Positions 1 through 64,000 of a DNA stretch of 64,000 bases are shown here, piece by piece. Origin of the DNA: Girardia tigrina (lineage: Eukaryota). Positions within the stretch are counted from its first letter, which is position 1; every line of letters begins with the position of its first letter. The stretch covers positions 17,797 to 81,796 of the forward strand of contig MQRK01236006.1 of NCBI GenBank assembly GCA_001938485.1, in the 5' to 3' direction. The notes under the pieces were generated by a model, which was given only the letters and a program-made list of their open reading frames with translations, searched no databases and was not told the DNA's origin. Made by a program: the position numbers and the translations under genes.

Positions 1-60
1 AACCGATTACATAATCATCATTTTTGTATTTATATACAGGTGAATTGATTATTAATTAGT

Positions 61-99
61 GACCTGAAGATGACGGTAGATCCGTCGAAATATATTGTC
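61..99 (+). ncRNA. Minimal type I hammerhead ribozyme (PLE-type)
   Basis: GAC-CTGAAGA-T-GACGG(TAGAT)CCGTC-GAAA-TATA-TT-GTC: full core, stem II GACGG/CCGTC, palindromic stem III ATATAT, stem I GAC/GTC; predicted cleavage after position 96. Confidence 0.8.
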
Positions 100-1384
100 T
101 TAAAATATATTTTTAAATGTATGACTTTGGTTATTATTATTATTATTTTTATAATTTTATTATTTTAATTATTTTTATTTAATTAATCCATAAATAAAGA
201 AAATGTGTTTACACAACTTTGTATCAATAATTAACTCAGTGAAATAAAAATTAATTTAAAAAAAAATTTCTAGACATAAATGTGACGAAATATTTTTGAC
301 TAAAAAATAACCTTTTCGGGAGAATATCAGGTGGCCAGCTCGGGTCAACAGCCATTGAAATAATAGTCAAATGCCAAATTGTCAGTTTTCATCAAATTTT
401 CCAAAATCCATGTAGAAATTTCACGAAAAAATATTTATTGAAAAAATAGGAAAAAAAATGTTTTACAAAAATATTATTTATTAGTATAAAAAAAAGAAAG
501 AAAATTATTTTAAATGAAAGAATTTTTCAAATTAACTTTGAGTTGAATTCTTTTTAATTTCGATTTTAATAAAATATTTTAGTTTATTTCAATGATAAAT
601 GTAAAATAATTAGTAGAAATACTGTTTACTCTAATGAGAACCGGAGATCAAAAATTGGAGATAAATAAATGAAAATTCCATCTGGCTAAATAATGGGGTC
701 GATCATTAAATCAGTTGTTTACTTCTGAAAGATTCGACTTGTACTTTTACAATCATTACTGTTACCAAAAAGACTTAGGAAAATATCCTTTGATGGTCTG
801 ATGATTGCAGAAAAAAAATAAAATATTCAACATCCTATAAATACTAAATAAATATAAAGAGAGTAATGATAAACTAATATAAGAGAGCAAAACACTAATG
901 CTTTAAACGAACCTACATATTCACTTAAAAATATTTACTACAAAAGTATAAATTTGACAACAAAAGCTGTAGGAAATAATTATTAGACGTTTAATTTAAT
1001 TAACTTATTGATTGTTGAAGATTGAACAAGGTGGTCACGTTTTATTAAATTGTATTTAATATTATTTTGACATAAAACCAAAATATATGTCCCCCCAAAA
1101 CCAGGAAAAAAGTTTATTTTCGAGTGTTCTTTTCAACTATAAAGTAAATTGAAGTCGTTGTCTTGAAAACATTATTTTTAGAACAAGATAAAAAGTTATT
1201 TATTTTCACCATTACGCAATAAAAATGTTTTTATTAAATTTAAAGTATTTTTTAGTAATTTTTCAGATAAACTTTCAGAATAAATTTAATTGATATTAAA
1301 AGCCTCTCCCGGCTGTGACAGATAAATAAATTATTTAAAATATACTATCATAATAAATTAAAAATAAATTTAGAAATTAAATCA

Positions 1385-1467
1385 GTCATTTGAGTGGGAG
1401 AGACACAATCTCAAATCAACACGCAACATTCCAACACAAAACATCAACATTCTAAAATTTCTTCACA
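1385..1467. repeat. Fragment of dispersed LTR-like repeat with TGTGAGGAAT-type terminus
   Basis: gggagagacacaatctcaaatcaacac...aaaatttcttcaca resembles 35935-36010, 50940-51024 and the reverse complement of 59146-59230. Confidence 0.6.
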
Positions 1468-2662
1468 ATATATGTTCTGAATAGAGATTAACACTTTAAC
1501 TTAAAATAAAAGCATACTTGATCCGTGAATGTTTTTAATTTTACTAAGCATCTTTTTTCTTTTTTTTAGACCTTAGCCGTTTGGCTGTGGGTGCGCCTAA
1601 TTATGCACTAGCCTTATGACTTGGGTTTTGCATATTTCTTTGAGTGTCTAAGTAGGCAAATAACCTGGTGATGCCTATCACCTCTTCAGGTATGGATGGC
1701 TGTTGGCTCCAAAGAGCTCATCGCCCTTTGACAGGTTTTGTTTTTCATCCTGTTGGGTGTCCACACATCCTCTTCACCCAGGTTGCTCTGAGTGAGGGAG
1801 CCGGTTCAGTCGCCAAATATCCGATCATGGGACAGGTAGTACAGATTTACATGGTGCCGGTTAAAGGTATGCTTACCTTAGCTGACCTGAATAGTCAAAA
1901 GCCCAGAGAATTCCCTATCGGTCACTAGTTTGGCAAAACACTAAAAAATCTTTCCAGAATAAAATTAAATACAGACATATTTATATTTTTATTAAAGTAC
2001 TTACTATTGTTTTGTTGTTTTTGTAATTGTTAGTTTGTCACCAAAATACTGTAAGTCCGTTTTCACACATTCAGCTTTTAAGAACTACAAAATTCATAAA
2101 TAAAACTCTTAGGACCCCATGATATTTTTTTACCTATAATAACACTGTAAATTTAATTTTGAATTATCCTGTCCCGGTCAACCATCAATCCCGTTATTAA
2201 TTGACACTACTGGAAAGACAATTCCAACTATATATCATTTTACCAACTGTGACCCTTCATTTAGCGGAAAATTTCGATATTTACTTGTTTTCAGTTTCAT
2301 CAGGGCTTGTAGGTTAGAGTTGGAATTTTAAAGAGTGGTAAATTCGTCCCAATCTGACCCCCTTTACTTTATAATTTTAAGATTTGACTTGAAATTTTTA
2401 ATTGTAAATGTTTATCATTCATTTGAAATTAGATCGACATGAAACTTGAAAACATGTCGTGATGCACCAAATTTTGTTGACTTGTATTTGTGCATTTAAT
2501 TTAACCTAATTAATTTCCGAAACTTATGGTTGATTGTATTTAGGAAAAGAAAAAGTGATTGCAACAATAAAACCCTATGAGCTTCTAAAGCAACTCATTC
2601 AGTGGTTCAACCTTTTTTTGGATTTTTAATTCACATAAATCGTATTTTTTTCTCTTTTATAT

Positions 2663-3357
2663 GAATAATTGAAAAAATATTTTGTTATACTTTTTTAAGA
2701 AATGAATTATTGAACATGTTTTGAAGTTTTATACTCCATCAACATAAATTATAATTTAAAATTTATTATTTTTGTTGTGTTGCTACATTTGCTACATTTC
2801 TAACTTTTGTTATATTTGTTATATTTTTAAATCTGTAAAATCAGTTAAGTTTTTATGGTGTAAAAAATTAGGTTATATTTTTTCATATGTGCAAATGTTC
2901 TTTATTTTTTTTATTCGTTAAGGAAAATATATATTATATTAATGTTATTGTTTAAAAGAATAAAAAGCGTTATGAAATACCACAATTTAAAAAATCAATA
3001 ATAAAAATATTTGGAATTTCGTTATTACATTTTTGATATATTATTTTTTGTATTTGATATATTATTTAACTTTAAATCAAACGAAATTATTTAATAAGTT
3101 TTAATGTTAGTTTTATAAAAAAATTTTTTAAAAAAACGTTTTAAAAGAATTAAATTTTTATTTTGTTTTATTAATTCAAGATATTAATAGATAATAATCC
3201 GCCTTTATTTTGTCTATTTTGAATCATTATTAATAAGAAACTACAATATACTAATAAATATTAAATTATAATCGATGATGATGGAGTATGAAATTTTGAA
3301 ATATGTTCAATAATTGATTTCTTGAAAAAGTTTCAAAAAATATTTTTGAAATATTAG
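2663..3357. repeat. Degenerate inverted-repeat pair (~80-bp arms), probable old MITE
   Basis: 2663-2741 is an imperfect reverse complement of 3279-3357 (tgatggagtat...atgttcaataatt.atttctt.aaaaagt). Confidence 0.5.
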
Positions 3358-3390
3358 AAAATCGCCGTTCAGAAGACTCATTAATATATA

Positions 3391-4743
3391 CAGTCTATCC
3401 TCGTTTCCGGGGCATTCTTTATAGTGGGGCACCTTGATTTCTGGTGAAATTTTGGTTTTTGGGGCAAGTTTTAAGATAATCACACTATTACCTATTATTT
3501 ATATTGTGTTTTTATTCCAAAAGTACAATTATGTTTCGTTTTTGGAGCATATTTTTTAACCTAAAAATAATATTTAATCTTGGTCTGAAATAAGTATCAA
3601 AATTTCCCCAAATTTAAAATATTACAAGCTTTTTTTTAAAAAGTTTTGTTAAATTTTATGTTAATTTTTTTTTAAATTTATATTAAATTTTGTAAAAAAA
3701 ACATTATCCCCAATGACGAAATTGCGAAATGTTTGAAGGATGGAAAAACAATAGAGTGAAAATTAATTGAAAAATTTTCTACAAGTAAAGGTGCCATTTT
3801 TAGAATTAAAAAGAATTTAGACAATATTCTTAACATTTGGGATGAAAGAAAATGTGACAAGCAAAAATCAGGAGAAACTATGAAAGAAAATCCATTTAAT
3901 AAATATAAAGAGCTTAATGGTTTGGTCTTGGAAGTTTTTAATCGCCTAAGATCTTCATCGATTCCATTAAATGGAACGATAATGAAAACCATCGCTGTGA
4001 AAATTGCAAAAAAAAACTTGGATTAGAAAACGTCAAGGTGTCTAATGGGTGGATGGAGAATTAGAAAAAACGGAATAAATTGGAGTTTAAACGAATTGCC
4101 AGTGAATCAAGATCTGCTGATTTGGAACTATGAGGGGTTAATTTAAATTTCCATCTCGCCAGAATAATTTATTATTTTTTTTTTAATTTAAAGGTCAAAT
4201 ATTTTAATGTTAATATGTGTATTAAATATTTAAAAAAAATAAAAAAATGATATAATAAAATAACTATTAAAAAAATCAAATACGTTCTTAAAAATAAAAT
4301 ATGTTTTTAATGTGTTTTTTTTAAAAATATTTCAAAAATTAAAAATGATAAAATAAAAGAAAATCTTAAAAAATTAAATATCTATTTAAAAATAAAAAAA
4401 TATCTTTTAATGTGTCTATTAAATATCTTAAAATTAAAAATGTTAAGAAAACCATTAAATATTAAATATTTATTTTATAAATAAAAAATATTTTTACAGT
4501 CATAACAATTTATATATTTTAATAAATTTTGATGTTAAAAAAATGAATCCTGATATTGAGGTTGCAACCACTTCTCACAGGAACATTTAGATGAATTTTA
4601 CGATGTTCTTAAAAAAAATTGGAATAAATTTTATTTAGTTTTTCTATGTTTTTTAATTTTTTGGATTTTTTTTGGTTTTTGGGGAATTCTTGGTTTTTGG
4701 GGCAAAATTTGATATTTTTTGCTCCAAAACCGAGAGTGGACTT
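3391..4743 (+). mobile_element. pogo/Tigger-like DNA transposon remnant (CENP-B-type HTH), interrupted by an LTR-like insert
   Basis: Imperfect TIRs CAGTCTATCCTCGTTTCCGGGGC / GCTCCAAAACCGAGAGTGGACTT flanked by TA; 3760-4128 translates (one frameshift, one stop) to ...FNRLRSSSIPLNGTIMKTIAVKIAKK/LGLENVKVSNGWMEN*KKRNKLEFKRIASESRSAD, the Tigger/CENP-B HTH signature. Confidence 0.75.
4129..4579. mobile_element. LTR-like (solo LTR) repeat family A, copy 1
   Basis: Ends TATGAGGGG...CTTCTCACA with exact 5-bp TSD GGAAC (4124-4128, 4580-4584); homologous to 23726-24128 and 38871-39439. Confidence 0.75.
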
Positions 4744-6312
4744 TATATATATAACATTTATTAAACGTTTACTAAACACTTCAAAATAGTTTTTTAATCA
4801 TTTTTGATACAAACTAGGTGAAGTTGTACCTTAAAGGAAAATATGAAATCATTTATGTTTTCTTATTTAAATAAACATGATTTTTGCATTTTTCAAGTAT
4901 AAGTGTAGTATAAGTGTAAAGGATGTAAGTTATTATTCTCCTCTTAAGAAACTGAAATAACTATTAAATATAAAAAATTTATATTCTTCTTTTTGTAATT
5001 TTAATAATTAATTAAAATATTGTTAAATGCTCATCAATGTAAAGACGACTGATGAAATATTTTCAACAGTTGTTAAGTATTTGATATTCTTACTAATTAA
5101 TCATATCGAATTAATTAAGTTATTTTCTATTTCAATATAACTAACTATTTTAAATTTGAGAGCTTAGATTTTTGTTATTTTATATTTTTATTATGCTATC
5201 ATTTTGAAATCTTTTGGGACGATTTTGTTGAAGAATTTTTTGTTTATGTTATGCTCTCCTTTTAATTATTAGTCATAGGAATACATGTTTTAAAGTATTT
5301 AAAGTTTTCAAGAATTTTATTATTTAATTATAAAATGAAAAACTAAATTACAAATTATATTGAAATTCAACTTTTTATCAAAACTCAATGAGAACTAATT
5401 TTTTCAAAGTCAAACTTACTTTATTTTTTAAAAAAAGATTTTAAAGAATGTTTTATAGTTTTATATACTTAACAAGAAGCTGAGCGGTAAAAGTTAATCA
5501 AAACTCACTTTTTTGTTGACTCAAACTGGTAATAATAAAATAATGGAGCGCCTTTAGTTACTTACATAACCTACAGTCTGACAAAAGGTTCTTGTAAATA
5601 AAAAGATAAAAGATTGTTATTTCTTGCTTAACCGCCAATATTTAACTTCATAAAATAAAAATATCAAATTCTCGTAATTTTCTTTTAGTTTTCTCCATTA
5701 AAAGAAATTAAAAATTAATCAATAAATTAAAAAAAATTTATAAAGATAAATCAAACCAACTGTTCAAAATTTACGATCGTAGTTTAAGTTTTATGAGACA
5801 TAAAAATTTCGAATGAATTTCGTTTCCCAATAGGGAAAGTTGGAAACGGGTTGAATGTTACTCAATTATGCAAAAGCAATTTGAACAGAAATTTGCGTAA
5901 TTAAATAATTTAATTTAAACAAAATATTTATTGTAGTTTATATTATCATTTATTTTTCCCAAAGTTTCTGTAACAAGACATCGTTTTACGATGGTATTCT
6001 CTTTTTGAAGAAGCACTTTCTCTGGAAGTGGTTTAAGAAGTTCAAGCAGTTGATGGAATTAGCAAACCTTTGTTGCATGATTTTTATTTTCTTAGTTTAA
6101 AAACCATATTTAAAAAGAAAAATAACAAGAAAAACAAATGTAATTTATTTCTTTTAAAATATTCCCACGAGTTTAATACTTTTCTTCAACTGATGTGGTA
6201 AGTTTTTCATATTTTTTCAATTTTTTAACACTCATTTCTTTTGTTCTTTTATTATCTCATATTTAGATATTAATCTAACATATTTCAATGTATCTATATA
6301 TATATATATATA

Positions 6313-6780
6313 CATTGTAAGGTAGAATCTATATAATAGGGATAAAAACAAGACGACGCGTTTCGAGATAATAATAATCCCATCATCAGGTCACAAAATG
6401 TACTAAGCAAGTACACTATATGGAAATTTGCTGGAAATAAATAAAATTAATCCAATAAATTATTGGATGAAAATAACTTTATTTCACTTTTCCTTAAAAT
6501 TAAGAAAAATGCACTAAATGCAATCAGTCTCATTCTCGCAAACCAACCATTGGCAGCTATCAATTGCCATTTGAGAAAACGATATGTTTTCTCTATCGTT
6601 CCGTACTTTACAAGGTAACGGAGACATATGATAAAGATGACAACTAACAGCACACCAAAAGCTAATCTTTGAGATGAAACTTCTCATACTCAATACAATC
6701 AACTCAATTTTAGCCTTCCCATCACACCCAAAACAATCCGTTACTTTGTAAACTACGGAACCTAAAATTGGTGAATATCA
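6313..6780 (-). mobile_element. Hammerhead-bearing repeat (PLE-like end or non-autonomous derivative), copy 1
   Basis: Colinear with 44729-45150 over ~400 bp; contains the hammerhead at 6352-6392; abuts (TA)n. Confidence 0.6.
6352..6392 (-). ncRNA. Minimal type I hammerhead ribozyme
   Basis: Reverse complement GAC-CTGATGA-T-GGGAT(TATTATT)ATCTC-GAAA-CGCG-TC-GTC: intact core, GUC cleavage triplet, palindromic ACGCGT stem III. Confidence 0.88.
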
Positions 6781-6793
6781 TGATTTGTTGCTA

Positions 6794-7538
6794 TTAGGTT
6801 GTCCTAAAAGTTCCCGGTCAAGAATAAAAAATACATTTTCTGTGCAAGAATTTATTTTAAATAAATAAATAAATAAATTAATCTTCAAGGCAGGGTACTT
6901 CTGCTTGAGCTTCTCGTAGACACAGTCCAGCTGTTGACAATAGAGCTCTGCATTGATGGCCTGGCCTTTCTGAACCAACTCAAAGTGTACGACTTTGACC
7001 AAGTAGACCCACTTCTCGTCCGACGTCACAATTCGCTTCCAAAAGTGGTCATCTCATAGATTCTGTAGTAGTTGTCGGCAAATTTGGACTCTTTTATAGG
7101 CCTTTGCTTTGGTGAGTTCGTGTGGATCTTGACGAGGTTTCTTGTTCACAAAGTCGATCTGCTTCAAATGCCAATGTATGGTTAACTTGCCAATTCCAAG
7201 CTTAAATGCCAAATTGCGAGTGCTTGACGAAGGCTTCATGTCCAAATCTGCTTGCAAGTCATCGTTATCTAATTTTGTTGGTCGTCCAGAACCAGGACCC
7301 ATTCAAGTCAAAGTTGCCTTTACCAATCAATTGCCATACTTTTTCCGACCGTTTGTGTACCTTCAACTTAGGAAATTGCCTTGGCAGCATCTCGTGTTGT
7401 CAAGCCTTTCTTCCAATAGTGACGTAGCAACACACAATAAATAAATCTATATATATATATATATATATCAAATAAATAATGCCAAAAAGAAATTTGAAAG
7501 AAATTTATTATTGACCGGGAACTTTTAGGACAACCTAA
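6794..7538 (-). mobile_element. Internally deleted mariner transposon
   Basis: Perfect 28-bp TIRs TTAGGTTGTCCTAAAAGTTCCCGGTCAA with TA TSDs; remnants GSGRPTKLDNDDL, DPHELT, VTSDEKWVY, INAELYCQQL. Confidence 0.92.
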
Positions 7539-8651
7539 TATGTAGCTTTTAGCTTCATAATTTTTTCTGTGACTTTAATACTTTAAATATACTTGATTAA
7601 GCCATTTTTTAACGTTCTTTTCTTTGAACTGAAGAAACCTACAATTTTTCTGTTTCCCTGTTACAATTATTTGAAAAAAACTCTTATTAAATTTTAGATA
7701 AATTTCAATTTCTTTGTTTTACTCGACAAATAAATTACACAAAAAAATCAACTTTGAAATTATCAATAAAATCGAAACTCAACTTTATCATTTGCAAAAT
7801 ATCTCCAAATCCGATCAAAATATTTTACAAATCTCTCAATTCTGTCTCGCGTTCGTCTATCGAATGAAGTGCGATTATTGCGATATTTATACGAAATTGC
7901 AGAATGAATTATCGATGAACTCGCAATTTTCTAACAGTTTGCGGATTTAATATATATTTTTACTACTTGTCTTAAAATTAATATTTTATGAATCCTGAAA
8001 ATGAGGATCTTCTTTTTTAATCATTTGCTTGATTGTTTTTATTGATTTAATTAATAAAAATGTAATTAGAAAATAGCAAATCATACATATGTATATGTAT
8101 ACTCCAAAATAGAGAGATCTTTCTGAAATTAAAGCGTTTAGAAGGGTGTGGTTTATACATGGTTTTTGCGGGTTTTAAAAATCATAGACTGCTGGTTATA
8201 ATCAGAACTTTAGGATATTTTATTATAGATTTTTATTTCTCATGTAAATTATTTTTGCTGATGATATGTAATATTATAAGAAAATCTTAATGCAAATCTC
8301 AAAAGACGGCAAATATTTGATTGATTATCAAAAAAGAAATAAAATAAGTTTAAAATAAATCAAACAACGAAACATGTGGCAAAGTTATATGAGGTTATCC
8401 AAGCGCACTTCCAATGGAATCACATACTTTACTTTTTCGTGTGGATTTTTTCATGTCCATTTATTTTTTTAATTCCCTGACATTGTTGTTTGTCGAGCTC
8501 AATAATAATATGAAACTGTTTACTAGAGTTTGTTTTTAACAAAAAACGTCTTTTAAAATGAATTAATGTCTGCTATTTAATGACAGTAAAAAATTATTTG
8601 GTATTTAAACATGATTACTTCCATCTTTTAACAGAGCAAGTACATAATAAC

Positions 8652-8740
8652 TGCGAGGAATATTTTAAATTGTATGAATGAGTGAATGTATTGATGCTGT
8701 ATGTTGATTTAAGTATGTTGAACTTAGAATGGTCATTCTA
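8652..8740. repeat. TGTGAGGAAT-type LTR-like terminus fragment
   Basis: Reverse complement matches 33995-34087. Confidence 0.55.
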
Positions 8741-8814
8741 GTGATTAACTACTCAAACAGAATTAAAATAATAATTTGACAAGAGTATATTTTTAAAATT
8801 AACAATTAAAATCG

Positions 8815-9146
8815 GTTCATGGCCGAAATTTCTAAAAACCAAATGTTCTAAAACAAAAATTTCTTAAACGAAAATTTCTAAAATCAAAATTACCCTTTAT
8901 GAAGTACTTTGCAATTCATCTTCAATTTAATCAGAACCAGACGTGGTGAGATTTGTAAGTTATTTTGAGGATAATTGGATTGGAAGATGCGACCATAATA
9001 GCAATCGCAGAAAACCTGTACTTAACATGTGGAATTCTTATGATAATGTCATAATTGGATTTACAAAAAAAAACAATAATAATTTCGAAGGATGGCATCG
9101 AGGTTTTAGTGAATTAATAACATCATTCCACCAAAGAACAAAATAA
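8815..9146 (+). mobile_element. Mutator-like (MULE) transposase C-terminal remnant preceded by short tandem subrepeats
   Basis: YFEDNWIGR...MWN..D......KNNNNFEGWHRGF matches the MULE WN...RTNNxxEGWH motif; ~15-bp AAATTTCTAAAA repeats at 8825-8890. Confidence 0.6.
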
Positions 9147-9162
9147 TACTGAAATAAAACTA

Positions 9163-12100
9163 TTGGGCTGTTGCATAAGTTCCCGTTACATGAAACTATT
9201 TGTTCTACAAAGACCTTTTGATGTTTGACGAAGTGTTATATGCCATTAGATAGCCCGTGCTATGTTCTACAAGATTAAAGTAATTCTTTTTGCCTATATA
9301 ATTTTTTTGTCTTTTTAGAACGGTCAAATGGATTGTCAAGACTACAAAAATCGCATTTTCGACACCTTCTTTTCGCATTTAATTTAGGTCAAAAAGCGAG
9401 TGAAGCTACCAGAGGTACTTGTGCAATGTATGGAGAGGACGCTATAGCTGAGAGAACTGCTCGGGATTGGTTTTCCAGGTTCAAACACGATAATTTCGAC
9501 CTCAATGACGCTCTTTGTTCCGGAAGACCAGTCGAGATGGACGAAGACCAACTCGGGGATCTTTTGAAGGAAGATGGCTGCCAGATATGCAGGCTGAAAA
9601 GATGAATTGTGATTTTGCGACAATGTCACGCCACCTTCAGTCAATGAGTTTCACTCAAAAGTGTTGCGGTCGAAAAACCCATTTACGTATTTTAACATAA
9701 TTACACAAACACACAAACACAGCACTCAGCAAACAGAAGGAAAAGAAAGTCAGTAAAATTTAATACATATATTTAACGAACATGACAACACTACAGTAGA
9801 CGAGTTTCAGAACTGTCGAGGCCCACCAGAAGGTCGGTAGGGCATCGAAGACGTTGAATAAGAACTAAAACTGTAACATAAAGAAAATAAACAAAGTCGA
9901 ATAAAAACTTACCCGATGATGAAAATCGAACAATCACCCCTCCACAGTTGGAGCATTGCGAAGCGCACATATGACGGTGACCCGTAAGAACGTAGAAGAT
10001 CCCTGAGAGAAGTTATAAACCTTAAAAGAATAAAAAAATTAATCAATAACTAGATCGAAAAGGATGAAGTCCCTTACTGGAATACCCAGTAGAGTTGGGG
10101 GTCAACCGACCCTCTCCGAACAGCCCCTCACACGACGAGTCCCTGAGTGGAACTTGTGAGACGACGACAGATCCCCGAAAAAAGTTATCGGTCCTGAAAG
10201 AGCAATAATTAATTAAGAATCAGACAGAAAACAATAAACTCCCTCACCGGGGTATCCAATAGAGTTAGGAGATCAACCAATCCTCACATGAAAGAGCATC
10301 GCGAGTACAATTCCTGAGCGAAGATATAACTCCTGAAAGATTCAAAAGTCAATTAACAAATATAAAATAATTAATTAAACTTACCATGACTCAACAGTAA
10401 AACACGAGATCACCTGACGACCATGAATCACCATGAATCATCGGTGAATAATCCGCACGTGTGTCCTGAAAATATTAACGTATGTGTCGACATACAATTA
10501 CAAAATTCTATAGTAAATCAAAAATTACCAAAAATTTTTGAAGGCACACGAACAAGCCCGACCAACCAGCATCACGGAATTTTGCAGTCTTCTTGCTGGC
10601 ACAAGGCAATTGGCCGAGAAGAGACAACAGGACAACCTATCCATGGTATAAAATGAGAATCATTTTTCAACTAAGTCGCACATTTTTGAAATAAAAACCA
10701 ATTTTACGTTTACGCATAACGTCGAGATATCACGCTACCAAAGAAGTTTCGAGTGAAAGCAGTTGATCCATGAGCACACCGCAGACGAAAGAGCGACAAC
10801 CTATCCTTGAAGACCGGCGATATCAACGAGCGAATTTACGGCACCGAGAGAGTAAATCCCAGATCCTAGTGCAGACTTACCGACGAACGCTTCAACCGAT
10901 TGACACGCTGACGAGGGAAAACCATTCAAATCTCACCGATCGACGATTGAGCCAGCGAACCTCCGGATACCTATACCGATACTGTAATTTTGATTAATTT
11001 TTAGAAACATAGTTGATTAATTTTATTTATGTTAATACATGTATTTGACCAATTCTTGTTAAGTTATAATAAATTTATTCAATTATTTCTTATTTGATCC
11101 ATCGAATTTTAATAAATTAATTGTTACCATATAAACAACAGTGGTTTGGTCTGAATATAAACAGTCTATGAGTATGTTCCTGATTGAAATTAATACCCGT
11201 CAGTCTGATTAAAAGCCAATAACAGCTCGAACACCCATTCCTTCGGAGCCGTAGTTGATCATTAGTTCTCCGGTCGCCGTCCGCGTCGCCAGTGAATATC
11301 TAGAGATGCAGGTCCATGTTATTCAAAAGAAATTCCAATTTGTAGTTAAATTTACAAATTTCCGAAGAGTTTCAAACCGTCGAGCGGTTTGTAGGGCGAA
11401 CCTTAGACTATTCAAACAAATAAAATTTCCCGTAAATAAAAGTCCTATTAATTAGCGATTTTTTTTATAAAATTTTGATACTAAATAGAATTTTTATAAT
11501 AATAGAGTTTTTGAATTATAAAGTAGAATTTTTATAGTCATTGATTTTTACATTTAATTCTAATATGGTGATTTTATAGTAATAATATGGTAATTTGGAG
11601 TTAATTTCTTTCCATTAACTTTACAATGAATCAGTTTTATGATGAATTAATTCTAGTGAACTTACCAATTTCGAATGATTATTAAAATTATATAGTGAAT
11701 GATGATTAGAATTTTTATAATGGATTTTATGAGATTAGAATTACTAAAGAAAAATACGAATTGTTGATAGAGGTTTTCACAAGTTTTACAATAGGAATTT
11801 TGACTAATTAATGAATAATGCATAATTTGACAGATAAGTAACGAACAATCGATAAGTTGAAGGAGTTTAGATAAATCAGTAAATGTCAATAGACTTATAA
11901 TCCTGTTGTTGATGAGTCCATGGCAAATGTATTGATGATGTTTTAGCAACGAAAACGAGCGACTAGGAAGCAAATTGATGACCTAAATTAGTACGGCCGA
12001 TAGTAAATCAAAGCGATCCTATGGCGCATCAATACGAAGTAGATAAAATGTGATAAAACGATAGTACAATAATATTTAACGGTCGATATCATGAATATAA

Positions 12101-13130
12101 TAATAATTCCCTTTAGAAATACATCAGTGCCTCAAGCCTACATGCAGACACACCACATAACAGTGCCACAAGTTGAAAAAATGGACATATCGATTACATT
12201 GAACAGACATGAGCGATACATACATCTAGGGAATATATCACATACCCCTATTGATACTGACCCAGGTGGGGGGCCAATCGTCTATCCCATCTTGAACCGA
12301 ACCCGAAGGCCCTTCAAGCTCGGCACTGCCAGTCAGATGTCGAGTAAGAAGAGGCGTCCGACCCTATTACTGACGAATCTCCTGAAAGAATAAACAACTT
12401 CTTAAAATAACATTGGGTTGTGGTTGACCCTTAACAATCACTGGGGGCTCTTGAGCTATCATAAATGTTTGCACTCGAGAGGGTCATGGCAAAAGCTTGG
12501 TGCTTGGGTCCCACACGAACTCACCCAAAAACAGAAGGATAAGCGGCTTTCCATTGCTGCTCAAAATCTCGCTCAACACCAAGGAACCCATGACCACAGG
12601 CAACGTTTCTTATACAGAATCGTCACTGGAGACGAGAAATGGTGTCTCTATGTGAATATGAAGCAAAGGAAAGAGTGGGTGAGTCCTGGAGAGAAGCCTA
12701 AGCCCAGGATCAAGAAAGACCTGCAACCGATGAAGAAAATGATTTGCGTATGGTGGGATTGGGAAATGCTTGGAAAGAACATGACAGTAGAAAAACATCT
12801 CTATAAAGCCCAATGAGGCAATTCAACAAAAGACCATTCAACAAGGCCAGGTGATCCTCCGCCATGACAATGCTCGACCACACACCGCAAAAACCGTCAA
12901 GATGGCACTCCAAGAGCTCGGTTGGGAGGTCCTTCAACATCCTCCCTACTCCTCAGACCTCGCCCCGACGGATTACCCTCTCTTCCGCTGCCTTTCAGAT
13001 GAAATGAGGGGTCTTAGCTTCGAAAATCAGGATCATCTTGAGAATTGGCTCAACAACTTCTTCGAGACTCGACCTAAGGATTTCTGGCGAAATGGAATCA
13101 ACAAACTGGTGGAAAGATGAGAAGAAATGA
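9163..13130 (+). mobile_element. Mariner transposon pseudogene split by a 2.83-kb insertion
   Basis: Left TIR TA|TTGGGCTGTTGCATAAGTTCCCG; N-half 9333-9661 (HFRHLLFAFN, ARDWFSRFK, SGRP); C-half 12492-13120 (KLGAWVPHELT, TGDEKWCLY, HDNARPH, PPYSSDLAPTDY); right TIR not found. Confidence 0.92.
9662..12491. mobile_element. 2.83-kb TG...CA insertion with 4-bp TSD (large solo-LTR-like)
   Basis: TSD AAAG at 9658-9661 and 12492-12495; removing the insert and one TSD restores mariner ...FTQK|LGAWVPHEL; no gag, pol or transposase motifs inside. Confidence 0.8.
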
Positions 13131-13939
13131 ACAATCAATTGATAGCTAAAAGTTCAATTCCAAAAGTGCCAAAAATGACCCTCAAGGAATATATAGTTTT
13201 ACGTGCACCAAAAGTCTATTCAAATAACCTCAACAAGCTGCCGCTCAAATGGCAAGTGTGTTGATACTTTGATGAATGACATAAATATTTGTATTGGCGA
13301 ATTATCAATAAACATTGACTTTAGTTTCATAAAGTTCATACTTGACGACCTAATATTATACTGGAAAATAATAGAAATCACCCAAAAGAAGAATAGTTTA
13401 AAGAATAGTATATCTTAAATTTTATAAATATGCAAAATTCTATCTGTTATGAAAAATTAATTTAAGATTTAATATTAAAAACTACTTAAAAGTAACATAT
13501 AACGACTGAAAACTTATGTTATATACAATTATAAATAATAATTTAAAAACATGCAATCATATTATTATAAAAATAATTTTTAAGTGTGAAAATATTTCCC
13601 TAACGCGTGAAATTCAGCTCAGACATTTAATATTCAACTAAATATTAAATATTTAAATTTTCTATAACCGTTAAGTTGCTATTATCAAAAAATATAAATA
13701 AATTTATATTTAATCAATAGCGATAAATATTTATTATAATTTAATATTGAGAAAAATCTAAGCAGGTCATTCGGAGACAGCTCAATTTCCGGATTTCATT
13801 TGGTATAAAGAAAGCGAAATTTTAATAAAAAATAATTTAGATATATAATAGTTTTTAAATTTTATCGCGATTTTTTAAAGTAAAAATATTTTATAAAAAT
13901 TCTAAATTTTTTGGACATTATTTTTTGTATTTATTTCTA

Positions 13940-15316
13940 TTAGGTTGAGGAATAAGTTCCCTCCGTTTTTTGAATTTTTAATCAATTTTTAATCAATTTA
14001 ATATTTAAATCAAATTTTTTGATGTAATGTTATATGTTATTTGAAAGCTATTGTTTTGCTCTAAAAATTGGTGCATTTTGTTTTTTTATTCAGATTAATT
14101 TTTGTCGATTTTTAGACCATTGAAATGGAGAGTCAAGTCGACAAAAATGAGCATTTCCGACACCATCTATTGTATGCGTATAATCGAGGCGCCAAAGCCG
14201 CAGACGCTGCCCGAGAGTTTTGTGTTGTATACGGAGAAGGTACTATAGCCAATAGAACCGCTCGTGATTGGTTCTCAAAATTTAAAATTGGCAATTTTGA
14301 CCTCAAGGATGCACCTCGTTCAGGATTAAAAATAAAGAATGAATTCGATGAAGAGCGTTTGAACAAACTTTTGCATGAAGACGGGTGTCAAACCACTCGA
14401 GAATTGGCGGAACAAATGGATTGTGATCAAAAAACTGTGGTGAACCACCTGAAATCAATAGGAAAAGTTCAAAAAATGGGAGCATGGGTCCCACATCTTT
14501 TGACCGAAAACAACAAAAACCAGTGATCCACAATTTCGGCGAGTTTGTTTGCCCGTCATCGCTCTACTCACAGTCATAAGCAACAATTTCTTTATCAAAT
14601 TGTAACGGGTGATGAAAAATGGTGCCTGTACGTCAACATGAAACAGCGCAAAGAATGGCGTAGCCGAGAAAAACAATCGACACCGCGAGCAAAACAGGAT
14701 TTTCATCCACGAAAGACAATGCTATGCATTTGGTGGGGTTGGGAAGGGATTATTCATTATGAATTGCTTCCTCGAAACCAAACAGTGAACGCAGAACTTT
14801 ATGTTCAACAGCTGCATAGACTCAACGCCNNNNNNNNNNNNNNNNNNNNNNNNNNNNNNNNNNNNNNNNNNNNNNNNNNNNNNNNNNNNNNNNNNNNNNN
14901 NNNNNNNNNNNNNNNNNNNNNNNNNNNNNNNNNNNNNNNNNNNNNNNNNNNNNNNNNNNNNNNNNNNNNNNNNNNNNNNNNNNNNNNNNNNNNNNNNNNN
15001 NNNNNNNNNNNNNNNNNNNNNNNNNNNNNNNNNNNNNNNNNNNNNNNNNNNNNNNNNNNNNNNNNNNNNNNNNNNNNNNNNNNNNNNNNNNNNNNNNNNN
15101 NNNNNNNNNNNNNNNNNNNNNNNNNNNNNNNNNNNNNNNNNNNNNNNNNNNNNNNNNNNNNNNNNNNNNNNNNNNNNNNNNNNNNNNNNNNNNNNNNNNG
15201 AAGAAGTCGTGAACAATGGCGGAGATTATATTTGTGATTAATTTGTAGTAACTTTTTTGTTAAAAAATAAAATTTTAATTTTTCAATAAACGGCGGGAAC
15301 TTATTCCTCAACCCAA
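13940..15316 (+). mobile_element. Full-length mariner (D,D34D type), transposase 14125-15241 with premature stop; spans an N-gap
   Basis: TIRs TTAGGTTGAGGAATAAGTTCCC / GGGAACTTATTCCTCAACCCAA with TA TSDs; WVPHLL and TGDEKWCLY motifs; in-frame TGA at 14524-14526. Confidence 0.95.
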
Positions 15317-16060
15317 TATAATACATAAATACAAGGAGATAAGTTATTTCGGTAAATTTGGTTCTAATTGTAATTCTAAGAAATTAAATTATTTAAAAGA
15401 AAATATTAAATAACAAATAATAATAAAAATAATTATTTCAAATTAATTCTAGCTATAAATATATGATTGAGGATTTATTCACAAAAATCGAATTTTATAA
15501 AATAAATTTAACCTCAATGTTCAAAAGTCAATTATTCTTAATTTATTTTGAAAATTTAATTAAACTAAATTAATCTGAGAAATTTAAATAAATTAAAATA
15601 CAAAATATTAAACGAGACTTAAGTTTCGTTTTTACAAGGACAGTTTATTTTTCAATTAATTTCTAACTTTTTAAATATTGTTTTCAAAATAACGTCTCTC
15701 CGGAAAACCTAGCTAAATTATAAATTTAGAGAGAAATAAAGTTTTCAATTTTCAATAAATAAAAATCATATTTTTTATAATTTTTATTATTATTCTGTTT
15801 TTAGAATTGTCTCATAATTATTTTTATGGAGGGCTTTTTCGTAAAATTCACAAAATAATCACTTTTTTCTCATGACTTTTTCAGAAGTATAGTTTTCCAG
15901 AACCCGATAGCAATGTGTGGATGAAAAATAGAAAAAAAATCCTACAGTTTTAGAGTTTGAGAATATATATTACAATTTTTAAATAATTGAGAAAAAACAA
16001 AATAAAATTTTTTTGAAGAAAGGAAACTCAATGGTTGAAGCTGCTCTTATCCATCTAAAT

Positions 16061-16347
16061 CAGTGGTTCTCAACCTTTATCGTGCCACGATCCTATGTTG
16101 TAGCGACCCAAACTGAAAAAAATATTGGTGTCAATTGGCCTAAGTAACTATACTATTTCAACTCAGAACTGTGATCAATTGTTATGTAAATTTCTGATAA
16201 GCGGAACAGATTTTTACAATAGCATACTATACAGTTGACACATTAGGATACAAACAAAAACACTTTTTTTTCAATGGTCTTGGACGACCCTGGCGAATTG
16301 TCATTCGACCCTAGACGGGATCGCAAACCCCAGGTTTGGAATTGCTG
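16061..16347. mobile_element. hAT-type MITE (Charlie/MER-like ends)
   Basis: CAGTGGTTCTCAACCT...AGGTTTGGAATTGCTG; near 8-bp TSD ATCTAAAT/ATATAAGT. Confidence 0.65.
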
Positions 16348-16764
16348 ATATAAGTGACGATTATTGCTTTCGATTTGGTAATTTAAATCCAATAGTACTT
16401 CTGACAAAGGTATTCATGACAAGAATCTTTGTGCAAAATAAAAAGACTTTTTTCATAACATAAATAAAATGTTTCTTCCAGTAATAAAAAATAATTAAAA
16501 AAAGACATTTTTTTTAATATTTTGCAAGTGTTATATTAATATTTATTTCTTGAAAATAAAAATTCATTTTTAATATGATTTAAATTTTTAGTTTATAAGA
16601 TACTTCAATAGTGTTCTTCGAAAATTTTGGTACTGCCAATCTTCCTAAGTAAAACAAAACCTGGCATCACTTCTGCACTTATTATCGTCTGCAGAAAAAA
16701 TCCATAGGGTGGCAAATATTCAAACCCTAAATTAACAAATATTTCTTTTTAGAAAAATATGGTA

Positions 16765-17155
16765 TGTGAGGAATTTTTTGAATTATTTATTGTTTTATTT
16801 TGTGAATGTTGTAAGTCGATTCGGATTATGTCTATCCTAACCAGATGACTGATTGGAATTTTCTTCGATTCCTACTAATTAAAAATAAATTAATTTTAAA
16901 GTAAAAAGATTTAAATTATTTTCGAATGTAATATTTAATTTTTAATGTAATTTATAATTTAATATACTAATTTGATTGGTACTTTTTATAAAATGTTTAG
17001 ATTTAATTTTAACCAATTAGAATCTTTGTAATTAATAATTATTTATAAAACTTTTTCATTTATTGTAAAATTAGTATGAATTTAAAAATATATTAATCAA
17101 GAAAAATATTGAATAGCGAAAGCCTTTTGAATAATTGTTGCCATAACAATTCTGG
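16765..17155. repeat. TGTGAGGAAT-type LTR-like repeat
   Basis: Colinear with the reverse complement of 50615-51024 over ~390 bp. Confidence 0.65.
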
Positions 17156-17856
17156 TTGTGATCTGTATCTCGTAGATGTCAAGTGCTCATATGACACACA
17201 GAAAAATATAGAAAACAGCAATACCAAGAATTTGGATCACTACGAGTCCTTGGCTATTGCTTGTAGAAATGTCATACCGAATACAACTGTACTGCACCAC
17301 ACTCTCCAGGTAGGGTGTATCGGAACTTGACCAAAGCGCAGTACAAGTATTCTGACAAATCTAAACACCCCGCCAAAGACTATTAGAAACATTGTGATAG
17401 CGTGCTTGATATCCAATGTCAAATATTCTTCGGCACAATTGGCATTTTATAGAGATGGAAGATGCCCATGAATCCGCAGACTTAATCGGATAGAGATGAG
17501 AGAGGAGGATGTACCCATGGACTCCATACTGACCATGGAAGAACCAGACAGCATGGATGAGTCAAAAATGGAAACAGGTGCAGAAGATTTCGATCCGGTA
17601 GTCCTCGATGAGTCTCAAGTCATATGTACATAGAATTGAGCAACTTGTCGATGAGGACAAGTATCCATCCTCTAATGAAGAAACATCAGAAGATGAGGAA
17701 TAAGGATATAAGGTATAAAGGGGGCGGAAACGATCACCCAATCTAGTAGTGCCGGGAAAGGCCGCTCGAAAAGAACCCCGGTAAAAACCATGGCATGGCT
17801 CACCAGCCGTCCGAATTAATATTGGACGGAACGGGTACTTTTGTCCACTGATTAAA
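17156..17856 (+). mobile_element. 3' end of an RLE-bearing non-LTR retrotransposon (R2/NeSL/CRE-like group)
   Basis: LYLVDVKCSYD...KNLDHYESLA...LQVGCIGT*(W) resembles the restriction-like endonuclease D-x-K...KxxxY...VGxxGxW motifs; followed by a GC-richer 3' region with a terminal hairpin (CCGTCCGA...TTGGACGG) and ATTAAAAA. Confidence 0.6.
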
Positions 17857-18149
17857 AATGTTTAAAAAATCAAACTGATGTTGTTAATATGGTACAACAT
17901 AGACATATAAAAAATAAAACAAAGTTAATTTATAAGTAATAAATTTCAACTAATGAATATAGAATATATATTTATCATGCATTACAATGTATTATTACAA
18001 TTTATCATTCATAATTCTAAAACAAACAGTGCAATCGTCTTTTATCACTGCTAAATTTCTTTATTATATTTTCCATTAACTTTATTTTGTTTTATTTGTT
18101 TTTTCCTGAATTTTAATTCAGTGTGCGCTCATCATACATAAACCGGATA

Positions 18150-19350
18150 ATCATAATTCTGATATTGTAGCTCTCAATCATGTTTCAACATGTCTTATTG
18201 GGTTAAACTTTCGATTGATTAAAAAAGTCGTCACTCGTAAAGACTAAGCGATTTTAATAATTGTTTTGACTGATTGAAAATGGTCACAATGTTCAAGAAC
18301 GTCTTCTAAAGTTAATCCCCATTTGTTGTACCATGTTATATTTGGTATATTTTTTATATATTTTTATATTTTTTTATATGTTATATTTGTGCATCAAGTT
18401 TTTACGTTATCTAAAATGTCGTTTTATCTAATTTAAACTACATTTAGGATGAAATCGAAAAATATAAATTATGGTTTGATTATCTTTTGAAAATCTTGAC
18501 GTTAAAGAACATAATAAAGAATCCAAATATGGTAAAAACATTGATTGTCGAAAGTATATGTGAGGAGTGTTTCCAATACAATTAATTCAATATATTTACT
18601 TGGAACTACGTCTGAGTATTTCAATATTGATGAAAAAGTTTGCAGCCAAATTAAAACTTTTCAACGGAGTTTTCTCAATGCAATAAATCCTTAAAATGTT
18701 GATGAGCTGTCTCTAAATCTAACTTATGCAACTAACTAGTTACAAAATAGTTAATTATTTAGTAATTAATTTTAAACAAACGAGGAACATTTCATTACTA
18801 TTAACTGTTAATAACTGATTAACGTTTTGAATTTTTGAACCTGTGTAATTTTTTCACATATCCTCCAGTTTATTAAAGATAAGCACAAAATGTTTTGAGA
18901 AAATTCTTAATCTTTAATATTTTGACTTTCATCTTGTTTCTAAAATAAGAGACGTTATGGGAACAGTAGCTCTAAGTTTTGATCTATTTCTAAGAAATAC
19001 TATTATCGATTTTACGACTCAAACGTTTTGACGGACTTCTGCAACAATATTCAACTCATGAACTCCTAGATTTAATCTGTGAGACGCACAGTATACATAA
19101 ATAGCATTTGAATATTTATTTTCATTTGTGAACATCAGCTTCCTTTCCTGCGATTTTTTCCTGTAAATTTTTTAAAACCTTCTACGTCTTGTATTTTAAA
19201 ACAATTAATGATAAAACCTTGAATTTAAAAATTATATCGAAATCTCACAAAATTCAAAGTACGCTTAGTAAAAACGTCCTATGAGTTTTTGCTCCAATCT
19301 TGTTTATCAATTTTCCTTTAAAGAGTGTAATGATAAGACATATAGAGGTT
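18150..19350 (-). mobile_element. Highly degenerate hAT transposase remnant
   Basis: Minus strand near 19070-19120 reads NKYSNAIYVYCASHRLNLG (hAT CxxH motif), followed by ETR*(W); boundaries approximate. Confidence 0.55.
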
Positions 19351-19543
19351 TGTCTGCTGGATATGGCTATAAATGGTTTTAAAATACTGTACAGTAATTT
19401 TAGAAATTATTAACAAGGGTCTCTTGTGAGTCATTATTGATCAAATAACGCCATTCATCAATTAATGTTCAAAGAAGCCTCTCATCCATTTTGTTGAAAA
19501 TATTTAATTAGCTATTTCATAAGTTGATTGTGTTATTTATATA

Positions 19544-20950
19544 CATGGTGGCCCAATAGGTACGCATGTGCTAGGTTTTACATATTCAGAATCTACTCAT
19601 CAAGACGAACATATTGGTATATAACACGTGGCTTCTAAAAGTCTCGCATCATTGCGTATTTATTTGTCAAATTCTGTAACTTCAAATTTCGTAATAAAAT
19701 TTGTCTCATTTTGTATATCTTTTTATGCTGATTAAGAATATATGATTTATTTTGCAATATCTTTTATCGTTATCAAGTTATTAAAAAATAATTTTTTTTA
19801 AATTCAAAATGTTTATTTAATTAATTAAAGATTATTAAAAAGATAAAATAAAATACATTTTCGATAAACGATGTTTTCGAAACGTTCTTCACCTACTGTT
19901 ATAACGTGTTGAAGACGGTATTCAAAATTTCCAATATTTTTCGCAATTATTTCTTGATCAATATTTCTAACCTCGCGTTCTATGGCCTATTTAAGTTTGT
20001 CCAATTATACTGGTTCACTGTGATAAATTTTATCTTTCAAATATCCCCAGAGAAAATAATCCCATGGATTCAAATCCGGCGAGTAAGGCGGCTAATCAAA
20101 TTCTTTTTCTGCCTTTACTTCTGAGTCCAAACCAATTATTCGATCATCGAAATGTTCTGAAAGTAATTAGAAGATATCTTGAGTGCGAATAGGTCTAGCT
20201 CAATCTTGCATGAACCAAAAATTGTTGAGTTGATTCGATAGAACTATATAAGGAATGATGTGTTCTTTTGTTCAATGAATATTGGTCCAATATTCCTTCT
20301 CAGGAAATGGCACACCAAACTGTCAATCTTTTAGGATGAAGTGGTTTAACTATCAATGATGAGGACTTTCTGTGACCAAAAATCATCAATTTTGTTTGTT
20401 TACATATCTTTGAAGGTGGAAATTCGCATCGTTCGAGAACCATATATTATTAAAATCGATTTCTCATTATCTTTCAAGGACATCATCCGGTTTGTAAATT
20501 CCAAACGCTGACTACCTGCTCGTTCACTTATGAGTTGATTAATTTGAATCTTGTATGGTACAAGCCAATGTCCGTCTTCATAATGTGCTGTTGAGAAGTT
20601 CTTTTAATGTTCAAAGCACGAGATGCTTGCATTCACTTGATTCAGGATGTTCTTGAAAGTAATTTTGCACTTTTTCGATATTTTCTTCGGTTTTCACTGT
20701 TTTTTTTTCTTTTTTTCATTTCTTCAATGTTGTCGAGAAATGTTGCAGTCTTCGAATTTATAGTAAGCATGTTTAACAGATGAAGGATTGATTTCGTAGT
20801 GAGATCCAATTTTTTTCTAAATTCTTTTACCACTTCCGATGCAGATTTTAGTTCGTTATATTTCAGAACCATGAATAAACGATGCTTGACACTATATTTA
20901 CTCATTTTAATTTGCTAAAATAGAAAAATTCCCTTTTAAAATTAAATAAT
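19544..20950 (-). mobile_element. Tc1/mariner-superfamily element with DUF4817-like N-terminal HTH, pseudogene
   Basis: MSKYSVKHRLFMVLKY... (20905); WFSNDANFHLQRYVNKQN; HPKRLTVWCAIS; WFMQD; YSPDLNPWDYFLWGYLKDKIY; TA|CATGGTGGCCCA end at 19544. Confidence 0.8.
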
Positions 20951-22524
20951 ATACAATAATTGATGAAAATCTAAAGAAAAAGGGACTTTAACAGTTTGAG
21001 AACAAACTAGGTAGTGAGAGGAGACAAGGAAGTTACAATAGAAAAACATGATTTTCATCAGTATAATGATTTTATATATATGTTTCAATTAATGAATTTT
21101 TCGAACACATATGACGTTTTTGATTACCATATTATTTTGCTTAGTATTTTTGTACATATTCTGATGTGTTTTTATTTAAAACATGCTTAAAATATACAAA
21201 ATCAAAACTATGAAAACAAGAATCATAAGATAAATAATAATCATACATAGTTTCGATCTTTCATTGAATTTAATGTCTCAAATTTTTATTTTATTGAATG
21301 TTTAGGTACATAATTGAATATATCTCATCCTTAGATAAATTTACATTACTCAAATTCATAACAGTATTAACATCAAATTTAATAACTTCAAATGATTTTC
21401 TTAAAACATAAAACTTACTTCTATTTTTGTAATGTAACCAATAATAATAAATCTTATTCGATCGACTCATTTGCGAGTGCTCACTAGTCCCGGTTTTGAG
21501 ATGACGATTTTTCTTTCCAATGTACGAGGTCTAACGCCCGTGATTAAAATTATTAATCAGATTAGCTTGCAATCCACAAATCATTTTGATTTATTCCAGA
21601 GGAAGCTTTGAACTTTGAATATCATTGAAAACACTTTGCCCACTACATATATTCTATTTCTTTCTGTAAATTGTATAAAAATCTAATATTAATTTTAATT
21701 ACCTCTTCATTTAAATAATCTTTTTTTCAATATTTATCTGAAAAAAAACTTGTTCTGAAGTATCTATTAGTAAAAAACAATTACAATACAAACTCTGATA
21801 GCCAATTTGTACTTAATAATTTTCTTTAAATTATTGCGAAGGATAAAAGGATATTTGATAAAAAAAGAAATAATTTTTAAATTAAATCATAGTCACTAAA
21901 ACTATTTTATTTTTAAAGTTATTTAAAACTGTTTAAAAAATAAGTGGTCGTGACTTTATTTATATTTTCCTGCTACCAAATCAAGTGCTCTAAGTTTTAA
22001 ATATCCAGACATATTATGTTATTATCCGAATAAAGACAGATAATTAATATTCTTTTCAAACTAATAATAAATAAGACCTTTAATAATTAAAATCTAAAAA
22101 ATTGATTTTCATATCAAAAAAGATTTTAAAAAAATATTTAGAAATTATCATAAATAATTAAAATCGGAGGGGAAAAAAGAAACTATTCCTTGTCAATTTA
22201 AATACCCTCTTCACTCCGTCGCACTTTCCATCTGTCGCTCGTTTTAATCTTAATATTTCATTTACACCTCAATGGAGATTTGTTTTCTTCTTTTGGGAAA
22301 AAAAACTAATTTCTTGAAGAAAATCTTGTAAAAATTTCAGAAAATCATACACAACATGAAATTTGATCACAAATAAATAAGGGAAAAAAACTATTTTTAG
22401 TTATAAAATAACCAATGAAATCCATTGATAATTGTAGGTATAGATTGGATTCCAGTGGCAATGAATTCTTACTATTACTATTAATGATATAAATTTGTTC
22501 CTTGTCCTTCCTTTTGATTCTTCA

Positions 22525-23034
22525 ATGATCCCTTTCAGCTGGAATGACATCAATAACCAAACCGAAACGGCGTTCTTTACGCCCATCGATTTCATTGAAC
22601 CGAAAAGTGAATTCACCGACCGAAACAAGTCTTTTGTCAATTTTAAATCCTATGGTGGAGAAATAATTCATGATGAACGAGTGTCCGGACGAACGAGATT
22701 TATTCATTGTTCCGCTTTAATTGGTTGTATTTCCGGTTTGACATTTGTTGTTGCAGCTGGAATGTGCTTTTATATTTTCTGTGGAACGTATTCCGTTTCT
22801 AAAGAAATTTTACTCAGTTCAAAAAACGATAAATTACGTTATCCACATATTCCTTTTCAATTGAACTATCGTATTCTCTATGCAGGGATTGTGCTTATTT
22901 CTGTGGGTTTGATTCTCTTGGGGTTCGGTTTGATGATGTGTTGTTGTGGAGAGATGGCGACAAACCACTTTTTGATTTGCCAACGGTCGATCAATGTCAA
23001 ATGTTCTTGTAAAAAGTTTTGCAATGATTTTTAA
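22525..23034 (+). CDS. Putative host small membrane protein (169 aa, two TM helices, Cys-rich C-tail); possibly a terminal exon
   Basis: Uninterrupted ATG-initiated ORF in non-repetitive, GC-richer sequence; hydrophobic segments ALIGCISGLTFVVAAGMCFYIFC and ILYAGIVLISVGLILLGFGLMMCCC; no TE motifs. Confidence 0.6.
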   Translation: MIPFSWNDINNQTETAFFTPIDFIEPKSEFTDRNKSFVNFKSYGGEIIHDERVSGRTRFIHCSALIGCISGLTFVVAAGMCFYIFCGTYSVSKEILLSSKNDKLRYPHIPFQLNYRILYAGIVLISVGLILLGFGLMMCCCGEMATNHFLICQRSINVKCSCKKFCNDF

Positions 23035-23409
23035 AGGAGTTCGTTTTTTTCTGGAAAAGAATATCATAATTTTTTTCATGCGAAAATTGTAAATAAGAAG
23101 CGATAAGATTAATCAGAAAAACGAGTCGAGTTTGGTTTTATTTTTTGTCTTGTCACTTGAAAATAATTGAGTCAGAAAATGTCACTGTTTTTTTTAGTTT
23201 TTTTTTCTAGTAAATATTTAATTACTCAATATTTTTTTATTATTTATTTAAAAAAATATTTTTCTGAAAAATATCAATTGACAAGATTTCATTATTTTTA
23301 CGAAAAAATATAATAAAAATGAATATGGGGTTTTTTATAGTTTTTGTAAGATATATTTAATATTTTACATAAATATTTTATAAAGAATATTTACAAAACA
23401 AAGGATTTA

Positions 23410-23418
<9 letters not shown>

Positions 23419-23455
<37 letters not shown>
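23419..23455. repeat. (TA)n microsatellite abutting a PLE end
   Basis: Direct reading. Confidence 0.95.
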
Positions 23456-23457
<2 letters not shown>

Positions 23458-23488
23458 AAAAACGCCATTTTAAATGTTTTTTATTTCT

Positions 23489-23523
23489 CAAAACATGTTT
23501 CGCCATTACGGCATCATCAGTTG
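23489..23523 (-). ncRNA. Minimal hammerhead ribozyme
   Basis: Reverse complement CAA-CTGATGA-T-GCC(GTAAT)GGC-GAAA-CATG-TT-TTG. Confidence 0.82.
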
Positions 23524-23725
23524 TGAAGTAAATTTCAAATTACAAGTCATTTATATGGCACATTGACTATTACACAATTAATCTTTTTTTAAAAAAAATA
23601 AAGCATAAAGCATTTAAAACCATGCTTAAATGTTCAAAGTGAATTATCCAATCATATCTTTTAAAAATCATTTATTATTAATTAAAAAAAGATTAATTAC
23701 GTAATAGTCAATGTGCCATATAAAT

Positions 23726-24128
23726 TGTGAGAAGTGGTTGCAACGTCTATATCAGAATTCATTTTTTTAAACACCAAAATTTATTTATATAACAATTCAC
23801 ATCTTTAAAACAAATTTTTCTGTTAATTTAATTTAATTATCTCGACCCAAATTAATCTATTAAANNNNNNNNNNNNNNNNNNNNNNNNNNNNNNNNNNNN
23901 NNNNNNNNNNNNNNTTATATCATTTTTAATTTTTTAAAATATTTAAAAACACATTAAAAAATATTTTATTTTTAAAAACGTTTTTGATTTTTTAATAGTT
24001 GCTTTATTATATCATTTTTAATTTTAAAATATTTAATAAGCATATTAACATAAAAATATTTTACTCTTTAAATTAAAAAAAATAATAAACTATTCAGGCG
24101 AGATAAAAATTTAAATTAACCCCTCATA
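23726..24128. mobile_element. LTR-like repeat family A, copy 2 (opposite orientation, contains a gap)
   Basis: TGTGAGAAGTGG...AACCCCTCATA; TSD TAAAT/TACAT (1 mismatch). Confidence 0.75.
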
Positions 24129-24158
24129 TACATGACTTGTAATTTGAAATTTACTTCA

Positions 24159-24193
24159 CAACTGATGATGCCGTAATGGCGAAACATGTTTTG
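24159..24193 (+). ncRNA. Minimal hammerhead ribozyme
   Basis: CAA-CTGATGA-T-GCC(GTAAT)GGC-GAAA-CATG-TT-TTG, identical to the inverted copy at 23489. Confidence 0.82.
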
Positions 24194-25149
24194 AGAAATA
24201 AAAAAACTTTTAAAATGGCGTTTGTTATTTATTTTTTTACAAATAAATTGCCATTAAATCTTAATGTTAATACTGTAAAGTTTCATTTATATGGTGAATA
24301 CGTTCTACAGAAAATCACATATTAAAATTCACATCAAGAAGACTGTACTTGCTTTTAAAAAAGTAGGGATACGTTCCGAAAGTTTATAAAATTTCATAAA
24401 ACCAAAATAAGGAGTTAAAATTGACTTTAAACCACATAAAAATGTTTGCTGAAATTAAAATAAATATGCTGCTTATATAATTACTTAGAATTTTTGAAAG
24501 GAATTGGTATAAAAGCTTAAAATAAACTTGTATTCAAATAGAAATATGAGAAATAATAAAAAAATTGATTTTAAAATAAAATATGGTATAGAAGTTTACT
24601 TAAAGTATGGCTGCTTCATAATGAAAAATAAAACTTTACGACACTCACTTTAAACATTTCAATCCAAACATCGAAATGTGCTGCTTATTGCTGAAACTTG
24701 AAATCAGCAAAATATAAACTCGCTACTTATTATAAAAATGAACAAAACACCGCTAAAATAAAATTTAATTAGCGATTTGTCAATGGTTAGTGCCATATAC
24801 AAGGGAATCCCCGAATTTCAAAAGTTCACTCTAAAAACAAATTACTGACTTGTGAATGTAAAGAGTTAAAGTAGATCTACCTGTCCTTTACATCCATGAC
24901 CGTTATAAGTCAGTGGAACAAATGAAGTGAGCTTTGAGCGTGGCATGATTTTTACAGACTGTCTGTTCGCGGGCTTCCTAAACAAGCATGTATACATGTT
25001 TTTCCATGAAATATTTGGATGTAATGCAAATTGTACAAATTCAAAATCAAATAAAAATAATCTGCATTAAATTAGACCTTGCAGTACAGATAAATATAAA
25101 TATTTATATATATTTGAAATTTTAATTAGTGAACTGACGATGCTATATA

Positions 25150-26578
25150 TACTGAGCGACAATTTTTTTAAAACACTTGCCTTTTTTTAAGAAATTGAAG
25201 AAAATAAACAATATTTTGAGTATCGAATGTAGTAAATCAAATAATTTAAAAATTAACCATTTATGTTTATGAAATGGATAAAGCATTTTGTTTAAATAAT
25301 TCATTTAAATTTAATTAATACTTATAAATTCAAAGTCGACATATATTTAAAACAGAGGGATTTTTTATATTATTAAATAATTTACCCAGTTTAATTGTTA
25401 TTATTTATAAATATACAGTTTTTTTCTTAAATTTTAGACAGAAATGAGAAGTAATTTTCAAAGACATTTGGCAAGGAAGTATAAAACGGAAGGGTTGAGT
25501 TATTCAGAGATTTCTAGAAAATCAGCAATTAATCTTTGTCGATATAATAAAAAAAGATGTCTCAAGACAAAAATTAACAAAAAATATGAAGTTATCAATT
25601 AAGAAGACAGAACATTTGCAGTGAAATTTTCAAACAATTAATTCGTCCAAATTGATTGCAGAATGGGATTTAAATTGTTCAACTTGAACAGTACAAAGAA
25701 AGCTGTAAGTTACAAATATCAAAAAATTAAAGCATAAATATACTTATATAGGAAGCAGAAGAATGATAGAATTAATCATATTTCTAGACGGATTAGTGAA
25801 AACTAGAGTTGAGAAATAACAATATTTACTGAAGAGAAAAGATTCACTTTGGATGGGTTAGACGATTGGAGAACATATCCCAAAAAATCGAAAATTTACT
25901 CTTTCAAAATAGTCAATGTAAAGGGGGTAGTGTTATGGTTTGGATGATGGTTCTGCCTAACAGACTTCTCTCATACAAAATCAGAGAAAGAAAATTCGGA
26001 TCTAAAGATTCTAAGCAATTATTAATTTGTAATGCTATTCTTATCATAAAACTTAACTGTGGTGATAATTTCTACTTCCAGGAAGACAAAAGTCCGGTTC
26101 ATAAAAGCAAGCTTATAAAGGATTTTATGAAAGAAATTTCTGTACTTAATTGGAATGCAAAAAGTCCAGATTTAAATATTTCTGAGGTCACGTAGAAGAA
26201 AATATCCAACATTGTTTACAATGGCGCTCAGTATTAAAATAAGTATGAATTATGCTCATCCATCAAAAATGCTGTACCCCTGATTAACTCATCTAGAAGA
26301 CATATTGTTATCGAATTGTATATGTCAATAAGAAGTCGACTGTGCAAGATATTATAAGTGAATGGAAATCTGTACAACAGTTTAATGTACTAGATAAATG
26401 TTACTGTTTCAAAAAAATTTCATTTTTGACTATGCATGAAATTTAATTTTTCAATAAAATTTTGAATACTAATTCCAATTGAATTAGTGAAAAATTTTTA
26501 TTTAGTCTTTATAAACCTTAAAATTTAAAATTTATATAAAGCAAAGTGTAAGTGTGTTAAAAAAATTGTCACTCAGTA
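25150..26578 (+). mobile_element. Tc1-like transposon pseudogene
   Basis: TIRs TACTGAGCGACAATTTTTT / AAAAAATTGTCACTCAGTA with TA flanks; IFTEEKRFTLDG, GGSVMVW, FQEDKSPVHKS, WNAKSPDLNISE. Confidence 0.85.
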
Positions 26579-26599
26579 TATGTATATATATAAGCCACT

Positions 26600-27540
26600 T
26601 CTTATGGCAAACGATTAAATAACACATAAAAACGGCATTTGTTTAAATAGTTATTTCTAAAAATAAGTTTCGCCACTTTTGACATCGTCAGTTGACTTAT
26701 TGAAAATTTCAAATTCAGGTGATTTATATAACGACAGACTATAACGCAACATCACTTAATTTTCATGCTTTTTTAAATTAAAAATTATATAAAAAAATAT
26801 TAAAATATTTTAATATGATTAGACGAATCACTTTGACCATTTAAGCATGGTTTAAAATGCTTAATTAACAATGCCTCAATGATTATCCTCTCATTATAAT
26901 TATGAAACATTTTACATAAAATTTTTCATTCATTACCATAGTGCACTTTATTTCGATCTTTGCAACTTAATAGATTATATGGTTAAGATTTGAGCTGTTT
27001 CAACTCGATTGAGTGTGTTAAGCGATTTCAGTTCGGCGATGACGATTCGTCTCTCAAATCTTCAATGCTTTGCACTTGTGACATTTAAATTTATATACTA
27101 GGGTTGCTTGCTCACTCAAAATAGTTTTAGATTTATTTGAAAAGAAACTTGATACTTTATTAGTGATAGAGATTTCTCTCAATTTAAAATTTTCTGACAT
27201 TCTTTTCATTAATGATTTTTTTGAAATCATTTGATCCTTCTGAAAATTTTATTTTTCTTAATTACTAGATAACCGTTATTTTGTATATTATTCGTAGAGT
27301 TTTAATATCTTTTAAATATTCTAAAAGTAAACAAAACTTTTTGACATTAAAAAAATAATTAAACGTATTATTCACAGAATATTTGCCAAACAAATTAAAT
27401 ATATTTTGTATAAGATTTACCATTTCTAATTTAATTATTAATTTTCCCATTAAAAGTGCAGAAATCAATACATAGTTTTCTGGAATGGTCTATTGTTCCC
27501 CATTAAAGCCATTTTCTTTCCAAACTAAATCTAATTTAAC
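26600..27540 (-). mobile_element. Penelope-like element 3' remnant with GIY-YIG endonuclease
   Basis: Minus strand 27140-27010 reads LVYKFKCHKCKALKI*ETNRHRRTEIA*H (VYxxxCxxC...YIGETxR...EH); 26895-26830 reads ERIIIEALLIKHFKPCLNGQ; hammerhead downstream; same family as 23456-24230. Confidence 0.85.
26659..26694 (-). ncRNA. Partly degenerate minimal hammerhead ribozyme
   Basis: Reverse complement CAA-CTGACGA-T-GTCA(AAAG)TGGC-GAAA-CTTA-TT; core and stem II intact, stems III and I eroded. Confidence 0.6.
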
Positions 27541-27892
27541 GAAATTTAAAATTAACAATAAAAAATTATATATTAAAAATTGTTAGTTGATATCGTTTTC
27601 AATATAAGAACTTGAATTCATGATCGTCAAATTTTTATTTTTTGACAAATTTTGAATTAGAAATATTTTAATATTTTATCATTTCAAATAGTCTTTTTTG
27701 GGATTTTTAAATTTAGTTTATTTTTTCAATTTTTGAAATTATAAATGGATGTGTACCTTGTTATATTTTTTATTTTTATTGGCACCAAGTATGAATAAAA
27801 TAAATTTGAAGTTTATTTAAAAAAATAGATTATCATTATGTATTTATATTTATGTAATTATAATTGCTCAGTAAAAAATAATCAATAACATA

Positions 27893-28456
27893 CATCGTTT
27901 TTCATCACATTTTGAAATCATTTCATTCAATTTTGAAATTAATAAAAAATATAAAAAAATAAATCAAAGCTTTTCTTCAAATTTAAAATGAAGATAGATG
28001 AAGAATCTTCGAGTCATATTTAAGTGGAAGCACGACTGCGCAGATTTCTCAAATTCTTGGTTTTCAAGTGACATATGTCTATGCTGTGATAAAGAAGTAT
28101 AATGATAACCAAGCATTTGAAAGGTAGCTCAAAGTTGGCGCTCGAAACCAATGCCTAAGCGATGAGGATCGAAATGCAATCCAAACTTGGATTGATATAG
28201 ACTGCACGATTTCTCTTGAAAGACTAAAGATAAAACTTCAGGAAGATTGGAATATTTCGGCAAGTGTGAGTACAATTTGCAGATGTATAAGTTTATTTCA
28301 CTATACACTAAAAAGAATGCACCCACTACCTACTCGACGAAATGATGTTTTTGTAAAATTTAGATCGAATCATCAAAATAATTTTTACGTTTTTTATATT
28401 TTTTTATTCATTTCAAAATTGAATGAAATGATTTCAAAATGTGATGAAAAACGAAG
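27893..28456 (+). mobile_element. Short Tc1/IS630-type non-autonomous element with ~65-bp TIRs
   Basis: TA|CATCGTTTTTCATCACATTTTGAAATCATTTCATTCAATTTTGAAAT... and its inverse at 28390-28456|TA; internal remnant FHYTLKRMHPLPTRRND. Confidence 0.75.
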
Positions 28457-28664
28457 TAATTAACAATTTTAATATAATTACAATCAATCAAGAAAATAGA
28501 AGAAAGCTTACAGTTCAACGAATTTCGATTTATTTCCTTCCAACGGCATATGTGGTTTTTATCCTTACAATTCAAACTATTCAAAATTTAATGCTCTCAA
28601 TTAAAACTTCATCTCCTTGCGACATACGTCGATGTCAATTAACCGAGATGTATGTCGTATCTTC

Positions 28665-28667
<3 letters not shown>

Positions 28668-28708
<41 letters not shown>
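28668..28708. repeat. (TA)n microsatellite
   Basis: Direct reading. Confidence 0.95.
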
Positions 28709-28711
<3 letters not shown>

Positions 28712-29228
28712 AATGGGCTCAATCTAACAGATAAAAAGTTAAGATTCATATTACCGATTCTTCAATTTTCAGATACAAGCTGTGGTACATAAATATTTTA
28801 ATCTAGTTTCTGACTAAGTAAATCATTATAATTAGACTCTTTCAAGCTTTTTTTGTTGCGTGATAAAAATCTTCATCTCTACACTTTATGTTCGACTTTG
28901 TTAATAAATATAGTTTTTTGTTGTTCACTATAACTAGTTTATGTTATTTTATACTCATCGTAAAAATAAAGCACTTTCAGAGTATAATCGGGTTTCTGTT
29001 GAGATTGCTTTGTTTTTTTTAATAATGATTGTGAGGATTTTTTAGCAAACTCAAAAGTTTAAAATATTTTACTGTAAAATATTTTAAACATAATGTATAA
29101 AAATTTTATAATAATTTATACGTTTCAGGAAGTTATCAATATTTAAAATTCAGGTAATTATGATTTTTATAAATAATCGTTTTCAAAACTAATTATAATT
29201 AAAGCTATTTTACAATTGAATATAAAAA

Positions 29229-29369
29229 TGTAATTTCACCAGAAATAGAACACCACTAAACAACAAAAAAGTTTATTTAAGTACAACACAAAAAATCAAA
29301 TTCTGTTTTTACGTTTTTTATCACGTATTTAAACTAATTTTATTTCGAATATTTAACAGCATTATTATA
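29229..29369 (-). repeat. Putative 3' LTR (141 bp) of the Gypsy element
   Basis: On the minus strand it follows the purine run GGCGGGGA (PPT-like), begins TATAAT (eroded TGTAAT), ends ATTACA and contains AATAAA. Confidence 0.6.
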
Positions 29370-32300
29370 TCCCCGCCAAAAAGCAGGTATCCATTTCGAA
29401 ATCTCTGTGCCACGGTGGTTCTCTTCTCTCTCGATTGCTTCTGTGTTGCTCGTCACGATTTGTTTGGTCCATGATCTCTTCAACACTCGACTCCTCATTA
29501 ACTGCTTCGCTCTCGTCTTCAGGGCTTTCTAAATCATTAATCAACTTGTTTTCAGGATTATTCTGATCGTCAGATCGTTTTCTGATATCCTGAATATGTC
29601 TCGGAACTCCTTCTACTTCGTATTTGTTGTGATTAATTTTTGCTGTGATTATACTCCGACCCCATTGACTTGTACATCGAATATATTGACTCGGCTTGAC
29701 ATACACTTTCTCTCCTACTTCAAACATTCTACAGTCGTCACTCATCGGTTCCACGTTTATTTTTTCAACCATTATCCTCCAAATATAGTTAAATAATATA
29801 TCACTTGGCGATTTAATTCCATCTTTTCTTCTTTTAGGACCAATACACAGCTTCAGCTATAGCAATATTCTATCTCTTCGCTATTCTTTTTATCGTACGC
29901 TAACAGCGCTCCACAATACCGTTCGTACTGGGTATATGCGCACATCGATAGTCTATCTTAACACTCCATTTAATACACAAGGTTTGAATTTTTCACCTGT
30001 AAAAGCTCCTCCATTGTCGACATGGATTTCTGTGGGAGCTCCATGCTCTATAAATAATTCATCGAGAATTTTTATTACGTCGTCGGCTCCTTCAGTTTTT
30101 ACTTCTCTCCAAATAGAAAATCGACTGATAAATAAAAAATCAATTACTGATAAATATACTCTATTCTTGTAATGAGTATGATCTATAGCCAATCTTTCCC
30201 AACAATTTTCTACCGATAATGATCCCTTTGGTGTTTTTATAGGGGCGGGATCAATACTACTAACCCGTTGACAGTTTCGAACGACACTCTCCATAATCTT
30301 TTCGACACTTCAACACCTTCTTTTTCTGCTATCAGAGAGCTTTTCTCGATCCCAAAATGATGTCGCTCATGACTCTTTTTTGTCTCATTTTATTTTCTCT
30401 CCTGATGAACAATACAAAATTTCCTTTCTGTCCATTTTCTTGGTACTCTGGTTAAGACATCTGCCTTGTTTAGTTCAGAGCGAACTCAATCACACTCCCA
30501 ATCTACTTCGGACTCGTTTAAAATACTGTCTATCATAACCAAACGTCTCCTGCTCAATATCTCATCCATTCCAGTTACTTTTATTCATCTTTTTCTTGTT
30601 TTCAACGCTGCGAGCCAACCATGGACTACAAAGAATTTGTAATTATTAATACTTTCTTCACATTCCACATCAAAGCAAAGTTAATTCCTTTCATAATCGC
30701 TTAAGGCTCATCAATGCTTATATGTGCATAATCATTTTCTTGTCTTAACCAGCTTCCATATTCGATTACATGGTCTCCGATATGCAATATACAACCAATG
30801 GCAATAGAACTTGCATAGCACTATATCGTACATTTTCGGCTCATATCCACATTCCAACGACCTAGTACTGGATCTGAATTACTAGTACGATCCATTACCT
30901 CACGAATAAAATTAATAGACTCTTCATTCACCGGTTTATTCCATTGTAATCCATTACACTACCGTTTTATGTAGCTACATGCTACACGCAACCAATTTCC
31001 AATCTGGTAATGATCAATTAATTTTCCACAAATCGAATATACGCCTCTTTTAGTGATCTTATCTGGAACGTTCACAGGCAAGGGAGTACTCCTCGACCAG
31101 TTTAATACTCCATCACATTGCGACAATTGAAGACCTAGAACTCTCGCTCCGTTTAGTTCCTCTGGATCTTTACATTTTAAACCGTACTTCGATAAATGAT
31201 TCCGTACTTCTTCTACGCTCACTATGTCTTCATTTACAATGATATCGTCTACATAATGACGAATTCCACGGCGAACTTTTTTATCAATGGACATAACCTT
31301 TCCTAAAATCATGGATATTATTTTCGGAGCGGATACTAAAGCAAATCCTAATCTTGTAAGCTCGTAAAATTCACTATTAATTCGCACTTTCTGATACTTC
31401 CGGAAAGTTGAATCTACTACGATTTGTAAATAGGCATTTTTCAAGTCGATAATTTTGCAATTCTTTGGCATACTTCTCAACTCGCGAAGTTCGTCATCCA
31501 CTGATACTGCTTCTAATGTATGAGAACTAATAAACTGATTCAACTCTCGATAATACATGACAGGCCTTACTTTACCCTTTTTTCTTGTTTGACGGAAAGC
31601 AATGGTATAATTCTTTCTCCATCACTATTTGAACTTTTCTTTAACCAACCCTCACTAATCCAACCCTGTTGTACCTCATGAAAATTTATTCTGGTGTCTT
31701 TATCCATATGATAATTCGCTCTTTTATTTGACAACTGAGGCGTTATATCTGTCCATTTCCACTTCACTTCCCACTTCCTTGCAGTTAATTTTGCATTAAA
31801 ATCAATATCATTTATTTCGAGATTTGTCTATTTTGCACCGCTTTGATACAACATTTTATTCGAATATGAATCAATATTATTTCTTTCACTATTCGACTGT
31901 GTTGCACCGCTATGACACACCTCTTTACTATCAATTTTAATACCTCCTCCTTGCATTATTCCATCCATGCTAATAATAACATCTACATCTTTTACTAACT
32001 CACTCATAACTAAACCCTTTAATCTCAATATCACATTAGACTCTGACTCAATCTCTGTCTCACATTCTCCAAGCACAGCTACTTCATTTCCATCAACTGC
32101 TTTAACACACACATTAGACATAAGCATCTTCTCTCTACCTAACTCATATCTTACAATACTCACATCACTCCAACTATCAATAAGAGCATTAACTCACTTA
32201 CCGTTCTACTTCACCACCATCCACATAGGCACATTTCTCTGCGTACAAGAATAGGTGGTGTCAACTATTCTTGGTTTAAGTTTAAATGATTCTTCTTCTT

Positions 32301-32670
32301 ACATTCGTTCGCTTTATGACCCCCTCCTTCACAACCACAACATTTAAACGTATTACTTGATATACACTTCTTGGCTATATGCCCGGGCTTCCCACACGAA
32401 AAGCACTTCAGCATAAAGGTTTTTTGGCGCCTCCAATCCGCCTGATAGAGTTCATCATTCGGCTTTTGCGACATTTTATAAGAATCCCCCCGCCACGAGT
32501 GAATTCCATCGCCCCATGGTAAAGCTCTATAACTAGCACATATAGAAACTTTGCTTTTCATTCCGTTAATTATGATCCTGGCCTTTTCCACTAACTTATT
32601 TTGTGATATTTCGTCTAATTCTATTAATTTTTTCAATTTGAGTCGCACATCATCAGGTAAACCGCTTAAA
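29229..32670 (-). mobile_element. Ty3/Gypsy LTR retrotransposon, decayed and 5'-truncated (gag-PR-RT-RH-IN)
   Basis: Two CCHC knuckles (CFSCGKPGHIAKKC, CCGCEGGGHKANEC); protease ALIDS; RT IDLKNAYLQI, TRLGFALVSAPKI, YVDDII; integrase WERLAIDHTHY, VDNGGAF, FEVGEKVYVK; Gypsy domain order. Confidence 0.93.
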
Positions 32671-32679
32671 AAAACATTT

Positions 32680-32779
32680 AAATATTTGTTCATTAATTGG
32701 AAACTGCGATAATCAAAAATGCACAACCAAAAATAAGGGGGATCGTATACACGGGGATCTTATACACGGAAAAATACGG
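32680..32779. mobile_element. Terminal fragment of a pogo-like DNA transposon at the Gypsy 5' breakpoint
   Basis: ...TATACACGGGGATCTTATACACGGAAAAATACGG|TA, a TA|CCGTATTTTTCCG-type TIR with a subterminal repeat. Confidence 0.5.
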
Positions 32780-33984
32780 TAATTCGTAAAAATAACAATT
32801 TTAATAAATAACATATGAGTATTTGTAATTCAATGTTTTGAGTTACAATCAATGTGGTCGAAAAGAAAACGAAAGAAAAGTTCCTCAACAAAAATTATTT
32901 AAATAATTGTTAGGTGTAATAGAAATAAAGCTTTGCGCTCTTTTGAATTCAATTATTGATCATGAACCTAACTATTCGAGCAAAACCTCAAAAGCATCTA
33001 GGTACTCATTAACACCCCTATCCACTGATACTACCCAATCAAACCAAACATACCGCCAAAACTCTCCCTTTCTCTCAAATTCTCTACCAAATAAACCAAA
33101 TCACCCTATAGAACCCAGTAATTTCTCTCTTCACATAGAGTCATCTAAATTATTCAACTTTTATTCAACCAGTTGACCAAGGATAAAGGAAATATTACCT
33201 TTAGCCTTTCTCTATCCCACTTTTTGTTATTTGCTACACCCTGAAATCTTATCATCAAAAAACCTGCAACTTAAAAATTACTTTTCCCGAAATGCCCTAA
33301 CTTAAGTCCTCTGTGCCTCAAAATAATATTGACAATATCGATACTCCTACTCATATACTCTAAATTTGACAATAGTAATTTTAACAAGTCAATCATTGAG
33401 GAGCGAATTAACAATCTAATGGAGCAACTAATCTGTAAGATTGACCGAAATAGTTCTAGGAAAATCGATAACACTGTCTAAATGCAGCACCACAGTAATT
33501 AGAGAACATGAAGATATTTTATAAACTATTTTAGACTTATTTTTCCAAGCTGATTTCATTCCATACCCAACTCTTTATAAAATTAAAAAAACATACCTTC
33601 ATTTAAAAAAAACAAGTTATAGGTTATACTAAGAACATTTAGACAAGTCTCATTTGAATGTTTATTACAATCACATTTAGAGTCATTATGACTCTCAGAA
33701 GGTCTTTCATCGTTTGTCATCGTTCTAATTGGTTTTCTTATTTCTGTTTTTAATCATGATTAACCTCTAAAAATATTAATTAAAAATATTAATTTTTACC
33801 ATTTTTTAATAAATCCCAAAATAATAAAAATGACATCAAATTATTAAAAATGCATTTAATTTAAATTTTACTAAAAGTTATTAAACTTAATTTTAATTCT
33901 GAAATTAAAGATATGAACTTATAAAATGATTATTTTATTTATGTTCGAATAGTCAATCCTTTAAACTTAATAAAAAAATACCAA

Positions 33985-34087
33985 TTTCCATCTGGTGGGA
34001 GAATCACCATTCTAAATTCAACATACTTAAATCAACATACCGCATCCATACATTTACACATTCAAACAATTTAAAATATTCCTCACA
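33985..34087. repeat. TGTGAGGAAT-type LTR-like terminus fragment
   Basis: Ends AATATTCCTCACA; homologous to 8652-8740. Confidence 0.55.
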
Positions 34088-35564
34088 GGTTATGTTACTC
34101 AACGTCATAAACATCTCGATACATCTTCCTGACTACTTAATACTATAAAATGAGTCCCCTATGGGCAACCTTATTGACCTTGTAAACTCTCTAACGTGTT
34201 AAGCTCCCCAGTAGTTCGTAGAGATATTGAAAATTTTATCCAGCATTTTTACACCAATGATAAGATCCTCTTTGTCATCACTGATAAATAATCAATGATA
34301 ACTATACTAGATTTTCATTTGCCCGATATTTTTATTACCCAGACCGTTTTAGCTCATGTCTCCATAATTCTCCTCCCTTAGTATAGAAGATCATCATTGG
34401 ATTCTGATGCTGATTGACTTTAATCATGAGCAGTCCTTTTAGATGGACCATCTTGATATTAACTCCTTTTTATTAGAAAAAATGTTTCAGTGGAATACTC
34501 AATGTTCCATATGGTAGACTTATTTCTCCCGACCAATCCTTTTGATTGTGGGCGACTCGTTTGCTTTTACGTGCTGCTTTTCTGTGTCCATTAGTTTGTG
34601 CTCCGTATTTCTGTTTTTCAAATTCTTAAAATTCTTTTCTCTATCTCTCCAAACAAACACTTTGACTCAATACAAAACCGATATTGTGAAATGAACCACC
34701 CAACCAAAATTTAAATCGATTAAATTGTAAGATAAAATAATTATTTAAGAATTATTTTTTAAAACTATTACAATTACTTATTGTTTCTGAAATAATAATT
34801 AGCGACCATAGTTTAAAATTAATGGAAACATATTGTTTTATTAATGAAATAAATTTAAATAGAAGATACAATTAATTAAACTGTAATTATTATTATATTA
34901 ATTAATTAATTAATGTAATTAAACTCAAAATAGTTATATTATTGGATTTGTTTCCTTTAATCATCCCTACATAGATGTCTACCGTATCCACGACTAATGC
35001 AAACTATTTTGCTTTCCCCGATATCTTACTAGAGCTGTACTTGCTAAGAACAAGGACTGTCCTTGAGACTTGTGCCTCCAGGATATAGCATCCTGCATCC
35101 GACTATAACCTTTATAACACATTATCATTTATCTGACAGTTGGCTGACCATCTGTTAATCTTGTTCAGAAATTCTTCTAATTAAATCTCTAAAGCCCATG
35201 GCACCGAATTTTGTCAATTTCTCACCAATAATAAAATTAATTAAATTGCAAATCTTGGACGGGCACTTCCTATTCTACAAAATGATTTAATCAAATTGAT
35301 CGTTTGATTTGAAAAAAAACTTATTCGGAATAATTATCAGATTGAAATATCTGGTGAAAAAATCGGTTTTCCTCTTTTATAAGAGTGTATCGTTTGGTTT
35401 TAATTGCTGAGAGATATTCGATTTCCCAATGCTCAACAACGGCTTCAAAAGAAAACTGAAAGAAATTTAAATTATTTTTTAACGCATTTATTTGCAGTTT
35501 AGAGGAATTAGAGAAAAAAACTTTAACTGTTGTGAAATTCCTAAAGCTTTAATATATTGTAATA

Positions 35565-36010
35565 TAGTCTATTAAGAACACCAATTTGATTTTTTATATT
35601 TTTATTTAAACAACAATTTTGATTGGGCTCAAGACAATCTTTGTCAAAACTTTCGTACATTTGCATTCAAAGCGAAATTGATTAATGGTTTTAATTCTCA
35701 TTACTTTTTTAGAAAATGGGGAAATAAATATTTAAATAAAATATTCACTGAAAACTTATTGGATAATAATTAAAATGATAATTAATTATTTAAAAAAATA
35801 TTAATTTGATTTATTTATTAAATATTATAAAACTTAATTAACTTATTTAAAATTTTAAAATTATATGAAATTAAAAATAAATTTAAACATTGCATATTTT
35901 TAGATAATAAGAATTAAAAAATTAATCATCGATCTGGGTAGAGAGATACAATTCCAAATCAACATACACATTCAAACACAAAACATCAAACATTCAAAAT
36001 ATTCCTCACA
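35565..36010. repeat. TGTGAGGAAT-type LTR-like repeat
   Basis: Colinear with the reverse complement of 59146-59585 over ~440 bp; ends AATATTCCTCACA. Confidence 0.65.
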
Positions 36011-37051
36011 TAGTCATTATTAAAAACATAAGTAATGGTTGATAGAGTAAAAATGCCAAAAGAACTACGTAGAGAGATGAGATGCCATTTGAATAAACAT
36101 GCACATTTTCATTTTAAAATTTTAGTATGTAACAGGGGATCATTGACCATACCAACAATTTTTTAATCTTAAGTCCGTTAAAGAAGGCGTTATTAAAAGA
36201 GTATTCTTACAAATTACCTTGATCATTAACTCTTGTTAAACTATTTTGGATTGCAACACTTAAAAAATTTTCATTGTCTTAAAAGCACAAAAAATAAAAT
36301 CCTTTTCAATCGTAACGAAAATCTTTCAAGAGATTAAATAAATATAGGATTTCTTCTGTGTTATGGAATCTGTGTTATAAAACTCTATTTTCTTTGTTGT
36401 CATTTGGCATTGATCATCTCCTCATATTGTGTCTGTAATTAGAGCTGTGAAGGACAGGTTCACTCTTAAAATTTTTGAAATAATTAATTTTTAGAATTAT
36501 TTAAAATATTTAAAATCAAAAGTTTTTCTAAACAATTATAATTAAAAAAATATCTTTAATTAATTTTAAAAGTGATTTTCGGAAATAGTTACATTTTAAT
36601 TCTAAAAATAAAACTTGAAATGAAATTAATTGTGAAATAATTGATTTTTAAAATAATTGACTTAAAAGAAATTTATAGAACCAAGATAATTATGTTTTAT
36701 ATTAATTTTAAAAGTTATTCTGAAAAATAAATTAATGAAATATTTTTTTCTAGAGATGTAATTTTAAAAACAGATAATTTTAAATTTTAGTCAATTTGAA
36801 ATTCTGCCAATTAAAAAGTCGATAAATAATTAATTAAAAAAATATATATAAACAGCTATTAAAAATTTTATAATTATTGAATCGTAAAAAAATAATAAAA
36901 AAATTTAAATATTGTGAATTATTTTTTGTATTTAAATTGTATAAATACTAAAGGACTTTTAATTAAAAAATGGAGCTAAAAATTAAAATAAGTTTAAAAT
37001 GATATCTTTTGTAAAGTTCATTAGACATGTAAGAAATAAAACGAATAACTA

Positions 37052-38170
37052 TTGGGTTGGCCAAAAAGTCATTGCGTTTTTTCCTAAAATATTTATTATC
37101 AAAAAATGACATGAATGCACAAATATCTTTTCACAATATACTGTCCATTATTTTCAATCACTTTCTTCCACCTTTCCGGTAGCTTCATTATTCCTGATTC
37201 ATAAAAACCTTTGCCTTTGTTAGCAAAAAAAGCCATCTAGGAACGATTTGATGTCATCATCAATAGCGAATGTTTTTCTGTTTAAGGAATTCTGCAGTGA
37301 TCTAAATAAGTGAAAATCCGATGGGGCCAAGTCTGGAGAATACCGTGGGTGCGGCAAAACCTCCGAACCCAGTGATAAGAGTTTCTGGCGAGTGGTTAAA
37401 CTTGTATGCGGTCTTACTTTATCATACAACTCCTTTTCTATTTGCCAATTCAGGACGTTTCTGTTTAATTGAATGAGCCAATTTCTCCAGCTGACCACAA
37501 TATCTGTCTGAATTGATGGTTTCATTCCTCGGAAGGAGTTCAAAAAGCACAATTCCTTTAAAATCCCACCAGACGGAAAGCATAACCTTCTTTTGGTGAA
37601 TTTCTGCTTTTGGGATCGTTTTGGCAAATTCACCACATTTTGTCCATGATCGTCGGCGTTCCACATTGTTGTAAACAATCCATTTTTCGTCACCCGTAAT
37701 CAAGCGCTTCAAAAATGGATCACTTTGTTCTCACTTCAAAAGGGAATCGTAAATGTCTATACGTTTCACCAAATGAATTTCTTTCAGTTCATGTGGTAAA
37801 CACATATCGAGTTAACTGACGAATCCAAGTTTCTTTAAATGATTTAGAAAACCAGTTTTGACACTGTCGAAGTTTTAAGGAGTCACTATCATATACAAAA
37901 CATATCATCTTGTGAGCTTGCACAGCGGTTTTTCCTTTGCGAAAATAATGCAACAAAACATGACGAATATGCTCATTTTGATTTTCCATTTCGAATTGAT
38001 GGTAAAGTAAAAAATTAAAAACAAAATCAATTAATATTTTGTATAAACATAGTCTGAAAATTAAGGTTTCAGAATATATAATTGAATTTAAATTTTATCA
38101 CATCGTTTTATATTTTCAAGCTTTTTATTAGGACATACTCAAAAGCGTAATGACGTTTTGGTCAACCCAA
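37052..38170 (-). mobile_element. Mariner transposon with internal deletion and frameshifts
   Basis: TIRs TTGGGTTGGCCAAAAAGTCATTGCG / CGTAATGACGTTTTGGTCAACCCAA with TA TSDs; MENQNEHIRHVLLHYF, ITGDEKWIVY, HPRYSPDLAPSDFHLF. Confidence 0.93.
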
Positions 38171-38870
38171 TAGTTAAAATAAGTTTAGGTAATAAAATAT
38201 TTTTTAAATCGAAATAATGATAATAAATAAAACGTTAAACTCTTTTTTGTTAATTTAGTTAAAATAAATTTTGTTGATTTTATATTTTATTTCAAATTAA
38301 ATTTTATCAAATAGTAGAATGTTAATCTATAAAATTAATGAAAAAAATTTCAATTTTTAAAATATCGGTTCTAATAAATAGCTTATCAGTATTTATAATT
38401 CCATATTTTTATGTATAAGAAATCTGGTCAAAAGAAAAGAAAGAAAAGTTCCTCGACGAAAAATTTTTTAAATAATTTTTAATTGTGTTATAAATAAATT
38501 TCGGTGTTAATGAATTATAATCTTGATCAAGAACCCAACAAGAGCCGTACCACGGTTCATTTTCATAATCTCACTGAAATACTCCCCGTATATCTTTTAC
38601 ATTGATTTCTCAATAACGATTCATTTCAATTGAAAGAAATGGAAGGCTCAATGTTCGGTCAAAACGCGGAGAAAATGGAGAGGAAAATTAAGTGTTTGAC
38701 CGAAAATATTGCCAGTTTGAATATAAATTAAATGTAAATAAATTTAAATAAAATAAATTAAATAAAATCATTAAATTGAAATGAACTAAATAAGTAAAAT
38801 AAATTAAAAATTAAATAAATTATTTAAATTAATGAGTCAATAAAATAAATTAAGTTAAAATAAACGAAAT

Positions 38871-39439
38871 TTAAATTTTTATCTCGCCTGAACAATTTAT
38901 TAATTTTTAATTTAAAGGGTAAAATATTTTTATGTTAATATGCTTATTCAATATTTTAAAATTAAAAATGATATCATAAAACAACTATTAAAAAATCAAA
39001 ATCGTTTTTAAAAATAAAATATTTTTTAATGTGTTTTTAAATATTTTAAAAAAATTAAAAATGATATAATAAAAGAAAATCATAAAAAATAAAATATCTA
39101 TTTAAAAATAAAAAATATCTTTTAATGTATCTATTAAATATCTTAAAATTAAAAATGTCAAGAAAACAAAAATATTAAATATTTATTTATAAATAAAAAT
39201 ATTTTTAATAAACAATTTTAAAAAAACTTTGAAATAAATTTTGATAATAAAGTTTAAATAATTTTTGAAATAAATATTCAGGATTTTAAAAATTAAATCG
39301 AAAAAAATGTAATAGATTAATTTGGGTCGAGATAATTAAATTGACAAGAAAATTTGTTTCAAAGATGTGAATTGTTATATAAATAAATATTGGTGTTAAA
39401 ATATGAATCCTGATATTGAGGTTGCAACCACTTCTCACA
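38871..39439. mobile_element. LTR-like repeat family A, copy 3
   Basis: Ends CTTCTCACA; GAAAT on both flanks (38866-38870, 39440-39444); about 14 bp missing at the left terminus. Confidence 0.7.
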
Positions 39440-42427
39440 GAAATAAAGTAGTTAAATTAAAGTAAAAAAATAATTAAAACACGTAAATAAAAAATAATTT
39501 AGTTTTTTTCTTTTTCTTTTCAATAGTTTCGATGTCAGGAAGAACGTCTTTATCAAGGATTTCGGTGTTTTTCGATTTTTTTCGTTTCGTTTTAAATCAA
39601 CTTGTTAATTGATTGTTTGTTGGTGCCGATAAAATACGTGATAATTTGGCGAGTAGTAATCGCCATTTATATAAGTGCTTTTCAATTCAAATGTATTCAG
39701 ATTTTAATGATATCGATCGGTGATTTTTGTGCATTTATACATTTGAGCACCATTAATCAAAATGTGTATCTCAATCAACAATTTAAAAGTATCATCGATT
39801 TATTTAATCAATTTTCAAATTTTCAAGATTATTTTTTACATATAATTATAACTCATTTCTCTCAATCTTTATTCATTTAAATTCGACAACAAGAACTCAA
39901 TTTTAAGCAATACAAAAAGTATAATAATAACTAATGGCCTTGAGATTATAAAAACTGATTCAAAAAAACATTGTCAATTTTCCTAATAATTTATATCAAA
40001 ATAATTACAAATACTTTTCAACTCCGTACAAAAAGAATAATAAATTTATTTTTACAAGCTTTTTTTACGTTTCATTCGTTTGTCTGTCTGGATGCTTCAA
40101 ATATTGCGTTTGAAGATTCACCCACTTCACGTTCACCTAGCGGCATGAACCTTTCAGGACTGATGTATTCTAGGTGACAATACACTTTTTCACTGTCACT
40201 GCTCATCTACCGCCTTTAGTTTGGCCGCAAAAAGTAATTAAAGTGTCGTTCTCATATTTTCCTCAGTAGTAGGCTTTGAAATTTGCTACATCTAAATGCA
40301 AATAGAAAGCGGGTTTTCGCCTAGTAAGCTTTAATAATTCAGTCAAAAAAATATGGGAAGTGGGTGAAATAGATACAGAACCGCAAAGATATGACAAATT
40401 ATAAAAACTTGTACACCAAAATTTTTTTTGGTAGGATTATACTTATTTAATTTCACCATTTGTAAAATTTTGTTTTCGTCGCCTTTCAAAATTGAATTCT
40501 TAAAATAATTTATCAGAGTTTTAATATTATATAAAAATCATAACTATTGTGATAAATAATCAATTAATCTAAATAAATTTCACACTTCGGGATGAACCAA
40601 GGGAATCTAAACGTTTCTAAAATTGTGGTTAATCTTTAAAACTTAAATTCGAAATCTGATAGAAATAACGTTCAAATTGATGTTAAATATCCAAAAGAAG
40701 TGTTATTTGACTGTTTTAACTCTTTCATCTCATTTAGGGTATAAGAAAATTTAAATTTCTGAACTTTAAATTTTACTTATTTTTTGTTTGTTTATCTCTT
40801 TTTATTGTCATTTACTCTTACTTTCGCATTATTCAATATTATTTTTGGAAACGGTATACATTTTTTTCTAAAAAGCAATTTCCGAGCGTTCATTTGAAGG
40901 TTAATGATACACTACTCAATAAAAAAAATATTTCTCTTACTCGGCTATGTAACTATTCCCATTTCTATTTATACCAACCATTCCTTCCAAAAAAGCTCCA
41001 TGCTCATTTTAAATACCATAATTTAAATGTATTAAAATTATTATTAATGAAAAGATATTACCAGGTAAACGAATCAAAAGATCCCATGAAAAACTATATA
41101 AAGGAACAAGTTTCATTTCAAAACATCTTTGAGAAATTGAATATGCTTAAATGTATATGTGAAATAATAAAGCCAAGCTAGGAAATTATAATCTTCAGTG
41201 CTTTAGTTAATAATTAATCAAATATAACCTTAGAATTTTGATTAAATAAACGAACATTTTTCAGACTCAACAACAAATTGCAATAAAGTAAACATCCTTT
41301 TATAATGGTCAATTGTAAGAAAATATTTTACAATCATGATAAGCGAAGGATCATTATATACTATGATGGGGAAGTACTTTATTTAAGCGGTCATATATTT
41401 TGGAAAATGTATTAAAAGACAGTAGCGTTCATAAATGAAATTTTATGAAGCAAAATTCATCATTCTTTTTTAACTTTTCCCTACAGTTAAAATTATATTG
41501 AATACATTTTTCATGTTCGTAATCTCATCCAAAATGCTTTACATAAATATTACATAAATACATAAAAAACATAAATATTACATCTTTTGTCTCTTTATAG
41601 GTAGGCATGTATATTCACATCCTCTTCACCATCACTAACATTCTTTTAAATGCAACATCCATGATCAGGCAAAACTCCAAAATTTAAGTCACAATTTCAT
41701 AGCATACAACATTAAGATTCAATATATTTTGAAGTTGAATTAAATGATAACCTAACCGAATATAAACAAATAATAAATATAATTGGGATTTCAATACAAA
41801 CTTTAATAAAAAAATGTATACATTCATTCATAAGACAGAAATTCCATTAGAAATTTTGGTTCAATCAACTTGTTTTATGTCACCTAGAAATAGAAATAAA
41901 TTTTTGCACAAAATAATAAAATCGTACTCTAAAAAATCTTATTTCAAAAATAAACTTTACAAACTATTTTATTTTTTAATAAAGAATTAATTTTATTGTT
42001 CTAAATCGACTGTCAATTATCCATAAAATTGCCTTAATTCAAAAAGATCCGATTTTTTCAACCAAATATTCACAAACTTTATTCGGTTTTAATATTTTAT
42101 AACTGACTAAAAAAAAGAAATTAAATTACGGCACAAGTTTTATGATAATTTTTTGTGGCAAATGTTTTATTTCCATCAGTCTTAATTCAATATGAATATT
42201 ATCCCTTTTATGCATGGCATTTTTACAAAAAACCTTTTTTGACTAGCTAATTGAAATTCAGTTTTTGTACGAGAATTTTTTATTAAAGACAAAATTATTT
42301 TTTATCTTTTGATTTTTAAATAATTACAGTAATTAATTTATAGAAAATAATAAAAAATAACTAAACTTACAAAAAATATAAATGAATAAAATATATCATA
42401 ATATTTAAAAATATTACAATTCAAATA

Positions 42428-44638
42428 TTAGGTTGGTCGAAAAATAATGGCGGTTTTTGAGCTTTATACTTTGTTTATCTACTTTAATATGTATATAAGT
42501 TTAAATGCATTAGTGTTAGATATTATTTGAAATCTTTTACCTAGCTGTATATTCCTATAGCCATTATTAACATATTGCTGTTATTTATAGAATATTTACG
42601 GTGCTAAATTAATAATTGAAAAAATTAAAATTCGAGCAATTTTCTTGTACGAATTTAAACTTGGTCGTAAAGCAGCAGAAATGGCTCGCAATATCAATAA
42701 AGCGTTTGGCAAGGGAACAGCTTCTGAGCGCACAGTGCAACGATGGTTCCGAAAATTTTCTGATAGAGATGAAAACCTTGAAGATGAAGAAGGTCGTGGT
42801 CGTCCAGTTGCTGTGAACAACGACAATTTGAGGACAATGGTGCAAACAGATCCTTGTACAACAATCAGAGAACTTGCAGATGGGTTGGGCATTAGTCATT
42901 CAACAGTCCTAGATCATTTATATAAAAACACTAATTCAACAATAGAACTCGTATTACGTTGAATTAATTGTTTTTATATATTTGTCTGTTTAGTAAAAGG
43001 GTAAAAGTCCGGCAGCAATTAAACTAGGCTAACCAAAGTGCAGAGTTTGGTGAACCTAGTCGTATTTTATACAAAACTAAATAGTAAAAAAACCAAATAA
43101 TTTTTATCAAATACTTTTAATGTAACTAATTTAACAGTTAAATAGAAGTAGTATAAGTACCGTGGTGTAACTGAACAAAATAATTTCTGATTAATAGTTA
43201 GGATAATCGTAAGTATTTGTCAAACAAATATAGTGACGCAATAATCATCGGATAAATTCGTCACTAGGATAATTGTAAGTATTAGTTAGAACTAATATCG
43301 TCAAAAAATACAAATTCGTCACTGGGATAATTGTCCGTTAAAGATTATTCATGTCGTCAGGTAAAATATATTTCTGGCATTGATCTCAGTTTGAATTTTT
43401 AATTCAAACGAAAATCGATCAAAAATTATAATTTAGTTTAATTATAATTTAGTATTATAAATATAATTCCGTCATGTTTTCTTTTACTCTTTCTACTTCA
43501 TGTTTTCTTATCTTCTTTTTTTTAAATGGAAAACAGTGAACTTTTTTTCGGTGACATCTTTTTTTTCAAAATAAATATAGGGTAAGTATTTCCTTCCTAA
43601 AAAATGGTTAGTTTCTTCTTTTAGTCTGGTTTGAAAATTGTCAAAAAACATTGAAAAAATAATAAGAAAATAATCATTTAAAATTTGTACATCATTTCTC
43701 GACCACCAACATTGTGTCATAAATAAAAAATAACATAAAAAAATGAATAAAAAAAAGGACCATGTAGATCTTATCACAATGTAAAAAAACAAAAAAATGA
43801 CAAAAATCACACGTAATAACGACAAATAAAAATGTATACAACACTCGAACGTCATGCTGTACAACGGAAATATAAAAGTAAACATTACAAGAAAGGCTCA
43901 CATAACATTTAAAACAACTTGGAAAAATCAAGAAACTTGATAAATGAATTCCACATGATTTGAATGAAAATCAAAAGAACCGACGCTATGAAATTTGTTC
44001 TGCCAATCATCTTCGCAATAAAAACGATCCATTTCTTGATCGTATTGTTACCTGTGATGAGAAATGNNNNNNNNNNNNNNNNNNNNNNNNNNNNNNNNNN
44101 NNNNNNNNNNNNNNNNNNNNNNNNNNNNNNNNNNNNNNNNNNNNNNNNNNNNNNNNNNNNNNNNNNNNNNNNNNNNNNNNNNNNNNNNNNNNNNNNNNNN
44201 NNNNNNNNNNNNNNNNNNNNNNNNNNNNNNNNNNNNNNNNNNNNNNNNNNNNNNNNNNNNNNNNNNNNNNNNNNNNNNNNNNNNNNNNNNNNNNNNNNNN
44301 NNNNNNNNNNNNNNNNNNNNNNNNNNNNNNNNNNNNNNNNNNNNNNNNNNNNNNNNNNNNNNNNNNNNNNNNNNNNNNNNNNNNNNNNNNNNNNNNNNNN
44401 NNNNNNNNNNNNNNNNNNNNNNNNNNNNNNNNNNNNNNNNNNNNNNNNNNNNNNNNNNNNNNNNNNNNNNNNNNNNNNNNNNNNNNNNTGCTGATGGAAT
44501 AAAACAACTTGTTTCTCGTTGGCAAAAATGTATTGATGCCAACGGTTCATACTTTGATTAATAAACTTTTGTTTCTGTGAATTTGCACGTCTTTGATGTT
44601 TGTGTCCAAAAACCGCCATTATTTTTCGAACAACCTAA
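42428..44638 (+). mobile_element. Mariner (Hsmar1/cecropia-like TIR) split by a ~1-kb insertion; spans an N-gap
   Basis: TIRs TTAGGTTGGTCGAAAAATAATGGCGGTTTTTG at both ends with TA TSDs; YEFKLGRKAAE, TVQRWFRKF, IVTCDEK, RWQKCIDANGSYFD. Confidence 0.93.
42921..43907. mobile_element. Unclassified ~985-bp insertion within the mariner
   Basis: Flanking duplication (CA)TTTA; removal restores VLDHL|KQLGK; internal short tandem repeats (ATTCGTCACT.GGATAATTGT) at 43190-43340. Confidence 0.7.
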
Positions 44639-44695
44639 TATTATAATTTATTTTAGAAAAATAAAAAAAACAGCCTTATTTTTAAAATTATTTAT

Positions 44696-44726
<31 letters not shown>

Positions 44727-44728
44727 TT

Positions 44729-45150
44729 ACATTGCAAAGTAAAATCTATATACAAAGGATAAAAATAAGGCGATGTGTTTTGATATAAGAATCCCATCAT
44801 CGGGTCAATCCACAAAATGTTCTCAACTGGCACACTAGACGGGACTATACAATAATTTTAAAATATTTAACTAATAAATCATTGAATTAAAAGAATTAAT
44901 TTCATGTTTCTAAAAATTAGGCAACAATACACTAAACGCAATCAATTCTATTCTCTTAAATCAACCATTAGCAGATATCGATTGCATTTGAAAAAACTAT
45001 ATCTTTACTCTATAGTTCTACACTTTACAAGATAACGGAAACGTATGTTAAAGATAATGACAGACGGTCAACCAAAAGTTAATCTTTCAGATTAAACTCA
45101 CATTTGTTCCCATACACTCAATTTCAGCATTCTTATCAAACCCAAAAAAT
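44729..45150 (-). mobile_element. Hammerhead-bearing repeat, copy 2, with an inactivated ribozyme (44769-44806)
   Basis: Homologous to 6313-6735; motif eroded to GAC-CCGATGA...AAAA-CACA-TC-GCC; abuts (TA)/(TG)n at 44697-44725. Confidence 0.6.
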
Positions 45151-45923
45151 CTTAGTCTTACTTTTTACTTCCCAAACTTTATGATATTTATAATGATTGA
45201 TTAAATAAAATTGAAAAATTCAAATCTTTAAGATTCTTAAGTCTAGGAGAAATTTGAATCTGACGACGATTTAGAGAATTCCGATAATTTCAAGTGTTCT
45301 AATTTCGAAGATGAAAAAAACGAAAAAAAGAGATAAAGTAAATAATCAGACAAATTAGATAATAAGTAAATAATTTTGAATTAATAAATAAAATTAAAAA
45401 AAATAGTGAAAAATAATTAACAACTGTGATTGAATTTTAAAATTTGTAAATATATGTTTGTTTGTGCATGTTTTTGTTTTTGTGAATTAAATAAATATAA
45501 TGTAAATAATTGTACATTGTTTAAATGCATCGATTAAAATAGTTGATACGTGACTGTCACAAATTTCGATTGTGAAATAAATGTGATTTGAATTGATATT
45601 ATTAAATTAAAAAGAATTTGACTAATTTTGTTTTCTTCAATGTCTCATCATTCATTCAACGGTCTCGTCAGAAAAAAAATTCAAATAAAATTAATGATTT
45701 ATTAAAATTTATCTCAAAAAAGAGAATTTTTGTAACCAAACCAGACGGTAGTGGCCTGTATGAACAATTTTTATATTCTATATTGTGATCCAAATTGAAT
45801 TATTACTCATAAGTTATTTAAAATAATTTTTGAAACAAATTTCACTCCATCAAGCCTCCCTCTATTGTTACGGATAACTGTGTATTACAAATAATACTTA
45901 GCATTGGCGCACAGGGTAGTGAA

Positions 45924-46259
45924 TCACAGACTCTGTATCGGGTAAAAACCATTTGACAAATACCAAGTTTTCTGATCCTCTAACACGGCTTCCGATGCAA
46001 GAGTGCGATCTTTCAATGCACGGGCACGCTTCGGCTTCCCACTTAGAAATGACCAGTTATGTTCGTTTGTTCCGTGATTCTGGAGACTTTTTGTTGTATA
46101 AACGCACTTATTGCAACGGGAAAATGGGCAATGAAACATACCCTTATCCGTTGTATTATCCAGTCGAAAATTCATCACCACAATATGGATTACTCTTGAA
46201 CAGTCTTCATCAGTTACATCAACAGACACTGACATATCATGTTCCGCGTTCAAATTCAA
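45924..46259 (-). other. ORF fragment with a C2H2 zinc finger (retroelement N-terminus or isolated exon)
   Basis: FHCPFSRCNKCVYTTKSLQNHGTNEH fits F-x-C-x4-C-x12-H-x4-H; GC-richer island; no linked domains seen. Confidence 0.4.
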
Positions 46260-47785
46260 AGGTCCAGTATGTCTCTCTGTTTCTTCTCTTTGCCAAAAGA
46301 ATTATGGTAGAAGAACTACCTAACACTGATGATTTATTCTAATTTAAATACATGTTAAATGTAACTTAACATATTTATTAAAATAATTTATCATATATAT
46401 TTATTTATTATTAAATTAAATAAAAATAACTATACTAATATAAAAAAACATGAATAAAGAAAATTTATGATGAATATAAATTATATAAATAAAAATATTA
46501 TAAGTTGTTTAAAAAGTAAAAACATTAGTATAAATATATTTTTAGATTTAATTTTGTACATATATAAATTTTTATAAAAAACATTCCCTTTTTTCCAAAA
46601 ATAATAATTTGATTATTTTCGGGTCGAAAATATGAATAAATATTTATATTATTAATTTGGTTTTTTGATTTCAATTTACAATTTGAAAATAAAATTTATT
46701 TTTGGTTTTTTTTGATGGGTTTTCATAAATAAGATTTAGTTTTTTAAAAGGTTAATTAATAAATTTTCAAACTGCAATTTAATTTATACTTTTTTATAAA
46801 ACAATCTATTTTCAGAATTGATTGACTCTAAAAACTGGAAATATCATTTGGCAAATATAAATTTGATTTCGGTTGTTTTAATTGAATGTAAAGGGCTCAT
46901 AAATATAAATTAAGAAACCTGTCAAAATTAATTTATAATTTAATATTTCAATTCAATCTATTATTTTTACCCCTAAAATATTTATATTCACATTATCATA
47001 TATTAACGTATTAGTATTTATATCTTTACATTAACTCATTATATATGTATTTATATTTCATTTACCTTCTTCAAAAAATATTACTCAAAACTAGTTTTGT
47101 CATTTAGGAATGTTTACTTGACTTGGCAATTTCGAATTCAGTCAATTAATCTGACCCCTTGATTTGACGGGGGAGCCCGGTTTTATTCCTCGGGGCCCAA
47201 GTACCCAAATGGACTATTATAGCCCCTGCTTTAAGTTTTATTTACATTAAAATAACGCTCGATATTTTTTATTAACTTTGGCGAAGATTTTATCATCAAA
47301 TTCAAATTTCTTCTATATTTAAAATTAACTTCAAAAGTATTAAAATTTTTAACAAATCTAAAATTATTTATGTCGAACATACCTATCAAATCGACCGAAA
47401 ACCGTACAAGTCGTTAGATTTTTCAATCAACACCGATTTCGAATAATGACTACTTCGATGATTCCTACAAGGAATTTTGTGAAAATACTAATTTATTTGA
47501 TAAATAACGATTTCTATCACTTATTTACTAATTATGTTTCTAAAAATCAATTTAATATACATTTGGAAAATTTCGTTATCATCTGAAGGACGGTTTGCGA
47601 AAGGATGTGGTCAATCTGGAAAGACCGCATCCAGACGGTTTTATCTGTGCAGCACCTTTGCCGAAAGGCCCCGGGAGATGACTTAATTGAGTAAGTAACA
47701 GAGAATTCGAAACAATAAATAATAAATTACAAAATTAAAAATTAAAGAAGAAACTTTTAAAGACGAAAATTCAGCTCACCAGTAA

Positions 47786-48933
47786 TGATGTAATGTTATA
47801 TGTTATTTGAAAGCTATTGTTTTGTCAAGTCGACAAAAATGAGCATTTCCGACACCATCTATTGTTTGCGTATAATCGAGGCGCCAAAGCCGCAGACGCT
47901 GTCCGAGAGCTTTGTGCTGTATACGGAGAAGGTGCTATAGCTGATAGAACCGCTCGTGATTTGTTCGCAAAATTTAAAATTGGCAATTTTGATCTCAAGG
48001 ATGCACCTCGTTCAGGACGAACAAATGAATTCGATGAACAGCGTTTGAACAAACTTTTGCATGAAGACGCGTGTCAAACCACTCGAGAATTGGCGGAACA
48101 AATGTATTGTGATCAAAAAACTGTCGTGAACCACCTGAAATCAATGGGAAAAGTTCAAAAAGTGGGAACTTGGGTCCCACATATTTTGACCGAAAACAAC
48201 AAAAACCAGTGATCCACAATTTCGGCGAGTTTGCTTGCCCGTCATCGCTCTACTCACAGTCATAAGCAACAATTTCTTTATCGAATTCTAACGGGTGATG
48301 AAAAATGGTGCCTGTACGTCAACATGAAAAAGCGCAAAGAATGGCGTAGCCGAGAAAAACAATCGATACCGCGAGCAAAACAGGATCTCCATCCACGAAA
48401 GACAATGTTATGCATTTGGTGGGGTTGGAAAGGGTTTATTCATTATGAATTGCTTCCTCGAAACCAAACAGTGAACGCAGAACTTTATGTTCAACAGCTG
48501 CATAGACTCAACGTCGCTATAAGACAAAAACATCTGGATGGACAACATGGCGTTATTTTGCAACACTACAATGCACGTCCTTATATTGCCAGAATGACAA
48601 AAGAAGCCATTAAAACGCTTGGTTGGGAAGTGTTACCGCACCCTCCGTATTCACCTGACTTGGCTCCATCTGATTTTCATCTTTTCCGTTCGCTTTCTAA
48701 CGCTTTGCGATAAACATAACAATAATGGAGAACTGCAAGTTTGGTTGACTGAATTCTTCGAGTCAAGACCGGGCGATTTCTACAAAAGAGGCATTGAAAA
48801 ACTTGTTGAACGTTGGGAAGAAGTCGTGAACAATGGCGGAGATTATATTTGTGATTAATTTGTAGTAACTTTTTGGTTAAAAAATAAAATTTTAATTTTT
48901 CAAAAAACGGAGGGAACTTATTTCTCAACCCAA
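47786..48933 (+). mobile_element. Mariner, same family as 13940-15316; left TIR and start codon deleted
   Basis: Highly similar to 14020-15316; TGDEKW, HYNARPY, HPPYSPDLAPSDFHLF; right TIR GGGAACTTATTTCTCAACCCAA|TA; same TGA after NKNQ. Confidence 0.93.
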
Positions 48934-49759
48934 TATATAATTACACAAATAACTGATTATATATTGTCACAAAAACGTTGAAAAAAACAGTATTTAATTT
49001 TTGATCTTTCATATTTTCAGTTGACGAAAGTGAAGAACCATTTATTGGAATGGAAGACACGTTTATTTTTAGGGTTTCTTTCTCAGAAATATATCCTGAA
49101 AAAATTATTTAAATATACATTTAAATCAAACCATAATCAGAAATTGTTGGACTTTATATAGACATAATAAACATAAACTTGTATTTGGAGTCTTTGATAA
49201 TAGCTCCTAAAATCTCATAAAAAATTCCTCATCGATTGGTAAATTTTTTGCTTATAAGTTGATTTAAATTTTCTGATGTAATTCCTTATTAAATCTTTAA
49301 GCTTCCTCTTCAATAAAAGAATTAAATAATTAATTAATGTATTGTTTTTTTATACAGATTCATCATTTCGTTTCTTAAAACACATAATAACGCATATCTT
49401 TAGTTAAAGAAAAATTATTTTCGTTTGAAAAGAAAAACATTGAAGTAAAACTTTAACAATATCAGAAAAATTTTAATTGAATCTAAATTTACATTTTAAT
49501 AATAACAAAAATTTTCATTTTGAACAAGATGACACAATTTTTTATAAAAGAAATCGGCCAAGTATTTCGAAGGAAGATTCAAAGACATTTTTTCAGCATA
49601 ATGGTTCTAGGTGCTTTGACTACAGGTGCTTTGACCAAAGCACCATAGGGGGTTTGTCCACAGCGGGGGTTTGACCACAGGTGGTTTGAACATAGGTGGT
49701 TTGTCCACAGCTTTTAATATTTTCAAAATATAATTTGATTAAAGCTTCTTTAATATATT

Positions 49760-49803
49760 TATTGGACATGTTTCGATGATTACATACATCATCATTAGCA
49801 ATA
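49760..49803 (-). ncRNA. Minimal hammerhead ribozyme with a G5A core lesion
   Basis: Reverse complement TATTG-CTAATGA-T-GATG(TATGTAAT)CATC-GAAA-CATG-TC-CAATA. Confidence 0.65.
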
Positions 49804-50352
49804 TTTTGAAATTTATCATTTTAATATTTGTATATGATTTTGGCTTGTGTGGGCTAGAATCTAATATTTTAGTTTTTATTAATAATATGATTTTAAAATG
49901 TACATTAAGTTTAAATAGAATATTTTTTTAATATATTTTATTTTATTAAAGTATTATTGGGTAATAATGGCAAAAATATTTTAATTAAAAATTTTAAGTA
50001 TTGAAATNNNNNNNNNNNNNNNNNNNNNNNNNNNNNNNNNNNNNNNNNNNNNNNNNNAAGTATTATTGGGTAATAATGGCAAAAATATTTTAATTAAAAA
50101 TTTTAAGTATTGAAATGACTTTAATGGACAAAGTAAAGTTATTTCAATACTTAAAATTTTTAATTAAAATATTTTTGTCATTATTACCCAATAATACTTT
50201 AATAAAATAAAATATATTAAAAAAATATTCTATTTAAACTTAATGTACATTTTAAAATCATATTATTAATAACAACTAAAATATTATATTCTAGCCCACA
50301 CAAGCCAAAATCATGGAAAACTATACAAATATTAAAATGATAAATTTCCAAA

Positions 50353-50396
50353 TATTTCTGATGATGATGTATGTAATCATCGAAACATGTCCAATA
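50353..50396 (+). ncRNA. Minimal hammerhead ribozyme
   Basis: TATTT-CTGATGA-T-GATG(TATGTAAT)CATC-GAAA-CATG-TC-CAATA; intact core, GUC triplet, mismatch at the first stem I pair. Confidence 0.78.
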
Positions 50397-50614
50397 AATA
50401 TATAAAAGAAGCTTTAATCAAATTATATTTTAAAAATATTAAAAGATGTGGTCAAACCACATATGGTCAAACCCCCTATGGTCAAACCCACGCTGTGGAC
50501 AAACCCCCTATGGTCAAAGCACCTGTGGTCAAAACACCGCGTACCAGCATAATAGTAAAACAGTAATACTATCAACAACATCAGTACGATTTTTCGAACA
50601 TTTATTAATATCAA

Positions 50615-51024
50615 AAGTAGAATTGTTATTACAACAATTATTCAAACTACTTTCGCTATTCGACATTCTTTCTTAATTAATATATTTCTGTCATCATAGT
50701 TTCATTGAAAATAAGTGGAAAAATCAATTTAAAATTAATTATTTATCAAAACTCTTATTGGTTAAAATTATATTTATACATTTTTTCCAATAAAATATTA
50801 AATTTTTAAATTACATTATAAAAATTAAATATTATATATAAATATTTAAAAATTGCATTTGAAAAATATTTTAAATATTTTTACTTTAAAATTAAATTAA
50901 ATTATTTTTAATTAGTAGGAATCAAAGAAAATATTAATCATCCATCTGTATAGGAGAGGTACAATCCGAATCAACACACAACATTCAAAATATAAAATAA
51001 CAAACAATTCAGATATTCCTCACA
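50615..51024. repeat. TGTGAGGAAT-type LTR-like repeat
   Basis: Ends GATATTCCTCACA; inverse homolog of 16765-17155. Confidence 0.65.
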
Positions 51025-51354
51025 AACACCTCAAAAGTACTTAGGAAAGACCAATACGAAATTATTAGAAACCGAAAACTCAAATTGTGAGAACACTCAA
51101 ATGACTTCATTAAATATTTATTATTCAATCTTTATCAATTATTTTTATTTTTCATTTTTACTGAGATAATTTGAGATTTGAAATATTTCAATTTTTAAAT
51201 AATTAACATTGTTCTACACAAATCCAAATGTATTCAGACACGTAAGATACTTTTTATTACGAAATTCAAATTATTAATAATAATTACTTATTTATTACAA
51301 ATTATTAATAATTACCTTATGAAGACTGAACAGACGAAATAGGAATATGATCAA

Positions 51355-51585
51355 TAGGGCAACCAAAATTATGCGCATATTTTCAAGTGAAATGTGCACA
51401 ATGTTTTGCAAAAATATGCATTTTATACGAAATATACAAAATAATATACAAAAATACGCAAAGACTAATTTAATGTAAACATATTGCCCTTTTATTACTA
51501 ACAAGATATTTATTTATGTATGCAAAATATGCATATTTTGACCAAAAAACAGAAAATAAGCAAAATATGCATTTTGGGTGCCCTA
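51355..51585. mobile_element. hAT-type MITE
   Basis: TAGGGCAACCAAAAT / ATTTTGGGTGCCCTA TIRs; 8-bp TSD ATGATCAA/ATGATCAG. Confidence 0.7.
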
Positions 51586-51594
51586 ATGATCAGT

Positions 51595-52520
51595 TATCAG
51601 TATCACGAAAATTTTTAAGAGCCTTTACGAAGACGCAAAGACAAAAGTGTTGACAAGTGAGCAATTTAGCGACTGGTTTAAATCATCAGTAGGAGTAAGA
51701 CAAGTTTGCATTCTTTCATCAACACTGTTCAATTTTTTTTCTTGAGAGAATTGTTATGGAAGCAATAGACGATCTAGACGATGTTGGAATAAGCGGCGGA
51801 GGAACAAGAATAACCAACCTACGATTTGCTGATGACATAGACCTGATCGGCGAAGATGAGGTAGAGATTCAGGAACTTACGAACAGATTACACAAAACGT
51901 CAGACAAATTTTGAATGGAAATCAACAGACAAAAAAAACAAAATAATGGTTTCAGAAAACCATAACAACGAGGTTAAACTGGAGATTTTCATTGAAGGGG
52001 AAAGGCTGGAACAAGTTAATAGTTTGAAATATTTAGGCTTTACTATCACAGAGAATGGGGGAAGCGAAAAAGAAATCAGAAACCGGATTGGTATATCAAC
52101 GAGCGCAATGATTAAATTCAGCACAGTTTTTAACCTCAAAGAAATCAATCTCAAGAGCAGATTAAAGATCACTAAGGCTATTGTCTGGACAACACTCCTC
52201 TATGGATGCGAGATTTGGACAATAAATTAGAAGAGTATGGATAGAAGTAAGGCGTTTGAAATGAAGTGCTACAGGAGAATGCTGAAGATCACGTGGAAAG
52301 AAAAGAAGACAAATGACTTTGTTTGGAGGAGAGTGACAGAAATACTAGGTAAAAGACCGGAATGAATAGAAGAGAAGGAAGCTGAAATTCTACGGCCATC
52401 AAATGAGAAAACAAGCACTAGCAAAGATTATGATTGAGGGAAGAGTGGAAGGAGAAAGACCAAGAAGAAGACCAAAGAAGCAATGGATGGACGATTTAAA
52501 AGAATGGACTGGTGTCAGAA
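51595..52520 (+). mobile_element. RTE-clade LINE, RT and C-terminal fragment
   Basis: GVRQVCILSSTLFN, INNLRFADDIDL, KYLG, LLYGCEIWT, FEMKCYRRMLKITW, EGRVEGERPRRRPKKQWMDDLKEWTG; several stops and frameshifts. Confidence 0.9.
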
Positions 52521-53559
52521 ATGGTGTTTGAGTATACGTTGTATATTGCAATATAGAAAAGTTATAGCGTTCTGGTAGCCGACAGTAATGATTTTTATCA
52601 TATTATAACAAATGGAGATAATAATTCTCGATTCTGTACACAATAGATCACGAAGAGAAATTGTAGATTAGAAAATATACAGTGAGACTTATAATCTAAT
52701 TTATAATTTTCATTATCGAATTCTGAATTATCAATGGACAATTCAGTTACAAGGGTCCTTGCAAAAGTGATTAAAATACGTAATTAATTAATCTTTTAGT
52801 ATACAAACGTTTTGACGTGACAACGTTTTCAAATGATATCAAGATGTTTAAATGTTTTTTTAAGCTTCTTATTAAAAAAATAAAATTATTAAAATGAATT
52901 TTATGAAAACATTACAAGACAATGATGAAATATTCATAAAAATAAATAGATAAAAATATACAGAAAGTGTATTACTTTTTTCGATGTTTTGCACAAAATC
53001 ACGTTGATTTCCAAGAAATGTTAATTTTTTTTAATCGTTAGCAATGACTTTTGAGCAGTTTTGTAGCAATTCATTCTCCAAGTTTTTTATGATGTCTTGG
53101 TGGTTTCAGAAGTGCTGGTCTTGAAGAGCGATATGCATTGATAGGAAAATATATCCAAATTGCCACAAACTTGTAAATAGATTACTTGTTTTGCAACATG
53201 TTGCCTATAATAGTCTTGTTTTTTATTCAATGTATCATTTATATCTTTAAACTGTTACTGTAACATTTAGCAGAAATAAATTCTTTCGCTTTTAGCAGCT
53301 TATAGTTAATCCCTCCTTAAATAAATATTTCGTTTTGTTGTTGATATGGATAGTTCGCCTGGATGAACCTTTAATTTTCTGAGTTTAGAGTTGTTGTAGA
53401 AAATCTAATTTTCATTTCTAGTTACAATTTGATGCAAAAACATTTATCGTCGGTGTATTGCAAGCAAAGAAGCGCAATCTATTGAGCAATTTTAAATCTC
53501 GTCTTTAGTCAGTTTATGTTATTATAACGATTCTTCTTTGAATCCTTTCCAAAGCATTT

Positions 53560-53739
53560 AAACGTTTGCTTATGGCTTCTTGAGAAGTTGTTTCCTGTTT
53601 GAGTACATCATAATTTTTATACATATTCATCAAACGTTTCTTGACGAAGAAGAAAACTTTCAGAAGCTTTTTTCTTTTGATTAAAGCAAAATAGTAATGC
53701 TTCCCGCATACGGTGTTTTGTTGGTATGAAGGTCAACAT
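53560..53739 (-). mobile_element. Mariner (Mos1-like) N-terminal fragment
   Basis: MLTFIPTKHRMREALLFCFNQKKKASESF resembles the Mos1 N-terminus. Confidence 0.65.
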
Positions 53740-54699
53740 GTTTAAACGGAATTAAATATTATAATATTTACGCTTTCACGAATAATTAATTTATTTTGTG
53801 ATTTATTGTAAATAACTTATTGCTTAGAAATTCAACAATTGTAAGTTGGTTAAATGTTATTGTAAAAAAATGTTTATTATCCAAGCGACACCGTCTTTTG
53901 GAAAATCCAAAAAAACTAAATTATATATTTAATATAAGAGTTGTAACAAAAATAAATATTGTACAATGTCTTTAGTCTTTATAAAAATAAAAATCGTTTG
54001 TAGATAAGATATAAATTTGGTCAAATTGTCTTGTGCTGTATTGGTATAATAATAATGTTGTATTTTATTAATAAATCTCACGCAGGTCATTCATTAAAGT
54101 ACAAAATAAAATATAAATAATATCATTGGAAAACAATATCTCTCTAGCGTGTCATCCCTCAATGAGTTTAATCGGTTATGATTATCATTATATTTAAGAT
54201 TTCGTGGAGATGTATTACAGTTCGAGAAGAAAATATAAAGAGTCTGAATTTATGAGTGAAGTGCTCTCTAAATCGTTATTTATAGCTGCCAAAAAGAGCC
54301 ATTATTATAATTAATTAAGAGTATTTTGTCTTAATAAAAATATTAAAAATACGCTACTAAAAATAATAGTATTAAATAAATTTAAAAAATTAATTATTTT
54401 TACTTTCTACATATAATTATTTATTTATTTATATTACTGTTTATTTCTTACCCTATTCTTATTTTTTTGTACTTGTGGAGTTTGTTGGAATTCAATGTAA
54501 TCGATCGTTTATTGTTTGTCATCGATTTTGTTAATTAAGATAAATGAAGGATTTTCCATCATTGTTTTAAATTAATATGGTCGTAGTTTTTGATTATAAC
54601 ATTTCATTTGTAATAAGGAACAACAGTATTATCAGGTCGTCAAGTATTAAATTTGTATAACTAAAGTTGAAGATTATTGATAATTTACCAATACAAATA

Positions 54700-55110
54700 T
54701 TTTTATCATTCATCAAAGCATGCACCCATATTATCGACACACTTTTGTCAATTGAGCGTCAGCTAGTTGAAGAAATTGGAATAAAAATTGATTGGCTGAA
54801 AATCTATAAATGATTAAAAGGCTATTTTGATGGCATCTTTGAAATTGAATTTTTTCCCATCGAAAAATTCAAATTGAGGAGGAAATAGTAGGTAGTTGGG
54901 GCTAGGTCTAATGTGTATGGAGGATTATACAGAAGTTCAAATTCAGGTTCCTGTAGTTTTGTCACAATCTAAAATGCAGTATGAGGTTTTGCATTGTCGT
55001 ATAGCAAGATGGGAGTTCAACTATTTACCAATCAAGGTTGATTTTCTTTGAATTTCCATATCATATCTTTCAATTGATTTGACACAAATAATCTAATATT
55101 GTTGGAAAAG
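54700..55110 (-). mobile_element. Mariner C-terminal fragment
   Basis: LLYDNAKPHTA...LLYNPPYTLDLAPTTYYF. Confidence 0.7.
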
Positions 55111-56472
55111 AAACGTCATATCATGTTGCTAATTCAGTGTATTACTTTACACGGTTAATATATAGAAGAGAAAGCTAGTAGTATTTTTTTGTTCGTTAAT
55201 AAGGTAAACATTCTTTAATATAAGTTTGACTGATTAATAAAAATGAACAATATTTTAGAACGATTACTATATTATAAAATAACAAATTGTCCCACTTGTC
55301 ATAAATGTATGCATGTAAATTTTAAATTGTTTTTGTAATGGAAAATAAGAGCGAGTGGATTTCTATCTTCCATTAACTAAATAAATTAAATAACACAAAA
55401 TATTCTGGAAAAATTTATTGTTTAATTAGATCAACATAAGTTTATTTCAGGATGGTTGGCATTAGTGGTTTGAAATAAATAGATTGTTCTCTTTAGCTCC
55501 AAATCAGTAACAAGTACCATTCTGTACCAGTAAAAATGTGTCAACTGATATCATCAACATGAGATTTGCTGAACAAATGTCGATTCCATGTTCAGACTGC
55601 TACTAAACATTCATCGGGTGAAACTCACTATGCGAGTGGTTTAAGTGTCGGCAGTTTGACGGAAATTCGTCGGCGAGAGTGCCAAGTGTGACTTTCCAGT
55701 GAATTAATTGTGAATTAAATGTGAATTTCCAGTATCGACTAAACGAGAAAACCCGATAAATGATTAATGATCCGGTTGGATGCGTCGCAGCTGTTATGGA
55801 AATCGATTTGTTGGTTTTCTACATACGACAAAATCCGTTGACATTGACTAGTACCGTATACCTACATACTAGTTTGGAACGGTAGGAATCTATTATTTCG
55901 ACCTATGGTCGATGTATTATGTGCTTGCATAACGGTACATATAATAACATGCATAAAAATAACATTGCCGTACTTTAAACAAAATATACTCCCTTGTTAC
56001 AGGAAATGAAAGACTGATTAATTAAGTCAAATTCTAGATAAAAGTTACACATAAAAATTCGAATTATCGGTAAGACAGTTAAAATAAATAATCATAATAA
56101 ACCGAGTCTTGTGATATTTGTAAGGTAGTCAATCGATTCACAGATAGATGACACAACTGCAAGTTATCACAGGATCTGATATGGAATTCTCTCTTTGAAT
56201 TTGACAAATTCTGACGGATTGTGTCACGTTAAACCAACCAATTTTGTCCAATACGACACTAATGCGATCCGAATCTGAGGGTTTCCGACGTTGTATTTTG
56301 GATAAACAACACGTCATTTTCAGCACATCGCATTTACATTTCCTCGTGCAATGGAAACAACTGATTTTATCCATTAAAAATGCGATGCGAAATGATTCTG
56401 GAGATATTCATTAACTACTTGGATTGACTACGACTTGGATTTAATTCCATTTATTTTTTTTAAATCAATAAA

Positions 56473-56475
<3 letters not shown>

Positions 56476-56510
<35 letters not shown>
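56476..56510. repeat. (TA)n microsatellite
   Basis: Direct reading. Confidence 0.95.
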
Positions 56511-56511
<1 letters not shown>

Positions 56512-56546
56512 TAATAAAAATGTAGAATCACTACAGTTTTCATGTG

Positions 56547-56693
56547 TATACCGAAACCTGTTTTATGCGATTTTTTTATCTGTGCAATTTTTGTGCGAAC
56601 TCATACGCAACGCACATTTATGAGATCGCATAAAGAAAATCTCACAAAAAATTCGCACAAATAAAAAATCGCATAAAAACAAGTTTGAGTGTA
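56547..56693. mobile_element. Small palindromic TA-flanked MITE
   Basis: AAACCTGTTTTATGCGATTTTTT...TGTGC versus GCACAAATAAAAAATCGCATAAAAACAAGTTT. Confidence 0.6.
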
Positions 56694-56709
56694 GACGATT
56701 TCTCAGAAT

Positions 56710-57330
56710 AATGATGTCGGGCTAAAAATATTCTTTGCAAATCCATTGTTCTTGCTTGGGATATTTACTTATTTTTTCTTTAATTCATTGTTCTTATTGT
56801 ATTCTAAAAAATCCGAAATGAGCTAGTAGTTAATATTGCGACAGACAATTTCATACTTTTTAAATTTATTTATTTTTTTAATAATTTCTTTATCATCGTT
56901 GATAAATACGTGAAATGTAAATATGGGAATTATAAATTTGATATAAATAAAAAATAAGAAAATTTTTTATTTGTGGAACTTTATAAACACTAAGATCTTC
57001 AATTCATCAAAATTAACGTTTATTTTAAATTTTCTACGTGGTTTATTTCCAAGCCCAAAATCTCCAGAACGGAATTTCGTAAACCAACGACACACTTTGT
57101 TTGGTTAGGGTTGTTTTTACCAAACAATTCTAACAGGTTACGACCTGTTTGAGCTGAATTAGTTCCTTTGCGAAACTCATATTCCAAAACTACATGAATT
57201 TTCGACTTTTCCATAGTTCTAAAAATATTGATTTAAGGAATGAAGTTTAAAAACAGTTAAGAGCTCAATGTGGGTTGAAAAGAGTAATGATGTACCTTTA
57301 GAAAAAATAAAACTCCAAATTTGTCATTAC
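56710..57330 (-). mobile_element. Mariner N-terminal fragment interrupted by a 213-bp repeat
   Basis: MEKSKIHVVLEYEFRKGTNSAQT...WFTKFRSGDF; the reading resumes NNELKK beyond 56793. Confidence 0.7.
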
Positions 57331-58786
57331 AAAATGGGAGAAATATTTTTATTCTTAAATTCATTAATTAACAAATCTATGCATTTCATAACATTTGAAT
57401 TTCATAATGTATATTAAATTGTATATTTGAAATACAGTATATATATAATAATAGAATGAGAAATGATTGTATAATCTCTTTTTGTTTTTTAATGATAAAG
57501 AATAAAATAAAATTCATTTTATATAGCAGGAAAAGAAAAACGTTTTTTAGAATAAAAAATAGAAAAAAAGCAATAAAATAAAATTAATATAATTTTTTTT
57601 TAGAGATTATTTAGACTCTTCTCTTAATGAATAAAGGGAAACATACCTTTTTTAAATCGTTAATGTAAAAATGAATTTTTTGAACGTAAAATAATTTATA
57701 ATTTGAGAATAATTCTAGTAAAATTGGTCCCATTATATTTTAATCAAATTTACTTAAATTTATAGGAAATAACTTCATCATTTTGTATTTTAAAAAAGAT
57801 TTAGCAAAATTTAAAAATCAATAAAATAAATTTTAAACATATTTTCTTTATAAAATATTAACTTGTATTTGTCAAATAAACAATTTTATAAATATTCTTT
57901 TCCATTCTTTCCATTATATAAATGGAATTTAGAAACCTATTTTTAAAGGCTTTTTACTTAATCAATTTTCATCAAACTTTGCAAATTTACTCATTCTCGA
58001 TGACAATAAATGATAATGGGAAAATTTAATCAAACTAGTAAACATTTTACGATTTCCCACAAATGTTTAAACTGTATTACATAGAAATGTTTGGTTTTTT
58101 TTCTTTCCATGCTTTACAATAAATTTATTATGTTATTAATAACTTTTTAATTGCAAAATGGAGTTGTAAATTTTTTTGTATGAAATTTTCCTTTCTACAA
58201 AAGATACCAAAAGATTCTGTTGGTCAAGTAGAGTTCAGTCCGCATAAAGAATTGGTATGAAAAATTTTTTTGATTTACTAGCTAAATTATTAAGAAATAG
58301 TTTTAATAGAAAATTTATTAAGACAACTAAGGAATAATTATAAGTAAAATGTACGTAGATAACGAAGGTAAAAAAGAACAATGTTGAGTAATATCTAATA
58401 AATAAACCCTAAAGGAAGATTTCATAGTTTACACGAAAAGCATTCTAATCATGACCTGATGCATCCCTTCCAATAAAGTTTACATTTTCCAAAACCAACA
58501 TGAAACAATGAAGAAATTTTGTACGAAATCTATTTAACCTAAATTTTTGGTAGTATTTTAAATTTATTTATTTGAATTGAAGATCTTAGTGTTTATAAAG
58601 TCCCGCAAATAAAAAATTTTCTTATTTTTTTATTTATATCAAATTTATAATTCCCATATTTACATTTCACGTATTTATCAACTTTGATAAAGAAATCATT
58701 AAAAAAATAAATAAATTTAAAAAGTATGAAATTGTCTGTTGCAATATTAACCACTAGCTCATTTCGGATTTTTTAGAATACAATAA
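56794..58786. repeat. Two highly similar ~213-bp repeats in inverted orientation (56794-57006 and 58573-58786)
   Basis: Direct reverse-complement match with few substitutions. Confidence 0.85.
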
Positions 58787-59145
58787 TATAAAATAAAATA
58801 TTCAAAATCTTTTTTCTACCAAAATTCTCTAAAATATTTTATTTAAACTGGTAATTGAACTTAATAAACTTTTTTCTAAATTCAAGTGAGGTTGTCAGTC
58901 TTTCAGCGTCCATCTCCATGTTTTCAACATTAGGAGTTCTTTCTTTCAGAATGAGAGTCTTTCTTTTTTCCATTCGATTATTCTCGTTTAAAACTACTCA
59001 TCACGCAATTTCAATATATGCGTTAAATCATCGTTCTGTTAAAGTTTCAGTAATATTGCTGTAGTGACCAACAAAACTTCCATAATCACTAAATAAAATT
59101 TTTTTCATAAATATATTTTTCATTCACCTGAATTAGTTTATCTTT

Positions 59146-59585
59146 TATAAGGAATATTTTGAATGTTTGATGTTTTGTGTTTGATGTTCTGTGTTGATTT
59201 GGAATTGTGTCTCTCCTTCTCAGATGGATGATTAATATTTGAATTCTTATTATCTAAAAATATACAATGCTTAAATTTGTTTCTAATTTAAAATGATTGT
59301 AAAATTTTAAATATGTTAAATAATTTTATTTACAATTTTAAATAAATAAATTGAAATAATATTTTTAAAACAATTAATAATCATTTAAATTTTAACCAAT
59401 GAAATTTTGAATAAATATTTTAACAATTATTTATTTCTCCATTTGCTAAAAATAATAAGATTAAAGTCATAAATTAATTTAGTTAGAATGCACTCGTACG
59501 AAAACTTTGACGAAGATTGTCTTAAGGACAATCAAACTTGTTGTGTTAATAAAAATATGAAGTCCGATTGGTGTTCTTAATGCAC
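59146..59585. repeat. TGTGAGGAAT-type LTR-like repeat
   Basis: Inverse homolog of 35565-36010. Confidence 0.65.
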
Positions 59586-60695
59586 ACCGAATTACAAAAA
59601 AATAATCAAAATAACAAATAAAAATATTCCAGTCAAATTTAAATAAAAAAAATTGTTGTCTAAATGAAATAAAATTTTTTAAATGGGGTCCGCGTTTTTT
59701 AAATGTTGATAAATTTTAATCGATGAACAGTAGTTCTCATTATCATTATCCTAAACGTGTGGCAAACGAAAGTCCGCAATTTGATGAGGTCGGAGTTACC
59801 GTTCCAACTCAACTCCTTCATGAATGAAAATCTGAGTTGAGTGACAACAACAATGGCTCTCATTATTGAACCAATAAGTTCAAGAGACTTCAAAGATCCA
59901 ATCTTAGCAAATATGTATTTCTTGTAACTTAATTTTTAGGTTTTGATTCAACGTTTAAAATATAAGCAATTTATAGTATCAATTCTGTTTCCTTACATTG
60001 GACTTGAATATGGTCGGGGAGTATGATTATAATTGAATTTCCTGGAATATTCTTATGTTATTATACTTTCATCAAAATGGCCAAAGTAACTCCTTATTCA
60101 GATTTTGGGTTGGTATTCTAGCAGCAAATTAAAAGACTGAACTCAAGAAATATTGAAGCAAATCCTTACTCCTGATTCCTTTGAAGAAAATAAACTAATA
60201 GTAATGTTTCCTAGAGAGCACATAAAAAGTTTCTTTCATTTATTTAACTTTCATTTATATAAGTTTTTGTTTTAGTTATAAATTTGTAGTCTCTGAAGTC
60301 CTCTAAGTACACTTTGATATGAATATGCTTGTTAACTGACAATAAAAGAAACTTATTTACAAATGTCGAAGCATAATTGATATTTATTTTGATAAAGAGA
60401 AGTAGTTCATGTTGTAGAAACACTCAATCGAATTTTAACAAAAAATAAATGGGGATATTGTATTTATGAAAACAAAAGTCTATTTTTAATTTTATTAATA
60501 GTTTTTATAAAAGAAAACAACTTTAAAATTATATATACAATATAAATGTAACAAAAAAGAAATTAGAAAACTTCAAACAAAGTAAATGACTATGATATTT
60601 GACAGTGAAAATAAATAATAATTAATTATTTTTGATATTGAAAATTAACTCACTAAAAATTAAAATAAATAAATAATATTTTTATAATTTATTAA

Positions 60696-61768
60696 CCCTT
60701 AAAAACATATTGTTGCAAATTTGCAGCATTCCTGTTTTACTTAATTTTATCAAAATTCCTGCATGTGTACGCTACCAAATACGTGTTTATGACTGTTGTG
60801 GACAATGCCACCGATCGACCGCATGCTAAAATGCGACAGCGCAATATCTGCTCGTCGATCAATAAAGATTACCATATTTCGGTGGCGTTCATACTTTCGA
60901 AGGGTCGCCACCATANNNNNNNNNNNNNNNNNNNNNNNNNNNNNNNNNNNNNNNNNNNNNNNNNNNNNNNNNNNNNNNNNNNNNNNNNNNNNNNNNNNNN
61001 NNNNNNNNNNNNNNNNNNNNNNNNNNNNNNNNNNNNNNNNNNNNNNNNNNNNNNNNNNNNNNNNNNNNNNNNNNNNNNNNNNNNNNNNNNNNNNNNNNNN
61101 NNNNNNNNNNNNNNNNNNNNNNNNNNNNNNNNNNNNNNNNNNNNNNNNNNNNNNNNNNNNNNNNNNNNNNNNNNNNNNNNNNNNNNNNNNNNNNNNNNNN
61201 NNNNNNNNNNNNNNNNNNNNNNNNNNNNNNNNNNNNNNNNNNNNNNNNNNNNNNNNNNNNNNNNNNNNNNNNNNNNNNNNNNNNNNNNNNNNNNNNNNNN
61301 NNNNNTTTTTCAAAAAGATTTATTATTTAGCAATGCAAGAATGATAAGTTTTAAATTGGTGGTTAATGAAATCAGTTGTTTGGTGCGGTAAAACAAATTC
61401 TGCTAATTATAATCATCATCGAAAATATTTCGTTAGATTCTTAAAATAAAGACCGAATGTTTTTTTAAAATGCGCATCTGAATTTTTCAGTTTTAAAAAT
61501 TTCAGGGGTCGCAAATCCAATTAAGAAATTTTTTCAAAATTAAAAATTAAAAATTAAAAAATTAAATTAAATATCACATTAAAAAACTCTTAATTGGTTG
61601 CTACTGCTGATGCGATTTAATGAACACTACAATGACCATAGGCAATAAAATATCTGTGAATAAAAACATTTGACATTATTTTTGCCGGATTAGGGTTTAC
61701 ATGCTCAATGACTCCTTTCCTTTATAAGTCAATTTTTTATTAAAAACAAAAAACCATACATTTAAGGG
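60696..61768. mobile_element. piggyBac-type non-autonomous element (spans an N-gap)
   Basis: TTAA|CCCTTAAA...TTTAAGGG|TTAA; subterminal palindrome TGTTGCAAATTTGCAGCA. Confidence 0.6.
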
Positions 61769-61783
61769 TTAAAGTCAAAACAA

Positions 61784-62295
61784 ACTAGTAAATTATAAAA
61801 ATTATTTTTTTAATATCCACTCTTTTTGTAGACAGAACTCTACTTTGTCAACAAAGTTTTTAAAATTTAAAACATTCTAATTAAAAAAACACAATAAAAA
61901 TTAACGGGTGCCACAGAGATGTATTAACAGGTGCCACAGAAAAATGTTTTTGGAAGACTATGTCGTGGATGAAGATTCGTTAGATGACTAATCTGGTGGG
62001 GATGAAATGGCATGATAATTATTAAAAAAATAATAATTATTATTTTGTTTGAATAATTAGAAAATCATGTGATAAAATATTTTGAAAATACACGTTTTTA
62101 AAATTTGTTATTTTCTCTTTTTACAGTTGATTACAGTGATCTGAAAATTTACATTCACACTCATTCTCTACGACAATAAAATATACTAGTAAATTAAAAA
62201 TTAAAATTTTTATATCCACTCTTTATGCAGACAGAACTCTACTTTGCCAACAAAGTTTTTAAAATTTAAAAAATTTTAAATAAAAAAACAATAAA
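61784..62295 (+). repeat. ~110-bp direct repeat pair (61784-61900 and 62185-62295)
   Basis: ACTAGTAAATT...ATATCCACTCTTT.TG.AGACAGAACTCTACTTTG.CAACAAAGTTTTTAAAATTTAAAA occurs twice. Confidence 0.8.
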
Positions 62296-63339
62296 AATCA
62301 ATATAAACTACTTATAATTTATAAGTAGATATCTTGCAATTAAGATTGTTCGGGAACTCCGAATTTTCTGCGTTTTTCCCATTTTGGGATCTTAAAAAGT
62401 TTTTTCGATCAAATTTTTACATAATCATTTATTGTCATATATACCTATATAGAAAGTAAGCTAATAAAAAGAATTTATTTCCATCTTTGTGCATTTCTTA
62501 AAATCTCTTTACCTTTCATTGGCTGCATTTGTCTTTTGCATCACTATTTTTATTAGAATTTTAAACTCCTCAAATAATTGCTTTTTTATTTCATTCAACA
62601 AAAATTATACAAACATTAAAAGAGATAAAACTTACAAAACTATATTTAAAAATCAGTTCTATGTTTTTGTTTTATCGATAAATTTTAAAACTTTTCACAG
62701 TTAATTTCCTTTAAAATACCATTATTATTATTATTATTAATATTATTATTATTATTTATATTTTTACAATTATACACATTTTTAAAAGTTTTAATTAAAA
62801 CATTGATATCATAAATTCGAAAACTAATAAGATAAAAATGATTACATATATCAAAAACACTTTTGTCAATTTTTTGTTTTAATTAAGTTAACATTTGTTT
62901 GTATTGTATTATTGATTTTCATTTTAAAACGAAAACCAAACAAAATTAGTTTCGTTTAAATGAAACATGAAATTGTTTTTGGAAAATAATAACGGAAGTA
63001 ATTTTTTGGTGTTTCCCTTCATTCCGGTTGTATAACTAATCTTATTGAAACACAAAAATTTTAGGACAAATTTTAATGGCGTAAATATTTATTAAAACAA
63101 TAACAATATTAATAATAATTGTATTAATAATAATATTAATAATAATTGTTATGGTATATTTATTTATTAAAACAATAAAAAATTAATAATAATTGTAATA
63201 ATAATAAAATTAATAGTATTAATAATAAAAATACGGAGTGTTCGTTTAAATTGAAACTAAATTATAAATTTAAAAATTCTTTTCACACTATTATTATTTA
63301 TACTTACACTTAAACACTGTTAATACATGTGTTAACCAC

Positions 63340-64000
63340 AGGATACACGTTACTCTACTCAATCCAAGATTCCTCAACTGCAATTACAGCTTCGACTCAT
63401 GTATGGAAGAAATTGCAGGCGTTCGAGTTGACATCGACACATATTTGAGCAGCTGTCGATGATAGTAGCCAGGAGCTAATTAACGGTGTTGTGTGTTTAT
63501 TGGACTGTGGTTCTATGATGCTATAGCAGTAATAGTACGATGGTTTGTAATCCGCGCTGCATGGTGGCCAAAATTCATTGAACCAGAACGGATGCAATAC
63601 TGTACAATTTAGCTATTGTGTGTCTGAGCGTCGTCCTGTTGGAAGTCTTATGGCCGGCCAATGGCTATCTTGGACATTCACAGCTCCAAAACGTAGCACA
63701 AGAAGTAAAGATAATATATGAATTAACCATCTACCCATTGACAAGAAAAGTGTGGCACTATCACATCTCTTACTGGAAATGATGAGAAGAACATAAACAG
63801 AGGTCAGATACTTATTCGTACAGACAATGTTCACGTCTTCTGGATCCTTGGTCAAATATTGATCGGTTTTAGCGTTGACGGTAAAAAGTTTTTTATGGCT
63901 GAAAAATCAAAGATGGTCAGCCATTTTGTGCTCCATTGACGACAGTAGCAGGATGAACTACGCCAGTCATCTCTCTTTAGTGGCATCTATTAGTAGCTGA
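63340..64000 (-). mobile_element. Degenerate maT/DD37D-like (Tc1/mariner superfamily) transposase
   Basis: KLFTVNAKTDQYLTKDPEDVNIVCTNKY..VYVLLIISS; FWPPCSADYKPSYYY..S.IE..SN resembles FWPPxSPDLNPLDY. Confidence 0.6.

Follow-up and report, generated by a model that had tools for sequence, protein, structure and literature searches.

The eight short motifs in a 64,000-nt window of the Girardia tigrina genome (the whole stretch analysed: GCA_001938485.1, contig MQRK01236006.1, 17,797-81,796 of the forward strand) are very probably minimal type I hammerheads of the pLTRs of Penelope-like elements (PLEs) or of derivatives of these, with cleavage predicted in dimers only and the window copies likely inert leftovers. 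A broader reading, whose chances we judge to be evenly balanced, is that family B is an old non-autonomous hammerhead RNA unit which borrows Penelope enzymes, has the near-private dimer palindrome ACGCGU and serves a NeSL-like retrotransposon as its dedicated target, while five covarying palindromes sort the ~40,000 hammerheads of the genome into groups able to dimerise. What is gained is mainly annotation, since this class of motif was described, and tied to PLEs, in 2014; a known class is newly placed in this window.

Hammerhead motifs in the window

Motifs are named here by the position of C3 and the strand (Table 1). A sequence-only reading had placed all eight correctly, minus-strand copies being given by their left ends. 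Its predicted cut sites at 96, 24190 and 50391 are accurate as H17 positions, and the extra U that it described between A9 and G10.1 is present in 8/8 copies. It also had all eight motifs following the consensus. The core CUGANGA/GAAA/UH in type I order is found in six of them, 44803 and 49798 being mutated. The first of these, 44803(-), was rightly called dead, with U4 and G12 damaged; 49798(-) lies outside the consensus because it reads CUAAUGA (G5A), a change that went unflagged. Stem I was said to pair throughout, but 50358(+) has UAUUU where its family has UAUUG, and the stem I pair adjoining the core is therefore broken. Core and stems are kept in the remaining five motifs. A very short palindromic helix III/loop 3 occurs in six of the eight copies; 26691(-) has a non-palindromic CUUA loop, where relatives carry CATG, and a stem I of 2 bp. 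The eight motifs represent six insertions, because 23520/24162 belong to one element and 49798/50358 to another. A decayed head-to-head pair (2705-2750/3270-3313) had been overlooked. No window copy has a same-strand partner close enough for a cis dimer. The family C' copy is 71.5% identical to family C over 611 nt, and further copies of the repeat nested in the family C right arm lie near 4129-4487 and 38460-39400.

Table 1. Hammerhead motifs and associated mobile-element features of the window
Feature	Position	Strand	C3	Predicted H17	Description
Family A minimal hammerhead	61..99	+	64	96	Stem I GAC/GUC, stem II GACGG/CCGUC, palindrome AUAUAU; intact; 3' end of a PLE extending upstream beyond the window edge
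(TTA)n	131-179				Downstream of the family A hammerhead
Decayed hammerhead remnant	2705..2750	-			Left arm of head-to-head pair; inverted repeat I8
Decayed hammerhead remnant	3270..3313	+			Right arm of the same pair; inverted repeat I8
Family B copy, 5'-truncated	6313..6740	-			93% identity to the ~650-nt unit; (TA)n end
Family B minimal hammerhead	6352..6392	-	6389	6355	Palindrome ACGCGU; intact
Family C left arm	23454..23590	-	23520	23492	Intact hammerhead 23489-23523, ACAUGU; short 3' end abuts (TA)n
Family C right arm	23591..24248	+	24162	24190	Final GIY-YIG ORF codons, 3' UTR, intact hammerhead 24159-24193, ~40-nt tail
Unrelated repeat	23726..24128	.			Nested inside family C right arm, splitting it
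Older family C' PLE end	26591..27256	-	26691	26662	Decayed GIY-YIG, hammerhead 26659-26694, (TA)n end
Old family B copy (72%)	44733..45151	-	44803	44772	Damaged hammerhead 44769-44806 (CCGAUGA, G12A); ends (CA)n/(TA)n
Merlin-like non-autonomous DNA element	49603..50545	.			GG...CC ends, 8-bp target duplication AGCATAAT
Family D hammerhead, G5A	49760..49803	-	49798	49765	Inside Merlin-like DNA element
Family D hammerhead	50353..50396	+	50358	50391	Inside Merlin-like DNA element; intact core, but first pair of stem I lost

Non-randomness and genome-wide number

With only ~13 fixed bases in the core, and with Rfam scans that returned no hammerhead in the window (6 matches at E<=5) and neither a hammerhead nor another meaningful match in the family B unit, the motifs might be suspected to be chance matches in AT-rich DNA. 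The probability of this is negligible. A strict descriptor gave 4 window matches and none in 100 block-wise dinucleotide shuffles; allowing a 2-bp stem I gave 5 matches against 1 in 100 shuffles. Genome-wide, 40,548 pattern matches were counted against 34 for a reversed control pattern, and the covariation of the stems described below also argues against chance. The density in the window, to which attention had been drawn, exceeds the genome mean to a modest degree only (6 genome-pattern matches against 1.8 expected, P 0.01, or 0.04 with the 23520/24162 pair taken as one).

Linkage to Penelope-like elements

The proposal that the motifs belong to PLE ends, as minimal type I hammerheads whose stem III is palindromic, is supported by linkage to PLE sequence together with covariation. 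It holds for families A, C/C' and D, which are joined to RT or GIY-YIG sequence, and less directly for B, which has no linked PLE enzyme; two of the motifs, 49798 and 50358, are cargo of a DNA transposon. In family A, an RT ORF with DKG and SFDISSLFTNVP motifs (Pfam RVT_1 at E 0.075 only) is contiguous with an inverted family A hammerhead with a ~35-nt tail at genome locus L073. Between the window copy and the RT linked to it lies an assembly gap of ~1 kb. Family C has an RT thumb plus GIY-YIG (Pfam E 3e-4 and 7e-4, slightly below the gathering score), with one RT-bearing homolog at E 1e-21. GIY-YIG sequence is also found in C' and, upstream, in family D. RT and GIY-YIG never shared one intact ORF, and no intact full-length PLE was recovered, in the genome loci examined.

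Copies of families A, C/C' and D terminate at (TA)n or (ATT)n, and the distance from motif to element 3' end is fixed and short. A (TA)4 lies within 125 nt downstream in 37/56 scorable copies, against a background of 2.7%; the remaining 19 have no microsatellite nearby. Same-family neighbours in the loci examined are head-to-head in 21 cases, tandem in 6 and tail-to-tail in 1. These families show the inverted or partial-tandem pLTRs, optional tail and microsatellite target of EN+ PLEs, and they appear to be such elements, Penelope/Poseidon-like, the clade being placed by motifs only. C-terminal EN+ PLEs likewise have an RT followed by a C-terminal GIY-YIG with C..C..H..H and a DKG motif, inverted 5'-truncated copies, AT-rich targets and a 30-40-bp tail on one end (PMC8557442, PMC11167929, PMC3846280). 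By inspection of motifs, family C has no Zn-finger linker.

The hammerheads themselves resemble published minimal PLE hammerheads in the extra nucleotide between A9 and G10.1, the G10.1-C11.1 pair, the short helix I, the palindromic 15.2-16.2 and loop 3, the many families per genome with mostly solo truncated copies, and opposite-strand pairs 100-700 bp apart. They differ in number, with ~40,500 strict matches against 2,000-9,000 published for single genomes, although the descriptors differ. Stem II is 4-6 bp here, and a palindromic insert of 4 nt, in one of five versions, is present in every family sampled.

Covariation and palindromes

The reported covariation is real. In order to assess it, 14 families, one per stem type, were compared with 5,000 column shuffles. 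The first pair of stem I (four pair types), II.3 and the palindrome centre (three types) each pair in 14/14 families and exceed all 5,000 shuffles. These values are not probabilities, because the families share ancestry and the pattern used to choose them prescribes both the core and G10.1-C11.1, the latter being G-C in all 14. At the level of sequence, covariation of stems and palindrome supports dimer pairing through the palindrome.

It had further been suggested that the palindrome of each family limits dimerisation, and hence cleavage, to that family. Predicted duplexes are indeed more stable with self (-0.2 to -7.5 kcal/mol) than across palindromes (at best -0.8, the remainder positive), CGCG is almost private to family B (98/100 among the matches listed), and a single stem II sequence is combined with TATA in some matches and with TTAA in others, a double change that preserves the palindrome. 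Among the first 100 genome matches listed, however, where 87 loops are palindromic by hand count, at least 12 stem-II families share five palindromes between them: six stem-II types have CATG, among them C, C' and D of the window, and at least three types each have TATA or TTAA. Within the window, C and D both have ACAUGU. A private code would also be unnecessary if pairing occurred in cis on tandem RNA. We therefore regard a code private to each family as improbable. A weaker form, with up to five dimer compatibility groups, is possible because cross-palindrome duplexes are predicted to be unfavourable and CGCG is near-private to B.

Proposed role of the hammerheads

In the mechanism that we favour, element RNA would span tandem copies, and the PLE protein would nick AT microsatellites and start reverse transcription just downstream of the hammerhead, which would explain why nearly every truncated copy retains the motif, often as an inverted pair. 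A monomer is expected to be inactive because stem III is only 1-2 bp. Pairing through the 6-nt palindromes would take place between two hammerheads of one tandem RNA, or of two separate RNAs that the PLE protein brings together, and cleavage would then be weak or protein-assisted, the palindromes sorting families into at most five compatibility groups. Family B would be moved in trans by PLE enzymes. In this view, a Merlin-like DNA transposon captured a family D insertion and thereby spread the 49798/50358 pair. PMC4209133 reports that a single S. mansoni minimal hammerhead is inactive and that dimers have low activity; PMC11167929 reports that cleavage required protein, that insertion in vitro did not depend on cleavage, and that RNA-seq showed no ends at the site of cleavage.

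The dispensability of cleavage in that in vitro system, the element 3' ends at a fixed short distance beyond the motif and the predominance of head-to-head pairs would also suit a fold kept for protein binding, RT positioning or dimerising the two RNAs of inverted insertions, with cleavage incidental. The whole catalytic core is nevertheless common to 14 families with differing stems, though the search pattern demands the core, and Naiad PLEs make inverted insertions without canonical hammerheads (PMC8557442). We consider a purely structural role unlikely, while giving it some weight. With at least 12 young families and five palindromes, the genome offers a natural test set for the role of PLE hammerheads, through matched and mixed dimers.

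Family B and its NeSL-like insertions

Family B is a ~650-nt head-to-tail unit, 643 nt in locus L179 and with 654-nt spacing in L273, and its head-to-tail junction recurs in older copies. A 534-nt unit joined directly head-to-tail was rejected (0 matches), the real unit being ~120 bases longer. Queries with the family A RT and family C EN found no PLE enzyme beside any of 52 copies with at least 300 called upstream bases. The unit is likely non-autonomous and moved in trans by PLE enzymes, the link to PLEs being one of anatomy only. A frame of ~150-170 codons is open in several copies, with no clear codon bias and no usable Atlas match; 33 substitutions common to old copies fall 14/8/11 by codon position. 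B sequence is present in contigs of four runs, two of them RNA by guess, and these contigs give no strand, ends or level.

Non-LTR retrozymes, proposed to be non-autonomous PLE derivatives, are similar in their short head-to-tail unit, type I hammerhead and absence of a linked enzyme (PMC7229834; preprint 10.64898/2026.07.22.740005). Their hammerhead is canonical, whereas that of B is minimal, and copies of B are scattered in (TA)n as truncated, inverted or partial-tandem forms; no long array of B was found in the fragmented assembly.

Outside the window, a NeSL-like Ulp1-RT-restriction-like-endonuclease retrotransposon inserts at one site in B, with 22/29 3' flanks matching and both junctions seen in one insertion, at locus L287. 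Pfam recognises Ulp1 (PF02902, E 4e-12) and RT (PF00078, E 2e-19) domains in different copies, near homologs carry RT plus Ulp1, and the CCHC and restriction-like-endonuclease motifs were identified by eye in a part without a Pfam match. NeSL-1 targets spliced-leader genes. Members of the NeSL/R5/LIN clade share the Ulp1, RT, CCHC and restriction-like-endonuclease motifs and the precise 3' and variable 5' junctions, but the targets listed for them are U2 snRNA, tRNA and 28S rRNA genes and microsatellites (PMC4640811), while the target here is a hammerhead-bearing mobile repeat. No restriction-like-endonuclease element aimed at such a repeat was found in the openly accessible papers searched; it would be a new target class for these retrotransposons. 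If the broader reading given at the outset is true, a three-tier parasite chain exists, in which such an element, once aimed at host RNA genes, now targets a mobile repeat that bears a ribozyme.

Many NeSL-like copies have B sequence to either side and, as noted, B was not found beside a PLE enzyme, so B could be a flank carried along by the NeSL-like element and not a PLE derivative. We hold this to be very improbable: the site is empty in 13/29 distinct B flanks, B is antisense to the NeSL-like ORF, NeSL-like copies 97-98% alike sit beside B sequence of 70-96% identity, and B shows a fixed (TA)n end of its own as well as inverted pairs and the 654-nt tandem spacing. That B is the NeSL-like 3' end inverted by twin priming was rejected in view of the empty sites and of the true 3' junction, which sits at a fixed site inside B.

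A Merlin-like element carrying family D hammerheads

The element at 49603-50545 has subterminal tandem repeats and carries the end of a family D PLE, captured and arranged as a fold-back. Its target duplication is 8 bp, with 7/8 or 8/8 matching, in 13 of 14 complete copies, and 9 bp in the other. Merlin DNA transposons have terminal GG and an 8-9-bp target duplication (PMC8101967). The present element shares these, along with internal tandem repeats, but differs in its imperfect ends and in its interior, a captured PLE end with a hammerhead. From its ends and target duplication it appears to be Merlin-like and non-autonomous. The hammerhead inside the element gave no sign of selection (core 7/330, 0.021; elsewhere 162/8,080, 0.020; helices 9/660), a weak comparison because changes after insertion would be neutral anyway. 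None of the other 29 loci of the element has a second complete family D hammerhead. The left arm in the window contains an N gap accompanied by a 59-bp duplication, and the presence of two hammerheads may be partly an assembly effect. Since the two arms have 92% identity and the left end retains its own terminus, one arm may also have converted the other.

Hammerhead motifs in the window and in the genome

The window is AT-rich and dense in transposons. All eight hammerhead motifs claimed by a sequence-only reading were found in it (named here by C3 position and strand), and the consensus ascribed to all of them holds outside three defective copies listed in the table, where the G5A change is of a kind that inactivates hammerheads. 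The palindrome is lost in 26691(-). With an exact core and at least 3 bp in both stem II and stem I, four copies were recovered against none in 100 block-wise dinucleotide shuffles, as expected of genuine motifs; when a 2-bp stem I was allowed, the figures were five and one. An Rfam scan of the window detected none of these motifs.

The assembly (1.43 Gb in 255,254 contigs) was searched with the pattern CTGANGATG-N6-20-CGAAA-NNNN-TH, with the reversed pattern as control. There were 40,548 matches versus 34 for the control, a genome mean of 1.8 per 64 kb compared with six in the window. A palindromic 4-nt insert (CATG, TATA, TTAA, CGCG or CTAG) was counted by hand in 87 of 100 among the matches listed and is independent evidence, because the pattern leaves those four bases free. 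The covariation proposed earlier was upheld in 14 stem families, one copy each: different pair types preserve stem II, the two pairs of the palindrome and pairs one and two of stem I, and the third stem I pair is intact in only 10. Since the families are related, shuffle values for this covariation overstate its significance.

Features of the window
Feature	Position	Strand	Remarks
Hammerhead	44803	(-)	defective: U4C and G12A
Hammerhead	49798	(-)	defective: G5A
Hammerhead	50358	(+)	defective: first stem I pair broken
Decayed ninth and tenth motifs	2705-2750/3270-3313	(-)/(+)	head-to-head pair
AT-rich repeat family	4129-4487, 23726-24128, 38460-39400		~95-bp internal repeat
PLE fragment	21132-21650	(-)	family D-like GIY-YIG piece runs directly into family A-like N-terminal piece
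Open frame	22465-23034	(+)	189 codons; hydrophobic membrane-like stretch
LTR-retrotransposon-like element	29365-32759	(-)	decayed; zinc knuckle, RT and integrase pieces (Pfam)
Mariner-type transposase remnants	6890-7400, 9279-9605, 12406-13120, 14020-15320, 37220-38094, 42591-44560, 47786-48937		one confirmed as PF01359, others assigned by eye
Long inverted repeat pairs	56794-58786, 35593-36006/59150-59561, 16779-17162/50610-51011

Links to PLE enzymes

A PLE enzyme lies within 1.5 kb upstream of 32/54 family C copies (a set enriched by the endonuclease query used), 3/7 family D copies and 2/3 family A copies. In locus L073, which extends upstream of the window, (ATT)n precedes an inverted hammerhead of family A. 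Next comes a PLE RT frame, in which DKG and SFDISSLFTNVP motifs are present; a gap of ~1 kb separates it from the window hammerhead 64(+), which is followed by (TTA)n. Pfam support for this RT piece is weak (E 0.075). The inverted hammerhead has a ~35-nt tail, which the window end lacks, and both the inverted arrangement and the one-sided tail are those described for PLEs in PMC8557442 and PMC3846280.

The 29-nt core of family C has 1,080 exact genomic copies, and same-contig pairs are head-to-head in 7/7 cases among 100 of the matches listed. Copies have either of two ends, a short one or one that is ~40 nt longer, and both run into (TA)n. Motifs 23520(-) and 24162(+) are a single inverted family C insertion, whose right arm (24162+) still holds the final codons of the endonuclease and is broken up by a different repeat. 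An older relative, 26691(-), shares 71.5% identity with family C across 611 nt and lies downstream of a decayed endonuclease. Family D copies that stand free are PLE ends, preceded by GIY-YIG and followed by (TA)n.

In inverted family C pairs (loci L002, L013, L014, L025, L026, L037), the short arm often stops at one A-rich tract ~75 nt upstream of the hammerhead, which suggests a preferred inversion point. Different PLE families also adjoin in one (TA)n run, forming clusters (L014, L025, L030, L266). The PLE fragment in the table has no hammerhead between its two pieces and is a deletion or a chimera. One member of the AT-rich repeat family sits within an arm of family C, and part of the repeat also occurs in L067, a Merlin-like copy.

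A family D pair within a DNA element

The 49798(-)/50358(+) pair sits in an element of 943 bp whose ends are GG...CC; tandem repeats lie subterminally, and the target duplication measures 8 bp. These traits are known from Merlin transposons (PMC8101967). Both ends were present in 14 of 30 loci surveyed; the duplication matched at 8/8 positions in 11 (one uninformative, lying in a TA run) and 7/8 in two, and 9 bp fits one. A typical copy has one complete hammerhead plus an inverted arm that is cut short, and several of these lie beside an internal (TA)n run. This suggests that a PLE insertion was captured a single time and later spread as DNA. The window copy is unusual in that both arms are whole.

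Family B and its NeSL-like insertions

The CGCG insert has 2,494 genome matches, and family B accounts for 98 of 100 among the matches listed. In the window, motifs 6389(-) and 44803(-) belong to this family. Its ~650-nt units are arranged head-to-tail, with an identical junction in copies 70-78% alike; the same 3' end is reached in 25 of 30 loci, with TA repeats next in nearly all. No PLE RT or endonuclease was found within 1.5 kb upstream in 52 copies, so that family B appears to be a non-autonomous derivative of PLEs, resembling the non-LTR retrozymes of PMC7229834 and a preprint (10.64898/2026.07.22.740005). An open frame of ~150-170 codons (L179:695-1337; L169:1179-1652) starts at an AUG within the hammerhead core and crosses the unit junction; no clear coding signal was found in it. 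At L084, upstream of one family B copy, what seems to be a further mobile element contains an open frame that encodes a ubiquitin domain (PF00240, E 1e-17) and then a charged stretch.

Outside the window, a fixed point in family B often borders on part of a non-LTR element in antisense orientation (L226-L253, L287, L169-L198). This NeSL-like element matches an RT domain (E 2e-19) and the Ulp1 protease (E 4e-12); visual inspection also picked out CCHC and restriction-like endonuclease motifs. When its 3' part only was used as query, 22 of 29 scorable 3' flanks (the query's own locus included; a thirtieth had N in the marker) matched one site in B, one matched its first bases only, and six did not match. 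Copies that are 97-98% alike to the query have B flanks of 70-96% identity, and 5' junctions vary, as expected of repeated site-specific insertion; both junctions are seen at L287. A short pattern was used to draw 29 distinct flanks of B: 13 sites were empty, six filled (BLAST), five more probably filled and five unclassified. Three of the probably filled flanks have one junction in common, and filled copies may therefore also be co-amplified. A DNA-level comparison found no piece of the element in the window.

The hammerhead class is already known, and these motifs belong to it by the features tested. What is added is chiefly a NeSL-like element that targets a repeat carrying a ribozyme, together with copy number, five covarying palindromes and hammerhead cargo in a DNA transposon. 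Paper searches outside Repbase and subscription journals gave no report of such cargo or such targeting. Targets of the restriction-like-endonuclease clade given in PMC4640811 are rRNA, tRNA, U2 and microsatellites; where that source names transposons as targets, it does so for non-LTR elements at large.

Cleavage and the palindromes

The sequences examined here show how the motifs are built and arranged, how they covary, and which enzymes and targets go with them. Minimal hammerheads are described as inactive when single, with only weak activity in dimers (PMC4209133). In an anole PLE, hammerhead cleavage requires the protein; insertion in vitro proceeds without such cleavage, and two start sites of reverse transcription define the tail (PMC11167929). 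Priming just downstream of the motif would explain why it is retained in truncated copies. Same-family neighbours in the loci compared are head-to-head in 21/28 cases and tandem in 6/28. Head-to-head pairs, being on opposite strands, cannot form a cis dimer, so the window copies are likely inert; dimers would form only from tandem copies or from two RNAs.

Of the five hexamers, all but the weak AU-only ones (self-duplexes near zero) are predicted to pair better with themselves than with one another, so dimer compatibility groups are plausible. The idea that each family has a private palindrome was not borne out: among the matches listed, CATG is common to six stem-II types, C, C' and D among them, and TATA and TTAA are each used by at least three. 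The palindrome code amounts at best to five groups, with only CGCG near private.

Other elements in the window

The 189-codon frame, for which Pfam gave no match, is possibly a host exon. The long inverted repeat pairs probably represent dispersed copies or the ends of DNA transposons. Two of the many mariner-type remnants, 14020-15320 and 47786-48937, are 94-97% alike.

Follow-up and report, generated by a model that had tools for sequence, protein, structure and literature searches.

The locus raises the question of why a mobile element of Girardia tigrina should carry five consecutive mini-introns on one strand, and what a transcript made from them would do. In an earlier note on the window (the whole stretch of 64,000 nucleotides analysed here), five minus-strand segments with GT-AG ends had been read as introns of a spliced, apparently non-coding RNA carried by a mobile insertion. 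Their coordinates, lengths and ends proved to be as claimed: intron 1 lies at 10466..10528 (63 nt), intron 2 at 10333..10384 (52 nt), intron 3 at 10194..10247 (54 nt), intron 4 at 10021..10077 (57 nt) and intron 5 at 9865..9912 (48 nt), all on the minus strand. The introns have a GC content of 0.17-0.31 and the intervening exons of 81, 85, 116 and 108 nt one of 0.45-0.55. When the exons were joined, stops were present in all six frames, in agreement with the stops reported before. An intron-pattern search over the whole 64-kb window gave 26 candidates (10 on the plus and 16 on the minus strand), scattered elsewhere, and five consecutive candidates were found solely in this array.

The array is built largely from one repeated unit. 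Exon 2 (10385..10465, minus strand, 81 nt) ends in a motif at 10387-10393 which we take to be AP-1-like. Exon 3 (10248..10332, 85 nt), exon 4 (10078..10193, 116 nt) and exon 5 (9913..10020, 108 nt), likewise on the minus strand, are repeat units. A duplication of an exon-intron unit had been suspected from a common end of two exons, and self-alignment extended it: exons 3, 4 and 5 with their introns are all copies of one unit. The exon of this unit is 117 nt long in most copies at the place of exon 3 and in many at that of exon 4, and the 85- and 116-nt exons of the window are deletion forms of it. Exon and intron together measure 168-173 bp (117 + 51-56), both in the window (10021-10384, minus strand) and in family copies, a length presumably close to the nucleosome repeat. 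The last exon (9700..9864, minus strand) contains a possible 3'-end signal, ATTAAA at 9764-9759 followed by T-/GT-rich DNA, which is weak and was recognised by eye; the hexamer is not retained in other subfamilies.

The earlier description of the array as transposon-borne and LTR-like was borne out, as it sits inside a solo LTR of 2830 bp (9662..12491, plus strand in the sense of the element) with TG...CA ends, flanked by a 4-bp target-site duplication, AAAG, at 9658..9661 and 12492..12495 (plus strand). The insertion interrupts a mariner transposase, the front part of which lies at 9279..9661 (plus strand; HTH_48, E 1.8e-15) and the broken rear part at 12496..13120 (plus strand; Transposase_1, E 9e-8; DDE_3, E 2.5e-6). 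The genome (1.43 Gb in 255,254 contigs) was searched for copies, and the best 40 of 1556 candidates gave 45 matches of 73-92 % identity, the window itself excluded. The ends of the LTR are sharp and common among copies, the alignments breaking off at 9662 and near 12491. One LTR end motif occurs at least 1027 times in the genome. Where both ends are present, copies measure 0.85-4 kb; among 13 copies without a primer site, 8 have a 4-bp target duplication. The subfamily of the window was seen solely without an internal region. Two end motifs 30 kb apart in G000:C10512 had no common LTR alignment.

Other mobile DNA surrounds the family. Judged by eye, its solo LTRs often lie within other mobile elements (Gypsy pol/gag, hAT and pogo-like; flanks of L036, L039, L077, L078, L098, L023 and L124). 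In the window, two mariner-like copies 94-97 % alike were seen at 14021-15320 and about 47786-48937, some 33.6 kb apart, and a decayed mariner-like element at 6830-7400 on the minus strand. GC skew is strongly negative (-0.23 to -0.35) over about 6 kb at 29000-35000; this region also has several open stretches on the minus strand and is probably a decayed mobile element. Uninterrupted host-like frames occur near family insertions in L106 (8883 from the primer site, 506 aa), L120 (6560, 198 aa) and L101 (1112, 132 aa); by eye we take them to be sodium-channel-like, Brix-like and a Sec22-like piece, respectively.

Whether the introns are sense or antisense to the element was decided from a primer site that follows the corresponding right end of other copies. 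CCA just outside the right LTR end was searched for, which gave 89 rows; primer-site-like sequence was present in 6 of the 30 loci retrieved from this search, and in 11 of 11 contigs that had been chosen for a T-run preceding that place. Five primer sites match the 3' end of the host tRNA-Pro(TGG) plus CCA over 17 nt. The primer-site-linked LTRs are 64-81 % alike to the LTR of the window in aligned blocks and do not belong to its subfamily; the aligned blocks include both ends and the intron array. Because a primer site comes after the 5' LTR, the plus strand of the window is the sense strand of the element and the introns are antisense to its genomic RNA, one of the two arrangements that the earlier note had allowed a retroelement. 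The tRNA-Pro(TGG) genes of the host (L166-L169) form a tandem row, about 646 bp apart.

The opposite polarity was considered and rejected: no purine tract common to the copies precedes the right-end motif (8 rows, 4 sites), and no primer site follows the left end (3 rows). A polypurine tract was not found in the fragmented assembly, where 18 purine-run matches against 14 in the control had no flank common to independent insertions; three loci matching in this search look like one locus assembled three times. A Ginger-type DNA transposon was also rejected, since the two ends of the element have no more in common than a short, imperfectly matched inverted motif, and one of them is followed by a tRNA primer site. 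Ginger-type transposons have long terminal inverted repeats and no primer site.

Within the LTR, a sense TATA box is predicted at 10647..10653 (plus strand), with a CCAAT-like box near 10561, about 85 nt upstream. Seven of 13 LTRs have a TATA box at position 974-1016 of the LTR. From its position in the window the putative U3 would extend over 9662..10675 (plus strand), and all five introns would thus lie in U3. The sense genomic RNA of a retroelement is the template of reverse transcription, and introns placed backwards are copied into both LTRs. As the present introns are not introns in the sense RNA template, they pass to every new copy. Downstream, a conserved short motif, a T-rich block with a donor-like start, a GC-rich block and a small ORF were observed in R-U5 (window 10960-11420, plus strand). 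The small ORF of this region is 38-42 % alike among L054, L070 and L113, and the upstream frame is arginine-rich in the window and not conserved. Here the LTR might harbour a small gene and an intron in the sense direction.

Retention of the splice sites among copies was assessed in an alignment of 32 copies, that of the window included, after five duplicates had been dropped. Of 145 intron-by-copy cells, 134 retained GT and 118 retained AG (127 if a shift of 1 nt was allowed); exact loss of an intron in DNA was seen in none of them. Intron 1 had GT in 25/30 and AG in 26/30 copies, and is not canonical in one group of subfamilies. Intron 2, the most deeply retained of all, had GT in 30/30, intron 3 GT in 30/32 and AG in 28/32, and intron 5 GT in 21/23 and AG in 22/23. 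For intron 4, GT was present in 28/30 copies and AG in 17/30 at the aligned column, nine further copies having the acceptor displaced 1 nt upstream. The sites are thus kept family-wide. That they would be conserved beyond the intron interiors held for the close copies only in part: the sites are retained (GT 0.96, AG 0.90), but hardly above the interior (0.90), the exons being at 0.85.

More distant comparisons concern intron 2 in particular. Genome-wide, the end of exon 2 was followed by the GT of intron 2 in 48 of 52 family rows, a further five of the 57 rows being unrelated, and a second variant of this exon end was followed by GT in 100 of 100 cases among the matches listed, which were 100 out of 141. 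The joined form, exon 2 directly followed by exon 3, was present in none of the 157 genomic matches listed. A deep alignment was made of nine subfamily representatives with a mean identity of 57 %, taken from 15 hand-picked rows anchored beside the donor. In it, intron 2 had GT in 8/9 and AG in 9/9 at lengths of 51-55 nt, and the columns of exon 3 averaged 0.65. TTAATT motifs in the intron interior were as well retained as the splice sites, and are possibly branch sites or factor sites.

The intron calls are strongly biased to one strand. In 43 U3 segments of the family there were 117 antisense calls and one sense call, and the same segments shuffled in 50-nt blocks gave 18.0 ± 4.1 calls (maximum 28) compared to the 117 real antisense ones; these introns had served to tune the caller, and low similarity had led to the removal of 15 of 58 segments, the family members L059 and L064 among them. 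In 13 LTRs, 30 antisense calls fell in the first 1000 nt and 7 in the remaining 24.7 kb, and no sense call lay wholly within the first 1000 nt. From these comparisons of sequence, selection on splicing appears likely for intron 2 and is less clear for the other introns.

The same data can be read differently, with the units as ordinary U3 enhancer repeats, possibly nucleosome-spaced, in which selection acts on DNA motifs and the splice signals are by-products of backward read-through. We regard this as a possible but distinctly less probable explanation than a functional antisense RNA. The putative U3 has about 1-3 tandem units per subfamily, and motifs that we take to be AP-1-like, TTAATTAA and TATAA-like match the splice sites in conservation. 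The 117-nt exons also align nearly gap-free despite deep divergence. GG dinucleotides had a 10-bp period (p=0.005, 10 related sequences), but of the four dinucleotide sets only this one passed, SS, WW and TT giving p values of 0.26-0.38. Weakened splice sites in some primer-site-joined LTRs would fit enhancer repeats as well: intron 1 is non-canonical there, a changed donor 3 is common to the related L111 and L115, and L122 has GC at donor 3. Against this reading, donor, T-rich tract and AG hold their spacing of 51-55 nt in nine subfamilies, and the calls lie on one strand (117 versus 1).

Transcript evidence was sought in three small sequencing runs chosen by species label, which were mapped at 80 % likeness and yielded six contigs; the X1 run is guessed to be RNA. 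Run X2 had no contigs on the stretch at this likeness. The listing of junctions on the window copy was empty, and junctions were read from the loose ends of the contigs. Contig X1 record 3 (depth 3.55) spans exon 2. From its loose ends a genomic copy, L124, was identified, which the contig matches at both of these ends and at four listed variants. The contig is without exactly the two GT-AG introns of L124, 54 and 53 nt long, which are the homologues of introns 1 and 2. Spliced sequence from a family copy was thus found, and with the GT/AG sites retained among copies neither outcome that would have refuted the earlier reading occurred. The proposed splicing stood for introns 1 and 2, removed in one likely-RNA contig from a related copy. 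Splicing of introns 3-5 is presumptive, and another contig (X1 record 2, also from the run guessed to be RNA) keeps intron 3. The upstream loose part of record 3 is 255 nt long, of which 30 letters were seen, and if it is colinear the RNA would extend past the predicted sense TATA box. L124 lies by eye inside the gene of another transposon, which a Pfam scan did not confirm. Because of this position read-through could have made the L124 RNA, and read-through transcription from flanking DNA could be the source of the spliced RNA, as enhancer repeats with incidental splicing would have it. A sixth candidate intron (12441-12382) was rejected, being unspliced in X1 record 4 and without visible conservation in L115.

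In one alternative the array is the decayed relic of a multi-exon protein gene captured backwards in U3. The exon lengths speak for it, the typical ones (81, 117, 117 and 108 nt) being multiples of three, as are 38 of the 61 called exons, and so does the nearly gap-free alignment of the 117-nt exons. These lengths are not independent evidence, however, because the 117-nt exons are duplicates. Of 16 dereplicated unit exons, frame 0 is open in only 4, frame 1 in 3 and frame 2 in 2; conservation is flat over the codon positions (0.674, 0.685 and 0.687); and after in silico splicing of 25 copies the longest ATG frame had a mean length of 57.6 aa, compared to 52.5 aa in shuffled sequence. We therefore consider a captured gene very improbable, the least so favoured of the explanations discussed here, and the earlier view of the RNA as apparently non-coding agrees with the lack of any open-frame, codon-position or frame-length signal in the family. 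RNA structure was no more evident in the exons: the mean z was -0.15 antisense and -0.07 sense, none of 16 fell below -2, and no consensus fold was obtained.

In other copies, LTRs of this family are joined to a tRNA primer site and to an internal part with gag, ubiquitin-like, fusion-protein, protease and RT regions. Small ORFs occupy roughly the first 6 kb behind the primer site and are followed, in order, by pieces matching capsid, CCHC, ubiquitin, fusion glycoprotein, protease, dUTPase and RT. The gag pieces (Ty3_capsid, E 1.5e-6; zf-CCHC, E 1e-3) are both just under the curated cut-offs. An env of the type Monjiviricetes_fusion (E 1.2e-81) lies between gag and protease in G000:C231567, in which copy the frames are broken. 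The matches to ubiquitin (E 7e-5) and to dUTPase between protease and RT (E 0.005) are weak, though their positions agree with the published arrangement. Burro elements reach a total length near or above 25-30 kb; the present element measures about 20 kb, scaffold gaps included, between primer site and RT, to which a 3-kb LTR is to be added, and the contig ends before the integrase. BCL2-like, BIR, MATH and ankyrin domains had no Pfam match in the eight pieces scanned, in which sequence gaps remain; a BCL2-like stretch in the internal region was noticed by eye alone.

Judged by its domains, the LTR family appears to belong to a Burro-like, env-bearing Gypsy element. Burro elements, giant LTR elements of planarians, have the layout gag, ubiquitin-like, fusion env, protease, dUTPase and RT in the passages of PMC6431247 that describe them. 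The present family resembles Burro/GYPSM1, as portrayed there, in having gag with a CCHC knuckle, a ubiquitin-like part, a fusion env between gag and pol, a protease, a dUTPase-like part and RT, as well as accessory ORFs upstream, long LTRs and a very high copy number. It differs from Burro/GYPSM1 in its roughly nine small upstream ORFs and in the lack of a MATH, BIR or ankyrin match in the eight pieces scanned, being known here from incomplete copies. Antisense LTR introns, present in this family, are unmentioned for Burro/GYPSM1 in these passages of PMC6431247.

The small ORFs (about nine, 105-165 aa) stand in tandem in the first 6-9 kb after the primer site (L122, L110, L123, L112, L116), look coiled-coil by eye and are common to several copies. 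A search of a protein atlas with the first of them gave no usable match. An acceptor-like AG lies 0-4 nt before the ATG in 10 of 25 small ORFs (strict pattern) compared to 29 of 572 other ATGs, in rows that are not independent. Splicing from a single donor, or trans-splicing of a spliced leader, may serve to express the small ORFs.

Of the explanations considered, we favour the one in which the array is the body of a spliced non-coding antisense RNA that crosses the predicted promoter of the LTR and damps the element, and give it about an even chance of being right. Enhancer repeats with incidental splicing come second, protection of the LTR by its introns (discussed below) third and the decayed gene last. 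With self-repression, the antisense transcript would start in R/U5, upstream of the TATA box on the antisense path, and run across the core promoter and the enhancer to an end near the outer margin of U3, with the host removing its introns. The array would have grown by tandem duplication of the unit of about 170 bp. The element would then be repressed either by transcriptional interference or by a supply of antisense RNA to the PIWI pathway. For Schmidtea, passages of PMC8532177 describe LTR elements, including BURRO1, as PIWI targets.

A third explanation turns the effect around. A retroelement is unable to retain introns in its sense direction, and introns carried backwards over the promoter might, through their splicing, mark the locus as a normal gene and shield the LTR from silencing; the retroelement would stack host-style mini-introns over its enhancer, one per nucleosome-sized repeat, and splicing would license the LTR. 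The introns are confined to, and multiplied in, the promoter part of the LTR, and the exons are without coding or structure signal, as such a role would allow. Introns are also reported to counter the silencing of intronless retroelements in human cells (PMC8770142, in part). The human result as given there concerns, however, introns of the very transcript that is silenced, and the simpler expectation for antisense RNA is that it promotes silencing, as the relevant part of PMC2615633 indicates. We consider this explanation unlikely, though less so than a captured gene. If it were true, the host genome would contain, in each of some thousand solo LTRs, a spliced transcription unit ready for use. 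Self-repression, protection from silencing and a mere by-product can be separated by comparison of copies in RNA, small-RNA and chromatin data, because natural copies differ in the number of intact introns.

Antisense RNAs with introns have precedents, and the earlier designation of the array as a candidate for an undescribed system was too strong. Multi-intron non-coding antisense RNAs are published for the telomeric elements HeT-A and TART of Drosophila (PMC2615633, PMC1636488) and spliced antisense RNAs for deltaretroviral 3' LTRs (PMC10186651). According to the portions of PMC2615633 consulted, the HeT-A antisense RNA has several introns, is non-coding, has its start in the 3' UTR, which carries the promoter, and is connected with control by small RNAs; the corresponding part of PMC1636488 describes a multi-intron antisense RNA of TART. 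The reason for antisense introns in the two elements is called elusive in the same portions of PMC2615633. As in HeT-A and TART, the introns of the present family lie on the strand opposite to the genomic RNA and would be kept because the sense RNA is the template. The lack of a long conserved frame also recalls HeT-A, whose antisense RNA is described as non-coding (PMC2615633, in part). HeT-A and TART are, however, non-LTR telomeric elements, whereas the present one is an LTR element. Cryptic sites are suspected in HeT-A copies in these sources, while here uniform introns of 48-63 nt come from tandem duplication inside U3, and every solo LTR has introns because the array is inside U3.

Retroviruses offer a second comparison. 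Antisense transcripts from the 3' LTR include the spliced hbz of HTLV-1 and Ast of HIV-1 (sections of PMC10186651), and BLV has the antisense transcripts AS1 and AS2 (PMC11575825, PMC4855707). The candidate antisense RNA of the present family would resemble those of HTLV-1, HIV-1 and BLV in an LTR working in both directions and in a spliced antisense RNA, partly non-coding there, that is linked to control of the sense RNA. The retroviral antisense RNAs run into the internal region, and hbz codes for a protein, whereas the introns here lie wholly in the putative U3 and no frame is conserved. Antisense introns in the LTRs of Burro or other Gypsy elements were found in none of the titles and beginnings of abstracts listed; Grohme et al. 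2018, outside this scope, may describe Burro LTR transcripts. Splicing of Burro LTRs is absent from the passages of PMC8532177 and PMC11410931 consulted.

What appears to be new relative to HeT-A, TART and the retroviral cases, going by the genomic copies, is an LTR element with a duplicated and uniform intron array wholly in the putative U3. Subfamilies about 57 % alike have such a regular duplicated array inside the LTR, and the genome contains more than 1000 LTR ends. Through its solo LTRs, the family may be a source of numerous spliced non-coding transcripts in the annotation of the host.

Follow-up and report, generated by a model that had tools for sequence, protein, structure and literature searches.

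A Phantom-like transposon copy in Girardia tigrina with a captured Penelope end and a hammerhead motif on each strand

How does a short transposon-like unit come to be a palindrome with a hammerhead motif on each strand? The question is raised by a unit at 49603–50545 of the 64,000-nt stretch of Girardia tigrina DNA analysed here (the window), which the initial annotation had read as a Merlin-type miniature element (MITE) that may have formed by fold-back. We find that it is a non-coding copy of a Mutator-type, Phantom-like DNA transposon with a captured Penelope end.

The exact 8-bp target-site duplication (TSD) and the GG...CC ends with subrepeats of about 15 bp were confirmed (Table 1). Symmetry had been described as unbroken from the terminal inverted repeats (TIRs) to a central loop, and the two arms are indeed 92% alike over 406 nt, from the ends to the 10-nt loop; the termini, however, are the family's distinct left and right ends and not mirror copies. 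The palindrome is real, but its estimated length of about 0.9 kb needs correction. Identical 59-nt stretches flank the 50-N gap, and in a set of 30 distinct gaps of this kind 11 showed exact, non-simple overlaps, so a length of 943 − 109 = 834 bp is probable. The interior, held to be wholly Penelope-derived, does consist of arms from a Penelope 3′ end, but each arm also holds an approximately 45-bp piece from around the start codon of the element's transposase.

The central gap with its duplicated overlap, together with the lack of long-read support, invites the suspicion that the assembly linked two contigs from different copies, or a mirrored arm, across the gap. We consider such an artefact very unlikely, because the exact TSD spans both flanks, the termini are of the proper left and right types, and the arms have private changes (4 substitutions in one, 5 in the other, and a deletion of 8 bp), yet have in common a change found in no other compared copy. 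The earlier argument that arm differences speak against an assembly mirror is supported. Short assembled contigs, compared with the left half of the element at a minimum reach of 31 letters, entered it at the left junction by only 30 and 25 letters; both junction contigs fell short of that minimum, and none spans the element.

Table 1 Features of the unit at 49603–50545 (window coordinates)
Feature	Position	Strand	Remark
Left TSD copy, 8 bp	49595–49602	.	Identical to 50546–50553
Left TIR: family left terminus and array of about 15-bp subrepeats	49603–49711	+	Other copies start with the same terminus
Left arm: the family's right subterminal arm in inverted copy, with Penelope 3′ end and transposase-start piece	49712–50007	-	Private 8-bp deletion
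Left minimal hammerhead motif, G5A at 49796, helix I intact	49760–49803	-	
50-N scaffold gap flanked by identical 59-nt stretches; probably an overlap of contigs with no DNA missing	50008–50057	.	
Left arm, inner end	50058–50123	-	50058–50116 repeats 49949–50007
Central loop, 10 nt	50124–50133	.	Last Penelope ORF codons, where the captured piece is truncated at its 5′ end
Right arm: Penelope-like (RT/GIY-YIG) 3′ end, comprising the close of the ORF, the 3′ UTR, the hammerhead and some of the tail; points outward	50134–50445	+	
Piece of about 45 bp surrounding the start codon of the transposase (ATG at 50313); limits approximate	50277–50320	+	Precedes transposase in long copies
Right minimal hammerhead motif, intact core 50358–50391, helix I closing pair broken at 50357	50353–50396	+	
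Right TIR: subrepeat array and family right terminus	50446–50545	+	
Right TSD copy, 8 bp	50546–50553	.	Identical to 49595–49602

The two hammerhead motifs, compared here with the minimal type I hammerhead, lie on opposite strands and both point outward. As first noted, their lesions differ: the left motif has the G5A change and forms helix I, as does one family copy, whereas the right motif has all core letters and a mismatch beside the core that leaves helix I unformed. A G5A change inactivates the hammerhead, and from their sequences both ribozymes of this copy are probably inactive. The intact-core pattern matched twice in the window (at 50358 and, unrelated, at 6355), whereas 100 shuffles gave 0.00 matches on average. 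An Rfam scan at E ≤ 1 detected neither motif as a hammerhead, and folding z-scores were unremarkable (−0.26 to −0.76); the call is based on pattern, fold and homology to the donor described below.

The unrelated site, at 6355–6389 (minus strand), is a further minimal hammerhead motif; its helices differ, and it probably marks the end of another Penelope family. Other elements surround the unit. A 231-bp element at 51355–51585, with 15-bp TIRs and an 8-bp TSD with one mismatch, is one that we take to be a hAT-like MITE. From their motifs, copies at 12406–15259, 37220–37699, 42591–42962, 43948–44561 and 47811–48935 are presumably decayed mariner-like transposases, and the broken ORFs at 29365–32759 (minus strand), in a region of strong negative GC skew, are presumably LTR-retrotransposon-like (zinc knuckle, protease, RT and integrase end, again by motifs).

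To which family does the unit belong? In long copies that share these ends, FLYWCH (E = 2e-10) and MULE (E = 3e-9 to 8e-7) domains score above Pfam cut-offs. PF10551 (MULE) exceeded its cut-off in three of four ORFs from long copies and the fourth ORF is the FLYWCH part; in one copy (L084) FLYWCH residues 13–74 are followed by MULE in the overlapping next frame. No IS1595 domain (DDE_Tnp_IS1595) was matched in any of these four ORFs at E ≤ 0.01. The proposed Merlin identity has in its favour the GG...CC ends, the TSD of 8–9 bp and the internal tandem repeats (excerpts of PMC8101967). It is nonetheless almost certainly wrong: Merlin is defined by the IS1595 domain in the same excerpts, and the 5′-GG termini and 8–9-bp TSD found here are not diagnostic, given that Phantom TSDs are put at 8–10 bp (PMC6446971, group 20, in the part consulted). 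TSDs of 8 or 9 bp with at most one mismatch flank 26 of the 27 two-ended copies (8 bp exact in 20, 9 bp in three, 8 bp with one mismatch in three, none in one), within the 8–11-bp range of Mutator/MULE elements, and the TIRs are built of variable short tandem repeats, as in Phantom (FLYWCH-MULE, foldback-type TIRs). We use 'Phantom-like' as the safe name; it rests on domain layout, and FLYWCH also occurs in other MULE groups according to sections of PMC6446971.

The family may no longer be active, as its best transposase matches have open frames all under about 400 amino acids. The right half of the element gave 3,003 first-look candidates in its own genome, of which 40 were scored; many of the 3,003 may be free Penelope ends. 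The script used for finding ends missed two-ended copies that were seen by eye (L002, L015, L017, L022 and L008), none of them a full palindrome. At least three sister FLYWCH-MULE families (L214–L217, L220–L225) have subrepeat TIRs of their own, and some have open frames of 450–500 amino acids.

The description of the unit as a chimera of a DNA transposon and a Penelope element also held, since the arm matches the 3′ terminus of a Penelope-like family (RT/GIY-YIG) that occurs in this genome. In free copies the core lies downstream of an ORF with RT (RVT_1, E = 7e-10), and these copies end in a short tail and (TA)n; the donor's C-terminal GIY-YIG match in Pfam is weak (E = 0.015, below cut-off). 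The end of the donor ORF runs on into arm sequence, and the arm tracks the donor 3′ UTR through the hammerhead to just short of the tail, a motif that alone has 439 matches. The exact 34-nt hammerhead core has 156 matches in the genome. Among 48 loci read around exact cores, five are free Penelope-type (L118, L120, L133, L134 and L144) and nearly all others Phantom-type. The two kinds differ at the fifth pair of helix II, which is U-U in 48 of 51 Phantom-type motifs and U-A or U-G in 17 of 18 free Penelope motifs. Exact-core pairs 150 bp apart (C184230, C190380), considered as tandem Penelope repeats, are gap-duplicated overlaps.

Coding copies run, in order, from the right end through the subrepeats, the outward Penelope end, the loop and a mirror arm reaching to about position 192, to the transposase, left-unique DNA, (AT)n, the left subrepeats and the left end; relative to the transposase, the hammerhead is antisense. 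The stretch of roughly 510 bp that separates the start codon from the right subrepeats is nearly all Penelope DNA. Of 30 loci, several of them near-duplicates, 28 have such DNA upstream of the transposase; in the remaining two a contig end or gap interrupts the sequence. In sister families (41–51% protein identity) a Penelope arm was found at none of ten loci, two of which have gaps upstream; two further loci of this comparison are decayed members of the family itself. The arm's occurrence in transposase-coding copies and in none of the sister families suggests that the Penelope end was captured once, in the family founder. The copy search proposed at the outset also recovered many copies with the same junction between TIR and Penelope DNA and different TSDs. 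Chimeras of this kind may exist in related organisms: in a public run with another organism label (X3), contigs on window positions 49663–49742 join the family termini and subrepeats to the Penelope-derived arm.

The normal form of the family is not the palindrome. It is lopsided: it has one hammerhead, and its mirror ends where the transposase starts, at about 192 bp. In 27 copies the mirror measures under 175 bp in nine, about 192 in nine, about 246 in six and is full in three. The 246 form has one fixed junction, with 21 exact matches on 21 contigs, and is an amplified palindromic MITE subfamily whose mirror has only half a hammerhead. In another copy (L016) the mirror reaches 274 and the far end is absent. 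The orientation of the central loop varies among copies, and as arm recombination or assembler choice may account for this, it was excluded as evidence.

Besides the unit, two copies have full mirrors. Only the left arm remains of the first (L093, contig C120163), which has a different 8-bp TSD, the same layout of left end plus right arm, and two derived alleles in common with the unit's left arm. The second (L090; G000:C234164, 950–2272) is a 1.3-kb palindrome with a 9-bp TSD, and its mirror continues beyond the right end to take in about 300 bp of the copy's own flank; it is the best evidence for fold-back in place. The captured flank includes another Penelope-type hammerhead motif.

Several further loci have unusual structures. 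One candidate palindrome (L138, contig C173814) was rejected, as its two outward arms are separated by 1.5 kb of mixed interior that includes transposase pieces. In L011/L092 and L002 a right arm carries terminal bases of left or hybrid type, by terminal conversion or interior inversion. Further insertions lie inside the family copies L029 and L023; one of these has inverted ends and sits at a TTAA site.

Is an inverted pair of Penelope ends in itself surprising? The initial annotation held that a random insertion would not be expected to land so symmetrically. This argument is not supported, because inverted 5′-truncated copies and opposite-strand hammerhead pairs are known for Penelope-like elements (excerpts of PMC8557442 and PMC4209133) and occur free in this genome: at around 2050–2260 of L144 we observed a free head-to-head Penelope pair with a hammerhead motif per strand and without DNA-transposon ends.

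Such pairs allow an opposite order of events, in which a head-to-head Penelope pair inserted into a small Phantom MITE, the full palindrome is ancestral and lopsided copies arose later. Inverted truncated pairs are typical of Penelope insertions (PMC8557442, in the passages seen), and L144 is a free pair of this kind. This order is largely refuted and in our view most improbable. The transposase-start piece is present in both arms of the unit, whereas the approximately 45-bp sequence was found in none of 30 free Penelope ends; the arms have in common derived changes that the family majority lacks; and transposase-coding copies already carry the arm.

We instead favour, with reasonable confidence, a derivation of the unit from a Phantom-like non-coding copy with the Penelope 3′ end and hammerhead beside its right end, in which, through a template switch, the left end would have received a copy of the right arm and the transposase gene would have been lost. 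In a first step, a 5′-truncated Penelope end would have inserted between the founder's right subrepeats and the transposase start, as an inverted pair or soon becoming one. The resulting built-in hairpin would then promote fold-back synthesis during gap repair or replication and so lengthen the mirror. Extension would halt on re-annealing: at a microhomology in the 246 subfamily, at the left subrepeats in the unit studied here, and past the element end in L090. Finally, copies with both ends would be mobilised in trans by the family transposase.

The unit's two arms have two derived changes in common, one of them present in no other copy among the 67 arms compared, which indicates that the arms were copied from each other; they have since diverged by the private changes described above. 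Some observations run against this proposal. The allele at 50340, common to both arms, recurs in three unrelated copies and is no clean lineage marker; L093 is without the 50245 change common to the unit's arms, which requires a later conversion; the order of events hangs on few substitutions; and interior inversion or terminal-base conversion can likewise give a right arm a left terminus, as in L011/L092.

The initial annotation further proposed that the palindrome, once folded back, spread as a MITE. Formation by fold-back is supported, but the palindrome with two ribozymes appears to be a rare derivative and not the unit that spread. It may be objected that a mobile two-hammerhead subfamily is hidden by short-read assembly, in which long palindromes break or collapse. 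Many arms do stop at contig ends or gaps near the loop, and L093, with its different TSD, same layout and two left-arm derived alleles, indicates that this form or its parent moved at least once. We nevertheless consider such a subfamily unlikely: the left-arm deletion junction has a single match in the genome, the left arm's 28-nt allele occurs at three places, one of them a free Penelope copy, and the 246 junction, likewise part of a long palindrome, was assembled 21 times. With one junction match and one deleted relative, the two-hammerhead form is not amplified as far as a short-read assembly, which may hide more, can tell.

Are the ribozymes maintained? All 12 core letters are kept in 47 of 67 arms. 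Across these letters, 26 of 799 positions were off the majority, compared with a base-matched mean of 0.038, and 46% of random site sets were as low. Selection on the core was looked for in three sets of arms (27 transposase-selected, 47 similarity-selected and 67 pooled) and was detected in none of them; the test covers inserted copies and is blind to selection in a master lineage. Judged by these alignments, core variation is what neutral decay would give. Minimal Penelope hammerheads are thought to act as dimers and cleave poorly in vitro (excerpts of PMC4209133). As the unit's motifs lie on opposite strands, one transcript would hold one ribozyme and its own antisense, so the two would be unable to supply each other as a dimer within it, and in read-through RNA the motif would be enclosed within an approximately 400-bp hairpin. 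On opposite strands and with a lesion in each, the hammerheads may be passengers.

Long double-stranded RNA from the locus, part of the earlier proposal, is plausible if the locus is transcribed. Arm words occurred in 20 of 24 public-run rows, none of which are raw RNA reads; the same words are common to the free Penelope family, and contigs of this kind cannot reveal expression or cleavage ends. Promoter capture is possible, because the Penelope terminal repeat contains a promoter in Penelope itself (as described in parts of PMC8557442). Transposase could alternatively come from read-through or from a sister family. A more far-reaching reading combines several claims: the terminal repeat took the place of the founder's promoter region, where it drove or tuned expression of the transposase, the outward antisense hammerhead was kept while a sense one was excluded from coding copies, and the hairpin self-silences the family and keeps spawning palindromic MITEs. 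Taken jointly, we regard these claims as speculative and rather doubtful.

Several known systems resemble parts of this family. In Tm1 of root-knot nematodes, Phantom elements encode a transposase with N-terminal FLYWCH and MULE, and one Tm1 class has a borrowed RNA motif, a histone hairpin (PMC3169594, in the sections seen). Like Phantom/Tm1, the present family combines FLYWCH and MULE with TIRs of variable numbers of 13–15-bp repeats, differing outermost motifs, TSDs of 8–10 bp and mostly non-autonomous copies (excerpts of PMC3169594 and PMC6446971); unlike in Phantom, the region upstream of the transposase is here almost wholly an inverted-duplicate Penelope 3′ end with a hammerhead motif. 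Galileo, a foldback element of Drosophila willistoni, likewise extends its TIRs from internal DNA, has a transposable element that inserted in one TIR and was transferred to the other, and includes copies of two TIRs only; it belongs to the P superfamily, with 7–8-bp TSDs, and the portion of PMC4168063 consulted mentions no ribozyme. With Penelope-like ends the unit has in common the plan of a minimal core (intact in the right motif), a short palindromic helix III and a 5-bp helix I (formed in the left motif), opposite-strand pairs 100–700 bp apart and inverted 5′-truncated copies (parts of PMC4209133 and PMC8557442), but its pair is framed by DNA-transposon ends and TSDs, is without the Penelope tail and has U-U for the donor's fifth helix II pair. 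Merlin resembles the unit in its GG termini, 8–9-bp TSD and internal tandem repeats but requires an IS1595-type DDE domain (PMC8101967, in part), in place of the MULE domain found here. Pack-TIR and Pack-MULE elements also carry foreign DNA between TIRs and arise by microhomology-guided template switching followed by transposition (excerpts of PMC8277862); here, by contrast, the cargo is a retroelement end that probably inserted itself, and the switch template would be the element's own arm. Portions of PMC6155905 and PMC6431247 provide further comparison literature.

Known processes explain the unit. What seems new is their combination, with Penelope DNA replacing nearly all of the region upstream of the transposase; we found no hammerhead-bearing DNA transposon family among papers of an open-access library. 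The single copy is a by-product. The family as a whole is a clear natural series of long-TIR gain in foldback transposons: a foreign insertion, a built-in hairpin, a stepwise mirror (192, 246, 274, full and past the end) and the amplification of one step. Hammerhead counts in such genomes include many motifs spread by DNA transposons, most sampled exact-core loci being Phantom-type. If the Penelope DNA does supply the transposase promoter, the family would illustrate how one class of transposon can borrow its regulatory DNA from a different class.
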